Shown in pieces: positions 1-64,000 of a DNA stretch of 64,000 nucleotides. The DNA is from a virus (taxonomy: Duplodnaviria; Caudoviricetes). Positions within the stretch are counted from its first letter, which is position 1, and every line of letters begins with the position of its first letter. A model generated the notes under the pieces. That model saw nothing but the letters and a program-made list of their open reading frames with translations. It was not told where the DNA came from and did no database searches. The position numbers and the translations under genes are program-made. The stretch spans positions 1-64,000 of the IMG/VR virus record IMGVR_UViG_3300002220_003854, one strand, 5' to 3'.

Positions 1-181
1 AAGACGCATCATAAGCCGCATCCCTAGCCGCAATCCAAGCCGCATCCCTAGCCGCATCATAAGCCGCAACCCTAGCCGCGTCCCAAGCCGCAGTCCATTT
101 CTCTGGGAATGCTTTCAGGTGCGCAATAATTTTATCAATGTGTTTGGCATTGGGTAGGTGTGCCCAGGCAGTATTAGTCAT
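1..181 (-). CDS. Ala-rich (AAxD/AAW) repeat protein, 3'-truncated by window edge
   Basis: Manual translation from ATG at 181: MTNTAWAHLPNAKHIDKIIAHLKAFPEKWTAAWDAARVAAYDAARDAAWIAARDAAYDAS; not in ORF track. Confidence 0.75.
   Translation of the reverse strand, partial: MTNTAWAHLPNAKHIDKIIAHLKAFPEKWTAAWDAARVAAYDAARDAAWIAARDAAYDAS
3..98. repeat. 12-bp imperfect tandem repeat (gccgcatcccta-like) x8, coding
   Basis: Units start gccgca at 12-nt spacing; encode AAxx tetrapeptides on minus strand. Confidence 0.9.
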
Positions 182-182
182 A

Positions 183-548
183 TTATACAACGAAAGCAAC
201 CACTGCGATATAAGTTAGTGCATGCAGGAACTGATCTAGTCCAAGCAACCACCAAAATTCTTCGTGTGTAGTCGGTCCCCATCCTAACTTTTTATTAAGG
301 TTCATCTTTGCCCAGTCAATATGGTAATGAATTACACCATCAGCGAATGCTAATAGAATTGCAGTATGTACAGGCGTAAATAAAACTAACACAAGAAATG
401 TACCGATACAGTGCAATAGAGCATGTAGCGCACCACCTGGATGACCATATGTGCCTTTGTTGCTCCACTGATAACGTACTTGTAGGGGAAAATCTACAAT
501 AAAATGCTTTGTAAACAACCCTAAAATAATCCAAAGAGTTTCGTTCAT
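183..548 (-). CDS. DUF3307-like membrane protein
   Basis: KHFIVDFPLQ, HALLH, HYHIDWAK, LGLDQFLH His-rich motifs with hydrophobic segments. Confidence 0.75.
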   Translation of the reverse strand: MNETLWIILGLFTKHFIVDFPLQVRYQWSNKGTYGHPGGALHALLHCIGTFLVLVLFTPVHTAILLAFADGVIHYHIDWAKMNLNKKLGWGPTTHEEFWWLLGLDQFLHALTYIAVVAFVV

Positions 549-877
549 TTTATTCCTTTAATGGACAAAATCATCTGTTTGGTAGATATTTCATCATTCC
601 AATATTGGATCAAAACATCATAATTTAGATTAATAAAATCCCGTAAAGGATTTAATATTTTAGTAGGCATAGGCTCATAACCTACAACGTCGTCAATGGT
701 TATATCTTTTTTTAATAATACTGGAATTGTTGGTGAACCTTTTCCAGGCATTTCAATTTTTATTCGAGGACCATGTCGTTCTGCTGCTGCCATTTTACTA
801 CTGACCCAAATACGAACAGGTAATCCAGAATCTTCTCTGGATATATTGCTCATTTCAAATAATTCGTCATATTTCAT
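545..877 (-). CDS. hypothetical protein with capsid-targeting-like N-terminus
   Basis: Starts MKYDELFE-MSN; HGPRIKI motif. Confidence 0.65.
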   Translation of the reverse strand: MKYDELFEMSNISREDSGLPVRIWVSSKMAAAERHGPRIKIEMPGKGSPTIPVLLKKDITIDDVVGYEPMPTKILNPLRDFINLNYDVLIQYWNDEISTKQMILSIKGIK

Positions 878-1107
878 TATTCAACTCCAAAATGTTGTTG
901 AATCGCGGCTCTAGCTCGACGCAATGCCTTCAGCTCTACTTCATTGGCGTAAACATCAGTGTAATCGTATTCAGTATGGTCCATCAGATCACTAACCTTA
1001 TAAATACATTCTTTTACAATCATCTGAGCAAACTTTTCCAGATCAATATTATGTTCGGAATAACGGTGATAGCATTGATCAGCGATTTCTTTAATTCGTT
1101 CGTTCAT
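877..1107 (-). CDS. small phage protein (MNERI...EKFA family)
   Basis: Paralogue of 1104..1358; ATG/stop overlap. Confidence 0.65.
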   Translation of the reverse strand: MNERIKEIADQCYHRYSEHNIDLEKFAQMIVKECIYKVSDLMDHTEYDYTDVYANEVELKALRRARAAIQQHFGVE

Positions 1108-1358
1108 TCTTCAACTCCGAAACATTCAGCAAGCATGGTGAGTTGCGTGCTGAGACACTTATTATATTCACAGTCAAATAAATCGCCAGTATAAGGATCG
1201 CATCTCCCGCTGGCAGCAAGTTCTTGAATACACTGCTTGACAATCAACTCGGCGAACTTTCTCTGCCGCGATAGAGTCATACATGTTTCGTCTAATTCTG
1301 GCATTTCATCTAGACAGACTTGGGTCCAAAGTTCTCGAATTCGTTCGTTCATTTCCAT
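1104..1358 (-). CDS. small phage protein (MNERI...KFA family)
   Basis: MNERIRELW..RKFAELIVKQC..FGVEE matches upstream paralogue. Confidence 0.65.
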   Translation of the reverse strand: MEMNERIRELWTQVCLDEMPELDETCMTLSRQRKFAELIVKQCIQELAASGRCDPYTGDLFDCEYNKCLSTQLTMLAECFGVEE

Positions 1359-1636
1359 CCTCTGTTGGGGTCAAGTTCTTCTGCTGTCCAACTGCCACCC
1401 ATGCGATCGGGATTAGTGATCCAACTGTCGTCCGATTCTTTCTTGACACACTGTTCCACATCCTGCAAGATACGTTTAAGTTCATCAATATTGATTTCCA
1501 GCATCATAACCATTGCATCAATCGCAGTGGTCTCTGGGAACTCAGCAGTCTGTGCCGCTATAGCAAGTTCTTCTTGATACTTTTCCTTGCTGGCAATGGT
1601 ATTTTTTAAGTTGTCACGGACTGTTTGAATGTTCAT
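1349..1636 (-). CDS. hypothetical coiled-coil protein
   Basis: ORF track; preceded by consensus sigma70 promoter. Confidence 0.7.
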   Translation of the reverse strand: MNIQTVRDNLKNTIASKEKYQEELAIAAQTAEFPETTAIDAMVMMLEINIDELKRILQDVEQCVKKESDDSWITNPDRMGGSWTAEELDPNRGWK

Positions 1637-1666
1637 AGTTGACTCGTTTTGTTACACTATGACTAT

Positions 1667-1695
1667 ATTATACAACCAAAATGATTTATTGTCAA
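1667..1695 (-). promoter_or_regulatory. sigma70-type early promoter
   Basis: TTGACA-17nt-TATAAT on minus strand. Confidence 0.85.
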
Positions 1696-1702
1696 GTTCT
1701 GG

Positions 1703-1781
1703 GATAAATAAAAGTGAGGGTCACGATGCTCTAACATCTACCCTCTCTAACTGCTATATTTTTACAAGGAGCAATCAGCAA
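1703..1781 (+). promoter_or_regulatory. late promoter (GATAAATA) plus structured leader of homing endonuclease
   Basis: gataaataaaagtg, gagggt/accctc stem, ggagcaatcagcaa before ATG; homologous element at 33434. Confidence 0.65.
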
Positions 1782-2396
1782 ATGTATTTATACATCTATA
1801 AAACCACTCATACAAACGGCCGTTTCTACATCGGCAGACACCAAACAGAAAACATCAATGACGGATATTTAGGATCCGGCAATTGGGTTTCTGGCATCAA
1901 AGACAAATCCACTTTATCCAAAGAAATAATAGCAACGGCATCATCGTTGGATGAACTTATACTACTTGAAGAAAGGTATATTGACCAACACTTTGATGAC
2001 CCGTTGAATATGAACTACAAAAGAGCCAGTGTTGGTTGGACAAGCGAAGATGCCAGAGAACGGGCACTTGAAAGAATTGAACAAGGAACACATCATTTTT
2101 TGGGTGAAAACAATCCAGTTCATAAACAACTTGCTAACGGCACTCATAATTTCATTGGTGCCAACGCTAAACGCATCGCTAAAGGGACTCATAACTTTAG
2201 CGGAGAGAACAATCCAAGTGTAGAGAAAGTCGCTAATGGCACACATCACTTACTTGGACCAGAAGCCAATGCTAAACGAATTGCCAACGGAACACACCAT
2301 TTCATAAGACCTTGGACTTGCGAACATTGCGGCAAGTCCGGAAAAGGTATAGGCAACTATAACAAAAGACACGGTGATAAGTGTCAAGATAAGTAA
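1782..2396 (+). mobile_element. free-standing GIY-YIG homing endonuclease
   Basis: MYLYIYKTT..GRFYIGRH..GYLGSG; repeated GTHHFLG modules; C-terminal CxxC zinc ribbon; antisense to neighbours. Confidence 0.85.
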
Positions 2397-2452
2397 ATCT
2401 TGGTGCCGGCGATTGTATTCTTCAGATTATCTCGGACAGTAGAAATATTCAT
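2384..2452 (-). pseudogene. truncated duplicate of the 5' end of gene 1349..1636
   Basis: MNISTVRDNLKNTIAG vs MNIQTVRDNLKNTIAS; cut off by the endonuclease gene. Confidence 0.75.
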
Positions 2453-2453
2453 A

Positions 2454-2825
2454 TCACATGACCTTGAGACGTTGTTCAACTTGCTTGAGTTCTTCACGCA
2501 GGCGAGCCGCTTGTTCTTGCAGACGCGCACGTTCGGCATTGCTCTCAGCAGTGATCTTGATGGGCTTACCGATTTTTTTAATATCGCCACCAGCACCCCA
2601 TGTCCAGAAGCTGGGAAGCTCCACGGCATAGGCGATGATATCGCCCAGTCTGCCTTCCACCATGCCCAATTTTGGTTGATAGTGATGCCCACCGAGGTCA
2701 CAGTTGGGGTCTTCACCCACAATCTCCCACGTACCGGTTTCGTCCAGACTGTGCTTCTTCAGGAGTTCTCGACCACTGTAGCTGACTTCGGTGTATTGTT
2801 GGTAGAGTTTTGACGTAGTACTCAT
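2454..2825 (-). CDS. hypothetical protein
   Basis: ORF track; downstream of consensus promoter. Confidence 0.7.
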   Translation of the reverse strand: MSTTSKLYQQYTEVSYSGRELLKKHSLDETGTWEIVGEDPNCDLGGHHYQPKLGMVEGRLGDIIAYAVELPSFWTWGAGGDIKKIGKPIKITAESNAERARLQEQAARLREELKQVEQRLKVM

Positions 2826-2857
2826 TTTGAATAGACTGTGTTAGTTACTATACAATC

Positions 2858-2886
2858 ATTATAAACGTATAACCAATATTTGTCAA
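2858..2886 (-). promoter_or_regulatory. sigma70-type early promoter
   Basis: TTGACA-17nt-TATAAT. Confidence 0.85.
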
Positions 2887-2887
2887 T

Positions 2888-2912
2888 AAAAAAGAGCCTT
2901 AAGGCTCTTTTT
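2888..2912. terminator. rho-independent terminator after rIIB
   Basis: aaaaagagcc-ttaa-ggctcttttt inverted repeat with A/T tails. Confidence 0.8.
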
Positions 2913-2920
2913 ATTATGTG

Positions 2921-3913
2921 TTACCGAAAGCCGCTTGGGTTAGGCCAAGAACCTCGTTGAACAGATTTTGTTGGTCCAACATATTGATAACGGGCAGACA
3001 TATTATCTTCACGATGCATCTGTCCCTTCTCATAGCCCTGATCGTAGTTATCCTGATCGGTACCAGTCCAATAGTCACCGGGGTTATAATCTGCATCAGT
3101 GTAACCATCAGTGTAACCACGATAGAATGCAGTAGAACCAGTCTTGGGTTCAACCTTCTTCACCGGGACACTGTTGGCATTACTTTGAACAGGTTTGTTG
3201 AATTCAACTTCATTTTCGGGGTTAGCACCAACCTCACCAACGACCTCATAACGGCATGCACGACCCTTAGCGTTGTTGTAATCGCTAGGAATAGATACTA
3301 CGTCACGCGGGTTGATTTTCACAATCACAACACGTTCGCCACCGAAGTGTGCGAGGTAGCTGTGAGCGCAGAAATGCAGACCAGTAGAACAGGTCTGATC
3401 CTTATTATCGTCAACTTGGTTGCGTTCCATTTCAACAATCTTGCCCACACTGTTATCCATAGTACCAGAGTGAACGTCAAAGTAGTTATTACGAACACGC
3501 TTGTAAGCCAAGAAATGACCGTCGGGAGTGATTGGCAGACTGTTCTTTTCTAGGAACCCATACAGTTCATCGACCGCACGCTTCGATGGATTAGTCATTA
3601 GATTTTCCATGAAGTTGACCAGAGGTTCGATGGGAAACTCATCTTGCAACATACTAAGCATACGGGTAGCTAGTGCATTGTGCATAGCTTTGCCCTTCCA
3701 GTATAGAACTCCATCTTGGACACTCACGTTGCCCTTACCGTAGGTAAGAACTACTTGCTTTGGGTCAACGATGTCCTTAATTAGGCTCCAATTCTGAGTC
3801 TTGATGGCATCAACTAGCTTATTGTAAGCGATATGAGATTTTGCGATGGTATAAGGCTTGTGGTCAACGATGATGGTGATCATAGAGCCTTGCATGATAA
3901 ACGGATAGGTCAT
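2921..3913 (-). CDS. rIIB: RIIB-like lysis inhibition protein
   Basis: FLAYKRV, MERNQVDDN..TCSTGLH, INPRDVVSIPSDYNNAKGRAC; follows rIIA. Confidence 0.9.
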   Translation of the reverse strand: MTYPFIMQGSMITIIVDHKPYTIAKSHIAYNKLVDAIKTQNWSLIKDIVDPKQVVLTYGKGNVSVQDGVLYWKGKAMHNALATRMLSMLQDEFPIEPLVNFMENLMTNPSKRAVDELYGFLEKNSLPITPDGHFLAYKRVRNNYFDVHSGTMDNSVGKIVEMERNQVDDNKDQTCSTGLHFCAHSYLAHFGGERVVIVKINPRDVVSIPSDYNNAKGRACRYEVVGEVGANPENEVEFNKPVQSNANSVPVKKVEPKTGSTAFYRGYTDGYTDADYNPGDYWTGTDQDNYDQGYEKGQMHREDNMSARYQYVGPTKSVQRGSWPNPSGFR

Positions 3914-3979
3914 TTTGTATTCCTTAATTAATTGAAGTTAGATATAGTGAGTAGCGAGAAAGTTATTTATTGCACCAAT

Positions 3980-6121
3980 TCAGACACCTTTCTTTTCGTC
4001 TACTAGATTGATATATTCAGCAACATCAGTGTGACAGTTTAAAACTACGTGCTTTAGCATCGGGTAACGATTGTACACTTCTTTTACTTCTACTTTGTAC
4101 TGGGTGATCAAAGTAGCTGGGTCGAGAGTTGTCTTTGTAGCAACATTATAATTGCGACATAGGACTTCTAGAGAAGTTCGCACAGTGCTATCCGTTTCTT
4201 TTACATCCTTAAATACATTGTACAATTTAAGATAAGGACTGTTCACGTTAGTTACTTTGCTTGCGTCATTATATCGATATAGCTCGTTCCAGTCAATGCT
4301 TTTCTTGACCAGGCCCATGACATCTTTCTGACCGAGAAGACTTAGCTTAGATTTGATGTGATCATCTAGATTAACCCAGTTCTTTTGAGCTTTGACCCAT
4401 TCGATATCGGACTTACGCACGCCATAGATAGCACCTGTAAATAGTTTGCTATTAATCAGGTGTTGATGCATAGACTTAACATCAGTCATTACACCTAGAT
4501 TACTAAAGCCACTGAGTGGCAGATAGTAGAAGGTAGTATTTTTGTCGAATGTGTCTGCTTTTCCTGCATCACGCCATACCATGGAAGCAGTGTCATACCT
4601 GCCACGCCGTGCACCTTGAACTAGGTGTAGAATAGTAACATTCTTACCCATATTTGCTGCACGATCTTTTGCTTCTAGAGAACTTGCCATGCAAATTTGA
4701 CTAGCAGGAGGATTACTCAGTAAAGCGAAAAAGGCATCAGTGAGAACAGGGTTGTTCTTGTCAGCACTATCAATTACATAAACGTCAATATTTCGATTAA
4801 GCTTGGTGTCTTTCTTAAAGTGATGCTTAGCCCGCTCTAGAGCGCCAATCTTAGTGTCGTTGATTATGAATACAATATCTTTACTTACATTGAATTTCCA
4901 GTGTAATTGCATTACTGACTGGTTGTTTACCGTGATATATTCATTGCGAGCCTTAATAGCACTGCTATGTGCATAACCACGGCTGCGATGAAATCCACGA
5001 ATAACAATATTGTACTTACTAGCCAGTTCGTCAACATTCAAAGAAAATTCTTTATATGCAGACCAGCGATTATTGGTGAGTAGTTCAAACTTGGTGTCAG
5101 CTACATATGTAGCTACCGCACTAGACCAAAGCTTGTCATTGACAAGGCTAGCTAGGTAATACGCCCGTTCCCACATATTAGAAATATTATTGGCTTCGAT
5201 TGCCACGTGCTTTGTTAGTTGGCCATTGACAGCCTCTAGCTTGCGCTTAATCGACTCAATAGTTTGAGGAATATAGCTCAGTCCTTCTCGGCTTGCTTGG
5301 AAATCTAGTTCACCGATATTGAATTCCATTACCATCCCGCACCTAAGGATAGAATATAGTGAACCTAGTACTTTGTCTGCGTTCGGGACATCGATAGGAT
5401 ACTTAATGTTACCCATGATAGCATAACTGTATTCACCGTCAGCCGACTGGTGGACTCCGGGTACAATATCTTTAGTTTTATATGACGGATCCTTGAACTT
5501 AAAATCAGCATTACCGCTAACCACTGGTCGCAGAGTAAAGTATTCGTATACGTACCTCGCTTCAGTGCGGAACTTGTCAAAATCGTACCGCTGTTCTACA
5601 GCAAAACGAACCTCGACTCCGGCAGGATCGTTAGTTGCTTCTTCCATCATGAGGGCGATAGAAGGGACTCCTTGGTCATTGATAAATGCCGTATAAATTC
5701 CCTTTCGGCCATCCTTGATAGCAGTAACAGTAAAGTTATCAGTATATGAGAAAGGGCTCTTACTACCCAAACCTAGCGCACCGATGAAGGCGTTACTATC
5801 TGTTTTAGTAGACTCGAAATAAGTGGTGTAGATACTAGTAACTTGATCGTGAGTCAGCCCAGTGCCATAATCCCGAATTGCAAAATAAGGTTCTAGGGAG
5901 TTAGGAAGATGCACATCGAATGGTGTAGCTGCCTTACCTGCAGCAATATGGCTGTCAACGGCGTTGCAACTGAGTTCACGGATAGTAGCCCGGATCTTGT
6001 TGGCGTACAGTCCACTAGACAGAATATTGAAAGCTTTAGCTGAGTTCCGAATTCGGAACTCACCAATTTCACCGACGTTAGAGACAATGGCTTCGTTTTG
6101 AACAGTAGTGTGGAGTTTCAT
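3980..6121 (-). CDS. rIIA: RIIA-like protein (GHKL ATPase)
   Basis: LYANKIRATIRELSCNAVDSH, DYGTGL, GALGLGSKSPF. Confidence 0.9.
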   Translation of the reverse strand: MKLHTTVQNEAIVSNVGEIGEFRIRNSAKAFNILSSGLYANKIRATIRELSCNAVDSHIAAGKAATPFDVHLPNSLEPYFAIRDYGTGLTHDQVTSIYTTYFESTKTDSNAFIGALGLGSKSPFSYTDNFTVTAIKDGRKGIYTAFINDQGVPSIALMMEEATNDPAGVEVRFAVEQRYDFDKFRTEARYVYEYFTLRPVVSGNADFKFKDPSYKTKDIVPGVHQSADGEYSYAIMGNIKYPIDVPNADKVLGSLYSILRCGMVMEFNIGELDFQASREGLSYIPQTIESIKRKLEAVNGQLTKHVAIEANNISNMWERAYYLASLVNDKLWSSAVATYVADTKFELLTNNRWSAYKEFSLNVDELASKYNIVIRGFHRSRGYAHSSAIKARNEYITVNNQSVMQLHWKFNVSKDIVFIINDTKIGALERAKHHFKKDTKLNRNIDVYVIDSADKNNPVLTDAFFALLSNPPASQICMASSLEAKDRAANMGKNVTILHLVQGARRGRYDTASMVWRDAGKADTFDKNTTFYYLPLSGFSNLGVMTDVKSMHQHLINSKLFTGAIYGVRKSDIEWVKAQKNWVNLDDHIKSKLSLLGQKDVMGLVKKSIDWNELYRYNDASKVTNVNSPYLKLYNVFKDVKETDSTVRTSLEVLCRNYNVATKTTLDPATLITQYKVEVKEVYNRYPMLKHVVLNCHTDVAEYINLVDEKKGV

Positions 6122-6153
6122 GTAATTACGGTGTGTTGAGTTTCAATAAAAGA

Positions 6154-6182
6154 ATTTTAACAAGTATCTGAATTAGTGTCAA
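6154..6182 (-). promoter_or_regulatory. sigma70-type early promoter of rIIA
   Basis: TTGACA-17nt-TAAAAT. Confidence 0.75.
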
Positions 6183-6191
6183 CTATTTTAA

Positions 6192-6626
6192 TTAGGTTGA
6201 CTCGATGCGCAATAATTGCGGTTCAGCATCGATCACGTTCTGTCCGTGAAAGTTGGTAACATATGCATCTCCGTCTTCACCGACCCACCTAATCATGCCA
6301 ATTGCATCATTGGTGATAGCTTCAAGAAACAAGTCTTCTTGACCAGTCTTGCTATCATACCCAATGATCAACAGATTCCCGTCTTTGTCTTCGTCGCATT
6401 CAAAGCCCAGCATCTCCATAATATCTTGCGCATTCTTGCAAGTTTCAGTGTAATTTTCATCCATCCACGAAAACCATTTGGCAGTCTGGGCGCCACCAGA
6501 CCAACTTCCACCGCGCTTTTGGTTGTCGTGAGTTACGTCTAGGGCGCACATCTTTTGGTATGCACGTTCTAGATTGGCTTGTGGAATCATAGCAGTAGAC
6601 TTGACGATGCGAACATAATAACCCAT
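6192..6626 (-). CDS. hypothetical protein
   Basis: ORF track; SD GGAG and promoter upstream. Confidence 0.7.
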   Translation of the reverse strand: MGYYVRIVKSTAMIPQANLERAYQKMCALDVTHDNQKRGGSWSGGAQTAKWFSWMDENYTETCKNAQDIMEMLGFECDEDKDGNLLIIGYDSKTGQEDLFLEAITNDAIGMIRWVGEDGDAYVTNFHGQNVIDAEPQLLRIEST

Positions 6627-6656
6627 TTATTTCTCCGTTGATTTCAGTATGTTAAC

Positions 6657-6685
6657 ATTATATTACCATACTGATTTATTGTCAA
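6657..6685 (-). promoter_or_regulatory. sigma70-type early promoter
   Basis: TTGACA-17nt-TATAAT. Confidence 0.85.
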
Positions 6686-6703
6686 CCTTGTGATTAACTT
6701 TTA

Positions 6704-7048
6704 TCAAGAACCTTGACGAAATTTTGCAGTGAGCCGTTCATATTCTGCCTTGTCTCTTTGTTCTTGAAGTTCATGCCAACGTTCTTCAGCCTCAATCCTT
6801 TTCTTATGGTTGTGATCAGATTCAGGACGTTTTACCAGAACCGCTAAGTACCGGTCATCACTGTAGTCATATTGACGTTCATCAATGGTAGCATCTGGGC
6901 CATAATCTGCAATTAAATTCTGAATTGTTTCTGCCAATTCAGATAATTTACGATATTTTACAGAAAGCGTAGAAACTTCTGTGTCTACCATTTTTCTAGT
7001 GTAATTAACTGGCACGATTACATTCCTTTTCAAAAAGATATTCTGCAC
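6704..7048 (-). CDS. hypothetical protein (start uncertain)
   Basis: ORF track; charged C-terminal helix. Confidence 0.6.
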   Translation of the reverse strand: MQNIFLKRNVIVPVNYTRKMVDTEVSTLSVKYRKLSELAETIQNLIADYGPDATIDERQYDYSDDRYLAVLVKRPESDHNHKKRIEAEERWHELQEQRDKAEYERLTAKFRQGS

Positions 7049-7086
7049 CGGACGTCCGGTGCCTAGATCAAGTGGCTTAGTTCTCT

Positions 7087-7284
7087 TTATGTCGCTAGTT
7101 TTTCTAGCTGATCTACTGGTACTGTAAAGAATGGGTAGTCACCATCTGGATTGGTAGTCACTGAAATGTGGTCTACACCAGTAGCATTGGTATCATCACG
7201 GCTCAGACCGTAGTCATGCCTAGTCGAATCATACACAATGGTACCAGCTTCGTGCTCAAATCGTTCTTGTAATAGTTTATACAT
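7087..7284 (-). CDS. small hypothetical protein
   Basis: Likely start MYKLLQ after AGGA SD. Confidence 0.6.
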   Translation of the reverse strand: MYKLLQERFEHEAGTIVYDSTRHDYGLSRDDTNATGVDHISVTTNPDGDYPFFTVPVDQLEKLAT

Positions 7285-7347
7285 TTTATTTTCCTGGTTA
7301 TTAATAGTCGCCATCATTAAAATACTAAATAGTAGATGGAGGGTAAC

Positions 7348-8240
7348 ATGTTCTATATTATATACGAAATAACAAATTTAGTCAATGGCAAAATTTACAT
7401 CGGTGCGCATAAAACAAAAATGTAAACGATACATATATGGGTTCTGGGATAGCAATTAAACGGGCCGTTAAAAAATATGGAAAGTCTAATTTTTCTAAAA
7501 AGATTTTATTTACATTTGACAAAGAATCTGATATGTGGAGCAAGGAAGCTGAAATAGTATCTGAACAGTTTATAGCCAGACCAGACGTATATAATCAATG
7601 TCTTGGGGGATCAAAGCCACCTAATCCATGGAAACGTGGGGAGTTATTAGTACAGGATTTGTCAGGTAACAGATTTATAGTATCTAATACTGATCCTAGA
7701 TATATTGCCGGCGAATTAACGCATGTTGGTTCAAGAAAAGGATTAATCATGATGATGCATACTTTATCTGGAGAACGAAAAAGTGTGCCAATTGATCAGA
7801 TGGATTACATGAAATCAGCCGGATGGAAAGCATGGGCTGCTGGGTTTATGAGATACAAAGACCAAACAAATAAATCATATTACTTGTTAACTAACGACCC
7901 AATGATAAATGAACTGTCATTATTGCCATGGACAAAAGGCAAAAAAGTAATGAAATTAGATGATCAAGTTGTTTGGGTTGATTCAGACAAAGTTACATCA
8001 GATATGAAATCCATTAGACAAAATTATGTTTCAGTAAGAGATTCATCTGGAAATAACTATTCAGTTAGAAATGATGATCCTAGATATACATCTGGCGAAT
8101 TAGTCGCTGTAAATAGTGGAAAGACAGGGCTAGCAAATCATCTTAATACAATTAAGTATACATGCCAGCATTGTAATATGGAAACCACCAAGGGTAATTA
8201 TACACGCTGGCATGGTATTAACTGTAAAAAGAATCAGTAA
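7348..8240 (+). pseudogene. GIY-YIG homing endonuclease with 1-nt frameshift near codon 24
   Basis: MFYIIYEITNLVNGKIYIGAHKTK then frame change in A5 run (7416-7420) to NDTYMGSG; CTAAATA late promoter at 7325; C-terminal CxxC. Confidence 0.8.
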
Positions 8241-8710
8241 CCACAGTCGTACTCAGTGACCTCAAATCCATCTGCTGTGGCAATGATTTTGACATGCTGA
8301 CCGAACATTTCCTCCAGAACTTGTTCCATGTCGTGACCGTTGATCATGCTTTCCACGAGCTTTACTTGACTTGAATCAACACCAGTAACGGGATCACTTT
8401 TCAGACTCCATGAACTAAACACTCGCACATCTTCATTTTCACCCTCGTACTCACCGTATGTTGACACATCATCAAGATCAGCACCTTCAGCGTTAGTGAA
8501 AGTGATGTCACCAATTGTGAATTCACATGGGTCGCCGTCGTTAAAACTGGGGACATACTGTGTCCAGATGAAAGCTTTAATTCCGGGATTGGTAGCGAAG
8601 AATTCCTTGGTAATATTTCGGAATAGAGCCTGCGCTGACTTTTGGAATTCAGCACGGATGCGTTGATGTTCAGAGGTTAGATTGTCAAATTGAGCTTGTA
8701 GATCGGACAT
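8234..8710 (-). CDS. hypothetical phage protein
   Basis: WTQYVPSFNDGDPCEF motif; convergent with endonuclease. Confidence 0.75.
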   Translation of the reverse strand: MSDLQAQFDNLTSEHQRIRAEFQKSAQALFRNITKEFFATNPGIKAFIWTQYVPSFNDGDPCEFTIGDITFTNAEGADLDDVSTYGEYEGENEDVRVFSSWSLKSDPVTGVDSSQVKLVESMINGHDMEQVLEEMFGQHVKIIATADGFEVTEYDCGY

Positions 8711-8731
8711 GATTTTCCTTAGTTGGTTAAA

Positions 8732-8970
8732 TTAAACAGAGACCCACTCAGTGGTCATTACTTGCACTTGCTTTACTTCGTGTGCGTCAACGGTGTCGAA
8801 ATCATCCCAGCCTTCCTGACTGTGAACCGACACCACAAACATATAAAACTTGCCTTCAAATGGCACTACATAAGTTTCGTAGGTGCCATGCCGATAGCTG
8901 GGATCGACATCAGTGCGTACGGCACCATCTTCTTCGATAAGTTCAAACATTGTTCTCTTGTAAATTGCAT
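8732..8970 (-). CDS. small hypothetical protein, start ambiguous or frameshifted
   Basis: MFELIEEDG.. from 8950; ATG at 8970 (MQFTREQ) is one base out of frame. Confidence 0.5.
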
Positions 8971-9332
8971 TAGTCTTCCAGTTTGATAAATTTTGTTTGC
9001 GCTTTTTCAGTTTTTCTAGTACCTGACATCCAGGGTTGTAGCTCCATGTTGATGAGATACTGTTCCATGGTAGGAATAAAGCCAAGATCCTGTAAAATAT
9101 GGGCTTCGGCAATATCCCGAGGACTGTATTCTTTTCCATCAGAATTGATTCTGGTTCTGCCGAATACCTTCTCAACTAGAAAGCAGCCAAATGCACTATG
9201 CAGGATTGCACGATGACGAACATCAGCAACAGCCTGTTTGGTACTGTCAATGAAGTCATCAATGTCGGCGTAATCTTCTACAACGCCACCGTACTTCTTG
9301 ACATGAATGCGTGAATGTAAAAAGGGTTTCAT
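8970..9332 (-). CDS. DUF6915-like phage protein
   Basis: MKPFLHS..KKYGG..DFID..RHRAILH..AEAHILQDLG pattern. Confidence 0.7.
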   Translation of the reverse strand: MKPFLHSRIHVKKYGGVVEDYADIDDFIDSTKQAVADVRHRAILHSAFGCFLVEKVFGRTRINSDGKEYSPRDIAEAHILQDLGFIPTMEQYLINMELQPWMSGTRKTEKAQTKFIKLED

Positions 9333-9505
9333 TTTTCTTCCAATTTAGCTAAATCTTGGGCTTCCTCTAGAACAGATTCTTGAAGAGCTTGTTTTAGCGT
9401 TTTTCCGGTAGTTCCAACATATTGGTATCCATCCCGCCACCATGCGAATCTGGCATAACCTTCGCGCATTCCTTGGTGAAATGCCATTACTTCTGCTTTA
9501 GTCAT
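9329..9505 (-). CDS. 58-aa hypothetical protein
   Basis: Manual translation MTKAEVMAFHQGMREGYARFAWWRDG..; fills gap with overlapping start/stop codons. Confidence 0.65.
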   Translation of the reverse strand: MTKAEVMAFHQGMREGYARFAWWRDGYQYVGTTGKTLKQALQESVLEEAQDLAKLEEK

Positions 9506-10458
9506 TCTGCATAATCCTCATCAAATTCTTCAGATTCACGTAGTTCATCGTCTAGTGCTTTGGTCATACTGTTGATCAGCACACGATATGCAGCTTGGTC
9601 GTTATTTTGGCTACCTAGACCACTCTGACGACTCCAGAATTTACGAGTGTGAGTCATGAAGCTGTTAAGCCAGAGACCCTTGAGCAGTTCAGTCATTACA
9701 GCCAATGTGTCTTCCGCGCTGCCAGTTTTCAAAAGATCATGCAGCACGTCCGCGATTTCAAACAGTGCAGATGGTGTGTAATGTGAATCTAAGGTTCTAA
9801 ACCAATCCGCCGCTAAATTCTGTTCTGGATCATTACGGTCGAAAAGTTTCATTAGCGCATACCGCAAGCCGTATCCACCAATATTTGAAAATTTCGTATC
9901 CTGCTTGACAGCATCAGATGCACGGGCAATCCAAGCTGGCAAGTCTGCAACCACATCAGAGAATTTGTACTCACGAGTGTGGAACTTTTGATCGTTGGTT
10001 CCATAACCAGTAAAGTAGTGATGCTCACGAGTCCAATCATTGATAATACCATCAAAAACGGTTTGATGAATCATTACGGGGGTAACCTTTAGTTTACGAC
10101 CATAAATGGTATCAACGAATAGGCGATCTTCATGGTCGGCTTCAAACAAAACATTGATGTCAAATCCATCGCGCTTTACAGCGATATCATGATATTGGTT
10201 TTCACCTAGATCAAATTCTACCAGTTGGCTTTGTACTGCAGCGACAACTTGATTCAACATAAGTCCATGACAGTTTTCTGCAGCACCGTAGTCATCGTAT
10301 TCACCATAAAAGGGGAATGGACACAGCTTGTTTAACACATCGGGATAGTAAAAACCCTCTGACTCGTGGTGATTTTGTACAAGTAAAAACATTGCCACTT
10401 TTTGACCAGCTGTGATATGAAGATTACTAACCACGCAAGTTTGATTCCAACAACCCAT
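9502..10458 (-). CDS. hypothetical protein
   Basis: 318 aa ORF with SD GGAG and promoter. Confidence 0.75.
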   Translation of the reverse strand: MGCWNQTCVVSNLHITAGQKVAMFLLVQNHHESEGFYYPDVLNKLCPFPFYGEYDDYGAAENCHGLMLNQVVAAVQSQLVEFDLGENQYHDIAVKRDGFDINVLFEADHEDRLFVDTIYGRKLKVTPVMIHQTVFDGIINDWTREHHYFTGYGTNDQKFHTREYKFSDVVADLPAWIARASDAVKQDTKFSNIGGYGLRYALMKLFDRNDPEQNLAADWFRTLDSHYTPSALFEIADVLHDLLKTGSAEDTLAVMTELLKGLWLNSFMTHTRKFWSRQSGLGSQNNDQAAYRVLINSMTKALDDELRESEEFDEDYAE

Positions 10459-10481
10459 TTTATGCTCCTGTGTAAGACTCT

Positions 10482-10510
10482 ATTGTATGCTATATCGGAT
10501 TTTACGTCAA
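10482..10510 (-). promoter_or_regulatory. sigma70-type early promoter
   Basis: TTGACG-17nt-TACAAT. Confidence 0.7.
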
Positions 10511-10514
10511 TCTA

Positions 10515-10712
10515 TTAGTCAACACTCGGACCTTCAAGCCAAAATAATGCTTCTTGAATCTTTGTGCGATAATTTTCTTTATCATATGGTTTACATGTGT
10601 CGGCTAGTTCTAGAGCCCTCCGCAGTGCTTTTTGGGCATCATGCTGGGACATTTTTTGTTGAGTACGACGTTTGTTATCTTCGTACTCGTAGTCATCACT
10701 ATAATGACCCAT
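10515..10712 (-). CDS. small hypothetical protein
   Basis: ORF track, co-oriented. Confidence 0.55.
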   Translation of the reverse strand: MGHYSDDYEYEDNKRRTQQKMSQHDAQKALRRALELADTCKPYDKENYRTKIQEALFWLEGPSVD

Positions 10713-10755
10713 GATTAGAACCCATCAAAGCTAAAGGTTTTTTGAAGTAAATAAG

Positions 10756-11034
10756 TCATTTCAAGAACCTTTTCAGGGTCTTTTCAATTTCGCGCACCGC
10801 ATCCTCTTTGGCTTTTCGCTCAGTGTTGGTAGTAGCTCGGTTCGAGACGTTAGCTTTGATGGCATTCATGACCCATAAGATAGTTTTATCATTCACGGAA
10901 TATCCACCTTCTGTATGAAATACATACCTGTAAGGGTCATCCTTCTCAAAAAAGGGATCAGTCCACCAAAGACTTCCCATGTATTCCTCTCGTGTGAACC
11001 CAATAGACACTAAGAAGGTTTCAGTTTCGGTCAT
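10756..11034 (-). CDS. hypothetical protein
   Basis: ORF track, co-oriented. Confidence 0.6.
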   Translation of the reverse strand: MTETETFLVSIGFTREEYMGSLWWTDPFFEKDDPYRYVFHTEGGYSVNDKTILWVMNAIKANVSNRATTNTERKAKEDAVREIEKTLKRFLK

Positions 11035-11035
11035 A

Positions 11036-11551
11036 TCAAATCTTCACAGTTGAGCGGGGATTGTTGATAGTCAGTGTTTGGTCTTCTAGATCATCACGAA
11101 CCGTGAGCTTGCGGTGCACGATACCGTAGCCAGCCATAAAAGGCTTCTTGGCGATAGCAATAACTTGAACCCGGCGCACTTCGTTTGTACTGGCGATCAT
11201 CAATGTGTCACCAACACTGATTTCGTTTCCGTACCGATCAAAGGGTACACAGAGATCCATGTACACATCATCGTAGTTAACACCTTCTTCGGTGATTTCC
11301 GTCTTGGGTTGACGGACACCTTGCACAGGGAGAGGACGATAGATCGGCTGCTTTACTTTGTCTAGCCAGATACCCTCCCAGAATCCTAAGGCGTGTTTAG
11401 CTTGCTGGCAACTCATGATTTGATCAGGAGACATTTTTTCGGTGAAAAATTGTTCAGGATAATCCTGAACACCGATTTGCTGTCCGTCACTGACTAGATC
11501 CGTCAGGTGACCAGACAGAATCTTGTAACGATGTAGATATTTGCGAGCCAT
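11036..11551 (-). CDS. hypothetical protein (C-terminal SH3/YopX-like DRYGNEISVGD motif)
   Basis: Likely start MARKYL; TTGACG promoter-like sequence upstream. Confidence 0.6.
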   Translation of the reverse strand: MARKYLHRYKILSGHLTDLVSDGQQIGVQDYPEQFFTEKMSPDQIMSCQQAKHALGFWEGIWLDKVKQPIYRPLPVQGVRQPKTEITEEGVNYDDVYMDLCVPFDRYGNEISVGDTLMIASTNEVRRVQVIAIAKKPFMAGYGIVHRKLTVRDDLEDQTLTINNPRSTVKI

Positions 11552-11601
11552 TTGCGTCTTTGTGTGATATGTTAGTATAATAACATATTGATGATTTACC
11601 G

Positions 11602-11910
11602 TCAAGTATTATCTGTCTTGTACCTAGTTTCTACACCAGAATTTCTTACACTATCGGTCCAGACAGCATCTTTCATTCTTTCAAACCAAAAATCAATTTG
11701 TTTTTGTACATCTTGTTCAGAGAGTTCACCATTGCCTGCACGATGAGCATAACTCCAGCCATTGATAACGCCAATCATATGAACAATTGGTGGATTGTCC
11801 ATGGTGATTGAACTGTATGTATTGATATTATGCAACATGTTTTCGTAAACCTGAACTTTTTCACGTAGAATTCTAAGTTCGCCGGGATACTTTTCAACTT
11901 CGTTATTCAT
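11602..11910 (-). CDS. hypothetical protein
   Basis: ORF track; SD AAGGA. Confidence 0.6.
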   Translation of the reverse strand: MNNEVEKYPGELRILREKVQVYENMLHNINTYSSITMDNPPIVHMIGVINGWSYAHRAGNGELSEQDVQKQIDFWFERMKDAVWTDSVRNSGVETRYKTDNT

Positions 11911-11933
11911 TGATAATTTCCTTAGACTTAATG

Positions 11934-12839
11934 TTACTCAAAATATTTCCTAATCCAAGTCAGACGTTCTTGTTCGTTCATTGCAGTATATACTTCAATG
12001 TTCGCCCTAATAGCGTCGATTAGTGGATAGTATTCCTCGTCAATATTTTGTTTGAAATCATCCCGCATTAGTTTATCAGTCCGTGGGTTGCGGGCAACCC
12101 ACTTTGAAGTCAAGTAATAAGGACTTTTAATTTTAGAACAAATCCCATCCTTGGTGTACAGGATAAACCCTTCATGTTGTACTGACTTGACCTTTTCTTT
12201 CAACTCTGATAGTGGGATAACATATGATTCCGGTGCATAACACTTCAACGACTGCGTGGCATATTCTGTCCAGTTGTTGGCAATATCTACCCCAAATCCA
12301 TGAACTTGACTATCCCATGTATTTTCACGATAGCCCAGAAAATACATTCCTGGCTTTTCAACAACAATATGCGGATCATTCAGATGGCAGCATTCAAACA
12401 TCAGGGTTGCTCCCTTTGCTGCACATACTTCCATTTGCCAATCTGCCCAACACATATGCTTGAGCATCATTTCCTTGGCCATGTTTACATAATCTGAGTC
12501 AGTTGAGCCAGTGGTTGATACTAGGATATCTCCATTATACCAGGTCATTGCCACCATGAATCCATTTACCTTGCGATATGCAGTCACTAGAGTGTTGTCG
12601 GCTAATACTGGAGCAGATTCTTCAATTCCTAGATTATAGCACTTGGTAAATGGACGAGAAATTACATTGAAGTCAGCATCCACAATAGTGCCTCGGCACT
12701 GCTCCAAGAACTCATTCCACAGGTTCTTGTAGAAGACTACTTTTTTGTATTTCAGAACAAAGATGCCATCTCCTGCAGACTTCATAGAAACCAACTTAGG
12801 ATTGGTCAACACGTATTGCTTTAGTGTTTCTTGAAACAT
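11934..12839 (-). CDS. RNA ligase, T4 Rnl1/RnlA-like
   Basis: CRGTIVD..SRPFTKCYN, KVNG adenylation motif, TLMFE, EGF, KIKS. Confidence 0.75.
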   Translation of the reverse strand: MFQETLKQYVLTNPKLVSMKSAGDGIFVLKYKKVVFYKNLWNEFLEQCRGTIVDADFNVISRPFTKCYNLGIEESAPVLADNTLVTAYRKVNGFMVAMTWYNGDILVSTTGSTDSDYVNMAKEMMLKHMCWADWQMEVCAAKGATLMFECCHLNDPHIVVEKPGMYFLGYRENTWDSQVHGFGVDIANNWTEYATQSLKCYAPESYVIPLSELKEKVKSVQHEGFILYTKDGICSKIKSPYYLTSKWVARNPRTDKLMRDDFKQNIDEEYYPLIDAIRANIEVYTAMNEQERLTWIRKYFE

Positions 12840-12869
12840 ATCGATCTTTCAATTTCTTTGAATACAGAT

Positions 12870-12898
12870 ATTATAACAGGGATGACAATTATTGTCAA
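12870..12898 (-). promoter_or_regulatory. sigma70-type early promoter of RNA ligase
   Basis: TTGACA-17nt-TATAAT. Confidence 0.85.
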
Positions 12899-12912
12899 GC
12901 CGACCCACTATC

Positions 12913-13152
12913 TTACTTCTTCAGCAGATATGCAGTCAGTTCAGGACCGTCTACTCTATAGAGTTGCGACGGTGATTGCAATAGTTCAGTATAATAACCT
13001 CCACCAGGAAAGTTCCAAGTGTTCATAAATGCAACACGAACTTGACTGGTGGTAAATTTAATTACTTTAGCTAGCACAAAATGGCGATACTTAGGAGCAA
13101 TGATTATAACGCTATCACCAAGTTCAAGGTTACGACCCAAAAAATCTTTCAT
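12913..13152 (-). CDS. small SH3-like phage protein
   Basis: MKDFLGRNLELGDSV motif. Confidence 0.6.
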   Translation of the reverse strand: MKDFLGRNLELGDSVIIIAPKYRHFVLAKVIKFTTSQVRVAFMNTWNFPGGGYYTELLQSPSQLYRVDGPELTAYLLKK

Positions 13153-13388
13153 ACGGTCTCGATTACTCTACCAATCGATTTGATTATCGGTTTGATTTCA
13201 ACTTCCACTATATTAATAGTTAGGGATTCTTTACCAGTTACGGGTGATGTTTTACGCCATTCGGTCACATATGTTTTAGCTTGATCAATTGTGATGAATA
13301 GTTTTGCGGAGTTTTTGTTATCGGTGCATAGTCCGTCCTGGCGAATGAACATATTGCCGCATTCTGGGCCGAGTCTCAATGTGTACAT
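13149..13388 (-). CDS. hypothetical protein
   Basis: ORF track. Confidence 0.55.
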   Translation of the reverse strand: MYTLRLGPECGNMFIRQDGLCTDNKNSAKLFITIDQAKTYVTEWRKTSPVTGKESLTINIVEVEIKPIIKSIGRVIETV

Positions 13389-13442
13389 TAGTTAATTCCG
13401 AAAGTTGACCGAATCAATCCACTAATGGTACTAGCTGCATTG

Positions 13443-13709
13443 TCAAGTCCCATAAGTGCTCCAATCCGGCAGCACTACGGCTTTGTCAATGGCATTAAGT
13501 TTGCGTTGTAATTCTTCGATTTCTTCAGGAAACACACCTTTACGTGATCCAAAACAAACCCAACTCCAATACAGTTTAGCAAGCACTGGTTCACCTTGCA
13601 CTTCTAGTTGGTACTTGACGAAGGCTGACTCAGAATTTACCATTGCGCCTGTAGGGTTAGCTACTTGATTGATCATAACTTCTTCGAGAAGCCGGTATTG
13701 CTTTTCCAT
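13443..13709 (-). CDS. hypothetical protein (MEKQYRLL..)
   Basis: Own ATG at 13709; appears fused to the deaminase in the track because of an upstream frameshift. Confidence 0.55.
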   Translation of the reverse strand: MEKQYRLLEEVMINQVANPTGAMVNSESAFVKYQLEVQGEPVLAKLYWSWVCFGSRKGVFPEEIEELQRKLNAIDKAVVLPDWSTYGT

Positions 13710-13741
13710 AAAAGATTCCCTTACAAAAGTGATAAAATTAT

Positions 13742-14060
13742 TTAAGTGTGAACTACAAGCTTGATGCCGGCTGCTTTGATTGCCCCCTTCGCAAATGCTG
13801 CAAGGCTTAGCAAGTCCGGGCTTACCTTCACTATTGAAGCGAAAGATGGAAATCTTATATGCCTTACTCAGATCCTTACACTTGACAATAGCGGCAACTT
13901 CAGCATGCAAATATTCTTTGTGTGGCTCGCCTGCCTGCTCTGCGTATTTCTTTTGCAGAGGATGAGTTTTCACATAGTTATTCTGACCAATGCTAAGAAT
14001 TCGACCCTTCTTGTCATAGATGATAGCAGTCAAGATGTGCTTTTTAGCTTCGCGCGGCAT
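13742..14060 (-). CDS. zinc-dependent cytidine/dCMP deaminase-family protein, with apparent frameshift
   Basis: HAE and PCSIC motifs; removing one G from G5 (13783-13787) gives the natural end CEGAIKAAGIKLVVHT*. Confidence 0.75.
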
Positions 14061-14086
14061 GTTCAGACTTTCTAATCAATAAACAG

Positions 14087-14115
14087 ATTATATATCCGAA
14101 CACATTTTTTGTCAA
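14087..14115 (-). promoter_or_regulatory. sigma70-type early promoter
   Basis: TTGACA-17nt-TATAAT. Confidence 0.8.
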
Positions 14116-14714
14116 ATTTTGGGGAAATTCTTTCTTGAATCCAAAATCTTATCAACTAGTCCGTACTCTAGGCTCTCATTGGCATTCATAAACCGATCAC
14201 GGGCCATGTCAATTTCAAGCTGGTCAAATGTCTTTCCTGTGTTTTTTACGTAAATTTCAGTGAGCAACTTATTCAACCGTAGTGACTCTTCAAGTTGAAT
14301 TTTCATGTCGATTACGGTGCCCCTAGATCCAGACGACACTTGATGTATCATGTGCCTGGCATAAGGCAGAATATAACGTTTACCCTTAGTACCAGAGCTA
14401 GCAAGTAATGAACCCATAGAGCATGCTGATCCCATAACAATCGTACAAATGTCTGGTTTAATGAAGTTCATTGTATCTAAAATTGCAATGCCTGCCGTTA
14501 CGCTACCCCCTGGGCTATTAATATAAAGGTAAATATCTTTTTCAGGGTCTTCACTTTCTAGATATAGCAACTGTGCGACGATTAAATTAGCCATCTGATC
14601 GTGCACCTCACCTTCTAGCAAAATTACCCGATCACGCAACAGACGAGAGTAAATATCCATTACCCTTTCGCCACGAGTAGATTGTTCAAGCACCATTGGA
14701 ACTAAGTTAGACAT
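14112..14714 (-). CDS. clpP: ATP-dependent Clp protease proteolytic subunit
   Basis: [23 protein letters not shown] (Ser), MIHQ (His), RDRFM (Asp). Confidence 0.95.
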
Positions 14715-14784
14715 TGATATTTCCTTATTAAATAAGTCTATATCATACAGTAAACAGAGGGTCTTTGTCAAACCCGTATGGATA

Positions 14785-16302
14785 TTATTTTCTCTTTTTT
14801 CTCATCGGTTCAGATGGCTTTACTTGTCTACTCGATCCAGTGTCAGCGATATCGGATGCTGCCTGTGTAAAATCTTTTTCTGACTGTGCTACGCTTTTCT
14901 CTGGAGAACTACTAGCATCTTTGGGAACACCTTCGCCCTTGTCGATCATAAAGGTATAATTACCCTTAATATCTGTGCTGTAATATGTTTTACCTGAGTC
15001 TAGATACACACCTTTAATTTGGTCGCTAGGATATACGGTATTGAATTCACTTAAAGTCCATTCAGTTGAACTCTCTTTGGCTTTAGTATAAACTTGAACT
15101 AATGCACCGTTGTTTAATATTTCAGCGGCTGCTTTGCTAAAGTTCGTATTATCATTGACCTGTTTTGCTGCTTTTTCTGCAATAGTAGCCATCAGATGGT
15201 AATACAAATCAGTCGTGTCAGGTGTTCTAGTAGTTCTAGCTGTTGCGAACTTTTTAAGTTTGGTTGATATAGGAACTGCGTTGATGTTATTTAAGTTCAC
15301 CGGACTAGTATTCCGTAGATTTTTTACTTGGTCTGCTTCTTTATCATCAATGATATTGTATTTTGTAGCTAGATACAACGGTGATCCGTTTTGTCCAAAC
15401 TTAACTATGTTCTTTATTAGCTCTACCTCTTCTTTATACTTCTTTAAAAATTTAGTACCTTCAGGTGTTTGTTCTAATTGGACTATTTTATCGTACAAGT
15501 TTCTAGCACTAGCTTTAGCACCTTTGCCCCCTTTAGTGCTAATCAACACGTACTTTCCGTCGCTAGTTGATATGACGCTATCACTTAACCCAGCAGTTAC
15601 ACTCTCATCAAAAGTGATTAATGTACTCTCAAACGACCCATCTAGGAATTTCTCTGCTGCTTCACCCGCATTACCCGTATACTGACCCTTTTGTATTGCC
15701 ATTGGTTGCAATATCTCACAGAAATAATCTCTGAACCCAGTAAACGAAATCCCCTCAGGGGCCGGAAATTTCATTGGCAACGGTTCTCCCATAGCAATCT
15801 TATGTGCAACCAGATACAATGGATGGTTTGTCCCTAGACTCTGAGCCAGTTGGTTCATTATTTTAGGTATAGTTAAATTGACTTTATCTGTGAGTAAGTC
15901 TTGTGGTTTTAGTTTTTCTTGTGATTTTTGCGAAGCTTTGGACTGCAAAGAATACCCCAATATGATATTGGGCATGTAATTCTTCTTAAAGTTCGGACTT
16001 ACCTTTTCAAAATATTGACCTGCATATATTTCAGATCCGTCGGGTTTAGTGAATGTTGCAATTCCGAAGCCGCCTGATCTAGCAGTTTTATTATTTAACC
16101 ATTGAACATTTAATGGTTCAACCTCGGATAGTGCAAGATTCATTTCGTCTGGTGTGAGTTTTCCCCCGCCTTTAGGGGTGAACGTCAAATCACTAAACGT
16201 AATTTCATCACCCTGTGCATTTTTGAATACCGACCCTGGCTGCCTGTTAGCGAGGCCAGTACTTTCTTGAAGTTGTTGTAGTTTGTCTAAAATATCGCGC
16301 AT
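14785..16302 (-). CDS. large protein, possible PD-(D/E)XK nuclease fold, capsid-targeting-like N-terminus
   Basis: [13 protein letters not shown] start; [12 protein letters not shown]; late promoter 5 nt upstream. Confidence 0.55.
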
Positions 16303-16306
16303 GATA

Positions 16307-16314
16307 TATTTATC
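16307..16314 (-). promoter_or_regulatory. T4-type late promoter
   Basis: GATAAATA immediately upstream of ATG 16302. Confidence 0.6.
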
Positions 16315-16318
16315 ACCG

Positions 16319-16813
16319 TCAGCATTTAAAAAGATTTTGATACTTAAACCACTTACGTATACCGTATGACCTTTTTAAAGGAATTCTATGTTTTGCCAAT
16401 TCATGTTTAAATATAAAAAAACTAGGACCATGCCCTAGTAAGGGTTTCAGTCCTAACTGCTTTCTGGTATGACTATCAACATCCCATTGATATTGATGGC
16501 ACATTTCGTGTGCTATTATGGTTATAAGCCATTGTCTACAATACCATTTGTCAGATAGCTTTATTGTACAGTATGATCTATCAGCACCTTTATCTGGATA
16601 TTCATCACCTAAACAATATCCCCAAAATTTTCTACATCTAGCCATTATAATGATGTTCGGTTTAGGTAATACGTCGTTGAATACTTCTCTATTGAGAAGA
16701 TCATACAAGCTGTTAACTTCGTCTAATGAAGTTCTGTAATACAATCTTTTCTGCTGAGTTATAGATGGTATATCAGTGTCCATCAATTTATATAATTGAT
16801 TACTAGTTTGCAT
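16319..16813 (-). CDS. SprT-like zinc metalloprotease
   Basis: IAHEMCHQYQW and HGPSF motifs; start uncertain. Confidence 0.8.
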   Translation of the reverse strand: MQTSNQLYKLMDTDIPSITQQKRLYYRTSLDEVNSLYDLLNREVFNDVLPKPNIIIMARCRKFWGYCLGDEYPDKGADRSYCTIKLSDKWYCRQWLITIIAHEMCHQYQWDVDSHTRKQLGLKPLLGHGPSFFIFKHELAKHRIPLKRSYGIRKWFKYQNLFKC

Positions 16814-16913
16814 GTAGTATTTAGTGCTATATGTAAATAAGTATAGGCTGGCGTGGTTCGGAAAAATATGTTTTTGTTGTGATTCCATTAAATACTACTT
16901 TAGGAGATATTGA

Positions 16914-17189
16914 ATGGAATTGTTTATCGTACTAGTATTAGCCGTTTTAGGATTAGGATATTTTTATTGGGTGCGCACTCAAAAAAATAAGAGCACAGAG
17001 TCATCAACTGTTAGTGCAGTTCAACCAACGGTTGTCTTGCCTGTAGTTGTAGAAGCAGCAATAATTGAACCTAAGCCAGATGAAAAGCTTAAGCCCAAAA
17101 AAATAACCAGAGCTAAGAAAGGACCTGCTGCACCACTAGAAAAGAAGACACCGGCTACAAAAAAACCAAAAATGAAGATCGTTAAGTAA
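16914..17189 (+). CDS. small membrane-anchored protein with Lys/Pro-rich tail
   Basis: N-terminal TM helix; SD AGGAG. Confidence 0.7.
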   Translation: MELFIVLVLAVLGLGYFYWVRTQKNKSTESSTVSAVQPTVVLPVVVEAAIIEPKPDEKLKPKKITRAKKGPAAPLEKKTPATKKPKMKIVK

Positions 17190-17893
17190 TGCAAATGAAA
17201 CTCGGATTCGACGTAATTAGCGACCTTAAATTGACCCCAGATGATAGCTTCAATTGGGAGGGTAAAGCTACTAGTTTGTACTGTATTATAGCAGGAAACA
17301 TTAGTTCTGACTTAAGAACAATAGTACTTACACTATCTCATTTGACTAAATTTTATCAAGGAGTATTCTATGTAATAGGGCAACTAGAATATGAAGGGTC
17401 CAAGGATATAGAAGCTAGGACTAATGAGATACTAAAAGCAACCAAGCGTATAAAAAACCTAGCAGTATTGCATCATCATGTAGTAATAATTGACGGTGTA
17501 GCTATACTAGGATGCAATGGGTGGTATGGTATAGATTCTGAGACCAGTGGAGGTATTTCTGACGAATTATTAGCTCACCAAGTAGAAGATGTGTTCTATT
17601 TGAAGAATTCGGTAGAAAAGCTACAAAAACATTTAGATGTAACTAAGATATTTTTAGTAACTAGTTCAGTACCTGGCTCAGAATTATATTTTGGTGAAGA
17701 GCCCAACATATCGGATATAGAACTAGCTCCCAACTTAGCATTGTCTGCTGACACGCAATCTAAAATTACCAATTGGATATTCGGCACATATAAAAAAACA
17801 GTTGATACCAGTATTAGTGGTATCAACTATGTATGTAACCCGTATGGCAAAAGAAACCCTTACTGGGCTAAAAGATTAGAAGTAGAAAATTAA
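17189..17893 (+). CDS. calcineurin-like metallophosphoesterase fold, degenerate motifs
   Basis: ISDLK, IAGNI, VIGQLEY at positions of DxH, GD, GNHE; YVCNPYG end. Confidence 0.65.
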   Translation: MQMKLGFDVISDLKLTPDDSFNWEGKATSLYCIIAGNISSDLRTIVLTLSHLTKFYQGVFYVIGQLEYEGSKDIEARTNEILKATKRIKNLAVLHHHVVIIDGVAILGCNGWYGIDSETSGGISDELLAHQVEDVFYLKNSVEKLQKHLDVTKIFLVTSSVPGSELYFGEEPNISDIELAPNLALSADTQSKITNWIFGTYKKTVDTSISGINYVCNPYGKRNPYWAKRLEVEN

Positions 17894-18195
17894 CTTTCTG
17901 CTTCTACTTTTATTTGCAAGGGATAACCCTTAGACCTTGCATCCATTGTAACTTCTATACCGCGTTGTTCAGCAATTTCGTATGGAAGAATTGCTACTAC
18001 TGCGCTACCCGCATCATGAATATCTTTGGTGATGGTAGCAGCAGTGTCAACGTTATATCCGAAATAAGTGATCAACGTTTCTACTACAAAATCCATAGTA
18101 GTAATACTATCATTCATATAAATGATCTTAAATAACGGCGGTTCTTGTAACGCAAGATTAGGCTTAATTTTAATTTTTGTATCAGTTTTTGCCAT
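17890..18195 (-). CDS. clpS: Clp protease adaptor ClpS
   Basis: PPLFKIIYMNDSITTMDFVV..IHDAGSAVV..YEIAEQR..GYPLQ. Confidence 0.9.
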   Translation of the reverse strand: MAKTDTKIKIKPNLALQEPPLFKIIYMNDSITTMDFVVETLITYFGYNVDTAATITKDIHDAGSAVVAILPYEIAEQRGIEVTMDARSKGYPLQIKVEAES

Positions 18196-18245
18196 TTTAA
18201 TGTACCTTTGGTTGAGTGTGCAGCATACGCTGCACACATACTATA

Positions 18246-18692
18246 TTATTTAGTGTAGGAAATAGCAATAGTCTTCGGACGTTGTTCTTCAGGAACGACT
18301 CGTTCTAGTAAAACAGTCAGAATACCATCCTTAGACTCTGCCCCAGAGACTTTTACATGGTCTGCTAGAGTCCATGTTCGCACGAAATTCCTGGCACTAA
18401 TCCCGTGATGCAAGTATTCTACTTGAGAGTCTGGGTTAGGTGTCTGTTCGCCTTTAATGACTAGTAGATTTTTTTCTACTTCAACACTAATTTCACCTCG
18501 GGTAAACCCCGCCACAGCCAATTCAATCGCAAATTGATTATCGTTGTACTTTACGATGTTATACGGGGGATAGTTTGAGTTCCCTTGTTGAGAATGCATT
18601 CTTGATAATTCATCAAATATTGAGTCGAAACCCACAGCAAATTTGTGAATGTCAGGAATGTTAAGGGACCGTAATGAAAGTTCTCTTGTCAT
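18246..18692 (-). CDS. small heat shock protein Hsp20 (IbpA-like)
   Basis: VGFD, NYPPYNIVK, IELAVAGF, YLHHGISAR, DGILTV. Confidence 0.95.
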   Translation of the reverse strand: MTRELSLRSLNIPDIHKFAVGFDSIFDELSRMHSQQGNSNYPPYNIVKYNDNQFAIELAVAGFTRGEISVEVEKNLLVIKGEQTPNPDSQVEYLHHGISARNFVRTWTLADHVKVSGAESKDGILTVLLERVVPEEQRPKTIAISYTK

Positions 18693-18698
18693 GATATA

Positions 18699-18717
18699 TC
18701 TCCTTTATTAAGCAAGA
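18699..18717 (-). promoter_or_regulatory. ROSE-like RNA thermometer hairpin occluding the hsp20 SD
   Basis: UCUU-G-CUU-AAUA-AAGGAGA: UUGCU opposite AGGA with a bulged G. Confidence 0.6.
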
Positions 18718-18820
18718 TTAAACAGTGTAGACCCGACCATCGGCGCCTACACTGTATTTAGTGTAATCTATTTTCGCAAAAAAATATAATATTTAGGTAA
18801 AACAACGTTAATAACTGGGG

Positions 18821-20011
18821 TCACAGTAATGATTGTGGTTTTATTACTAACTCTTTAGTTATATTTACCTCTGTGATATCGTTGTTTCTATATGTCTTAG
18901 CGTGAAACATATGAGGCATTAATGTTTTTTCTATCTCAGTATGCAATCCTCTGGCCCCGGTCTTTAGTTTTAGGCATTGATCAACTATTTGTTCTATTGC
19001 AGATTGCTCAAAGGACAATTTCAGTTTATCCAAAGAAAATAAGTATTTGTATTGAGCTATATAATTATTTTTAACTCCAGTTAATACGTTAAGTAATTCT
19101 TTTTTGTTTAACTCGGATAAACTAACAGTAGTTGTAAATCTACCGACGAACTCGGGTATCATTCCAAACTTAGTGAGGTCTTCTGGCGTAACCATCGATA
19201 AATCTGCATTTTCCACCTCACTGATGTTTGCACCAAACCCAATCGAAGTACCCTTTACCCTAGACTTCAATAAGTCATTTAAGCCCACGAATGCTCCACC
19301 TGCCACAAACAATATATTTTTTGTGTTTACTTCTAGCATGTCACCGCTAGGGTGCTTTCTGCCGCCGCTGCTAGGAATTCTGCATGCGGTACCTTCAACT
19401 AATTTCAGTAGAGCTTGCTGAACACCTTCTCCCGAAACATCTCTAGTTATGCTGGTACTTTCCCCTTTACGCGCTATCTTGTCAATCTCGTCTATGAACA
19501 CTATTCCGCGTTCAGCCAATGATACATCACCGTTCGCTGAGTTTACTAACATACTAATCATAGATTCAACATCATCTCCCACGTATCCGGCTTCAGTCAA
19601 ACTAGTCGCATCAGTAACTACAAAGGGAACATTTAAATATTTTGCTACTGTTTTTGCCAATAGTGTCTTACCTGATCCAGTTGGTCCGACCAATAGTATA
19701 TTACTCTTTTTTAGTTCTAAATCCGACGATGGATTATTTATACGTTTATAATGGTTAGTTATAGCAACACTCAACGCCATCTTCGCTAAATCTTGCCCTA
19801 TTACGTGTTCATCTAGGTATTGTTTAATACTTATAGCATCATACTCAGAATTGACGGCTTTTTCTTCTGGGAATTCATCTTTGATCAACTGATTACACAG
19901 TGCTATGCAATCACTGCATATAGACACTTCTTCAGATACAATTAATTTTTTTACAATATCTTTGTGATTCCCGCAAAATGAACAATGTGATATTTTATTT
20001 TCTGTGGACAT
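18821..20011 (-). CDS. clpX: ATP-dependent Clp protease ATP-binding subunit ClpX
   Basis: CSFCG zinc finger, GPTGSGKT, TEAGYVG, DEIDK, RDVSGEGVQQALLK, TGARGL. Confidence 0.95.
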   Translation of the reverse strand: MSTENKISHCSFCGNHKDIVKKLIVSEEVSICSDCIALCNQLIKDEFPEEKAVNSEYDAISIKQYLDEHVIGQDLAKMALSVAITNHYKRINNPSSDLELKKSNILLVGPTGSGKTLLAKTVAKYLNVPFVVTDATSLTEAGYVGDDVESMISMLVNSANGDVSLAERGIVFIDEIDKIARKGESTSITRDVSGEGVQQALLKLVEGTACRIPSSGGRKHPSGDMLEVNTKNILFVAGGAFVGLNDLLKSRVKGTSIGFGANISEVENADLSMVTPEDLTKFGMIPEFVGRFTTTVSLSELNKKELLNVLTGVKNNYIAQYKYLFSLDKLKLSFEQSAIEQIVDQCLKLKTGARGLHTEIEKTLMPHMFHAKTYRNNDITEVNITKELVIKPQSLL

Positions 20012-20026
20012 GTTTTACTATAATCT

Positions 20027-21466
20027 TTATACAGGTTTGTTTTCTCTAAGATATTTTTCTATTTCACTTTTTTCAATGTCAGTTAATAAATCAACATCGT
20101 ATTCGCCATTATCTATTTTAGATATCAAATATTTAATATAGCTGTTGTTATTCAGGTATGAATCTGTTTGTTTTTTGTTCACTTCAATCCATTTATCCCC
20201 GCTAAATTTATAAACTTTATTTGGCAACATGTCTACTCTAACAAATACGTCACCCTTATTCGACAATTTCGGAAATTGAGTACCAAAGCTAGCGTTTCTG
20301 CGATTATCTGTAGTGGTAAATAACTCAGGACGAATTTGCTTAAATGCATCTATTTGTATAGCCTTACCCTCATATGAGACATAGCCATTGCCCAAATCTT
20401 TATATACTTTTTGCTTTGTGTTAAATTCTACTACGTTATCAGGCTCAAGTGTAGTGCCTGGCATTGGATCTGGTATCGGATCTGGTATCGGATCTGGTAG
20501 TTTATTTTCATCGCGATGCAATTCAACTAGTTGCAATTCGACTTCCTGTTTAGGAGAAGATGGTGCTTCAACGACTGTGGCCACTTCATTTATCGGGTCA
20601 ACCTTCACTTGATCTTCAACCGGTGCGACTGCAGTATACTCGGGTTCTTTAGGTGGATCGATGGGCGCTGGTGCACTCTCTTTAGTGCGTGCTTCTTTAT
20701 CCCATTGCTTGCTATTATTCGAAGCTAGAACCAATGCGATAGCGAGAGGATCGAACACTAGAACTAATAAGATTGTTACCCAACGGACCGCTCTTTCTAA
20801 TACGTTTTGATTAGGATCGTCACCGTATAACAATGCAGCAATGTATTTTATTGGTCCAACCTCGGCTTCTACTTTTCGTAGTTGGCTAGCTACCGGGCTA
20901 CGTTCTTCATTTAATTTTGATATTCTTTGTTGGGCTTCACCTATTTCTTTCTGCAACTTTGCACGCTCGGGTGCTTGTTGTCTACGTATCGTAATTGCCC
21001 GTTCGGCGCCTTGTTCTGAATTTCCTCTAGCAAGTCGTTGATTGATTTGGTCGTCCATTTGACTCAACGCTTTTCTAGCTAAGTCGATATTATCTTTTTC
21101 TGTTTTTATTTTTTCATCAAACAGAGAAACTTGTGCTGCAATATCTCCTGTTGGGACGCCCTGGTCAATGTGTGCTCTGCTCAAAAAACCAAATATACCC
21201 ATGCTGGTTAATAAGGCAAGAGCTACTACAGCAGACACCAGATAGGTTTTTAACACCAGTCCACATTTATCCCAGTATGTTCGTAGCCATACTGTAGTCG
21301 TTATTTTTCCTATTTCTAATATGGAACCCATTATAATAACAGGAATAACCGCACCGGCAAAGATAGCGGTTAATCCTATAATACTATAGTATGCTGCAAT
21401 GGCACTTATAGCTAAAGCTACTACCATTGTCACATTAGAAATGTTTATTACATTTTTTATACCCAT
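20027..21466 (-). CDS. membrane-anchored coiled-coil phage protein
   Basis: Three N-terminal TM segments, coiled coil, EVGPIKYIA, Pro-rich linker; TATAAATA at 21471-21478. Confidence 0.8.
   Translation of the reverse strand: MGIKNVINISNVTMVVALAISAIAAYYSIIGLTAIFAGAVIPVIIMGSILEIGKITTTVWLRTYWDKCGLVLKTYLVSAVVALALLTSMGIFGFLSRAHIDQGVPTGDIAAQVSLFDEKIKTEKDNIDLARKALSQMDDQINQRLARGNSEQGAERAITIRRQQAPERAKLQKEIGEAQQRISKLNEERSPVASQLRKVEAEVGPIKYIAALLYGDDPNQNVLERAVRWVTILLVLVFDPLAIALVLASNNSKQWDKEARTKESAPAPIDPPKEPEYTAVAPVEDQVKVDPINEVATVVEAPSSPKQEVELQLVELHRDENKLPDPIPDPIPDPMPGTTLEPDNVVEFNTKQKVYKDLGNGYVSYEGKAIQIDAFKQIRPELFTTTDNRRNASFGTQFPKLSNKGDVFVRVDMLPNKVYKFSGDKWIEVNKKQTDSYLNNNSYIKYLISKIDNGEYDVDLLTDIEKSEIEKYLRENKPV
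20466..20499. repeat. 12-bp tandem repeat encoding PDPI
   Basis: ggatctggtatc x~3. Confidence 0.8.
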
Positions 21467-21490
21467 GTAGTATTTATAGTTTCCTTCGTA

Positions 21491-21700
21491 TTAAATATCT
21501 TTGTCTTCTAAGTCAAATAGATGTCCATAATGATCCATGAATTCTGACATAGGCATTACTAATTTGCGAGGAATGCCTGGACCGTCTTGTGCCAAATAGG
21601 TAACATAGAGTTGATTTTCATCACGCTCTTTAACTTGAATTACAGTTAAAGAATTCCCGTCTGAAAATATATGCGATTTTCCAACTAGATCAGTAGTCAT
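21491..21700 (-). CDS. small hypothetical protein
   Basis: ORF track. Confidence 0.6.
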   Translation of the reverse strand: MTTDLVGKSHIFSDGNSLTVIQVKERDENQLYVTYLAQDGPGIPRKLVMPMSEFMDHYGHLFDLEDKDI

Positions 21701-21878
21701 GAACTTTGTACATTGCCTCTGATATAGCAGTGCAATTACACCAGGGTTCTTCTAACTTAGTTAGAGTATTGCTGAAATCTGCAGTGTCGTAAGTAGAACA
21801 GAATAATACGTCCTGTTCATTTTCAGTTTTGTACTTTTTTTCTACTTGGTGATACTCGTTTTTTAACAGTTGATGCAT
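21690..21878 (-). CDS. small hypothetical protein
   Basis: AGGAG SD upstream of ATG. Confidence 0.5.
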   Translation of the reverse strand: MHQLLKNEYHQVEKKYKTENEQDVLFCSTYDTADFSNTLTKLEEPWCNCTAISEAMYKVHDY

Positions 21879-22122
21879 CGGTTAACTCCTGTAGTTTTTT
21901 AACGTCTTTGTGCTTTGGATTAATGATGGTGTGCCATACATTTTTGTACTTGATTGGCAAATCTGAAAAAACAGTAAGAACAGGTCCAGTTTCATCGTTG
22001 ATGACTGTATCATTAGCTACACTGCCTACAAATGGTATTTTGTTCCATTTACCGATTACACGATCACCCAATAGATATTTTGGTTTATACCTATTTTTAT
22101 CAAAGTAATCTGAGACTTTCAT
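21823..22122 (-). CDS. hypothetical protein (SH3-like)
   Basis: KYLLGDRV.GKWNKIPFVGSV. Confidence 0.6.
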   Translation of the reverse strand: MKVSDYFDKNRYKPKYLLGDRVIGKWNKIPFVGSVANDTVINDETGPVLTVFSDLPIKYKNVWHTIINPKHKDVKKLQELTDASTVKKRVSPSRKKVQN

Positions 22123-22123
22123 C

Positions 22124-22432
22124 TTATGCCTTGGGCAGACTCACATACCCTAAGTATGCCTTTAATGCTTCATCTGTGATTCCAGGAGTATTACTGAACG
22201 TATATCCTTTATTCAAGAGATTCTTAATATAAACCTTATTGTAGAAGAACGAACAAACAAGTCCCGCGAGCCCGTAAGTTAGAATAGAAGCCACGATAAG
22301 TAGTACGCCCCATAGCCAATCTTGCCTGAACAGACAAGGCCAGCCTCCGAAGAAAAGTACGGTCCAACTAAACCCAACTGGTGCCTTCTTAATTTCGACG
22401 CCGTTGGTCAAATAAACTGTAGTAAATGCCAT
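22124..22432 (-). CDS. small membrane protein (DUF2628-like)
   Basis: KKAPVGFSWT.LFFG, FYNKVYI..LL.KGY. Confidence 0.65.
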   Translation of the reverse strand: MAFTTVYLTNGVEIKKAPVGFSWTVLFFGGWPCLFRQDWLWGVLLIVASILTYGLAGLVCSFFYNKVYIKNLLNKGYTFSNTPGITDEALKAYLGYVSLPKA

Positions 22433-22521
22433 TTTTAAATATCCTTTAAGTTTGTAATTGTTGTGACGCTACAATTATTGCGACTGCTATTCAGCAGTAG
22501 AGAATTACCAGTATAGCAATG

Positions 22522-23856
22522 TTACTTGTCGTCACGGAAGCACTTGAACCTAGGAAATCGAAGTGAGTAAGTGCCGTCACGGTTTTGTGTGATTGCATCT
22601 GCCATTACCACAGCAGTTTGACCAATAACCAGACTACGGTTATCCCAATACATAGTTCGCTCATCGTCAGTAAAGCCACTGCCAACATTGACGGTAATGT
22701 GCTTTCCGCCATCGGTCCCCTCACAAACCAATGCTCCCATTCTTCCAGCATGCTTACCAGTTCCTTCCTCAACTCCAATAACGGTTAGATCGTAATCATG
22801 TACAGGCTTATATTTCATCCAAAATGTATTGCGTTTACATTCATATGGCGCATTAACGTCTTTGATCATTACGCCTTCGAAACCCATTGTTACCATGTCG
22901 TTACAGTAACGGGTGAATTGATCTTTACCGGCCGCAGTGTCTAGGTCTACTAGAATGTGTGGTAATAGTTCTACATTTGGCATTTCATCAATTACAGGAC
23001 GAATATCTTCTAGCAAATTCATTCGCTTACTGGTTTTCATATTCCAGAACCCGCGCTTAAAGTCTGCTAGAGGTAGAACGTCGAACACGTTGAATACACT
23101 GTCGGTGGCTTTGACGTTTTCTTTGCGTCGTGCTTGACGCATTAGTTCTTGAAAGCTATTATCAATAACTTCGCCGTCGAGTACAAATCCGCCAGACATA
23201 GAGAACCAATTAGTTTTTCCGATGAGCTTAGCATAGTTATTTTGAATTTGTTCTTCGATGTGGGTGAAGTTTTCAAAGACTTTACCATTGCGACTGTAAC
23301 TAACGACAGTGGCTTGGGCATTATTGATAGTCACTACCATCAGCACCCGGACGCCGTCTAACTTAGGCTCCAGACGCTTAATTCCTGCCATTTCGGGCCT
23401 ATCCTCACAATTAGTTGCAAGCTGACAACCGAAGATGGGAATTTCATATTCCGTGTTCTTACAAATCTTGTTGACTGTTTTGTCTGATACGCCAGAACGT
23501 AGACCGCGCCTTAGTACTGGTGCTAAGAAGATATTCCATTCTTCGCTATCGAAGCGCTCAGCCATAACTTGAATGGCACTTCTAGCTGCGTTGCCAGTCA
23601 CTTCACGCCTAGAAAGCTTAATCAGCAAATCATTATACTCATGCCATGGATTTTCAGCCCCGGTGATACCGACTGTGCTAGGAATTTGCTTGACGCCAAA
23701 AGTTACGTATGGATTGAGACAGGCTTTGGTTAGACCTAGAAAAATCTGTGCATTAGTAGAGCCTAAAGTAGATGCTTCTAGTGCTTGCTTGATCACATCT
23801 TCCTTGTGAAGACGACTATTGGACAAGTTTAGTTTGTTAATCCATGACGCTGACAT
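22522..23856 (-). CDS. ATP-dependent DNA ligase
   Basis: EPKLDGVR, LDGE, FDV, EGVMIK, WMKYK, SLRFPRF. Confidence 0.95.
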   Translation of the reverse strand: MSASWINKLNLSNSRLHKEDVIKQALEASTLGSTNAQIFLGLTKACLNPYVTFGVKQIPSTVGITGAENPWHEYNDLLIKLSRREVTGNAARSAIQVMAERFDSEEWNIFLAPVLRRGLRSGVSDKTVNKICKNTEYEIPIFGCQLATNCEDRPEMAGIKRLEPKLDGVRVLMVVTINNAQATVVSYSRNGKVFENFTHIEEQIQNNYAKLIGKTNWFSMSGGFVLDGEVIDNSFQELMRQARRKENVKATDSVFNVFDVLPLADFKRGFWNMKTSKRMNLLEDIRPVIDEMPNVELLPHILVDLDTAAGKDQFTRYCNDMVTMGFEGVMIKDVNAPYECKRNTFWMKYKPVHDYDLTVIGVEEGTGKHAGRMGALVCEGTDGGKHITVNVGSGFTDDERTMYWDNRSLVIGQTAVVMADAITQNRDGTYSLRFPRFKCFRDDK

Positions 23857-23884
23857 TAAATTTTCCTTATATTAAAGAGCTATT

Positions 23885-24241
23885 TTACTTTACTTCTGTG
23901 CTATTGTCAACATCTTTGTTCAAAATATTAAGCAATTTTCTATTGTTAACATCTTGTTCTTTGCGTGCCCGCTTGGTATTATCCGAAAGCCGAATCAGTT
24001 GATCATACTCCCTTGCCCACTGAACCCCACGCAACCAAACTTCTAGTTCTTCTAGTGTGCCGACGAAGATGTCAACGTCACGAGAATATACGGGAAGTGA
24101 TTCGCTGTCTTTGGGTTTTAGTGCGATTCGTGAACCGTACTCATTACTATTGTAATGTTTAGGGTTTGCTAGCATGAACCCCAATTCATCGCATTCTTTT
24201 TCAATTCTCCGAAGAAGAAGAACGGTATTATAACCTGCCAT
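23885..24241 (-). CDS. hypothetical protein
   Basis: ORF track. Confidence 0.65.
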   Translation of the reverse strand: MAGYNTVLLLRRIEKECDELGFMLANPKHYNSNEYGSRIALKPKDSESLPVYSRDVDIFVGTLEELEVWLRGVQWAREYDQLIRLSDNTKRARKEQDVNNRKLLNILNKDVDNSTEVK

Positions 24242-24282
24242 GTTAACAATCCCTGTGAACAGCGTTTGACATCTTTTCTATT

Positions 24283-24489
24283 TTAACTCTTAAAGATTTT
24301 ATCCAACACTAGTTCTGCTAGATCGGTTTCAGTTACCTCATCAAATGCGGTAGCAATCATGAGTTCGTACACCACTTGAGCTTCAGTGCCCAAGACAGAT
24401 AGGATATAGTTGACTTGTTTTTGGTCAGTTGCTGCCCACAGCAGGTTCGCAATATGCACTTGGAAGTCATTTTTCAGTACAAGTTTCAT
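24283..24489 (-). CDS. small hypothetical protein
   Basis: ORF track, coupled to upstream gene. Confidence 0.6.
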   Translation of the reverse strand: MKLVLKNDFQVHIANLLWAATDQKQVNYILSVLGTEAQVVYELMIATAFDEVTETDLAELVLDKIFKS

Positions 24490-25130
24490 CAGATAAACAC
24501 CTTTGCATAATTCAGTTGGGTTGAGTTTTCTTTGTGCGCTTTGACCTTCGCCTCTACCGTGACAAATTTGCCCAAATCAAGAAAAGCTCGGTGGGCAAAA
24601 TACACAATCTGATCTTCTTTAGTGATGCAGGTTACGAAATACGTATTGTATTGTTGTGAATAATTGCACTTCAGGACTTCACACTGTTCTAGACGAATTT
24701 TATTGCCAGGAACACCGATGCAGCCACCTGTTGCAAAATTAATTCGTTGATTTACTTGGTCTCTAACCGCCGTTCGTTCATACGTTGAGGGCAGAGAGCA
24801 AATAACTGCGATATCGTAATTGGCTTGAATGGTATCCCTGTTCGAGATGACCATGGCATTATTTTCAAAATCATTCAGCTTAATGCCTTTAAGGATTTTG
24901 AAAGTTAGACCTTTAAAGTAGGTGCGAACTTTTTCAGCCTGGTCTCGGTCGCATTGCTGGATCAAGTCAGTTTGGCCCAAAAACAGATCGACAATTTGAC
25001 GATTAGTGTCTCCCTTCTCACCTACGGGAATGAACTTCACATAATTCCCGTTAATTCGCTGAGCAGCGCAGGCTGCTGCCCACACATCGTTGGCGTCAAA
25101 ATTAAATACGGAGTGTTGTTTGCGAGCCAT
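24489..25130 (-). CDS. hypothetical protein with C-terminal OB-fold-like region
   Basis: VTVEAKVKAH..TQLNYAKV; promoter upstream. Confidence 0.65.
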   Translation of the reverse strand: MARKQHSVFNFDANDVWAAACAAQRINGNYVKFIPVGEKGDTNRQIVDLFLGQTDLIQQCDRDQAEKVRTYFKGLTFKILKGIKLNDFENNAMVISNRDTIQANYDIAVICSLPSTYERTAVRDQVNQRINFATGGCIGVPGNKIRLEQCEVLKCNYSQQYNTYFVTCITKEDQIVYFAHRAFLDLGKFVTVEAKVKAHKENSTQLNYAKVFI

Positions 25131-25159
25131 TATTCGTATTGCTTAATTGTGAAGAATCA

Positions 25160-25188
25160 ATTGTACTTGTTATTGTAATTATTGTCAA
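25160..25188 (-). promoter_or_regulatory. sigma70-type early promoter
   Basis: TTGACA-17nt-TACAAT. Confidence 0.75.
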
Positions 25189-25199
25189 CCCCAATGTTG

Positions 25200-25502
25200 T
25201 CAACGTACGCCACTGGTCATGTCACGAACCAGACGCTTATATCCCTCGGTACTGACTTCATATCCAGCGTTTTTGAGCATACGCTTGACATTCGGATGAA
25301 TGTACCCCTTTGCGCTGAGAATGGACAGAGGAGCTTCACCATTCTCAATTTTGAGAAAGTATTCCTCAACTGTAAAGTTCTTAACCAAGAACGTCAAAAA
25401 CGTAGCCTTACCACTCTTGTTGTGCTTAAATCGGGCGACAAACTTGCCACCGTATGTAACGTACTCTTGGCCAGAAAACTCAGACTTGACGAATTTAGTC
25501 AT
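25200..25502 (-). CDS. hypothetical protein
   Basis: ORF track; promoter upstream. Confidence 0.7.
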   Translation of the reverse strand: MTKFVKSEFSGQEYVTYGGKFVARFKHNKSGKATFLTFLVKNFTVEEYFLKIENGEAPLSILSAKGYIHPNVKRMLKNAGYEVSTEGYKRLVRDMTSGVR

Positions 25503-25527
25503 TTACGACTCACTCAACAATAGAAGT

Positions 25528-25556
25528 ATTATATGCCCTATCTGATTTATTGTCAA
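25528..25556 (-). promoter_or_regulatory. sigma70-type early promoter
   Basis: TTGACA-17nt-TATAAT. Confidence 0.85.
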
Positions 25557-25815
25557 ATCATCAGAGGGCGGATATCCGTAACGGTGAATTTCCAATATAC
25601 TGTACATTAGTATAGGTTGTATATAAAATTAAGTAGTAACATACACGTATTGTAGCATTGGGTATACTATAGATGGGATGCCGAGACCACTGTACATAGT
25701 AAGTACATACAGAAATAACTACGAAAGCTATTATGAATAATAACGTAACTCAGGAACAAATCCATATCTATTTCAAACGTGCCGATCTGGGCGGCAATTG
25801 CGTCCGCAATGACAT

Positions 25816-26421
25816 ATGGAAACAATAAATCAATCGCAGGTGAATATTCTATGTTGTCATGCCTGGAGTGATTTAGTAGAATTGTTAAAAACTCAACCAA
25901 AATCAATATGCGTTAACGCAGATGAATTGCAATATACTTCTTGCATAGAGATAGTAAATATGATAAACACACTTGCTAAATTATCAGGAATCGATAAGAT
26001 AACCGTGACGCTAGGTGTCAACAAAAATACTACGTTGCAGCAAGTTAAAGAGGCGCAAAAAAGCGAAATGTTTGGTATAGTACCGTCGATCAGTGACTAT
26101 GACATAATCGAAACTACTAGAGGATTATGCGCCCAATGGAACAACATACCGTATTGGCCTAAACACATACTGGATGAATTACCTGGAGCAAAGAAACCGG
26201 CAGTAAAAGTACAGACTGAAATCAATCTGACTCCCAGACAAGAACAGATATTACACCTAATACAAGAACGCGGAGCAAGCAATAAAACGATAGCTAAAAC
26301 ATTGCATATAACCGAAAGCACTGTTAAATTGCACGTCGGGATAGTCCTTAAAAAATTTGGTGTAAAGAATAGGACTCAATTAGCATTATTCGGGAAAAGT
26401 AAGAATCAACAAAGTGAATGA
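25816..26421 (+). CDS. LuxR-family HTH transcriptional regulator
   Basis: LTPRQEQILHLI..GASNKTIA..L.ITESTVKLHVG.VLKKFGV.NRTQLA. Confidence 0.9.
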   Translation: METINQSQVNILCCHAWSDLVELLKTQPKSICVNADELQYTSCIEIVNMINTLAKLSGIDKITVTLGVNKNTTLQQVKEAQKSEMFGIVPSISDYDIIETTRGLCAQWNNIPYWPKHILDELPGAKKPAVKVQTEINLTPRQEQILHLIQERGASNKTIAKTLHITESTVKLHVGIVLKKFGVKNRTQLALFGKSKNQQSE

Positions 26422-26567
26422 TTGCCCCCTAAATAATTAGTTATAAAGTCTAATGTGTCTATGTGTACTGGCTGCGTCCATTGAAATTACTTTAAGTATT
26501 ATAGAGAAATGCAACTTTAGTGAATGGTTCACTATTAACGCTGTTCTCTAATTTAAGGAAAATTAAA

Positions 26568-27362
26568 ATGGCAGACGTAGATACAGCAATGCTATCAAAA
26601 GAACACAGCGACATCCGTCGTGAAGGCGCTGAGCACACCTCCGACATCCGTCGTGAAGCAGCAGAACACCGCGCATCAATGACACAAGAAAACATGAAGG
26701 GTTTTGACCGTGTTAATGCTGATGTTCTGAGAGGAACAAATGAGATAGTTAAAGAAGGTTTGAAAGAATCTTTCAATATTCGCGGTGATGTTAAAGACAG
26801 TCGGTATGATGTGTCTGAGCGGGTTGGTAATCAAGGTGATCGCATTGTTGATAGACTAACAGAGCATGACTCAAGGGTTGCTGCTCGTTTCTTTGACGTT
26901 GGACGTGACACACAAGACATTCGTGCTCAAATTATTTCAGCACAACAGGCAATGGTTACTGGTTTCTTGGGAGTTACTAAGGACACAGAAATTGCTGCTC
27001 TGAAGACTCAGATGGATGCTAGTAAAAATACTTCTTACATTGTTGATAAGGTCACATCAGACGGTGACAAGACTCGTACTCTTATCAACGATCTCAAGTA
27101 TCACGATCTAAACCGTGGCCTAGTAGAGCGTCAAACCGCTTTAGTAAGTGCCGAACATGAGCATCGTCACTATCGTGACCGTTGGTTAGATGGTCGTTTT
27201 GATCAAAACCAAGCACAGTTCGCTGGACAGTGGGCACAGTTGCAGAGCCAATTACAAGCATTCCAGAGTCAACTACAAGAGACTCGTCAAGGTATGGTTA
27301 ATTTCGGCACTATGTCTGGTCAGTCTGGACAACAATCAAGCACTAGCAACAACGTAAGATAA
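26568..27362 (+). CDS. coiled-coil protein with SDIRRE repeats and Gln-rich C-terminus
   Basis: Start MADVDT after AAGGA; biased cgt/gct codons; strong terminator follows. Confidence 0.75.
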   Translation: MADVDTAMLSKEHSDIRREGAEHTSDIRREAAEHRASMTQENMKGFDRVNADVLRGTNEIVKEGLKESFNIRGDVKDSRYDVSERVGNQGDRIVDRLTEHDSRVAARFFDVGRDTQDIRAQIISAQQAMVTGFLGVTKDTEIAALKTQMDASKNTSYIVDKVTSDGDKTRTLINDLKYHDLNRGLVERQTALVSAEHEHRHYRDRWLDGRFDQNQAQFAGQWAQLQSQLQAFQSQLQETRQGMVNFGTMSGQSGQQSSTSNNVR

Positions 27363-27394
27363 TCGGTTCGCTTCCGATGTGTTGTAGCAAGGTT

Positions 27395-27426
27395 GGGGCG
27401 GGCTATAAAAGGCCCGCCCCTTTTTT
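27395..27426 (+). terminator. rho-independent terminator
   Basis: ggggcgggc-loop-gcccgcccc followed by T run. Confidence 0.9.
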
Positions 27427-27441
27427 AAGATAGGAGATGCT

Positions 27442-28050
27442 ATGAATGGCCTAGAACGAAGACTAGTGGAATTGAACGAAGCACTGTTGAAATTAAATGC
27501 TGGGGAGAAATTAGACCCTAAGATATTTGATCAAGCAAGACAAGTGTTAAGTGGTGGCACTACTATTAACACTGGGCCGGGCGATGACACTGTGATAATA
27601 AACCAAGGAGCAGGAGATGACTGTAAAGAATGTCCCCCAGGACCCCCAGGACCCCCAGGCCCTCCGGGACCTGCAGGAGAGGTTGGTCCGCCTGGAGAAC
27701 CAGGCCCTCCGGGAGAATCTGGCCCTCCAGGACCTCCTGGTCCGCCTGGAGAATGTTCTAACGCATGCAATAGAGTTTTGGTATCGCAAGACTACACTGC
27801 TAAAGTGGATGATTATTATATTGGTGTTAATAGTACTGGACCGGTTACTATCACACTTCCCTCAGATTGTGCAAATAGTTGCGAGATTGTGGTAAAAGCT
27901 GAAATGGGACCCCCATTAGGTAATCGAAAGATTACCATAGTACCGGCTGACGAATGGCAAACTATAGACGGGTCTTCAGAGTACATAATTGAAGTTCCGT
28001 ATCAGGCAGTGAATCTTATATGCAATGGAGGTGACTGGTGGATCATATAG
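27442..28050 (+). CDS. collagen-like (Gly-Pro-Pro) protein with C-terminal beta domain
   Basis: About 12 GXP triplets flanked by Cys pairs; [14 protein letters not shown] domain. Confidence 0.85.
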
Positions 28051-28484
28051 ATGTCTCTCCCACTAATCTAGAAATATTAAGATTAGCGAAAGAATTAGCT
28101 TATAGTGACTATAATAATCGCAAAGCGGACCTGCATAACAGGTGGGTAGCAGAAAGTGATTATATGTGGAGAACCCATAAGTTGAGAGTCGCTTATCCAC
28201 CCATACCATCTTTTCCATCTGAAGAAGATATAATGAAAATTGCATCTAGGTTACTTGAATTTTTAAGTATACCCAGAACTGATTTTGAAAATCAAGCTGC
28301 TATAAAGGAAGTGACAGAATTAATTTATCAGACTACTATTGATTTAGACGAAGAAAAACAAATTGTAGAACCAGTAGTATCTAACTCTACCGAATTAACT
28401 ACCAAAGAAAATTCTAAAGAAGATGTAGTAGAAGTTACCAAAAACAACACCGTATTAGACAAAATCAAAAAAATATGGAAATAA
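28038..28484 (+). CDS. hypothetical protein
   Basis: [15 protein letters not shown] resembles N-terminus of 29349..29618. Confidence 0.6.
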
Positions 28485-28500
28485 CCTTAAGGAGACTAAC

Positions 28501-28875
28501 ATGAATAATAGACCTAAAATGTTTAGAGGACCTAAACAAAACTCTAAACCCGGACACTATCCGCAAGACCGTTACTGGCCCCACGACTATCATTGGCGAA
28601 GGTATTGTAATTGGGATGACAGATACTGGGATGATGACAGATACTGGGATGATGACAGATATTATGTACAAGAGCCAATTAGAAACGCTGGACCAAGCGG
28701 ACCGAGTGGCCCGAGACCAGCGAAAATGGAAGAAAGTTATTGCGATTGGTATATAACTATGGCGTATCAACAAGGATACAAAGATGGGTTTAAAGCAGGG
28801 TTAGATTATGCAAAACAGGAAGAATCTGACACTGTAATACCTGAAACTACAGAAACTAAGGCAGAAACTAAATGA
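28501..28875 (+). CDS. low-complexity protein with WDDDRY repeats
   Basis: SD AAGGAG; YQQGYKDGFKAG motif. Confidence 0.7.
   Translation: MNNRPKMFRGPKQNSKPGHYPQDRYWPHDYHWRRYCNWDDRYWDDDRYWDDDRYYVQEPIRNAGPSGPSGPRPAKMEESYCDWYITMAYQQGYKDGFKAGLDYAKQEESDTVIPETTETKAETK
28612..28662. repeat. 18-bp tandem repeat (tgggatgatgacagatac)
   Basis: One partial and two near-perfect units, in frame. Confidence 0.85.
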
Positions 28876-29321
28876 GCTACTTATCTAACCCAACTAGTAA
28901 AACAGACTACGGTGTTGTCAAAGTAGGCAACTTTATAGACGTAGACACTGACGGGCTTATTTCAAGTCCTGAAATAATCGCAGGTCCTGGGGTGTCAGTA
29001 GAGTATGATATTGGGTACATCACAATATCTTCTACCGGGGCCGATTTAATTAACGTATACGGCACAACTACTAACTATACTGCTACAATAGATGACGAAT
29101 ACATTGGAGTTTATAGCACTAATGCAGTTACTATCACTTTACCACCAGGAGTTAACGGTAGAGTTTATTATGTCAAAGATGAGTATGGACAAGGTTCAGG
29201 AAAGATTACTATTCAACCTAGCTTAGGTGAAACCATCGATTCTAAACCTAATTATGTTATTAGTATACCTAATCAAAGTGCAGCTATGGTGTTTAGAGCA
29301 GGCATATGGCGATTGATTTAA
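28872..29321 (+). CDS. fibre/adhesin-like protein, paralogue of collagen protein C-domain
   Basis: DYGVVKVG; DDEYIGVYS..TITLP..VKDE..TID shared with 27442..28050. Confidence 0.7.
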   Translation: MSYLSNPTSKTDYGVVKVGNFIDVDTDGLISSPEIIAGPGVSVEYDIGYITISSTGADLINVYGTTTNYTATIDDEYIGVYSTNAVTITLPPGVNGRVYYVKDEYGQGSGKITIQPSLGETIDSKPNYVISIPNQSAAMVFRAGIWRLI

Positions 29322-29350
29322 AATAAAAGGGTCCTAGGACCCTTTTATTT
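29321..29350. terminator. bidirectional terminator between convergent genes
   Basis: aaataaaagggtcc-ta-ggacccttttattt palindrome. Confidence 0.85.
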
Positions 29351-29618
29351 ATTTACGTGGGCTAGCTTGATTTACGAACGCGTACATTCGTTCGGCTGTT
29401 TCTAATATTTTATCTAAGCCTGGAAATTCTGGCATTCCCACTTTAGTAACGACTTGCCCAGTCTTGGGATCCTTTTCGACTGATGTTTCCCATCCCATAT
29501 ACTTGTAATGAAAATCTTGCGCCACATAATCTTTCGCCATTGCTAAGATATCTGAGCGTATTTCATATCCGTTCTTGTTTATTTTCAATTCTGGCATTGA
29601 AGGTAATTTGTTTTCCAT
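29349..29618 (-). CDS. conserved small phage protein (NGYEIRSDILAMAK)
   Basis: ORF track; SD GGAG. Confidence 0.7.
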   Translation of the reverse strand: MENKLPSMPELKINKNGYEIRSDILAMAKDYVAQDFHYKYMGWETSVEKDPKTGQVVTKVGMPEFPGLDKILETAERMYAFVNQASPRK

Positions 29619-29672
29619 TAGTGTCTCCTCATGTATGTTAATATCTATTATAGGTTTATTAAACCTATTAGG

Positions 29673-29789
29673 TTAAAACCAATATCGATGATTTTTATAC
29701 TTTGCCATTATTGCGTTTTTTCTAGATTCTATTAGAACGTCCATAAAATTGCTGAGCCAAGCATAAAATTGTTTAAATGAATTTTTCAT
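29673..29789 (-). CDS. 38-aa basic peptide
   Basis: Manual translation MKIHLNNFYAWLSNFMDVLIESRKNAIMAKYKNHRYWF*. Confidence 0.45.
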   Translation of the reverse strand: MKNSFKQFYAWLSNFMDVLIESRKNAIMAKYKNHRYWF

Positions 29790-29939
29790 GTTAATGTCTA
29801 CCTATTATTGTAATATATTCTAGCGTGAATCTTTCTATGTCAGAGATAGTCAGAGGACTCTTACTCAAAACATATTTTTCTAATTCAGTGGCATATGATT
29901 TTTCTTTGCAGAAAAAATTTAACATTTTCTGTAGAATAA

Positions 29940-30170
29940 TCATATCCATTTCCTAGTCTTCCACAAGGAAGCGCAATCAGGTAACATGGTTGATACTGTT
30001 GTGATAGCGGTCAATCCAGTATCGAATGCTTCTCTAGCGATATCAGCTTGTATATCCACAATGTGATTCAATGCAGCGCTTACTTTAGAATCGCTGATGA
30101 AAGCACTAACTGCTTGTTTATTTGTTTTTTGCACCATGTCGATCATGGCATGTGTAATTGAACTAATCAT
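29940..30170 (-). CDS. small helical protein, phasin-like
   Basis: Start MISSITHAMID after AGGAG; amphipathic Ala/Gln helices. Confidence 0.5.
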   Translation of the reverse strand: MISSITHAMIDMVQKTNKQAVSAFISDSKVSAALNHIVDIQADIAREAFDTGLTAITTVSTMLPDCASLWKTRKWI

Positions 30171-30286
30171 ATATTTTCTCCTGTGTGTGTTGAGCAATTG
30201 CTCATTCTTATTTATATGCTGCACCCGCACATAATAATAAACTATTGCGAAAAATGGGTAATTATATAACGTCTAGGACGTGATAC

Positions 30287-30688
30287 TTAACGTAAATTGA
30301 TTGATGATAGATATTCTGACAATGATCCATGCAATGACATCCACATTGCAATCTTACTATCATAAAATCTAATGAATGGTTTATATGGTTTTGTTTTTCG
30401 ATCAAGTCCTAGATAATAAGGACATTTTATCTTTTTATCCAAATCTATCAGAAATCGATATTGCCCTTGATTACTTAGTGAATAGGTATAATCAAAGTAT
30501 TCGATTTCTGCTAGAGTGAATGCGACAACCCCATCATCTGTCAGTCTTAGACCAGATTGTCTTTTGGTAAACCACCATTTGCTCAGCAATGAATCAATGG
30601 GAAAATCATGATCATTGGTGAGTTCTTTGGGAATTTCAGCTAAGACAGCTTCGGTAATTTGTTCTTTTAATGACTTACTCGGCTTCAT
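30287..30688 (-). CDS. hypothetical protein
   Basis: ORF track. Confidence 0.65.
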   Translation of the reverse strand: MKPSKSLKEQITEAVLAEIPKELTNDHDFPIDSLLSKWWFTKRQSGLRLTDDGVVAFTLAEIEYFDYTYSLSNQGQYRFLIDLDKKIKCPYYLGLDRKTKPYKPFIRFYDSKIAMWMSLHGSLSEYLSSINLR

Positions 30689-30974
30689 TTGGGTACACAG
30701 TAGTACCTTTATTCATAAACACCACAGAAAATTTATCTGTTTTAAACTGTGCATTCAATTTCCTACAAAGGTTTCTAGCATGTCCCGGATTGCTAAAACT
30801 AGTTTTTTTGTATTTAGGCGTAGTGTGTGAATCTAGGTAATGCTGAGCCTTTAAGTTGATAGGTTGATCATTATAAAACACTGCCCATATGCCAGCAGCT
30901 TCTATTATTTGATCACACTTATAAGTCTTCTTGTCTACTAGTTCTAGTAGAATTTTTGGTTGAGTCCTACTCAC
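30675..30974 (-). CDS. conserved phage protein (MSRxQPKILLE)
   Basis: KYKKTSFSNPGHA motif; start codon is non-ATG in the track. Confidence 0.7.
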   Translation of the reverse strand: MSRTQPKILLELVDKKTYKCDQIIEAAGIWAVFYNDQPINLKAQHYLDSHTTPKYKKTSFSNPGHARNLCRKLNAQFKTDKFSVVFMNKGTTVYPNEAE

Positions 30975-31174
30975 TTGAAAGATCCGCCTTTAATATCTAA
31001 TTTAATTACTGGCTCAACATCGGATTTCTTTTCAGTGTCTGCGAACTTGTCTGCTATTAGCTTAGCCAACTCGTCGCGTAATCCCCTGGCTTCGGATATC
31101 GGGATTACTATGTCTTTACCCTGTTTACTTTCTATTATAGAAACTTTATCAATGAACCGTTTTATATGAATCAT
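30971..31174 (-). CDS. small hypothetical protein
   Basis: Late promoter GATAAATA at 31179-31186. Confidence 0.65.
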   Translation of the reverse strand: MIHIKRFIDKVSIIESKQGKDIVIPISEARGLRDELAKLIADKFADTEKKSDVEPVIKLDIKGGSFK

Positions 31175-31629
31175 AAGTTATTTATCTGTACTTTTGCCTC
31201 ATCTTCAGTTTTAAAAGGTCCTAAGTATGCATATCGTTGAACAAAAATATACTTCGGACAAAATACTACTTCAGTAGCTGAAGGTTGTTTCAATGCAAAC
31301 CAACCTGCCGCATGATAGCATTTACTCTTGAGTGTTTTTGTATACAGATGCAATTTACGCCTTACATCCAACATTGAATTATAAACTTTATTTGTGGTTG
31401 GATATTCTGAATACGGTAAATTAGTACCAGCACTAGGAGACTTTAAGGGTTGAAATTTAATATGAGTTTGCCGCTTAAGGTCGTTAGTGTCTTCATATTG
31501 AGTGCTGCTCCCGTGTATCTTTAAACTGACACCCGTGTTAGTTACGACAACGTTGCCTATTTTATTTTCGCCGTCAGTAACTATCCAGTATTGATCTTTA
31601 ATTATAGGTTTAGCTACTAAGTTCGTCAT
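31171..31629 (-). CDS. hypothetical protein
   Basis: ORF track. Confidence 0.65.
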   Translation of the reverse strand: MTNLVAKPIIKDQYWIVTDGENKIGNVVVTNTGVSLKIHGSSTQYEDTNDLKRQTHIKFQPLKSPSAGTNLPYSEYPTTNKVYNSMLDVRRKLHLYTKTLKSKCYHAAGWFALKQPSATEVVFCPKYIFVQRYAYLGPFKTEDEAKVQINNL

Positions 31630-31643
31630 GTGATTTTCCTTTA

Positions 31644-31907
31644 TTATGTATTTCGTAGTATATACATGACCGCGTCTGAGTCGGGAATCCTCACCAGATC
31701 ATGCGGATACTTATTATGTTCGCCGCTACTGTAGGCGCGTGCTTCTTTCAGAATTTCTTTTACACTAATCATTTTGGGATGCAGTTTTGTAACTCTACCG
31801 ATCATTAGTCTGTTTTTATGCGCTACAGCTACTATAGAATCGACCGTGATTACATTACCCAATCGATCAACGTGTTCAATCAGTTTAACACTTTTGTTAG
31901 ATGTCAT
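31644..31907 (-). CDS. small SH3-like phage protein
   Basis: DRLGNVITVDSIV motif. Confidence 0.55.
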   Translation of the reverse strand: MTSNKSVKLIEHVDRLGNVITVDSIVAVAHKNRLMIGRVTKLHPKMISVKEILKEARAYSSGEHNKYPHDLVRIPDSDAVMYILRNT

Positions 31908-32352
31908 TTTTAGTTAATTCGCTAATCAAAAGTAAATGGTCGTGGGCTTTTTTAACTGATGGGTTTGCCAGTAGTTTATTAGCCTCAGCGATCATGGCGT
32001 CTACACCAGCACTAGCTAGTTCACGACAGCTAGGACTAGTTAGGGTGGGCATTCTATCTGCAAATTCGTCACAGAATTTTTTCCACACTAATGCTTCATC
32101 TTTCGTAATTTTACTATGCATCGGTTTTAAGTTGCTAGCTTTGACCATAGCATCAGAAATGGCATCCAGTGCAACTTGTCCAGCTGCAATCATAGGTGCA
32201 TAGTCGGGATTTACATTGTATTTTCTACTAGTAATACCAGGATTGCAAATGATTAGATGCGTCCCTTTTGGATAGCTATCTAGCCAAGCACTATCATATT
32301 CTGCAACAGGTATGTAATCGTTACCAATCTTTTCATAGTAAACTTTTTTCAT
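31897..32352 (-). CDS. hypothetical protein
   Basis: ORF track. Confidence 0.65.
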   Translation of the reverse strand: MKKVYYEKIGNDYIPVAEYDSAWLDSYPKGTHLIICNPGITSRKYNVNPDYAPMIAAGQVALDAISDAMVKASNLKPMHSKITKDEALVWKKFCDEFADRMPTLTSPSCRELASAGVDAMIAEANKLLANPSVKKAHDHLLLISELTKNDI

Positions 32353-32356
32353 TATA

Positions 32357-33358
32357 TTACTTTAGCAGTGGGCCTACGTATGGCTGACTTAGCCATCGGC
32401 TATAAGTATCAGCCTGCTCTGAGATTTTTGTGAGTTCGAACTTACCACAGAACTTAAGCAGATGCATGCCAACTTGTCCGATAGCTACACGCTTTAGACT
32501 GTCAGTAATCGAAGTGTCTACCAAATGTTTGATATTGTCTGGCTGAGCTTTAAGATCGATTAATGTGGTATTACGTTCGTAATCATCACGAACCTTATGT
32601 TCGACTCCATTGTGGTCAGTCCATCGTTGCAGCATTAGATTGTTCCAACTAAATCCTTGCTTATGCCGATCTTCGAATGCTTCGATCAATCCAACTTTGT
32701 TTTTTGACCCTTTAGTACGAACACCGGGATAAGCAGAAAACACATTGTCAGTGGAGTCGCCGCGCATTACTTTCTCAAAAAGTACAAACGCGGGGTCTCC
32801 TACTGTTTTGGGTAGCTTGGTCTTCTTGTCAATGACTGGCTTTCCTTTGTTATTTAGAATGCCATTGATCGTGAATAGTTCCCCTGTGATACCGTTATAG
32901 CGGGAAACCTTCTCACTAATCAATTGATCAAAGTCAGTGTCGCTGGAATTGATGATGATTTCATCGTCTGGATGAAGGTAAATAAACCGAGCGATGATAT
33001 CGTCAGCTTCTGCCTGTGCTTGTCGCAATACACTGGCATTGGTCTTGTCGTTGAGAAACGTAGTAAACTGACTATATGCATCCCAGAACAACTTATCTTC
33101 TTCGATTTCTTTTTCGGTCAGCGAAGTTTTATCAACAACGCGATTTGCCTTGTATGGCTTGTAAAAATCTTTACGCCAACTACGGCCCTCGAGACAGAAA
33201 ATAACATGGTCTACCTGGTGCGCCCTGACAACCGCATTGATCGATGCAAGTGTGATGTGTAGAGACATGCCTACTTTTACCCACGGGTCTTCGTTGCGAG
33301 AAGCCACATGTCGGGCCCTAAAGAAAATGTTGGCCGTGTCATTGAGAATGTACCTCAT
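32357..33358 (-). CDS. rnh: RNase H / 5'-3' exonuclease (FEN-like)
   Basis: D.AN.FFR, SWRK..YKANR, EADD, SSDTDFDQL, GDSTDN. Confidence 0.85.
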   Translation of the reverse strand: MRYILNDTANIFFRARHVASRNEDPWVKVGMSLHITLASINAVVRAHQVDHVIFCLEGRSWRKDFYKPYKANRVVDKTSLTEKEIEEDKLFWDAYSQFTTFLNDKTNASVLRQAQAEADDIIARFIYLHPDDEIIINSSDTDFDQLISEKVSRYNGITGELFTINGILNNKGKPVIDKKTKLPKTVGDPAFVLFEKVMRGDSTDNVFSAYPGVRTKGSKNKVGLIEAFEDRHKQGFSWNNLMLQRWTDHNGVEHKVRDDYERNTTLIDLKAQPDNIKHLVDTSITDSLKRVAIGQVGMHLLKFCGKFELTKISEQADTYSRWLSQPYVGPLLK

Positions 33359-33392
33359 TCAATTATCCCATTAAAATAAAACATGCACTTAT

Positions 33393-33421
33393 TATACTAT
33401 ATATGCGTTTATAAATCAAAT
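33393..33421 (-). promoter_or_regulatory. sigma70-type promoter of rnh
   Basis: TTGATT-17nt-TATAAT. Confidence 0.6.
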
Positions 33422-33433
33422 ATTTTGGTTTGA

Positions 33434-33549
33434 GATAAATAAAAGTGTAGTTCGCGGAATGGGATTCCCAACTACTCTAATGCTTTAGGGAGCAATCAGC
33501 AATGTATTTAGATACGAGTAAAAGATGCTACGTTTATTGGATTCATTTG
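33434..33549 (+). pseudogene. relic homing-endonuclease cassette (late promoter, leader, ~16-codon stub)
   Basis: Leader homologous to 1703-1781; stub MYLDTSKRCYVYWIHL then runs into the convergent gene. Confidence 0.65.
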
Positions 33550-33999
33550 TCAACTAACCTCTGTCCTGCCGTTACCAAGGTCCCTTGTTCTAATAATACG
33601 AATATCATCACGATTTGTAGGGTCTGCTTGGTCTTGTTCGTAGATTTCTAATGCTACATTTCGGCACACTGTCTGAAACCATCGATCTACGATATTTTGG
33701 TCTGTGTCTTCTTTCTTGATCTTGTACCCAGCCCGAATCAGATTCAGAACAAACTTATCATTCCAATCTAACTCGAATGACCCATTATTAATGTCAGCAG
33801 GGTCTAACTCTACCCTAACAATTGAGATATAAGGTTCATCATTGCGTGTTGCTAACTCCTTAGCACTAAGCTCTGGTTCTTTTTTAGTTGGTTTGGGCTT
33901 TCGTGGGGCTGCTGGTTCTGGTTGTTGAGACTCAGGTGCAGGAGACGGTTGTGCATTTTCTGGTTTCTTCCTAAACCATTTAGCTATTTGTTCAAACAT
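33550..33999 (-). CDS. conserved hypothetical phage protein
   Basis: FELDWNDKFV..L..AGY. Confidence 0.7.
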   Translation of the reverse strand: MFEQIAKWFRKKPENAQPSPAPESQQPEPAAPRKPKPTKKEPELSAKELATRNDEPYISIVRVELDPADINNGSFELDWNDKFVLNLIRAGYKIKKEDTDQNIVDRWFQTVCRNVALEIYEQDQADPTNRDDIRIIRTRDLGNGRTEVS

Positions 34000-34068
34000 T
34001 ATTTTTGTACCTCTCGATAATAACAGAGTATTTAATTGCGATTTGTCTAATCACATAAACTTTTATAG

Positions 34069-35103
34069 TTATACGGGTTTGCCACCAGTCCAAGTTTCGT
34101 GTAGTTTAAAGCTAGCTAAGTTTTTTGCTTTTGCTTCTACCATTACATCAGCCCAGTCCCAGTGCGACTTAGCCCAAGCATTCACCGCATCAGACCACAT
34201 GTAATCACTATGGGCACGTAGCTTTTGCTTGTTGTGACCTTTATTGATTAATGCCTGCAAGTCGGGTAAGTCAGTAGTAGAGTGACCGGTGAGTACATCT
34301 TCTCGGCTAACACTATAATGCATCGTAGGACGAATACCTCGCCAGCTGTCAATGACCATTTTAATACGATCATCTGTAGCTTGAATGTATTCCCCGCAAT
34401 TAACCCAATGATGATGGATGTCCATAACGATTGGACAAAGGTCTTTAAGCTCTAGCACAGTATCTAAGTTGTGCGTAATTTCTTCGTTTTCAATTGTAAG
34501 ACAACTGCGGGCTTCGGGCGATAGTCGTTCATACGCGAGTCGAATGCCTTCGGGACCGGCTCGACCCGAAATGTGTACATTGATTTTAAAGTCTTGGAAT
34601 TGTTTACCGAATCCCATCCAACGGGCCATATCAGCATGATACTCAAACTCCTTGATACTATTATTTACTACCTCAGGTCGATCACTCGCGAGAACCACAA
34701 ATTGATCAGGGTGAAATGATAGGCGTACATCATGTTTTCGTGCTAGTTCGCCAATTGGGCGGAACCATCGTTCAAGGCTATCTTGAATATTGCGGTCTTG
34801 CCAGAAATCTGTAAATTCGGGCATGGTATAGAAACTCAACATATCACTAGTAATGCGAAGCATACGCAAGGGTTTGGGTAGTACGCTAACTACCCGTACG
34901 AGTGACATTGTGTGCAGAATATTTTCTTTTGCAACATCAAGAATCTTTTCTTCTACTTTTGCCCTAGAGTTACGCTTAGCCCATGCATAGGTTGTTCCAC
35001 CGGTGCAAAGTTCTTTATCATTAGTGATTTCGCCGGTTTTGTTGAGTTCTGCCCATTTACATGCAAAACCAACCCGCTTGACTGAACTATCGAAAGAATG
35101 CAT
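34069..35103 (-). CDS. uvsE: UV damage endonuclease
   Basis: RVGFACK, LRITSD, RLSFHPDQF, LTIEN, DIHHH, HYS..R, HSDY, MVEAKAKN. Confidence 0.9.
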   Translation of the reverse strand: MHSFDSSVKRVGFACKWAELNKTGEITNDKELCTGGTTYAWAKRNSRAKVEEKILDVAKENILHTMSLVRVVSVLPKPLRMLRITSDMLSFYTMPEFTDFWQDRNIQDSLERWFRPIGELARKHDVRLSFHPDQFVVLASDRPEVVNNSIKEFEYHADMARWMGFGKQFQDFKINVHISGRAGPEGIRLAYERLSPEARSCLTIENEEITHNLDTVLELKDLCPIVMDIHHHWVNCGEYIQATDDRIKMVIDSWRGIRPTMHYSVSREDVLTGHSTTDLPDLQALINKGHNKQKLRAHSDYMWSDAVNAWAKSHWDWADVMVEAKAKNLASFKLHETWTGGKPV

Positions 35104-35181
35104 ATTAACTGTCCACAATGATAAATAATATCTATAGTTTAACACTATTTAAAATATTTGTCAAATAAGCGGATCTAACAC

Positions 35182-36978
35182 ATGAAATTACAAGAATTAT
35201 ACGAGGGGGTTGCTCCCAAACTTCCAGGTGCTGCCGGCGGAGTGCAAATAATGACTCCACAACAATTTGTTGCCACGAACGCAGGGGATGAAGAACCTAG
35301 CTCAAAGCAAGATGACAATGAAGATATGACGGAAGGCTCAATGGCCGAAGTTGGATATTCTGATCAATTAGGCAAATTGAATGTCCAGGATTCTGTAATT
35401 TTAGCTAGTGCTAAACAAGTCGGTACGATAAGCCAGAAACCGGTAATGAAGTACGAGCAAGGCAACACTACATTATTTTTCTTTACGGAAGATGACAAAA
35501 TTTCGGCTCTAGTATTACTATCAGATCACAACAAATTGAGAGCAATTAAAAACTTCACTGGACAATCTGGACAAATATATGCTTTGATAAATTACATTGT
35601 CAATATTGCTAACACCAAATTAATAATAACTCCGGATGAACCATTGACTAAAGAAGGGTTTCAGTGGGTTGCTAAATTGATTAAAAATCCTGCTGGGCTA
35701 AAAATATTAGACCTTAACGGAGAACCCGCGAATATAGATTCACTGCGCACTGAGTGGCTAAAATCAAAATCTACTCAAGGCACCGAAACCGGTAACACTG
35801 GAATAATTATCAGCGAATCGTCTCGTCAATGGAAAATGAAGCTAAAAGAAAATGAAGCTAGGCTTATGCCACACATTTACTTTAATGTATCAACTACTAA
35901 CAAGCAAGGTATCGCAGAAGCAACCAAACTCCCAGCAAGTACCCGAGAATTAAAAGGACAAGAATTACAAGATTACCTAGATCGTATTCGCGAAAAAGAA
36001 AAAAAGAAAACTGACAAATATAAACTACCTTATATACATCGTAGTAGTGTATTAGGTTATTATAATGAAGAAGGTAAAAAATACGACACCGACGCCATCA
36101 AGGATGCGTTGAGACAGAGACCAAAAAAACTACTAAAGCAAAACGAGAAGATGAAGCACAGTAATGGAGAATTAGAACAGTTCTTCAATATTGGATTCGC
36201 TGCATTGACCGGGGTTGCATTAGACGAACAGACAAACGAAATAATTATTGTCAATACGTGTCCTGGCGCCGGTAGTTGTAAAATAGATTGCTTTGCTATG
36301 AAGGGCGGTAAAATCCAATTTGCTGGGCCATGGTTAAGTGACGGTAGAATATTATCATTCTTGTTGAATGACCCAGATGGATTCTTTAGTAAACTAGATG
36401 CAGAGATTAAGAAAGAAGAAAAGCTGGGTGATAAAGGTGGGTATACTGTGACTATACGTTGGCATGATGCAGGAGACTTCTTTAGCCCCGAATACACTGA
36501 TTTGGCATTCAAACTTGCTAAGGCTAACCCACATGTTCTGTTTTATGCATACACAAAAATTGCTAATGTCGTGTTAGCAGACAAACCTGCAAACTTTATA
36601 ATCAACTGGAGTGAAGGTGCTCACCCAAGTCAAGAAAAACAAATCAAAGCAGGAGATCCTAGTTTAGACCAAACGAAGAACAGTCGAATCATACCAAGTA
36701 GTATGTTCTACGATTTGTTAGTTAAGGACGAAAAGAAAAACTTAGTTAAGGGTCCAGACGGCCAATGGCAAGTGATACCTGATAAGTTACCTGAACTAAA
36801 ACAACGTTTAGCAAAAGCATACAACATCAGCCCTAATAGCATATTAAGTTATAGCGAATGGGATACAAAGGGTAAAAGAATTCCAAATATGAAATGGAAT
36901 GACATCATTACCCCAGGTGAACCTGATATCACTGCGAGAGATCCTGGTGTATTGAGTACTTTGTTATTGAAACATTAA
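35182..36978 (+). CDS. multidomain protein with C-terminal Gp88-like Cys-triad domain
   Basis: MKLQELYE start; TCPGAGSCKIDCFA and RWHDAGDFFS motifs. Confidence 0.7.
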   Translation: MKLQELYEGVAPKLPGAAGGVQIMTPQQFVATNAGDEEPSSKQDDNEDMTEGSMAEVGYSDQLGKLNVQDSVILASAKQVGTISQKPVMKYEQGNTTLFFFTEDDKISALVLLSDHNKLRAIKNFTGQSGQIYALINYIVNIANTKLIITPDEPLTKEGFQWVAKLIKNPAGLKILDLNGEPANIDSLRTEWLKSKSTQGTETGNTGIIISESSRQWKMKLKENEARLMPHIYFNVSTTNKQGIAEATKLPASTRELKGQELQDYLDRIREKEKKKTDKYKLPYIHRSSVLGYYNEEGKKYDTDAIKDALRQRPKKLLKQNEKMKHSNGELEQFFNIGFAALTGVALDEQTNEIIIVNTCPGAGSCKIDCFAMKGGKIQFAGPWLSDGRILSFLLNDPDGFFSKLDAEIKKEEKLGDKGGYTVTIRWHDAGDFFSPEYTDLAFKLAKANPHVLFYAYTKIANVVLADKPANFIINWSEGAHPSQEKQIKAGDPSLDQTKNSRIIPSSMFYDLLVKDEKKNLVKGPDGQWQVIPDKLPELKQRLAKAYNISPNSILSYSEWDTKGKRIPNMKWNDIITPGEPDITARDPGVLSTLLLKH

Positions 36979-36979
36979 T

Positions 36980-37792
36980 ATGAGAGCCATAGAATTTTTA
37001 CAAGAATCTGAAGTCGTTCAAGAAATTGAACGTCTTGATCCTACAGATTATCAGGGAGGAAAAAACTCCTTAAGTGATATGCAAACAGGAAAGCAAGTGA
37101 ATCCTTTACCGGGCGGTAGCGGTTTACTGTATTCAATTGGTCCCGGACGACACAATCATTATGCTATCAAACTGTGGGATCCAAAAGGTCCTGAGTTTGT
37201 CAAGGGCTACCCTAAACCTATCAGAAAACCAGATGAAGACAAGTGGGAATACCAAGATAGGATATATCGATGGGAAGCACTACAAGCAGCCAAAAATAAA
37301 AAGATGCCCGGTCAATTAATCGGTGAATTAACGCTCGACTCTGCTTCTTATTTTCCACTAAAAGATGCAGTGAAAGTTGATACGATTACAATAGACGAAG
37401 ATTATCGCGGATTAAGCCTTGCTAAAGCTTTATATGGGATAGTATTGACTATTATGAAGCGTCCATTGCTAGCTGGCGAGTTGCAGACACCTGGTGGTCG
37501 TAAAAATTGGGTCAGTTTAAACCAAATACCTGGTGTCGAAATGAAGGGGTATATGGTATTAAAATCGAATGACTTCACAGATGAAACAATCGACACTATT
37601 ATGGGCGAACTAGGAGGACAATACATTGGTAAACATAATATTGCAGAAAAGGAATACTTTGCATTTGACGTTCAACCTAATACTACCAACCAAGAACTAG
37701 AAGCTTATGTTAAAACACGCATTAACAAGGTGTATTCTGATAGTTATCGCGATATAACAACTGGATTATACGCGGTATGGGAAGGCCAATAA
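36980..37792 (+). CDS. GNAT-like protein with capsid-targeting-like N-terminus
   Basis: MRAIEFLQE; V.TITIDEDYRGLSLAKALY acetyl-CoA motif A; QTPGGRKNW. Confidence 0.65.
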   Translation: MRAIEFLQESEVVQEIERLDPTDYQGGKNSLSDMQTGKQVNPLPGGSGLLYSIGPGRHNHYAIKLWDPKGPEFVKGYPKPIRKPDEDKWEYQDRIYRWEALQAAKNKKMPGQLIGELTLDSASYFPLKDAVKVDTITIDEDYRGLSLAKALYGIVLTIMKRPLLAGELQTPGGRKNWVSLNQIPGVEMKGYMVLKSNDFTDETIDTIMGELGGQYIGKHNIAEKEYFAFDVQPNTTNQELEAYVKTRINKVYSDSYRDITTGLYAVWEGQ

Positions 37793-37793
37793 A

Positions 37794-38273
37794 GTGAGAA
37801 TCACTGAATTCGTAACTGAAGCATTTGACTCTGTGTATAAGTATGAACGCAGTATGGATAGTGGGTATTTCTATGACAATAAAGGTAAATTAATATCTGT
37901 CATCTTTGACGAATTGAGTTCAGATTTGTATATCTGGGCTGTCTCGTTCAAAAGCGAGAATACGTTTCAGTTAACAAAAACAGGGGATCAGTTCAAGATA
38001 TTAGCTACTGTTATTGCGATCATAAGAGAATGGGCTAGTCAAGCTAAACCTGCATTATTAACTTTCAGTTCTAATAAAGAAGACGGTAGCCGAAGCAAAA
38101 CATATCAAGCAATGGTCAACCGACTTGCACCTACGATAGGTTATGTAGATGTAACCAATAATATAGCCTTGCTAAGAGACCAAAACAAGCAGCAGTGGGT
38201 AAATAAAGTTAGGCGCGCACATTCAAATAGTGATATTTTCGTACTAGCTAGAACTGATCAACTACTAAAATAA
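37794..38273 (+). CDS. hypothetical protein (possible GNAT-like) with capsid-targeting-like N-terminus
   Basis: MRITEFVTE; TGDQFKILATV..SRSKTY. Confidence 0.6.
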   Translation: MRITEFVTEAFDSVYKYERSMDSGYFYDNKGKLISVIFDELSSDLYIWAVSFKSENTFQLTKTGDQFKILATVIAIIREWASQAKPALLTFSSNKEDGSRSKTYQAMVNRLAPTIGYVDVTNNIALLRDQNKQQWVNKVRRAHSNSDIFVLARTDQLLK

Positions 38274-38282
38274 GGATAATGA

Positions 38283-38939
38283 ATGAAAATAACTGAAATT
38301 TTAACCGAAGCACAAATGTCACCTGAGATTAAAAAAATAATGGGCGATAAAGGATACAAGTATATATCTCGGGGTCAAGACCAAGACGTTTATCTTTCCC
38401 CGGATGGAACTATTCTAAAGATATTTGGCTGGGACCGTGATAAAGGTAGCTCTGGGTTTACTAGAGCGCAAGGAAGCTTTATAGCATTTGCAAATTATTG
38501 CAAAAAAAATCCCAACAATCAGTTCTTGCCCGACTTTAGTGACTGGGCCACATTCGAATTTGATGGTAAAACATACTTGCAGATTAAAACTGAAAGATTA
38601 TTTCCACTAAGTGGCGACTGGGAATATTTGGGTAACGAGCTAGGAATCTTCGTAGATAGCTACATTGAAAGGTATGGGGCTACCGAAGGATTAAAAGTAT
38701 ACATAGACAAATTTGAGGGCAGCCAAATTAGAAGCAGAGATCAAGCTAGCTTGATCATAATGATGCTAGGAAAAGACGGATTAACGTTATTTGCAAAGAC
38801 AGTGGATGATTTGAGCAAGATAGCTAAACAAAAAGGGTATGGCTTAGATTTGCATAGTGGCAACTTTATGTTCGGTAGCGACAGTCATTTAGTAATCAAT
38901 GATCCGTTCTTTACAGGAAGCTTCAGGGGCTTAACTTAA
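38283..38939 (+). CDS. protein kinase-like enzyme (APH/RIO-type)
   Basis: ISRGQDQDVY, ILKI, DLHSGNFM, VINDPF; MKITEILTE start. Confidence 0.8.
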   Translation: MKITEILTEAQMSPEIKKIMGDKGYKYISRGQDQDVYLSPDGTILKIFGWDRDKGSSGFTRAQGSFIAFANYCKKNPNNQFLPDFSDWATFEFDGKTYLQIKTERLFPLSGDWEYLGNELGIFVDSYIERYGATEGLKVYIDKFEGSQIRSRDQASLIIMMLGKDGLTLFAKTVDDLSKIAKQKGYGLDLHSGNFMFGSDSHLVINDPFFTGSFRGLT

Positions 38940-39595
38940 TGAAATCAATTGAATTCACCGAAGCGGAGTCGAAAACTAGTGCTAGCAAAGAGATTAGAAG
39001 TACATTGAGAAAAGCTGGTTATAAATTATTAGGAAGCGGTGCTGATGCCACAGTGTGGGCTAAAAAATCAGGACCTGTCACTAAGATAATAATGCCAGAC
39101 GATCACCAAGGCGCCGGCAGCGCCGGCGATACTTTTATGAAGTTTTATGAATTCTGTCTAGAAAATCAAAACATTAGCAATTTACCCAGATTCTCAGGCA
39201 ACGAGGCGTCCGTATTTCAAGCAGATGGTAAAGATTATATAATGGTAACTATGGAGAGACTTAAACCTATACCTGAAGGAAGTTTTGAAGAAGCAATGGT
39301 ATGGCAACTAAGCGACTTAGCCACAAAGCGAATGACATGGAAACAAGCATTAGAAATAGTGCGCGACCCAAATGAATGGATGACATTCGATCATAATTCT
39401 CAAATAATTGATAGGATAAATTCAATGTCTAAGAAAGACATACTAGAATATGAAGTTTTGTTTAAATTAATGACCTTACTTTATCATAAGGGCAAAATTA
39501 ATAAAGTAGGGTGGGACTTACATACCGAGAATGCCATGATGCGTGACGATGGAACCATAGTAATAACTGACCCATGGTTCTCATTGGTAGTTTAA
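38939..39595 (+). CDS. protein kinase-like enzyme
   Basis: LGSGADATVW, VTKI, DLHTENAM, VITDPW; MKSIEFTE start. Confidence 0.8.
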   Translation: MKSIEFTEAESKTSASKEIRSTLRKAGYKLLGSGADATVWAKKSGPVTKIIMPDDHQGAGSAGDTFMKFYEFCLENQNISNLPRFSGNEASVFQADGKDYIMVTMERLKPIPEGSFEEAMVWQLSDLATKRMTWKQALEIVRDPNEWMTFDHNSQIIDRINSMSKKDILEYEVLFKLMTLLYHKGKINKVGWDLHTENAMMRDDGTIVITDPWFSLVV

Positions 39596-39600
39596 CTACA

Positions 39601-40923
39601 TTACCACTCAAACAAACTTTCTTCTGCAGTGGGCACAAATGCAGGATCTTTAGATAAGTACGTATCCTCATCTGTGTATATTACCCTGAACTTATGTTTA
39701 TTAGTGAGAACACTACGAATATCATCAATGCAAATAATCTTTCGATCCAACCCAGTGATATAGTCACATAGCTTCACTGTTGTTTCATTGCAGATTCTTG
39801 CTGTATTACTGGTAGACTTTGAAGGAGCAAAATCAGTGAAACACTTATTCCATTTATGGAAGACTTGGCTTTCTTGTTGCTTCGCGTGCTTTATAGATTC
39901 TAAGTTATACCATAACTCACTAGTGTTAAAGGCTTCATATAGTTCTAACGCCCGTGTAGCCATATCCTTCTTGGTGCAAGTGTAGAAAAAATCCTGATTA
40001 AAGTTTTTAGTCCACCGTTGATTTTCTAACACTAAAGTAGGTAACTGTATGTGTTGCTCGTGGAAAGCCATACCGTAACTTTCTACGGTGCTTGGGTTGA
40101 ATCCTATCCTAGCACTAGTAATAAAATCTACTTTTTCTTTCCCTACAATACTAGCACGAACATCGTATTGCACCCCTAGTTTTTTGAGCTTATCTTCAAA
40201 CTTTTTAACGCCATTCGGGCTAGTCATGACTTTAGCAGGTAATTTTGTTTGTTCGATTAAGCTTATAAACAAATCAGGATTCTTTCCTTCTTCCCATCTA
40301 CCTATGAATAGCACGCCCTCGCGGGGTTTATGATGTTCTTCCAAAAGAAGAGATTCTGTGATTGGAATAGGTAAATGCCATGCACCGCACAGACTAAGTT
40401 CGTTAAACTTACTCTGTGTACCAACATACATCCCACTAATTTCGAGTTGCTTTCGCATCATTTCATTAGTTGAATCCAAGAATGGATTCTTTGTATTTTT
40501 GAAAATCTGACTTTCTAAGTGTGTATAAGCTATGATTTGAATAACATCTTCTAGTCCCATGGTACTTGCTACTTGAACTGTTTCGTATGTGTTACAGATT
40601 AGCACATCATAGATGTTATGCTCTAATGCTTCGATTATTGCATTGCGAAAGTTTGCCATTCTTTCATAGCAGAAGGTATCACCGTACATAAAAATATTAC
40701 TATGATCAGTGTACCTCAATGATTCTAACGGAGCAATAACATTTGCCTTTAGTGATTTGACAAACTCATTATCATGTGGTAGTTTATCAGTGATAATATC
40801 TACTTTGATATTGTACTTATCCATTAATTCGCAAAAGCTTTTTGCAAATTGCCCTATGCCCCCATGAGGGATGAGGGTTTGATGGCTGATCAAAAACCCA
40901 ATTCTTTTGTCGTAAGTTCTCAT
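39601..40923 (-). CDS. glycosyltransferase, GT-B (GT4-like)
   Basis: PHGGIGQF, LFIGRWEEGKNP, ESYGMAFHE. Confidence 0.8.
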   Translation of the reverse strand: MRTYDKRIGFLISHQTLIPHGGIGQFAKSFCELMDKYNIKVDIITDKLPHDNEFVKSLKANVIAPLESLRYTDHSNIFMYGDTFCYERMANFRNAIIEALEHNIYDVLICNTYETVQVASTMGLEDVIQIIAYTHLESQIFKNTKNPFLDSTNEMMRKQLEISGMYVGTQSKFNELSLCGAWHLPIPITESLLLEEHHKPREGVLFIGRWEEGKNPDLFISLIEQTKLPAKVMTSPNGVKKFEDKLKKLGVQYDVRASIVGKEKVDFITSARIGFNPSTVESYGMAFHEQHIQLPTLVLENQRWTKNFNQDFFYTCTKKDMATRALELYEAFNTSELWYNLESIKHAKQQESQVFHKWNKCFTDFAPSKSTSNTARICNETTVKLCDYITGLDRKIICIDDIRSVLTNKHKFRVIYTDEDTYLSKDPAFVPTAEESLFEW

Positions 40924-40927
40924 TTTG

Positions 40928-41782
40928 TTACGTATTCCATGCGTTTTTGAAAATGTCACAATGAAGTCTAGCACTATAGCGCCAGCCCTTATTCATTGCC
41001 ATTTCAGCAACTTTTCTAGCATTAGAGTTATATACCTCAAAAGTACCTCCAACTGGCATCAAGTAAATTGGACCATCAAAGCCCCTTTTCTTGTACTCAT
41101 TAACCGCTTCTTCCGCTTCTTGAACATCTTCTAATGTAGAGACTACGAACTTTAGATAAACAAATCCATATAGCTTATACTGCGCAATTACCTCTGGTTT
41201 TATCGCATTATCCCAAGCTTCGCCCGATGAACTAAGTTTAGGGCTAACACTGAAAGTTAATGCATGTTTTGTTCTGTTCTTTGCCCATTCAGTAAAGAAT
41301 TCCCTAGATTCACTAGTAAGCATTTGCGTTCCGTTTGTTTCAAACGTCAACTCTTGTAATGATTGCATTTTTTCATGCGAAAGAAGACTAGGATAACTGC
41401 GTTGCCAACCCAGTAAAGGTTCGCCGCCTGTGATCACTAAATGCTCATCGCACCAACGATTGTTGGGTAGTAAATCCATGATTTTATCAGCAATAGAATC
41501 GGTGCTGAGCATAGGACTAAGATGCTTGAAACGAGGATCCCATGATGCATAGGAATCGCAACCAGTACTGACTAGTGGTAAAGATGTATATTCTTTTATA
41601 TTAGCTACGTCAATACGGTGTCTTTCGTCACTCAATTGACCTTTAGGCATTCCAAATCCACTGCAGGTGAAGTTACAACCAAATGTTCGTAAGAACACGG
41701 ATGGGACTCCCATGTACCTGCCTTCTCCTTGTATTGAAAAAAAAAAAAAAAGCTCGGAGACCTTTAACTTCGAGTTATTCAT
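40928..41782 (-). CDS. queE: 7-carboxy-7-deazaguanine synthase (radical SAM)
   Basis: SIQGEG, FLRTFGCNFTC..CDS, VITGGEP, FETNG, SVSPKL, RLH. Confidence 0.9.
   Translation of the reverse strand: MNNSKLKVSELFFFFSIQGEGRYMGVPSVFLRTFGCNFTCSGFGMPKGQLSDERHRIDVANIKEYTSLPLVSTGCDSYASWDPRFKHLSPMLSTDSIADKIMDLLPNNRWCDEHLVITGGEPLLGWQRSYPSLLSHEKMQSLQELTFETNGTQMLTSESREFFTEWAKNRTKHALTFSVSPKLSSSGEAWDNAIKPEVIAQYKLYGFVYLKFVVSTLEDVQEAEEAVNEYKKRGFDGPIYLMPVGGTFEVYNSNARKVAEMAMNKGWRYSARLHCDIFKNAWNT
41737..41751. repeat. A15/T15 homopolymer inside queE
   Basis: 15 consecutive A on plus strand; encodes LFFFFS. Confidence 0.9.
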
Positions 41783-41803
41783 TTTAAATTTTCCTTTATT
41801 AAA

Positions 41804-43114
41804 TTATTTTGCTTTATTCGCTTTGTCGAATTTGTCCAAATCTAAAATTTGGTAATGATCTTTTACTGTAGGCCATTCGTATATATTAATGTTTTTTTGC
41901 TTGTTTGTCAACTTATTTAGGCAAGGAAATAAGAACTTTTTATTTCCTAAACCAACATAGAGTGTCTTGTCAAATTGATCTTTTGGTATTTGTTTACGTT
42001 CACCAGTCAACTTGTTAATTACGTTAACTTTTCCTTTGTTAGGTCCTACATACCTAGCGCGGTTATTATCAAATTCTTCTTTACTTACCTGGATATATGT
42101 GTTGGTAGTTTGATCCATTACTAATCGCAAGCCTTTGGTCTGCCCAACATATTCACCAGATGAAAACTCTTTTTTTGATACTAGTACGTTATTTCCTGCT
42201 TTGTCTTTTGCTAAGACTTTTCCCTTTGTAGCAGTGAGATACCTATTACGATCTTTGTTGTATTCTTCTTTTGTTATTTGGATTGATTGATTGGTTGTTG
42301 TATCCAACACACATAGTTTACCCTTAAGAAGATGCGAGTGTATTGAATAGTGTGTATTAGCATGATATTCATCCAAAGATACTATGTATTTTTCTTCTGC
42401 ATCGTTTATACAAGTCACTGAATGGTTTTGTATATGTTTCAGTCTTTTGTACCCGTATTCTTTGTTCTTTGTTCTTGCTTCTGATTTAGTGATTTTTAAA
42501 ATGTCGTTTGTTTCTAAATCTAGAAATTGGTATCTACATAAGTTAATATCTTTATTGCCGTGAGGAAAATCCTCAAAACTTAATCTAGACTTATACCTAT
42601 CCTTGTTTTCTTGGTATTCTTTAGATGTGATATAGACCCAGGTGTTACTGTGAGTATCAAATACATACGTCTTTCCAGTTGTGTGAAATTTGTATTTTGT
42701 TTGATTAGCGTATTCTTCTTTAGTTAAAGTGATGATATTTCCGTTTTCATCATGCACTCTAACTTTATTTGTGGTGTGTGCTTTAAGCTGATCATATACG
42801 TCTGTCTTTAATTTTTGATATGTTCTACTGGTAATGCGTCCTTGAAATCCTTTAAATTCTAATTTAGGATTCTTGTTATTCATCTGTAAAAATGCACTTG
42901 ATATCGGCAAAAAAGATGGGTATATTTTCCATAATAACCAATGAGCTAAAAAATGTTCACGCAACGTGAGTTTAATCAAATTACCAGGATCATCGGTTCC
43001 TTTCAAACATTTAGGTTGAATGTGATGTGTCTCTGTGTACTCACTTAATTCCCTAGGTTCTAATTTTCTGATATGGTCAATGAACGCTTGATACCTTTTT
43101 TTGTAATCTACCAT
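41804..43114 (-). mobile_element. HNH homing endonuclease with repeated C-terminal modules
   Basis: ETHHIQPKCLKG..NLIKLTLREHFLAH; ~8 (K)VxxxD..xxSKEEY repeats; CTAAATA at 43134-43140. Confidence 0.8.
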
Positions 43115-43223
43115 TATCCTTCTCCCTGTAATGTATTTAGCCAAGAAAAAGGATAGTTCATTCGGTAAACTTAATATCTTTTTGCAAAATGCAATCGTTC
43201 GACTCAAAGTGAATGCTAGTGTG

Positions 43224-44402
43224 TCAATATTTCGGTGCTAATACTTGTTCCGAAATTAATTTTGCTGTGTATGGTGCTAGTGTCCAGCCTAAGTGACCGT
43301 GCCCTGTATTATAGTACACACGATTGTTTCTCTTGCTTCTACATACAATGGGCATCATGTCGGGAGTCATTGGTCTGAGGCATGCCCAACTACTGTAATC
43401 GTGTGTGTTAATTCTAGGGAAATTAGTATGAACCCATTTTACTAATGGTTCTATACGGTCTCGTCTGATATCGTAGTTTTCACCAGTTAATTCGGCAGTT
43501 CCAGCAACACGGAAACGATTGCCCAAGCTTGCAGTAACTATCTTTGCTTGGTCATCAAGTAAACTGACTTTAGGTAAATCTTGTTCATCTACTTCATTGA
43601 TAGTGATACTGTAGCCTTTTACCGGATAAATTGGTAACTTGTCACCAATTTCTTTTGCTAACTTGACGCTACCAACACCTGCACTAACAACAATGGCATT
43701 GTATTCATCTAGGGTGTGTAAGCTAGCATTATGCCCAGTCCTAAATATGACTTTGTATTTTGCACGCAAAACTTCTGATAGTTGATAACAGAATTTATGA
43801 ATGTCGCCAGTCCAATCTGAAGGAGTCCAAGCTCCACCATAAATATCGTGAATATTTCGTAGAGTAGGATCTAGTGCTAATACTTCATCAGGAGATAGTA
43901 AGTCCCATTCACATCCATTATCATTATAAATGTTCTTGGCTTTTTGCGCAGATTCCCAGTAATCCTGTGACTTATAGATATGCAAGATACCAGATTTGCT
44001 TTGATCAAAACTTAGTTTCTCTTGGTCTATCAAATCATAATATAGTTTTCGTGACTCTATTCCCAACTGTATTGTCTTAGCCGTGTTTCTAGCATAATCG
44101 TTGTTTGCTGTATGATATAAGAACTTGGCTAGCCATACTGCTTTATCCCAATCTAAGCTTGGTCTAATCAATAGGGGTGCATCTTTCTTTAGCATCCACT
44201 TTATACCTTTGTATACATTAGCCCATGTATTCCATACTTCGCTATTACTAACGCTTACTTGTCCTCCATTGGCGAAACTAGTACGCATTGCCGGATAGCG
44301 TTCCTGCTCATATACTGTTACTTCATATCCTTCTTTGGCTAGGTAATATGCAGTAGTTACCCCTGCAATGCCAGCACCAATAACTGCTACGTTCTGTGTC
44401 AT
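43224..44402 (-). CDS. dadA: D-amino acid dehydrogenase (FAD)
   Basis: GAGIAG, TSFANGGQ, YPVKGYS, GTAE, WACLRPMTP, NTGHGHLGWT. Confidence 0.9.
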   Translation of the reverse strand: MTQNVAVIGAGIAGVTTAYYLAKEGYEVTVYEQERYPAMRTSFANGGQVSVSNSEVWNTWANVYKGIKWMLKKDAPLLIRPSLDWDKAVWLAKFLYHTANNDYARNTAKTIQLGIESRKLYYDLIDQEKLSFDQSKSGILHIYKSQDYWESAQKAKNIYNDNGCEWDLLSPDEVLALDPTLRNIHDIYGGAWTPSDWTGDIHKFCYQLSEVLRAKYKVIFRTGHNASLHTLDEYNAIVVSAGVGSVKLAKEIGDKLPIYPVKGYSITINEVDEQDLPKVSLLDDQAKIVTASLGNRFRVAGTAELTGENYDIRRDRIEPLVKWVHTNFPRINTHDYSSWACLRPMTPDMMPIVCRSKRNNRVYYNTGHGHLGWTLAPYTAKLISEQVLAPKY

Positions 44403-44438
44403 ACATTAACTCCGTTGATATTATTATTCTGTACACCG

Positions 44439-45038
44439 TCAATAGTTGAAGTAATCTTCTGTTGTGGATCCTGGTCCATACCAAACTATATATCTTTTGT
44501 GCATTGTAGATTGAATTCTAGTCAAAGATTCATTTATCGTTTCATTTGGTGGTATTGCCAACCATCGTGTGTTGGGCTTGTTATCGTAAATCATGTCTGG
44601 CGTTGCGTCAGGTATGATTTCATCAGTTTGGGTATCGTACTCTACAACATCGTATCGTTGATTATTTTTAAGTCTTAGCCAAAGATTCTTTGATCCATGG
44701 GGTCCACCTGTGTTGGTAGCGTCTGACATGACTTTCACTTTATCATTCATGATAGCATAATCATACAAGAATGTACCGTAACCCTGACCTTTATACGCTT
44801 GGGCCAATTGAGATAAAGCTACGACCCAAATATCTTTTTTGTGTTTGTATAATGATAGGTATCCCACCAGATTATCCTTAGGATCAAAAAGACCATAATT
44901 CAATTCTGCGCCTTCATGAGTTTTTTTCAAAGTTAAATCTTTTATCTTTGTTACCGCAACTGAGTCAGCAAATTCAAATTGGAATTTATCCAAATATTCG
45001 TCTCTAGGCGGATTAGTAATGATTTCTCCTAATTTCAT
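44439..45038 (-). CDS. GNAT-like protein with capsid-targeting-like N-terminus
   Basis: MKLGEIIT; YKGQGYGTFLY motif A. Confidence 0.65.
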   Translation of the reverse strand: MKLGEIITNPPRDEYLDKFQFEFADSVAVTKIKDLTLKKTHEGAELNYGLFDPKDNLVGYLSLYKHKKDIWVVALSQLAQAYKGQGYGTFLYDYAIMNDKVKVMSDATNTGGPHGSKNLWLRLKNNQRYDVVEYDTQTDEIIPDATPDMIYDNKPNTRWLAIPPNETINESLTRIQSTMHKRYIVWYGPGSTTEDYFNY

Positions 45039-45538
45039 GCAAATAGGTCTTCATTCCATTCGCGGTGACCTTCTCTAAATGCCATGTTACTTTGTGTCTC
45101 GCGTACTTCTACGCGATAACACCATAGACGTGCTGCTTCACCGGGTCCCCACATATCTGGAATGTAAACTCCATTAACATATTTGTAAATCATGTCAGCT
45201 AAACTTTCACAACCTAAATTAGGCAAGATTGTTAGTTTCATGATGCCACGTTTTTCAGCCTCTTTGTACCAATCTAAATGTGGATCTGAACTAGCTACTA
45301 AAGTAGTGTGGTCAAATTGACTCTCTAGCGTTTGCTTTAGTTCCTTCAAGCCACCATAATCTGCTGCCCAGCGGCGTGCATCTAAATCATTAGTCCCGAA
45401 ATAAAACTTCATGCTAAACGCATATCCGTGCAGAAATTGACAATGACTATCGGCTTTATACTGTCTATAGGCACATGGAAAAGCGTTGTGATACTCTTTT
45501 GTGGAAGTCCATTTATATGTTACTGGTTGATATGTCAT
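45035..45538 (-). CDS. queD: 6-carboxytetrahydropterin synthase
   Basis: HCQFLHGY, DYGGLKELK..FDHTTL, CESLA, VRET. Confidence 0.85.
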   Translation of the reverse strand: MTYQPVTYKWTSTKEYHNAFPCAYRQYKADSHCQFLHGYAFSMKFYFGTNDLDARRWAADYGGLKELKQTLESQFDHTTLVASSDPHLDWYKEAEKRGIMKLTILPNLGCESLADMIYKYVNGVYIPDMWGPGEAARLWCYRVEVRETQSNMAFREGHREWNEDLFA

Positions 45539-45565
45539 ATTATTCTTTCGTTATTCTAATATTGA

Positions 45566-46243
45566 TTATTCAGTAAATGATACCATTCTCATGAACTCTG
45601 CTCTGGCTGCCGGATCAGTTTTGAACCCACCACCAAGCTTAGAAGTAATAGTAGAAGCCGAGGTATCCTCAACCCCACGGGATGACACGCATAGATGAGT
45701 AGCATCGATAACAACTGCGATGTTTTCGGTTTCTAGGATGTAGCTCAGTGCATGATAAATTTGCTCAGTAAGCCGTTCTTGAATCTGTGGACGACGACTA
45801 AAATATTCAACGATTCTCGGCATTTTGCTTAGTCCTAACACCTTTTTATTAGGCACGTAAGCTATAGTAGCTTTGCCTACGATCGGCAAAATATGGTGTT
45901 CACATAACGATTGCACAGTTATGTTTCGTTCCACAACCATTTCATCGTAGTTCATTTTATTTTCTACTGTAGTACATTTTGGGAATGCGTCGTAATCTAG
46001 TCCCCACATGGTCTCGTTTACAAACATTCGGGCTACTCTTTTAGGAGTTTCGGCAAGTGAATCGTCTGACAAATCAAGACCAAGAACATCCATGATTTGT
46101 TTGAAACTAGCTTCAATCAGAGAGATGCGGTCTTTTCGATCCAACCCGTTATGCTTTACGGGCGTTTCTACGCCCATTTTAACTAAGTGTTCGTGTACTT
46201 TGCGACCCAGTTGTGGGTCTACTTTTTGCTTATTAAATGACAT
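45566..46243 (-). CDS. folE: GTP cyclohydrolase I
   Basis: ETPKRVA, SLCEHH, GLSK, QIQERLT, HLCVSSRGV. Confidence 0.95.
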   Translation of the reverse strand: MSFNKQKVDPQLGRKVHEHLVKMGVETPVKHNGLDRKDRISLIEASFKQIMDVLGLDLSDDSLAETPKRVARMFVNETMWGLDYDAFPKCTTVENKMNYDEMVVERNITVQSLCEHHILPIVGKATIAYVPNKKVLGLSKMPRIVEYFSRRPQIQERLTEQIYHALSYILETENIAVVIDATHLCVSSRGVEDTSASTITSKLGGGFKTDPAARAEFMRMVSFTE

Positions 46244-46258
46244 TTTTAGAATCCTTCC

Positions 46259-47113
46259 TTAATCGGATATGAGTTTTGAAGTGTTGTCACCGTTGTGTGA
46301 CAGAATGTATTTAGTCGAATCAACTAATTCTTCTATTATTTTTTCAGTGGTATATAATGGTTCATATCCCAACTTTGCTAGTTTATCACAAGACATGTAA
46401 AATGATACTGGCTTTTGGTCAACATCATAGGTGTATTCTACCATTGACGTAGAACCAAAGTATGTCTTCGCATGAAGTACTGCATCTTTGAATAGTATTG
46501 GCTTACTATTTCCAATATTATATATTTGATTCAGTTCTCCTTTTTCCATAACTAAATTTACTGCCCTACAAAGATCAGATGCGTGAATGTAATCTCTGTA
46601 AAAATTACCACCATTAGCTAATTGGATTGGCTGATTGTTGATTAATCGTTGCACCAAGAATGTTAATACATTCTTTTTACTAGAAGCTTTTTTGTCTCCT
46701 GGCCCAATTACGTTTGCAAACCTAAGTATTCGATACTTTATATTAAATGTTTTGCAGTATGTAATTAACAGTTGTTCGGCTGCCCTTTTGGTAATAGAGT
46801 AGAATCCTATTGGATCACACAATGAATCTTCTGAGCCTGGGGCTGGTACATTTCCGTAGACGAACCAAGAACTTGCAAAATTAAAAGTTAAATTTTTGCC
46901 CTTGCAATTTTCTAAAACTCTAATCAAATGAGTTAGATTGGTGTCTATGTCAACATAGGGGTCAGTAAATACGTTATAATTGTCAGTGGTACTTATAAGG
47001 TACAAAACTTCGTCTGTAACCGGAACCAGTGAACTGCGGTCATTTATAACCGACGAATACATCTTAGCATAATGTGATCCAATAAATCCCGTACCCCCGA
47101 AGATGTTTACCAT
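46259..47113 (-). CDS. NAD-dependent epimerase/dehydratase (extended SDR)
   Basis: GGTGFIG, SSWFVYG, YSITK, RDYIHASD. Confidence 0.85.
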   Translation of the reverse strand: MVNIFGGTGFIGSHYAKMYSSVINDRSSLVPVTDEVLYLISTTDNYNVFTDPYVDIDTNLTHLIRVLENCKGKNLTFNFASSWFVYGNVPAPGSEDSLCDPIGFYSITKRAAEQLLITYCKTFNIKYRILRFANVIGPGDKKASSKKNVLTFLVQRLINNQPIQLANGGNFYRDYIHASDLCRAVNLVMEKGELNQIYNIGNSKPILFKDAVLHAKTYFGSTSMVEYTYDVDQKPVSFYMSCDKLAKLGYEPLYTTEKIIEELVDSTKYILSHNGDNTSKLISD

Positions 47114-48378
47114 TTCTTTATAACGTCAATAATGTACTCTAACACTTTTTCGTTGTATAATGGTGTACATCCAATAAAGAATACTCGGTCTAGTGCTAGA
47201 TTAGCATTTGGATACTTCTTATAATCATCTAAGTGTTTGTATGCAGGATGCAATAATATATTGCCCCCGAAGTAATTTCGTGTTTGTATTCTATTGCCTT
47301 CGAAATGACTGACTAAGAATTCTTTCTCGTCTGAGTCTTTGCATATAATAGGTATACCAAACCAACTCGGATCTGCATTTGCTAGTGTTTTAACTGGCGT
47401 AATGCCCACTTGATCGACTAAGTATTGTTCTATCAAATTCTTATGATACCGACGTTTAACGTCGATTTCATTCAGCTTTGTTAGCTGCACTATTCCGACT
47501 GCTCCTTGCAAGTCTAGTGGCTTTAGATTATACCCAATATTACTGTAGATATACTTGTGATCAATTACCTTGTCATATCCTTCTAGCCAGTAATCAAATC
47601 TTTTACCGCAAGTACCGCAACTTAGTAAGTTGTTTGCTCCCACACAATAACAGTCACGGCCCCACCACGAAAAGCTTCTTATCATATCAATGAATAATTT
47701 GTCATTGCTAGATACCATTCCGCCTTCACCTGTGCTAATGTGATGTGCAGGATAGAATGAACAAGACCAACTAAAGTAATATTCTGATAGGTGTTTACCA
47801 TTGAACTTAGTACCTAAGCTGTCGCAATTGTCACCGATCAACAATAAATTGTGTTTGTCGCACAATGCTTTGATATAGTCCATATCTGGCGGGTTGCCTA
47901 GCACAGGTGATACGAAAATAGCTTTGGTTTTATTTGTTATGGCATACTCTATCAAAGAAACATCAAAATTTAGAGTATCGAACTCAATATCAATAAACTT
48001 TGGAACCAGATTATTTTGTACAATGGGGGCGATTGTCGTTGGAAAACCAACGGGTGAGACAATAATTTCTGAGCCGTCTTCCCAATTGAAATGTTTCTTT
48101 AGTGCCGTAATCATTACAAGATTGGCTGAACTCCCTGAGTTCACCATATGACTGTAGCCAACGTTAAAGGTTTTAGCGAACGCATCTTGAAACTCTAATA
48201 CTTTATCACCGCTTACAATCCAAGTGCCGTTTAATACTGAATCTAATATGGCTTCTAGTTCTAAATGATTCCAATATGGCCCGCTATACAGAACTGTATC
48301 CTTTGAGGGATCAAAGTTATCGTAGTTTTTAATATAGCTAGGTTTGTAGTGTTTACTGATTTCGGTTAAATTATACAT
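47107..48378 (-). CDS. RfbH/DdhC-like NDP-4-keto-6-deoxyhexose 3-dehydratase (DegT family)
   Basis: NSGSSAN, DNCDSLG, SFYPAHHI (His in place of Lys), WGRDCYC..CGKRF, GYNLKP. Confidence 0.85.
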   Translation of the reverse strand: MYNLTEISKHYKPSYIKNYDNFDPSKDTVLYSGPYWNHLELEAILDSVLNGTWIVSGDKVLEFQDAFAKTFNVGYSHMVNSGSSANLVMITALKKHFNWEDGSEIIVSPVGFPTTIAPIVQNNLVPKFIDIEFDTLNFDVSLIEYAITNKTKAIFVSPVLGNPPDMDYIKALCDKHNLLLIGDNCDSLGTKFNGKHLSEYYFSWSCSFYPAHHISTGEGGMVSSNDKLFIDMIRSFSWWGRDCYCVGANNLLSCGTCGKRFDYWLEGYDKVIDHKYIYSNIGYNLKPLDLQGAVGIVQLTKLNEIDVKRRYHKNLIEQYLVDQVGITPVKTLANADPSWFGIPIICKDSDEKEFLVSHFEGNRIQTRNYFGGNILLHPAYKHLDDYKKYPNANLALDRVFFIGCTPLYNEKVLEYIIDVIKKW

Positions 48379-49109
48379 TATTTAGGTCCAAATTCCCAAC
48401 CAATTGGTTCTATTTTTATATCACCGAAGAAGTAACGGCTGTTCATGTAGATAATGGTACATATTCTTTCAGCTAAAAAAGCTAACATTCTATATTGCTT
48501 GTTCCCCGCTGTATCGATTGGTTGTATATAAGGTAGCGAATATTTGACACCCTCATATAGTTCCAATACGGTATCAAACAAAACTTGACACATTCGATTG
48601 AACAATTCTCTGTGTGCGAAAAACATGTTACATGCTGACAAGTTATTGATCACATACAACTTATCGATCATGTCACTAGTAATCGGTATTACATTTTTAT
48701 TCGCGGCTTCTTTCAGAATGTCTAATCCCAGTTTTCCGTGACAATCCGTGTATTGTTGAGCAGTTGACATAGAGAATCCCACGGGCGCAGAAATGTATAT
48801 AGTATTATCGTTTAGTGGTGTACTGTTTATCTGGTTAGTGTCATAATATCTTCTATATTGATTGGTACCAACAAACTCGTCGGATGTATTCTTCCACACC
48901 CAATACAAACCAGTTAAATCACCGACCCATTTGTTTAGGTGTGATATATTGTCACCTGTGTCATCAAAATAAAAATTCTTATTTTGCAGATATGTTCTAT
49001 AACTGGAATTGATATCAGCCGAACCGCACATCAGATTCTTTTGATTGAATTGAGTTTTTAGATTTTCATGCAGCGGAAAACAATTACAGTATAAGGTTAA
49101 GTCAGCCAT
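48378..49109 (-). CDS. DUF4422-like glycosyltransferase
   Basis: DDTGDNIS.LN..LTGLYW.WKN, YRRY, NMF, FLAER. Confidence 0.75.
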   Translation of the reverse strand: MADLTLYCNCFPLHENLKTQFNQKNLMCGSADINSSYRTYLQNKNFYFDDTGDNISHLNKWVGDLTGLYWVWKNTSDEFVGTNQYRRYYDTNQINSTPLNDNTIYISAPVGFSMSTAQQYTDCHGKLGLDILKEAANKNVIPITSDMIDKLYVINNLSACNMFFAHRELFNRMCQVLFDTVLELYEGVKYSLPYIQPIDTAGNKQYRMLAFLAERICTIIYMNSRYFFGDIKIEPIGWEFGPK

Positions 49110-50284
49110 TAGTACTTCGCTTTTGGTACATATTTTCTATAATCAGTGGTCATACGTAACATTGTATCACCCTTACCTTCTAAGATGTCACATATTCTAT
49201 CAATAGTACCGTCGTTATAATCACTGATAAGACCCATCCTAGGATGTGGTTTGTCCAAAAGTTTTTCAAGTTTATTAGTTGCATCTTCAATGCTCCATGG
49301 AATATACATACGTTCATGATCGTTAGCGAATGTCTCTGGGAAACTACGATATGCTGGGTACAACACATTACATCCTAATGCGTCAGCTTCAGATACTGTG
49401 TTACTGACCCAGTCTTGTAAGGCACAATTGAATACTACCCTACTATTATTGACAATATTATAGTAGTCGTTTTTTTCAAGATTTTGATATATCTTTAGTA
49501 TTCCGAATTCTGCTAGTTCTTTAGTTCGGGCCATATAACTAGAGTTGTTTGACTTTAGTTGACTGCCAGAACATACACAAAATTCTACATCGGTGGATGG
49601 ATGCCTGCGGTGAAATTCTTCAATCAAGTCCATATAAAAATCTGGTTGCTTTTCTTGATCCCACCTGGCCGAGAACACCACTCTATATGGTCTATCACTA
49701 AAAGGGATAACAGCACTAACGCGACTTTGAACTTCATCTTTACCAAACGCGAGTCCTGATATATTATAGATCGGTGCAGTCCACCCTGCTATTTTCATAT
49801 GAGCAACCATTTCTTCGTTGGTTGCTAGGACACCGTCTACGAACTCATTAACCATCTTTTCATAGTGACCCATCCACTTTCCCATACCCCATACATGAAC
49901 AAAGTCATCGGGGTCAATGGTCTGAGCAAGACAACGAACGTAAATACGAGGACGGTGTCTATTATCGAGTTGATTAAGAATATAAGGTAAGCTTTCTATA
50001 CCAGGCTGAAACATATCTTCAAAATAGATAACATCTTCACTGGTAACTAGTCCAGATTTCATCATCTTAACTAGATTCATTAGTTGACTCATGCTAAAGT
50101 ATGAACGACCATGTGCATCTAATACTTGACCAGTAACTATAGCTTGATCATTGCTGAGTGTTTCTCCGGGAACTAATGTATAATTGATGCCGCGACGCTT
50201 GAATACTCGCTCATTCCAATCTGTTAGTTGCAAGGTGTAGCGGGCTACATACGGCTCCGGACCTAGATAATATAGGTTTCGCAT
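49109..50284 (-). CDS. glycosyltransferase, GT-B
   Basis: FSARWDQEKQPDF, QDWVSNTVSEA..GC.VLYP. Confidence 0.8.
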   Translation of the reverse strand: MRNLYYLGPEPYVARYTLQLTDWNERVFKRRGINYTLVPGETLSNDQAIVTGQVLDAHGRSYFSMSQLMNLVKMMKSGLVTSEDVIYFEDMFQPGIESLPYILNQLDNRHRPRIYVRCLAQTIDPDDFVHVWGMGKWMGHYEKMVNEFVDGVLATNEEMVAHMKIAGWTAPIYNISGLAFGKDEVQSRVSAVIPFSDRPYRVVFSARWDQEKQPDFYMDLIEEFHRRHPSTDVEFCVCSGSQLKSNNSSYMARTKELAEFGILKIYQNLEKNDYYNIVNNSRVVFNCALQDWVSNTVSEADALGCNVLYPAYRSFPETFANDHERMYIPWSIEDATNKLEKLLDKPHPRMGLISDYNDGTIDRICDILEGKGDTMLRMTTDYRKYVPKAKY

Positions 50285-50295
50285 TAATTAATCCT

Positions 50296-50547
50296 TTAAT
50301 TAAATTTTATTTGTGCCAAAAGGCATATGTCATTAGATAGATTGTGTATCTTGCACACAATGTTACTTTGGATAAAATATGATTCATCCTGACTTTTTTC
50401 TACTATGATTATATCACGGTTGAACGTTGTTTCAATATTGCATTTGCCCTCGGTAACATAAAAAATAGTGTCATGACTATTTTTTATCACTAGTGCATTA
50501 TTGGGTTCTATCACTGTAACGGACAGTTTATGTATTGATCTTGTCAT
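50296..50547 (-). CDS. small cupin-like protein
   Basis: IFYVTEGKC, beta-rich; weak. Confidence 0.4.
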   Translation of the reverse strand: MTRSIHKLSVTVIEPNNALVIKNSHDTIFYVTEGKCNIETTFNRDIIIVEKSQDESYFIQSNIVCKIHNLSNDICLLAQIKFN

Positions 50548-50566
50548 AATTTTATATTACATATGG

Positions 50567-50594
50567 CAAGAAAGGTTGGTACCAACCTTTCTTG
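50567..50594. terminator. perfect 28-bp palindrome, terminator or processing site
   Basis: caagaaaggttggt/accaacctttcttg. Confidence 0.6.
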
Positions 50595-50623
50595 TAAGCA
50601 CTTCATGGAAAGTTTTTTACGCT

Positions 50624-50833
50624 TTACTCCACTTTCGCGCCGATTTCCCACATGTTTTTTACCGGCTTGCCTGTGATATATTTAGCAAACTGCCGATATG
50701 CATGACTTTTATTACTGTATAGTTCTGACTCATCGTACTTGTAACCATACTCCCTGCAGAAATCTAAATACTTTTCTAGATCATCAAACAGTTGGGTTAC
50801 GCGAGGATTTGATTGATGAATAATTTTTGCCAT
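50624..50833 (-). CDS. small hypothetical protein
   Basis: SD AGGAG; FDDLEKYLDFCR..GY. Confidence 0.65.
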   Translation of the reverse strand: MAKIIHQSNPRVTQLFDDLEKYLDFCREYGYKYDESELYSNKSHAYRQFAKYITGKPVKNMWEIGAKVE

Positions 50834-50843
50834 GATATGCTCC

Positions 50844-51293
50844 TTAGATAGCTAGTTGTTGGCTTGGTTGATAACAGTTGTAAGTAATTGTGGCGCCATT
50901 TTCACCATCCTCACTTACAGTGATTTGAATATCACGTCCGGGATAACGAGTGGATATTTCTTCATATAAATCATCTGATATCATTTCACAAGATTTGTAA
51001 TTCAATTGTAACACACCTTGATACAGCTTTTCAAGCCATCGTTTAAATTGAATAAATTCAATGTCCCGATCATTATGAAATACTTGAATTCCTACATTAA
51101 AGTGAAAAACATGCCGATGAGGATAAGCCAAAAAGCTCACATCATATTCGTCACCTGACGCAAGATTTGGATCGGTTGCAGCATCTGGGTACTTATGAAT
51201 ACCTTCTCGTTGATACTGCACAAAGATCATACGCTTCGCATTCTCTTTAATTCTACTTCGTTTTTCTACTAAAATTTGTTCACGTTGGTCCAT
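50844..51293 (-). CDS. QueD-like T-fold protein
   Basis: GIH..PHRHVFHF..RDIEF..SCEM..VSEDGENG. Confidence 0.6.
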   Translation of the reverse strand: MDQREQILVEKRSRIKENAKRMIFVQYQREGIHKYPDAATDPNLASGDEYDVSFLAYPHRHVFHFNVGIQVFHNDRDIEFIQFKRWLEKLYQGVLQLNYKSCEMISDDLYEEISTRYPGRDIQITVSEDGENGATITYNCYQPSQQLAI

Positions 51294-51296
51294 TAT

Positions 51297-51512
51297 TTAC
51301 CTGTCTTCATCAAAATTAACACGTTCATGTTCTTCATCCCATTGAAGCCTATACAATGCTGATAAGCTACTTTGTGCATGAAGCCGTTGTTCAATCAATT
51401 TAATACGCTGTTCTTTATTACCTTTTTCAGCGCCAAGTTCCAATGCATTAAGCTGAGAGTCAATTACTCGTAATTTATCAGTTAATTCATCAATCTTACC
51501 TTTATAATCCAT
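51297..51512 (-). CDS. small coiled-coil protein
   Basis: ORF track. Confidence 0.6.
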   Translation of the reverse strand: MDYKGKIDELTDKLRVIDSQLNALELGAEKGNKEQRIKLIEQRLHAQSSLSALYRLQWDEEHERVNFDEDR

Positions 51513-53116
51513 TATAACACCTCAAATAGTTTGTTGAATGATTCTTCACTGTTGATGGTACCTAGTACTACTGGATTAATATCTTCAATGATCTTTGTCA
51601 TTTCATCGTCTGAATCTTCGTCTTCGGTTAGTGACTCTGATTCACCAAAGTGATCATTATAATGAGTCCTAGCATTAGTTAGTTTTTTGCCACTAAATCC
51701 TTGACTCCCTGACCTCATTTGATTCCACAGCGTCTCGTGTGATTCTATCAGAGTTAGACTGCTAACTCTATCATTTAGGCTAAAGATTTCATCTATAATG
51801 TCACCGAATCGCACACGCTCAAAGTTCTCATTCATAATCATTTTGGGTACTATCCCCTGTTCATATTTACGATTAGCTTCTTGCACAGCCGAAATGTGTT
51901 GATATACGTTATGTGCTTGAATTAATGTATAACTTAGGGTGTCCCAACTAGTCTTAGTCTCTTTGCCGTGCTGTCCCAAAAATCCATGCCCGCGATAACA
52001 TAAATCACCCATCGTCATTAACTCTGTAATAGGGCTATCTGTGAATTGCTTATGGATACCGTCTGCTAATACTGCATCCCTAAATTTTCTAGTGTCGCCT
52101 GCATAACCTTTATCTTCTGCTGTTTTTTCCATACTGTATGCCCACTTTTTATTATGTTCAATACTAGTATTAAAGTACGCTAAGCCTTTCGCTGCGCTAA
52201 AGAATGGACTAGCACAGTCAAATGTTATTTGAAATTTCGGATTATGGTATTTACGTATGGCTTTTTGTACATCAGTGAAAAACAATGCATATTCCATTAT
52301 GCTTACACCTAAGCAGTGTAACAAATCATGTTTGCCCGGAACTAGTAACCCATCATGCACGATATGAACTAATCGTCGTAACAGCAGACCAACATCAATT
52401 TTATTTTGACCGCCAAATGCCCAACCATTGAAGTGCGTCTCTGGGTATACCGTAGGATCACAATATTTCTTCATTTCCTGATACCAAGAATCGCTTTCAG
52501 TGCGATTAGATCCCTGCATTACATTCAAAAACTTACATTTACCAGTTCGGTTTCTAATGAAATATTCATTGTTGATGTGAGTGGCTGTTATAGCTTCATT
52601 GATATCATGAATGCCATGTAACGGTATTGCTTTTTTATTCAAAAAAGATTGACTGGGAACGTCGAGACACATTCCGTAATCCATGTAAGTGTCCATCCAC
52701 TTTAGTACTTGCTTCCGTTTTTCTAGCGCTTTTGGACAATTGGGATCTTTCCAATCAGCTGGCCACTGACCCTTAAGAATCTGAAACCCCCCACTGTCAC
52801 CCAACATAAAGGTACCTTCTTCGCGGTCACGAATGATGCTTTCTTTTGGATCATCATCTGTTGGATCAAGATTGGCATGCCCTGCACTATATAGTCCCCA
52901 CTTATATGTATACAACCCTTCTTGGCTATTCAAGAAGTTTAGCTTCTCTACATCTCCGTTAAACTTCGCAGGGATTCTATTAAGGTCAAAATACTGTTCG
53001 CCCCCGCGCTGCTTACCTAATCCGGCAATAAAGAAACTAGACACTGCTGGCAAAAACAGTGCCCAATCTTCTTTTTGCTTACTTGATAAATTAATTTGTT
53101 CCTGGTTTAAATTCAT
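51512..53116 (-). CDS. TGT-family transglycosylase, DpdA-like
   Basis: LGDSGGFQI, LDVP, MQG, WAFGG, LHCLG, FDCASP, HNV. Confidence 0.8.
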   Translation of the reverse strand: MNLNQEQINLSSKQKEDWALFLPAVSSFFIAGLGKQRGGEQYFDLNRIPAKFNGDVEKLNFLNSQEGLYTYKWGLYSAGHANLDPTDDDPKESIIRDREEGTFMLGDSGGFQILKGQWPADWKDPNCPKALEKRKQVLKWMDTYMDYGMCLDVPSQSFLNKKAIPLHGIHDINEAITATHINNEYFIRNRTGKCKFLNVMQGSNRTESDSWYQEMKKYCDPTVYPETHFNGWAFGGQNKIDVGLLLRRLVHIVHDGLLVPGKHDLLHCLGVSIMEYALFFTDVQKAIRKYHNPKFQITFDCASPFFSAAKGLAYFNTSIEHNKKWAYSMEKTAEDKGYAGDTRKFRDAVLADGIHKQFTDSPITELMTMGDLCYRGHGFLGQHGKETKTSWDTLSYTLIQAHNVYQHISAVQEANRKYEQGIVPKMIMNENFERVRFGDIIDEIFSLNDRVSSLTLIESHETLWNQMRSGSQGFSGKKLTNARTHYNDHFGESESLTEDEDSDDEMTKIIEDINPVVLGTINSEESFNKLFEVL

Positions 53117-53474
53117 TTTTTACCAATGTTTGCACTAGACGTATTTGTTCTTCTTTTTCTTTGATCTGATCCATAAGGATTTTTATAGTTGGATGAGTCT
53201 CAGAAAGAAGATTACGTTCTATTTCTTCTTGTCGTTTTTCACGAGCCCATTCAAGTAATACTACGGCTTCATTGTCTAGTTCTACCGTAGCATATGAAGA
53301 ATTTAGGTTGACCCAGGTTATTCCATCGTAAACTTTCAGACATTGCTCATTCAAATCATACATTACGCTACCACTTAAATGCGATCCGTGTGAGTAAGAC
53401 TTAGTAATTGGGGAATTGAAAGCTAACCCGCCCTGAACAACGACAAATCTTCCAGCTGCTATACCCGTTATCAT
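53091..53474 (-). CDS. hypothetical protein
   Basis: ORF track. Confidence 0.6.
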   Translation of the reverse strand: MITGIAAGRFVVVQGGLAFNSPITKSYSHGSHLSGSVMYDLNEQCLKVYDGITWVNLNSSYATVELDNEAVVLLEWAREKRQEEIERNLLSETHPTIKILMDQIKEKEEQIRLVQTLVKNEFKPGTN

Positions 53475-54196
53475 TTTGCATGTGCTGGTAATAGGTATCG
53501 ATAAACCGCGATCCCACTGTCTACTGAAATTTCTGCTACCCCTTGATCAGATATTTTTACGATCTTATCACCTGGCAAATCTAGGATTGCGGTAAACACT
53601 TTTACTGGCCACATTAGACTTCTACTCAGCTTACCCTTTATACCTTGATGGAATACGAAGTTACCATTATGTGTGCTAGGATCACCAAAATTAATCTTTA
53701 ACTCAGTGTTATCTGTTTTCACAGAAAAGTGTTGTTCTTCGCTGTTTGCGGTAGCTTGCTTTTTCAGTCGAATAATACTTGCAACGCTGGGCTCAAACTC
53801 AATGTTCCAAGTGGCTCCCTTGAATTGAACATTCTTTACTTTTTCTTCGATTATAGACTTTGCCATCAACCGATAGTCATTTACGAAATCTTTGTTTTTA
53901 GTTTCAAAATGAATAAACCTAGGGGTCTGATCTTGTGCGTCTCGCATTAATGTTACATTACTTTCGTTATTGTACTCATCAAATCCAAGAATGGTTTTTA
54001 ACTTAGGAAGATTTGGCATACCAAATGTTCCGATAAAATCAGCAGATGGGTTTTTAAATGTCCCCATAACAATAACTGATTTGTCTTCTGCTATAGCATT
54101 TATGCTCGTTTCTTTATCAGTTCCTGATATTTTGATCAGGTCAATGACACCCAATCCATGCGTGTGCGCAATCAAATCGTTTAAATAATCTTTCAT
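53471..54196 (-). CDS. sliding clamp (gp45-like)
   Basis: 241 aa, adjacent to polymerase; FGMPNL.KL, ISDQG..YLLPA pattern. Confidence 0.65.
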   Translation of the reverse strand: MKDYLNDLIAHTHGLGVIDLIKISGTDKETSINAIAEDKSVIVMGTFKNPSADFIGTFGMPNLPKLKTILGFDEYNNESNVTLMRDAQDQTPRFIHFETKNKDFVNDYRLMAKSIIEEKVKNVQFKGATWNIEFEPSVASIIRLKKQATANSEEQHFSVKTDNTELKINFGDPSTHNGNFVFHQGIKGKLSRSLMWPVKVFTAILDLPGDKIVKISDQGVAEISVDSGIAVYRYLLPAHAK

Positions 54197-54275
54197 TTTT
54201 TTCCTTTATATTATATTTAGGAGTTAGTATATGTTGTGTACTATATACAAATCCTTGACGAAAAGCAATAGCAAC

Positions 54276-56987
54276 TTAGCCGAACGTAAACAACTCGTCT
54301 ATAGTAGTATTGGTGATTGTGTTCTGTCGAAGATCCCAATTCAACACCCCTAGCAAGTTCTCTATCTTTTCATCAATTAAAATTTTCTCCATTTCAGCAT
54401 CGTCAAACGGCAATTCCTTGAACCAAGACGGCAACCGTAGTTCGTCTGTTGGATATGCGATACTAGTGAACCCTAAGGGGTTAGATCGTAACTTACACAC
54501 TACAATCTTCATGCCATCAACTATTTTCATAGAGTAGTTATCACTATTAACTTTCCTCAAATAATTATAATTTAGCGCAGCACGTACATGACCGGGCATA
54601 TTAGCCTTTCCAGTCTGACTCTTTAGTTCTTTTTCACCATAACTGGTTAGATTATTAACTGACTTAGGTGAACCCTTAGTCCAAGAATCTTGCTCAGTTA
54701 GAACTCGTTTAAATTCCTTGATCTGTTCGATGATATCTTCTCTGGTGTTTCCAGCTAATACTCTTTCTAGGATATTCATCAAAAAGTCTTGTACTTGTTT
54801 GGGAGTGTCTGCGCGCTTTAGGTCTAGACCCATTGCTTTGATTTTACCTTGTTTGCCATCAACGTCTAATCTTTTACCCTCTTTATCAAAGATATTGATT
54901 GCATAACGCTTGCGCACAATAAAGATTGCTCTGTCACCAATTAATTCTCTACCTGCTTTAATGATGGATCCGTTTTTTCTAGGAGCATGAAATGCGCGTT
55001 CCATAAAAGCAGGAAAGCTAGCATTTGCTTGCTCTGCAATAGTATCGTAAATTTGCACGCAAATTTCTTTATTCCAATCTAGGTCGCCAGCTTTTATTTG
55101 TTCCTGTAAAGCAGGATATGCGGTAAAATAACAACTATCAGTATCTGAGTAAATCACTGCCGGTCCTTCATGATTATAATCACCGGTGATAATCTCATTG
55201 ATTTGGCTATTCATGTGTTTAACAATTTGCCTACCTGACAACGTTACTGATTGACCGATACGCTTGTCATAAAATCTACAATGTTCGTTTAACAATGCAC
55301 CGTATGCAGAATTAAGCAAAATTTTTCGCACTAATTGTCGCTTATCCCAGTACTCTTTATCAGCATCGGTTTTCGCTTCTCTTAGATTCTGTTGCATTAC
55401 TTTACGACCAGAATACCACTTAGATAATAGTCCTGGAATTACTCCTTCTTGCTCATACGTAAAGATGGTGCCGTTTGCACTCAGCATCCATGGCTTATGG
55501 CTATCAAAGATCAATTTCCAGATTTCTGCCGCGGACATTTCTACGCTACGACCATCTTCATAGTCTATAGTTAGAATTGTACCGCGCTCTTGATTTATAA
55601 TAGCAGTGTATTCTAAACTACCGAATAACCCGGCCCATAGAATACTACCAGTTACTTCGTCCGAAACATCTTTACGCCTTTTCTTTTCACTTGCAAGTTT
55701 TCTACCCTTGTCATGCATGTATTGATTTGTTAGGGTTTGTCTGACTTGCCCGACAATGGTTTCTGGGGCCATGTTAAGAGCGCGGATAGCTGACGGGTAT
55801 AGACTGTTGATGTCAACTGCCCCGACGTACTCGTGGATGCCCCTTTTGGGAGTAGCAACATAGGCACCTGCCGCTTGCTGTTCGTCATTCTTCACTTCCT
55901 TTCGTTTTTTATCCGGAACTATTAAACCTCGCTCATGTGCTTCGTTCATAATTGCCATTTCAATCATGGCAACTGAACCCATTACTGTAGGCAGTAATAC
56001 TGTATTTTCATGCGCGAGAGCATTTGCAAGATCCAAAAACTTTAACTTGTTGTGGATCTTGACTAAGAGCATGGTATCTTGTCTATTATAGACAACAAAC
56101 TTCATAAAGTCTTTGTTGTAAAGTTGGTCTAGTGTACCTTCATATTGAGTTTTATTTTCCCCCACTTCCATTTCACCAATAGAGTCTAGTTTATACGAAT
56201 GCCTAGATTCATAGTTATACTTTTTATAAAGTTGCAAATAGTCCATATGAACTCTACCTACTAGATCGTAAGTAGTTTCTTCTTTACCGAAACGTTCGTA
56301 TGTTCTAGCCTTTGGTAATTGTCCAAGCAAACAAAACTTACGAGTATCATCCTTACTCATTATTCTAGTGACACGGTTAACCATATATGGTATATCGTAT
56401 CCTTCAGAGTTCCAACCAGTCAATACATCTGCATCCTCAATAAGTTGAAAAAATGTCTCAAGCATTGCCACTTCATCACGAAACAATATAGTGTTTGGCA
56501 ATTCTTTGATAAGATCATTTGCAGTTTCGTCTGTCATTCCATGTGGAGGAATTACTAAGGTAACCAGTTGATCTAGCCAATCTAGGTATAAACTAATCGC
56601 TGTAATTTTATTGAATGGGTCACTGGTCGGGCTAAATCCTTTTTCAGGGTTAAAATCAACTTCGATGTCAAGGAAGCATGTATGTAGTTTTGGGGAGTCA
56701 ACACCTAAGTAATTCTCACTTAAGCACCTGAATATAGGATTCACATCACTCTCAAACAACTTCTTAGATGAGTGAATCCTTTTCTCTTTTTCGAACTCGC
56801 TACGCTTACGTGTACTAAACCTAGATACGGTATCTCCGTAAATACTACGATATTTGCCTTTCGGGTCAGAGTAATACAAAGTATAGTTAGCTGGATATTC
56901 TTTATATGTTCGCTTGCCGTCAGGCGTTCTTTCTACGACATAGATACGGTCGCTGTCTTTATCTAATACTGCATCAATATAACTCAA
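54276..56987 (-). CDS. family B DNA polymerase
   Basis: Exo motifs DIE, GWNSEGYD, YNRQD; pol motifs DINSLYPS, KILLNSAYG, YSDTDS. Confidence 0.97.
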   Translation of the reverse strand: MSYIDAVLDKDSDRIYVVERTPDGKRTYKEYPANYTLYYSDPKGKYRSIYGDTVSRFSTRKRSEFEKEKRIHSSKKLFESDVNPIFRCLSENYLGVDSPKLHTCFLDIEVDFNPEKGFSPTSDPFNKITAISLYLDWLDQLVTLVIPPHGMTDETANDLIKELPNTILFRDEVAMLETFFQLIEDADVLTGWNSEGYDIPYMVNRVTRIMSKDDTRKFCLLGQLPKARTYERFGKEETTYDLVGRVHMDYLQLYKKYNYESRHSYKLDSIGEMEVGENKTQYEGTLDQLYNKDFMKFVVYNRQDTMLLVKIHNKLKFLDLANALAHENTVLLPTVMGSVAMIEMAIMNEAHERGLIVPDKKRKEVKNDEQQAAGAYVATPKRGIHEYVGAVDINSLYPSAIRALNMAPETIVGQVRQTLTNQYMHDKGRKLASEKKRRKDVSDEVTGSILWAGLFGSLEYTAIINQERGTILTIDYEDGRSVEMSAAEIWKLIFDSHKPWMLSANGTIFTYEQEGVIPGLLSKWYSGRKVMQQNLREAKTDADKEYWDKRQLVRKILLNSAYGALLNEHCRFYDKRIGQSVTLSGRQIVKHMNSQINEIITGDYNHEGPAVIYSDTDSCYFTAYPALQEQIKAGDLDWNKEICVQIYDTIAEQANASFPAFMERAFHAPRKNGSIIKAGRELIGDRAIFIVRKRYAINIFDKEGKRLDVDGKQGKIKAMGLDLKRADTPKQVQDFLMNILERVLAGNTREDIIEQIKEFKRVLTEQDSWTKGSPKSVNNLTSYGEKELKSQTGKANMPGHVRAALNYNYLRKVNSDNYSMKIVDGMKIVVCKLRSNPLGFTSIAYPTDELRLPSWFKELPFDDAEMEKILIDEKIENLLGVLNWDLRQNTITNTTIDELFTFG

Positions 56988-57270
56988 TTAACATCCTTGT
57001 TAGTCCAATACTATCAATTACAATCAATAACAGATAGTTAGCAATCATGCCGAAGCTTCTTCTAGAGTACGCAGCCCAAGCATATAGCATACATCCTGCA
57101 ATCCACACAGGATATATCATTAGAAGGGGTGGTTTAGGCACTGTAAATGCCATAGTCAAAGCACAGCCAATACTAATGAGCCAAGCTAAGATTTCTACAC
57201 CGAATCTATATGGATGGCTTTTCCAGTCTTCACGAATCCAACTGAATATGCCAATCAAATGACGGTTCAA
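56974..57270 (-). CDS. small multi-TM membrane protein
   Basis: 3-4 hydrophobic helices. Confidence 0.65.
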   Translation of the reverse strand: MNRHLIGIFSWIREDWKSHPYRFGVEILAWLISIGCALTMAFTVPKPPLLMIYPVWIAGCMLYAWAAYSRRSFGMIANYLLLIVIDSIGLTRMLIELY

Positions 57271-57530
57271 AGAGTTTTTCCCACAGCCTCAAGAATCTCG
57301 TTAAGTTCCTCGTGGTCTTTATTTGATTGGGTCAACGTTGCTTTATGGGCCACCCTAATTGCTTTTTTAAGAATACTAGGTTTGATTTCTAGTTCTTCTG
57401 CTACAGCTTTGATGGTATCACTAAGACCTTCTTGCAATGTATCAATTTCATGCATGGTAGCCATGCCCTCATTGACCAAAGTCTTTAGCTTGATTTTAGC
57501 GTCACCGGAAAGATTACTTACACTTGTCAT
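57267..57530 (-). CDS. DsbA/DUF2312-like small DNA-binding protein
   Basis: DTIKAVAEELEIKPSILKKAI pattern. Confidence 0.55.
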   Translation of the reverse strand: MTSVSNLSGDAKIKLKTLVNEGMATMHEIDTLQEGLSDTIKAVAEELEIKPSILKKAIRVAHKATLTQSNKDHEELNEILEAVGKTL

Positions 57531-57561
57531 TATTTCTCCTTAAAGTATTAATATATATGAA

Positions 57562-58152
57562 TCAGATTTGTTTTTCAACAATTTTTTTAACCGTTAAGTG
57601 AATCCCAGGATTCACCTTCACCACATGCGGCATCATTTCATGCCTGATATAATTTCGAGTATATTTGGTATCATCGTTGCTTAGATCGTGGCACCATTCA
57701 ATGTTTTTTCTGGTACACCAGTTAACGAACTCTTGCTTCCTAGTTGTCAAAAACGGGCGAATAATATCTTTATTACGCAAAGGAATTACCTTGGGAGTTC
57801 CGTGCATACACCCCCATAGATATGTTTCAACGCAATCATCCAAATGATGACAGGTTACAACTGTTCCTAACTTATACAGAAAGTTATACCGTTCTTTTCG
57901 CCAAAATTCTTCCTGTGATTCGGCTTTGTCCTTGCTTCGCAAGGTCGTTCCCCATAGCATGGGTAAATGTCGTTCGTTGCAGAATTTAGCAACGAATTCC
58001 ATTGCCCTGTCGCTGTTTTCGGTTCCATGATGGAAGAACGCACACGTTACGTCGTGTTTTCTGCTTAAAAAATCTACCACCGCGACACTATCCACGCCCC
58101 CACTAAAGGCGACTGTGATTTGTTTGGGTAAAGGTAATAGCAACTTTAACAT
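57562..58152 (-). CDS. TilS-like PP-loop ATPase (catalytic domain only)
   Basis: AFSGGVDS, HHLDDCVET, RPFL, DLSN..YTRNYIRH; TTGACA-17-TATCAT promoter at 58160-58188. Confidence 0.8.
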   Translation of the reverse strand: MLKLLLPLPKQITVAFSGGVDSVAVVDFLSRKHDVTCAFFHHGTENSDRAMEFVAKFCNERHLPMLWGTTLRSKDKAESQEEFWRKERYNFLYKLGTVVTCHHLDDCVETYLWGCMHGTPKVIPLRNKDIIRPFLTTRKQEFVNWCTRKNIEWCHDLSNDDTKYTRNYIRHEMMPHVVKVNPGIHLTVKKIVEKQI

Positions 58153-58196
58153 AAGATGCATGATACATGATCTTACATTATTTGTCAATGATTAAA

Positions 58197-58577
58197 TCAA
58201 TTAATGGTAAACTCTTTGTCCGGAGTATAAAAGTTTGGTTTACGCATGATAGTTTTAGCAACCAATTCTTTGTGATTGGCTCTATCTTTGATGACGAACG
58301 GCAAGTTAATCTTAGTCAATAAATCTTTCATCACGGCCTCTGGATCATCCATAGATGCAATCTTTTTACCGTTACGCTCATATTCTTTTTTGAATAACCG
58401 AATTAGTTCTGCCGCTGTTATAGGCTTGCCGTTTCTTTCGTCATTTACTCTTTCTAAGAAATGTTTAGAGAAGTTAACATCGACTCCCAATGATTTCCAT
58501 AAGCTATCAGCGAACCTTTCCACTTGGGCTAGTTCACTAAAGGATATTTCTTCTTTCATAAATTCTTTTGCTCTCAT
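58197..58577 (-). CDS. hypothetical protein with capsid-targeting-like N-terminus
   Basis: MRAKEFMKE; FSKHFLERVND.R. Confidence 0.7.
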   Translation of the reverse strand: MRAKEFMKEEISFSELAQVERFADSLWKSLGVDVNFSKHFLERVNDERNGKPITAAELIRLFKKEYERNGKKIASMDDPEAVMKDLLTKINLPFVIKDRANHKELVAKTIMRKPNFYTPDKEFTIN

Positions 58578-59704
58578 TGGAATATGTTCCTATTCTGTTT
58601 GCCGTATATTTTTATAAGTTTTCCAGCTACCATGTCAGCTAATAATTCTATTGGACTGCCTGGATAACTACTACCGGGTTTTATCATATCTAATTCACCC
58701 TGCCTAACATGAGTTAATTCATGTGCTACAGTTCGTAGTATATCGACTAAATTTCTATTTTTAGCATAAACCCAAATTTTGTCATCACCCACTGTATGCC
58801 CGCCAGTATGATGATTTGTTCTCGCTTCGACAGTGTCCATACTCAATACCACTTTGGGTTGTGTCTGTAAGTTTAGCTTAGAAGATGCCCAATTCGTAAA
58901 TTTCTCTACTTCTTTTTGTAAATTAGAGTGGGTTGTATTTTCTTTTAACAACTTTGTCCCCACATTGAAATTATCGGGCTTGATTAATGCAATATACGAT
59001 AGCGTTTTCTCTAACTCATTGCTGTTATTAAACATCAAGGTGTTTATCAAATCGTTACCTAGCTCAGTTGTACTAAACTCATACTTATCCGGGAACACAG
59101 TTCCGTCATCAAATTCAATTTGCTTAACGCCGGCGTCGTCGTGAACAACGTTTACTATAGTTTTTGGATTTTTAAATCCCCTGCAAATCACTGTACGAGA
59201 ATAAATGTCTGCAATAATTTGCAATATACAGATCGATGAACCAACTTTGATATTGGCGACATTAGAATTTGATATTTTTTTAAGTTGGGAATAAAAAGAA
59301 GTTAATTCGTCATTAACATCTTCATTCAGAGTATCTAATAGGTTGTTAGTCCATTCAGTGACTACATTTATTTTAGGAGTTCCATAATACTCTCTAGTTA
59401 GTCGAGAATAAAATTCTCTGATTTCAGAAATATTGTTGTCCTTGCCTGTTCTTTTTAGTCGAGGTTTTTTTATGTCATTAGAAGTAAATGAGGTTTCATC
59501 TAGTTTATTCTTTATCCAGTGATCTGGTGTGTTTTTGTACTTTTTAACAAACAAGTCATGCAATGCTTTACCGGTGATATCATGTTTAGCTGCTATTTTT
59601 TGCATCAACCGGTCAATAGTATTGTAGTCATGTTTTTTCAGACTAGGTAATTTTGTTGCTAATTCACTAGCAGCAGATTCTAAAATAAATTCAGTTGACT
59701 TCAT
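58574..59704 (-). CDS. modular protein with C-terminal HExxH zincin domain
   Basis: MKSTEFILE; RTVAHELTH; late promoter 59710-59717. Confidence 0.7.
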   Translation of the reverse strand: MKSTEFILESAASELATKLPSLKKHDYNTIDRLMQKIAAKHDITGKALHDLFVKKYKNTPDHWIKNKLDETSFTSNDIKKPRLKRTGKDNNISEIREFYSRLTREYYGTPKINVVTEWTNNLLDTLNEDVNDELTSFYSQLKKISNSNVANIKVGSSICILQIIADIYSRTVICRGFKNPKTIVNVVHDDAGVKQIEFDDGTVFPDKYEFSTTELGNDLINTLMFNNSNELEKTLSYIALIKPDNFNVGTKLLKENTTHSNLQKEVEKFTNWASSKLNLQTQPKVVLSMDTVEARTNHHTGGHTVGDDKIWVYAKNRNLVDILRTVAHELTHVRQGELDMIKPGSSYPGSPIELLADMVAGKLIKIYGKQNRNIFQ

Positions 59705-59733
59705 AGTTATATTTATCACCAGTGCTTATGTTT

Positions 59734-60165
59734 TCAGCACCAAGACTTTTTTGCTTCGCCGAAGTAAGGTCTAGCTAATCCACGTTGAATTAATAATCCA
59801 CGTAAGCTTTTTCCGTCTAATATAACGTCACCCAATACTCTTCCGCCGTATTTGTCCCATCCCATAAGCATTATCTGACGATGCTGTGCGCTTGCAATCA
59901 TTTGAGTTGTAAATTGCGTAGCTTGTTTTCCCTTTTCTGCTTCTAATGCACATTTAGCTTTGGCTCCTTTTTCAGGGGTATCCACTCCGTAGATTCTAAG
60001 TGCTAGTTCTGATTTCAACGGAGAAGGTAAAAATTCAGCTTTAAATGCTACTGTATCACCGTCTATTACTCTAGTGATAGGATAGTTGTATAATACACCT
60101 GACGGATCCGCGAACACAGATGTAGATAGAAATAGCAAAAAGATAATTAGTTTTTTCATAATCAT
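59734..60165 (-). CDS. thermonuclease (SNase-like) with signal peptide
   Basis: RVIDGDT, RIYGVDTPE, DKYGGR.LG; MKKLIIFLLFLSTSVFA leader. Confidence 0.9.
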   Translation of the reverse strand: MIMKKLIIFLLFLSTSVFADPSGVLYNYPITRVIDGDTVAFKAEFLPSPLKSELALRIYGVDTPEKGAKAKCALEAEKGKQATQFTTQMIASAQHRQIMLMGWDKYGGRVLGDVILDGKSLRGLLIQRGLARPYFGEAKKSWC

Positions 60166-60175
60166 GACAATAAAA

Positions 60176-60247
60176 GGCTCACTTTAGAGGTTAGAGTAGC
60201 GAGTTCTTCCCTCAAGCCAGCAGCCGGCTATTCGGTCCTAAGCGAAT
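60176..60247 (-). ncRNA. candidate structured 5' leader RNA
   Basis: GC-rich island after GATAAATA; UUCGCUU/AAGUGAG closing stem, UAGC/GCUA, internal hairpins. Confidence 0.35.
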
Positions 60248-60267
60248 TCATCCAATGATTATATTTA

Positions 60268-60687
60268 TCAACTGATTTTTACTTTCTGCAATACATTACT
60301 AATTAATGTAAACTGGTTAGCTAACTTTTTATAGAACAGTTCAGGTGGTCTGCTAGTCCAAGCCCTATGCTCTAACGCTATTTTTCCCATATCGATATAG
60401 TAGTTTTTACTTGGCCAACGACGACTATTCAATGCTAAGCCGTCGATCAATAAACATTCTTCTGCTATTTCTTGAAAATGCTGTTTTCTAATTTCACCTG
60501 ATTTGTTTGTAGCTGCTAGCATTCTAATTGCTATAGTATCGGCTGGAATGTTTGGATTTTCCATATATTTGGCAAACGTATGGACCACGAATGCTTCTAC
60601 TTCATGTTCTAAATTTATGCTAGCTTTACACTCTGCTTCAAGTATTACCTCGTAACTATATTTCACATAGGTTAAAAAATGTTTCAT
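60268..60687 (-). CDS. hypothetical protein
   Basis: ORF track. Confidence 0.65.
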   Translation of the reverse strand: MKHFLTYVKYSYEVILEAECKASINLEHEVEAFVVHTFAKYMENPNIPADTIAIRMLAATNKSGEIRKQHFQEIAEECLLIDGLALNSRRWPSKNYYIDMGKIALEHRAWTSRPPELFYKKLANQFTLISNVLQKVKIS

Positions 60688-60716
60688 AGACTTAGCAATC
60701 AGTAGAGAGTGGCATC

Positions 60717-61589
60717 TTACATTAAGAATATCTGGCCAACACTGCTAGCCAATACATCATCGAACATCAATTCCATGTCTCTGGCAAGCATCTCACTGGC
60801 ATTATTGCGTTCACTTTCGTCTCTGAATTCAGGTTTGATATTCATGTATTTTGTGGGAGTGCCCCATGCTTTACGTCCATAACCTAAATTAGTAGGTAAT
60901 GAGTTAAATGTAACTTTGCCAGTACCTAAATATTGTGCAAATATTTCATATAAGAATTCATATGGTCTTTTTATATCGTTGCTGCGGCTACTACGTTGTG
61001 TACCGATAGCATTGAATAATGCATTATACTCTGGTGTTAGGTCAAATTGCATTGATCCCTGTGATTGAAAACCGCCCCGTCTTTGTGATATTTTACCGTA
61101 AAATTCTGCTAGAGTATTATTTACTGCATTGAAGAAATGTTTTTCGGCTTCAGTCCAGGCATGCCACTTTGCGTTTTTTCTCGCGCCTGCTTGTATGGCA
61201 TGCCCAAATCTATGCGCCATCATCCAGGGCGTTAGCATTACTTTTCTATCGCCCTGGTTTCCTACATATACTACAGTAATAGCATCTTCACTTCCGTTAA
61301 CTATTTCTGATGCTTGATCTCCGAATATTTTTGTAACCTGATCCGGGGTCATTGGTCCATATTCACTATATTTACCGGTGCCGGGAACATTGCTGAAGAA
61401 CAAGCGAAAATCATAAGGAGTTTGTTCAAAAAACTTAGTAGCCTTTTCTATATTTTTAGGATGCGGTACTAACTTTTTATCAGGGCCACGAAATGGACCA
61501 GGTTTGGTAAAGTCGCCAAACGTCTTATAAGTCGATAACGCCATTTCATCGACATTACTCATCTCTTTTATAAATTCAGTTGATTTCAT
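60717..61589 (-). CDS. hypothetical protein, HxxGH zincin-like motif, capsid-targeting-like N-terminus
   Basis: MKSTEFIKE; WMMAHRFGHA..YEIFAQY. Confidence 0.65.
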   Translation of the reverse strand: MKSTEFIKEMSNVDEMALSTYKTFGDFTKPGPFRGPDKKLVPHPKNIEKATKFFEQTPYDFRLFFSNVPGTGKYSEYGPMTPDQVTKIFGDQASEIVNGSEDAITVVYVGNQGDRKVMLTPWMMAHRFGHAIQAGARKNAKWHAWTEAEKHFFNAVNNTLAEFYGKISQRRGGFQSQGSMQFDLTPEYNALFNAIGTQRSSRSNDIKRPYEFLYEIFAQYLGTGKVTFNSLPTNLGYGRKAWGTPTKYMNIKPEFRDESERNNASEMLARDMELMFDDVLASSVGQIFLM

Positions 61590-63265
61590 GTTATAACCCT
61601 ATACCCAAATCCTGCGGGACTAGATCGTCCGATTCTAGTCAAGAAACTATTAAATCCTAGCCGAGCACTTTCTTGATCGTTTGCCCTAGCTATAAAAGTA
61701 CCAAGACTTGTGTTAGGGTCAGATACTAAATAAACTTCGTATCTTTGATTGCCTGCGCCTGCGGTATTAGTTGGAGCAACTTCTGGTTGAGTTATACCTT
61801 TGCGTTTTTCTTGGGCAGTTCTGATCAAGCTAATTAGTTGTGCTTTTGGTAGCTCGCCGGCAGCATAATTTGCAAAGTATGCAAGAATGTCATTGTTAGA
61901 TTTTGGTTGTAATAATACATATAGTTTCTTTAAATAATCTTTGCGAAACTTATTCGGATCGCATGCTGCGTCTAATGCAACTACAAATCTCAACAATGTG
62001 TTTTCTAATTTAGATATGTCTTCATCTAACCAATTGCCGCCTGGACTACGAAATTCTACATAACCATCATGCGTATTAATGCTAGTATATTTGTCCGTCA
62101 TACCAGTATGAATCAATTTAGAAGCCAACACCGACAGGCCTGATTTCATTTTATCTAAAACTTCGCCGACTCTGGCTGGGTTGTTACTTATGAACGTACC
62201 AATCTTTTGTGCCGCACTTTTAGCGTATGCATTACCCATTCTGTTATACTGATCTAATACGTACTCGTCACCTAATAACAACGCTAACTTTACGTAATCT
62301 AACTTTTCTATTGAGAAATTAGGTACGCTTACATTCATATGTAATCCAGTAGATTCGTTAGTATAACAACCCTTGTCTTTAGCCCAAGCTACGATCTTGT
62401 TTAAGTCGATTAACATCGCATCAATGGGCAAGGGCGGGCTGACGAATTCTAATCCACCATCATTACTCTCGTCCGGGTCAAGACTGCTATCTGGTTCAAT
62501 GACATATTGATCAGGCTTTCGTTCTGCTCCATGATATGTTGTCGAATATTCTACTTTACGACCTATCGCTGTACTGAATTCGTTTGCTACGGTTTTGACA
62601 TCTAACTCCATATCACCCTGAGGAGAAGTCCAATGTGGCCAAATTAAATCATACTGGGATTCTACATCCTGCATAGAATTTATGCCTTGGTCTCGTAACC
62701 AATCTGTTTCAGAAGGCTCCTCTACACTTTCTCGCCATGAGTCGTAAGCTCTATTGTACAGCCGACCTTGATCTTCCCATTCACTGTCGAGCCATTCTTC
62801 TTTTAGTTCCTCAACTCTTTTTTGCACCTTCTCGTCGTCAGGGTCTGTTATCTCTAATTCTTCCATGGCTGTTTCAATGGCGTCTTCTTCGTCAAAGTAA
62901 TCTTCTACGTATTCGTTAAATTCATCTCGTCCTTCTGAATTCCATTGTTCAACTATTTGCTCTTCCGCCCATTCTTGATATTCGTTCTCCAGGTCTCTTA
63001 TCACCCGCCGCACTGCACTTGAGCTATTATACTCCCCTGCGAAAAAATTATAAATATCGGCAAAATCTACTACTCGTTCGTCTTGATCGTAATCGCGTTC
63101 TTGGTCAACATCTTCGTCTTCAATTGCTATGTCAGGAACAATCATTTCAAATTCCATACCAGCTAATGCATTAGTTTGTGCGGCAAGTTTTCTTAGGTTA
63201 CTAGGACTCATTACTACTTCGTCTAGTAACTGCGGGGTTTCAATGACAAATTCTTTAAATCGCAT
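61586..63265 (-). CDS. putative amidoligase (COOH-NH2 ligase type) with acidic insertion
   Basis: GMEFE, EPDSSL, GLEFVSP, NESTGLHMN, KYTSIN, VEFR; MRFKEFVIE start. Confidence 0.8.
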   Translation of the reverse strand: MRFKEFVIETPQLLDEVVMSPSNLRKLAAQTNALAGMEFEMIVPDIAIEDEDVDQERDYDQDERVVDFADIYNFFAGEYNSSSAVRRVIRDLENEYQEWAEEQIVEQWNSEGRDEFNEYVEDYFDEEDAIETAMEELEITDPDDEKVQKRVEELKEEWLDSEWEDQGRLYNRAYDSWRESVEEPSETDWLRDQGINSMQDVESQYDLIWPHWTSPQGDMELDVKTVANEFSTAIGRKVEYSTTYHGAERKPDQYVIEPDSSLDPDESNDGGLEFVSPPLPIDAMLIDLNKIVAWAKDKGCYTNESTGLHMNVSVPNFSIEKLDYVKLALLLGDEYVLDQYNRMGNAYAKSAAQKIGTFISNNPARVGEVLDKMKSGLSVLASKLIHTGMTDKYTSINTHDGYVEFRSPGGNWLDEDISKLENTLLRFVVALDAACDPNKFRKDYLKKLYVLLQPKSNNDILAYFANYAAGELPKAQLISLIRTAQEKRKGITQPEVAPTNTAGAGNQRYEVYLVSDPNTSLGTFIARANDQESARLGFNSFLTRIGRSSPAGFGYRVIT

Positions 63266-63280
63266 ATGGCTTAACTTTTA

Positions 63281-63931
63281 TCATGATCCGTCACCTGCAT
63301 AGAACGGATCACTGATTACAATATGTCCGTCGCTACCTAGCATGAAGTTACCACTGTGTAAATCTAAATACCTTAATCCTAGCTTTTTGCCTAATTTCAT
63401 TAAATCATAAATAGTATCCCATAGCATGTTAAGCCCATCTTCGCCTAAATGCATGACCAATTGCTCAGTTTCTTTAGAAGTATAGGCTCTTGCCATGAGG
63501 TCAGATAAGAATTTTTTTCTATCATCAGGAGTCGCAAAGCGTTCAGCGCGATCAGCAATCACTGATAATACCTCATTCCACCCGGCTGCAGCACCTGTAA
63601 AAGGAAACAATCTTTCCATTTTAATCTGCAGATAAGTTCGACCATTGAACTGAAACGTTGCCCAATCTGTAAAGTTTGGCAGAAATGGATTGGTTGGATG
63701 AGCGAGACAGTAATCTGCGTAAGCTTTAAATATTTTCTGACTTTTTGTAAGTTGTGACACTCCCCCACCAGACTGACGACTTGAACCAAATATCTTCAAT
63801 ATCATTCCGTCTGGGGCTAGATATGCAGCTTGATCAACGCCACTGCTCAAATATTTATATCCTTTGTCTACTAAAATCTTCTTGATATCAGGATCCATAT
63901 AAGATTCTAATAATATTTCTTGAATTTTCAT
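63281..63931 (-). CDS. protein kinase-like enzyme, close paralogue of 38283..38939
   Basis: LSSGVDQAAY, DLHSGNFM, VISDPF; MKIQEILLE start. Confidence 0.8.
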   Translation of the reverse strand: MKIQEILLESYMDPDIKKILVDKGYKYLSSGVDQAAYLAPDGMILKIFGSSRQSGGGVSQLTKSQKIFKAYADYCLAHPTNPFLPNFTDWATFQFNGRTYLQIKMERLFPFTGAAAGWNEVLSVIADRAERFATPDDRKKFLSDLMARAYTSKETEQLVMHLGEDGLNMLWDTIYDLMKLGKKLGLRYLDLHSGNFMLGSDGHIVISDPFYAGDGS

Positions 63932-64000
63932 TATTCTCGGCCCTTCTTAAGAATAGACCTAATAAACCAAGCCTTCTTTCCATATAAGTCTTGCAGTTCA
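63931..64000 (-). CDS. C-terminus of possible Dps/ferritin-like protein (5' part outside window)
   Basis: ELQDLYGKKAWFIRSILK resembles the Dps terminal helix (K..W..RS). Confidence 0.45.
   Translation of the reverse strand, partial: ELQDLYGKKAWFIRSILKKGRE

Follow-up and report, generated by a model that had tools for sequence, protein, structure and literature searches.

Diverse defence proteins with only a capsid-targeting sequence (CTS) in common make up the internal proteins of the T-even phages (PMC3012670, PMC9026906). Mapping of this peptide in T4 assigned targeting to residues 4 and 7 and processing to residues 8 and 10 (PMC9026906), and the T4 protease gp21 cleaves after Glu in I/LxE motifs (PMC12991175). 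In the phiKZ-like giant phages (phiKZ, 201phi2-1 and SPN3US), too, a gp21-related prohead protease cleaves many head-internal proteins after Glu, and these are ejected into the host cell (PMC5694885, PMC9026906); their propeptides are mostly long (>100 residues) and show no single shared short tag (PMC5694885). A further class comprises the polyvalent proteins (Iyer, Burroughs, Anand, de Souza, Aravind 2017, PMC5512222), an architecture proposed for proteins that are delivered with the DNA; a term search of the text of that study found no T4-like N-terminal tag.

The DNA analysed here (the window) covers the first 64 kb of an 87,966-bp contig, a ~25% complete fragment whose source is an uncultured T4-superfamily jumbo phage, a 350-kb-class relative. 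Its DNA polymerase shows only 47-48% identity to those of the nearest isolates, a near-identity DNA search of the phage collection gave zero matches, and the 64-kb window has no tRNAs. Five complete relatives, with genomes of 340-525 kb, served for comparison.

We scanned every ATG, GTG and TTG in all six frames of the whole contig (9,241 codons) with the pattern M[KR]xx[EQ][FILVM]x{1,2}E and obtained 14 matches: 13 begin genuine long ORFs, and the remaining one falls on a Met inside the kinase gene at 38939. Eleven of the 13 tagged starts fall inside the window (Table 1) and two beyond it (66152 and 67083, both on the minus strand). The tag spans 8-9 residues directly at the extreme N-terminus of 13 mostly unrelated proteins, against a chance expectation of ~0.03-0.1 tagged starts among the 119 called genes, a figure based on how often the motif occurs internally, on shuffled N-termini and on pooled composition; 2000 shuffles gave a count of 2 at most. 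The claim of an earlier, sequence-only reading that about 13 genes share an N-terminal peptide is therefore borne out by the contig-wide scan, and most of the N-termini it listed fit the motif, but those of 14785 and 44439 do not. Its view that the bodies are unrelated holds for the most part: with the tags removed, the only BLAST relations are those among three kinases (38283, 38939 and 63281, the first and last being paralogues with 49% identity) and a module common to 35182 and the out-of-window 64374 (37% identity over 208 aa), and the tag is present on at least ten unrelated protein families. That replication and metabolic genes lack the motif also proved correct, as no replication, Clp or deazaguanine-pathway gene matches.

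Table 1. Tagged, borderline and contrast genes of the window and adjoining contig; a slash separates the tag from the residue that follows it.
Coordinates	Strand	Length (aa)	N-terminus	Assignment	Basis or remark
545-877	-	110	MKYDELFE/M	tagged; body without Pfam or PHROG match	motif scan
14112-14714				ClpP	
14785-16302	-			weak candidate from the earlier list, outside the motif	orthologues start MLLRHIFETRIEVLIE/G
18821-20011				ClpX	
35182-36978	+	598	MKLQELYE/G	tagged; GNAT-like module (residues ~49-249) and GP88	PF17338, E 9.5e-23
36980-37792	+	270	MRAIEFLQE/S	tagged; probably GNAT-like	motif scan; homology to polyprotein C-terminal module
37794-38273	+	159	MRITEFVTE/A	tagged (GTG start); DUF6934 family	E 6.6e-6, just under cut-off
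38283-38939	+	218	MKITEILTE/A	tagged; predicted compact protein-kinase-like	phrog_15752, E 1e-7
38939-39595	+	218	MKSIEFTE/A	tagged; predicted compact protein-kinase-like	phrog_15752, E 6e-13
44439-45038	-		MKLGEIITN	weak candidate without terminal Glu; GNAT-like	within deazaguanine cluster
58197-58577	-	126	MRAKEFMKE/E	tagged	motif scan; phrog_23027
58574-59704	-	376	MKSTEFILE/S	tagged; predicted C-terminal HExxH (HELTH) zincin	HExxH at residue 328; tag retained in orthologues; tagged ATG lies five codons within the longest ORF
59734-60165	-			untagged neighbour in cluster; staphylococcal-nuclease homologue	SNase, E 6.5e-10
60268-60687	-		MKYSYEVILE/A	possibly tagged, from an alternative GTG start at 60666	family searches without match
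60717-61589	-	290	MKSTEFIKE/M	tagged	motif scan; start overlaps the 61586-63265 stop (ATGA)
61586-63265	-	559	MRFKEFVIE/T	tagged; predicted Amidoligase_2-family enzyme	
63281-63931	-	216	MKIQEILLE/S	tagged; predicted compact protein-kinase-like	phrog_15752, E 1.2e-8
75523-76071				conserved 'virion structural protein'	leader only loose

The codons vary between copies of the tag (AAA/AAG, GAA/GAG, TTT/TTC, ATT/ATA/ATC, AGA/CGA) and the 50 nt upstream of the tagged starts are unrelated from one copy to another; because the codons differ and the upstream DNA is unconserved, selection acts on the peptide at the protein level. The tag is kept in orthologues of 45-55% identity. In three cases a Met directly follows it (..FE/M, ..KE/M, ..NE/M), as would be expected if the tag had been placed before an older start codon, and this may be a trace of its acquisition. 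Tag density per 100 kb is 14.8 here, 3.1 in one complete relative and 1.2 in T4, the last figure being subject to the caveat that T4's own tag is a 10-mer that the search pattern does not match. Isoelectric points revealed no overall basic bias of the kind seen in T4 internal proteins, only an out-of-window repeat protein being strongly basic, and promoter scans (TATAAATA and the sigma-70 consensus) found no late-type or otherwise clear promoter before either cluster of tagged genes.

All 13 tags terminate in [ILVMF]-x-E. Across 119 distinct 9-mer tags collected from the clade, position 7 (P3, three before the final Glu), which the clade search pattern left unconstrained, is I, V or L in 113, in agreement with the I/L-x-E rule that describes cleavage by the T4 prohead protease gp21; 84 of the 119 have F at position 6, and the residue after the Glu is mostly A or S. 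The resulting consensus is M-R/K-A-x-E-F-[I/V/L]-x-E followed by a small residue. In the T4 record, ipII and ipIII begin MKTYQEFIAE/A (compare MKSTEFIKE here), gp22 MLKEQLIAE/A, gp24 MAKINELLRE/S and gp21 itself MNEPQLLIE/T, and gp23 has ..FLTE/AEIGG. The F, I/L/V and E of the tag align with T4 CTS residues 7, 8 and 10; the equivalent of T4 Y4 is variable and mostly Ala in the clade tags, the F just counted is the equivalent of T4 F7, and the resemblance is one of sequence only. The T4 CTS, the propeptides that gp21 removes from IPI, Alt, gp22 and gp24, and the tag described here are all short peptides of ~10 residues at the N-termini of otherwise unrelated proteins; they begin with Met-Lys/Arg, have E-F at their core, and place I/L/V at P3 and Glu at P1. 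Several differences from T4 are nonetheless apparent: the tag is shorter by one or two residues, the possible tag of 60268-60687 being a 10-mer like T4's; a quarter of a genome already holds at least 13 tagged genes, where T4 has three to five; sizeable predicted enzymes take the place of small basic proteins as cargo; and in relatives of this phage these modules are also found fused into giant chains. In the phiKZ-type cleavage motif, P3 is taken by a small residue (S/A/G), not I/L/V; the tags here, at 8-9 residues with I/V/L at P3, differ from that type and belong to a different phage lineage.

The predicted cargo comprises three kinases, several GNAT-like modules, one amidoligase, one HExxH zincin and several other proteins. 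Five consecutive tagged genes on the plus strand begin with the one at 35182, whose GNAT-like module is related to that of 64374, which is GNAT-like by structure. The second, at 36980, is homologous to the C-terminal module of the relatives' polyproteins (L041 residues 1483-1713), where the match to Acetyltransf_1 is weak (E 0.0026). The fold of the DUF6934 protein at 37794 is GNAT-like, all top structure matches of its AlphaFold model being GNAT acetyltransferases (E ~2e-3). Both 38283 and 63281 display a Gly-rich loop and DLHxxN and DP motifs, and the AlphaFold model of 38939 (pLDDT 84.6) has PknB, APH(2'') and Pho85 as its top structure matches, with probability 1.0. The tag is the sole terminal segment with pLDDT below 50 in both models (residues 1-11 of 37794 and 1-9 of 38939), and the fold starts straight after it. 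The most widely conserved cargo is the amidoligase, with 128 relatives in IMG/VR and PF12224 matches in 17 of 19 orthologues (best E 2.2e-10). The cargo proteins of 559, 592 and 598 residues had zero matches in PDB sequence searches, and an ESM Atlas search with the 290-residue protein at 60717 gave no usable lead. As for the cargo listed in the earlier reading, the kinases, GNAT-like proteins and amidoligase stand, but a single zincin is supported and no tagged nuclease-like protein was found: the SNase homologue at 59734 carries an N-terminal signal peptide in place of the tag, with the hydrophobic leader conserved in relatives.

Neither a head module nor a Peptidase_S77 (gp21-family) protease was found on the 25% contig, and the protease and head-module part of the T4-type reading rests on the relatives. 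All five complete relatives encode a Peptidase_S77 protein (E 1e-24 to 1e-27), whose gene lies in a T4-type head module beside one gene of scaffold size and another for a gp23-type capsid protein; this capsid protein begins MSKVLLE/S and contains ..QLLAE/SSAG. T4 and the clade, as represented by its complete genomes, are alike in having both a gp21-family protease and a T4-type head module. Of the readings compared, a T4-type, protease-removed address on unrelated enzymes is the one that these computations support best, through its resemblance to the T4 CTS at the mapped residues, the gp21 rule at P3, the S77 protease of the relatives and the disorder of the tag in the two models, with no protease or head module found on the contig itself.

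Five genes that are separate here are fused in the relatives into polyvalent proteins of 1400-2085 residues, with the order nucleotidyltransferase, zincin, DUF5661, (DUF6934), amidoligase, (GNAT), and these polyproteins unite genes from two distant, opposite-strand clusters of the contig. Their domains include ParB_N, Peptidase_M48/M78, GNAT and NTP_transf_2, and they share with the polyvalent proteins of Iyer et al. 2017 (PMC5512222) an architecture of zincin, ParB_N, GNAT, nucleotidyltransferase and amidoligase; in contrast, our contig has the modules as single genes and no very large chain. This relationship of the tagged genes to split polyvalent proteins had been missed in the sequence-only reading. 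The amidoligase module keeps the tag when it is N-terminal and, when internal, shows a tag-like decapeptide (SLRQEFALLE and variants). In each of 11 homologues, the DUF6934 module follows [ILV]-x-E immediately, be it N-terminal or internal. We dropped the idea of a tag at every polyprotein joint, since a strict tag profile run over the polyproteins found no internal copies and [ILV]-x-E density is not raised in them (12.9 versus 13.7 per 1000 residues in other proteins). The internal tag is limited to the amidoligase boundary, where it has decayed to ..FK in some lineages, and the informative joints are those of amidoligase and DUF6934 only.

These fusions bear on the possibility that the zincin among the cargo cleaves the peptide in the cytoplasm; the peptide would then serve as a processing linker or propeptide and play no part in capsid addressing, any packaging depending on another determinant. 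The tagged zincin could indeed be the processing enzyme instead: it is itself in the set, its C-terminal domain is fused after the nucleotidyltransferase in the relatives' polyproteins, one polyprotein matches both Peptidase_M48 and M78, and autoproteolysis by the MPTase domains of polyvalent proteins was proposed by Iyer et al. 2017 (PMC5512222). However, a pure cleavage site would be needless at the extreme N-terminus of single-domain proteins, where a cut frees nothing useful; the conserved M-R/K..E-F part falls outside the minimal [ILV]-x-E site; and the similarity to the T4 CTS reaches its targeting residue. We hence regard this explanation as improbable, and a prohead protease as the likelier processor than an internal peptidase.

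To a similar degree, it seems unlikely that the peptide is a handle for some shared partner other than the prohead, whether as a degron or adaptor signal read by the phage ClpX/ClpA/ClpP, as a site that the tagged amidoligase or kinases modify, or as a helix through which the split modules dock to one another. The phage does encode ClpP, ClpX, ClpA and DnaJ, and the fusion of the modules in relatives would imply that they act together. Yet a near-identical tag is used by T4, which has neither phage Clp genes nor an amidoligase nor these kinases, the tagged proteins show no complementary C-terminal motif, and neither a degron nor docking explains the invariant Glu with I/V/L three residues earlier. 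Moreover, PA5oct and Atu_ph07 possess the same Clp/DnaJ set and yet lack tag enrichment: in these two and Serratia BF, all cultured phages with virion proteomics, there are 1 (PA5oct), 6 (Serratia BF) and 4 (Atu_ph07) pattern hits versus 0-2 in the control, some with stop codons, which makes their mass-spectrometry data non-transferable to the present system. PA5oct gp213 (MKIKEIILE) was dropped as support, the adjacent gene annotated as a 'head maturation protease' looking like ClpP by sequence. Finally, it is hardly credible that the motif reflects the nucleotide sequence or translation initiation (an A-rich start in genes without Shine-Dalgarno), or that it is a functionless relic of common descent, and the initiation explanation was rejected: most tagged starts do have a weak or no Shine-Dalgarno, are coupled to an upstream stop and frequently use AAA or AGA as the second codon, but the residues stay constant while the codons vary, across the unrelated families noted above and orthologues only ~50% identical, and the tag persists within polyproteins, where initiation does not occur.

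We therefore favour, with moderate confidence, the interpretation that the shared 8-9 residues are a T4-like capsid-targeting propeptide, and that the phage probably delivers the tagged enzymes to the host together with its DNA; targeting, cleavage, packaging and injection are each inferred by analogy to T4. Under this proposal, the hydrophobic/aromatic part of the tag (E-F) would dock the newly made protein on the scaffolding core of the assembling prohead, a prohead protease of the gp21 family (Peptidase_S77) would cleave after the final Glu of [I/V/L]-x-E, and the mature enzymes would remain in the head alongside the DNA and reach the host at infection. The cargo would then represent a split form of a polyvalent protein, in which each module has a gene and a tag to itself and the genes are translationally coupled. 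More tentatively, and at a little short of an even chance, we propose an ancient origin for the T4 capsid-targeting peptide: it would be an address code, readable from sequence, whose range extends to uncultured 350-525-kb jumbo phages, where it would label a large, rapidly shuffled enzyme arsenal found in two interconvertible forms, as giant polyvalent chains or as operons in which every gene bears a single tag.

Proteins injected with phage DNA act ahead of any phage gene expression and are for this reason prime candidates for anti-defence or host-takeover functions, but they are normally found only via virion proteomics of cultured phages. The concept is already established for the T-even phages, so that the gain here would lie in its breadth and in the polyprotein link rather than in a new principle. 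If the proposal is true, the injected proteome of uncultured giant phages would be predictable from the genome alone, and the tag would nominate the three kinases, the GNAT-like modules, the amidoligase and the zincin for functional tests, besides suggesting short portable tags for loading foreign proteins into non-T4 capsids. Polyvalent proteins would likewise gain a concrete mechanism of loading and release, and the tag would link two formerly separate ideas, the internal proteins of T4 and the polyvalent proteins.

All 9,241 possible start codons of the contig, in six frames, were tested against the pattern M[KR]xx[EQ][FILVM]x{1,2}E, and 14 matched, 13 being the starts of real long ORFs and one an internal methionine; 11 of these tagged starts lie inside the window and the other two (66152 and 67083) just past its end. 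As the chance expectation is 0.03–0.1 per 119 genes (internal motif frequency, shuffled N-termini, and pooled composition) and the largest count in any shuffle was two, the shared N-terminal motif of the sequence-only reading stands, minus its starts at 14785 and 44439, neither of which matches. The bodies are, as that reading held, essentially unrelated: with the tags removed, kinship is seen only among the three kinases and in the module common to 35182 and 64374. The tag copies use differing codons and the 50 nt upstream are unrelated, indicating that selection acts on the peptide. The majority of tagged starts are coupled to the previous stop (TAAnATG and ATGA overlaps), which would fit operon-like co-expression.

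For the amidoligase-like gene, IMG/VR contains 128 relatives, the contigs reaching up to 525 kb, and similar tagged starts are abundant in the flanks of 80 amidoligase loci of these relatives, with orthologues 45–55% identical retaining the tag. The 119 distinct 9-mer tags of this clade yield the consensus M-R-A-x-E-F-[I/V/L]-x-E-[A/S], with F at position 6 in 84 and I, V, or L at position 7 in 113, though the latter was left free in the search pattern. The complete 352-kb relative G002 has 11 tagged genes, and a DNA pattern scan of a 525-kb relative recovered 15 hits versus 2 in the control, with 6 versus 1 for a 340-kb relative. No enrichment over the control was found by such scans in PA5oct, BF, and Atu_ph07.

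The window, bases 1–64,000 of a single IMG/VR virus contig, encodes RIIA and RIIB. The T4-type DNA polymerase shares 47–48% identity with its counterparts in Sinorhizobium phage Phosso and Agrobacterium phage Atu_ph07 and 43% with those of the GAP32/121Q group; judged from gene content and these identities, the contig is part of the genome of an uncultured jumbo myophage in the T4 superfamily. In the region of the clamp loader, two virion proteins, DnaJ, and ClpA, gene order agrees with that of PA5oct, Serratia BF, and Atu_ph07. In Atu_ph07, the amidoligase homolog gp196, which begins MRWQDISSKKLTE, is separated from the portal gene gp198 only by gp197, and the 77-aa neighbor gp199 starts MKLTELFNPLTE; the leader in cultured relatives may thus be looser. 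ClpP, ClpX, ClpA, and DnaJ are all phage-encoded. Perfect promoter matches are confined to the first 26 kb and TATAAATA occurs 26 nt ahead of a gene whose start is at 82606, pointing to a T4-like division into early and late regions.

The capsid targeting sequence (CTS) principle is established in T-even phages (PMC3012670, PMC9026906). MKSTEFIKE, MKSTEFILE, and MKSCEFITE can be aligned with the T4 MKTYQEFIAE, although the phage tags are one residue shorter ahead of E-F. The F, I/L/V, and Glu of the tag coincide with CTS positions 7, 8, and 10; for the IPIII CTS, mapping assigned targeting to residues 4 and 7 and processing to residues 8 and 10 (PMC9026906), and gp21 cleaves after Glu within I/LxE (PMC12991175). 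On the evidence as a whole, the tag is rather probably a T4-type targeting-and-processing peptide. The same 8/9-mer pattern finds two matches in T4, which is chance level; a generalized leader pattern selects the known gp21 substrates tabulated from the T4 record, ORF 61.1, and one 54-residue antisense ORF taken as chance. The uncharacterized 54-aa product of 61.1 has a near-perfect CTS and could be an unrecognized packaged peptide.

Coordinates and N-termini of the features discussed
Feature	Source	Position (strand)	Remark
Perfect TTGACA-N16-18-TATAAT promoters	window	1695, 2886, 6685, 12898, 14115, 25556 (-)	
ClpP	window	14112-14714 (-)	
ClpX	window	18821-20011 (-)	
7-deazaguanine-type gene set	window	39601-53116	directly adjoins five-gene tagged cassette; includes folE-like and sugar enzymes (N-terminal sequence only)
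Radical-SAM QueE-like gene	window	40928-41782	member of this set
Zincin-domain gene	contig	58574-59704	contains HELTH
Staphylococcal-nuclease homolog	contig	59734-60165 (-)	mid tagged cluster
Possible extra tagged gene	contig	60268-60687	GTG start would give MKYSYEVILE
Amidoligase-like gene	contig	61586-63265	
Basic 309-aa tagged protein	contig, past window	66154-67083 (-)	locus L001:2154-3083
Nucleotidyltransferase	contig	67127-68233 (-)	locus L001:3127-4233
ClpA and DnaJ	contig	71962-75011 (-)	
gp196–gp199 locus (L129)	Atu_ph07	149292-163984	
Gene 61.1 (locus L127)	T4, NC_000866	18966-19130 (-)	starts MKTFKEFIKE/D
ipII and ipIII	T4, NC_000866		start MKTYQEFIAE
gp22	T4, NC_000866		starts MLKEQLIAE
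gp24	T4, NC_000866		starts MAKINELLRE
gp21	T4, NC_000866		starts MNEPQLLIE
gp67	T4, NC_000866		starts MEGLIE
gp23	T4, NC_000866		carries ..FLTE/AEIGG

A search for a gp21-like protease, to which the sequence-only reading had looked, was negative on the 87,966-bp contig fragment (~25% complete by CheckV) and positive in all five complete relatives, whose Peptidase_S77 gene (E 1e-24 to 1e-27) adjoins a scaffold-sized gene and a gp23-type capsid protein. The head module of G002 runs portal, a 74-residue protein (MKLFEMFDQ..), an acidic protein, protease, scaffold (containing ..KPLLE/S), and capsid protein (starting MSKVLLE/S, with a later QLLAE/SSAG). These proteases and leader sites make a T4-like specificity of the clade protease plausible. 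Counted against the targeting-and-processing reading are the lack of head genes on the contig and of any signal for expression timing of the tagged clusters in promoter scans.

In many relatives, the amidoligase module sits within ORFs of 1400–2085 residues rather than in its own gene. Mapped on the contig genes, these chains start with the nucleotidyltransferase, the zincin domain (C-terminus of 58574), and DUF5661, followed sometimes by DUF6934 (37794), then the amidoligase (61586), and in some chains a GNAT-like module (36980) or DUF6934; further Pfam domains include ParB_N, Peptidase_M48/M78, GNAT, and NTP_transf_2. Elsewhere a single protein unites five contig genes, which here lie in two oppositely oriented clusters separated by 20 kb; this strongly suggests that the tagged proteins would have a common destination. 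The chains share the domain make-up of polyvalent proteins, for which delivery together with phage DNA has been proposed (PMC5512222, PMC7824862). Most chains keep a tag-like decapeptide at the amidoligase boundary (SLRQEFALLE, SLAQEFELFE, REFSEFVTE), usually preceded by L-x-E and in some decayed to ..FK, and the DUF6934 module (AFDQPY..) starts immediately past [ILV]-x-E in 11/11 homologs, N-terminal and internal. Tags at chain joints in general were rejected: a strict tag profile found no further internal copies, and [ILV]-x-E density in chains is no higher than elsewhere.

Cutting of the tag by the cargo zincin is unlikely, since it leaves the N-terminal peptide of single-domain proteins unexplained. 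A Clp degron or other partner handle is likewise improbable: it does not account for why the Glu is invariant and P3 is I/V/L, and T4 carries the tag without phage Clp genes. A translation signal is hardly credible, as codons vary while tag residues stay and the decapeptide is kept at an internal boundary. Under the preferred targeting-and-processing reading, the untagged nucleotidyltransferase that heads the relatives' polyproteins, with its tag-like start M-N/D-I-x-E-L-D/E-S that lacks the terminal Glu, could bear a non-cleaved address, because Asp at T4 CTS position 10 blocks cutting and not targeting (PMC9026906).

Among the putative cargo, the kinase, amidoligase, and GNAT-like calls made from sequence are borne out. 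The AlphaFold model of kinase 38939 (pLDDT 84.6) matches PknB, APH(2''), and Pho85, the alignment shows a Gly-rich loop and DLHxxN and DP motifs, and all three paralogs match a T7 gp0.7-type PHROG; 61586 belongs to Amidoligase_2 (17/19 orthologs match); the 35182/64374 module is GNAT-like by structure, and the DUF6934 model (37794, pLDDT 77) has weak matches to GNAT acetyltransferases only. The sole low-confidence terminal stretches, residues 1–9 of 38939 and 1–11 of 37794, comprise the tag plus at most two further residues. The supposed nuclease-like cargo falls away: the staphylococcal-nuclease homolog, kept at the same cluster position in relatives, has a signal peptide and, like the Dps-like neighbor of the cluster, no tag here or in relatives; export of this nuclease by the phage seems likely. 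The basic tagged protein has two ~49-residue repeats with S-I-N-E ahead of each, plus a third site, K-I-N-E, before its DUF3008 end, and may be processed into several small basic peptides. The literature searched contained no paper on three aspects, which are what is new here: the extent of the tag in an uncultured jumbo-phage clade, its putative enzymatic cargo, and the split-versus-fused relation to polyvalent proteins.
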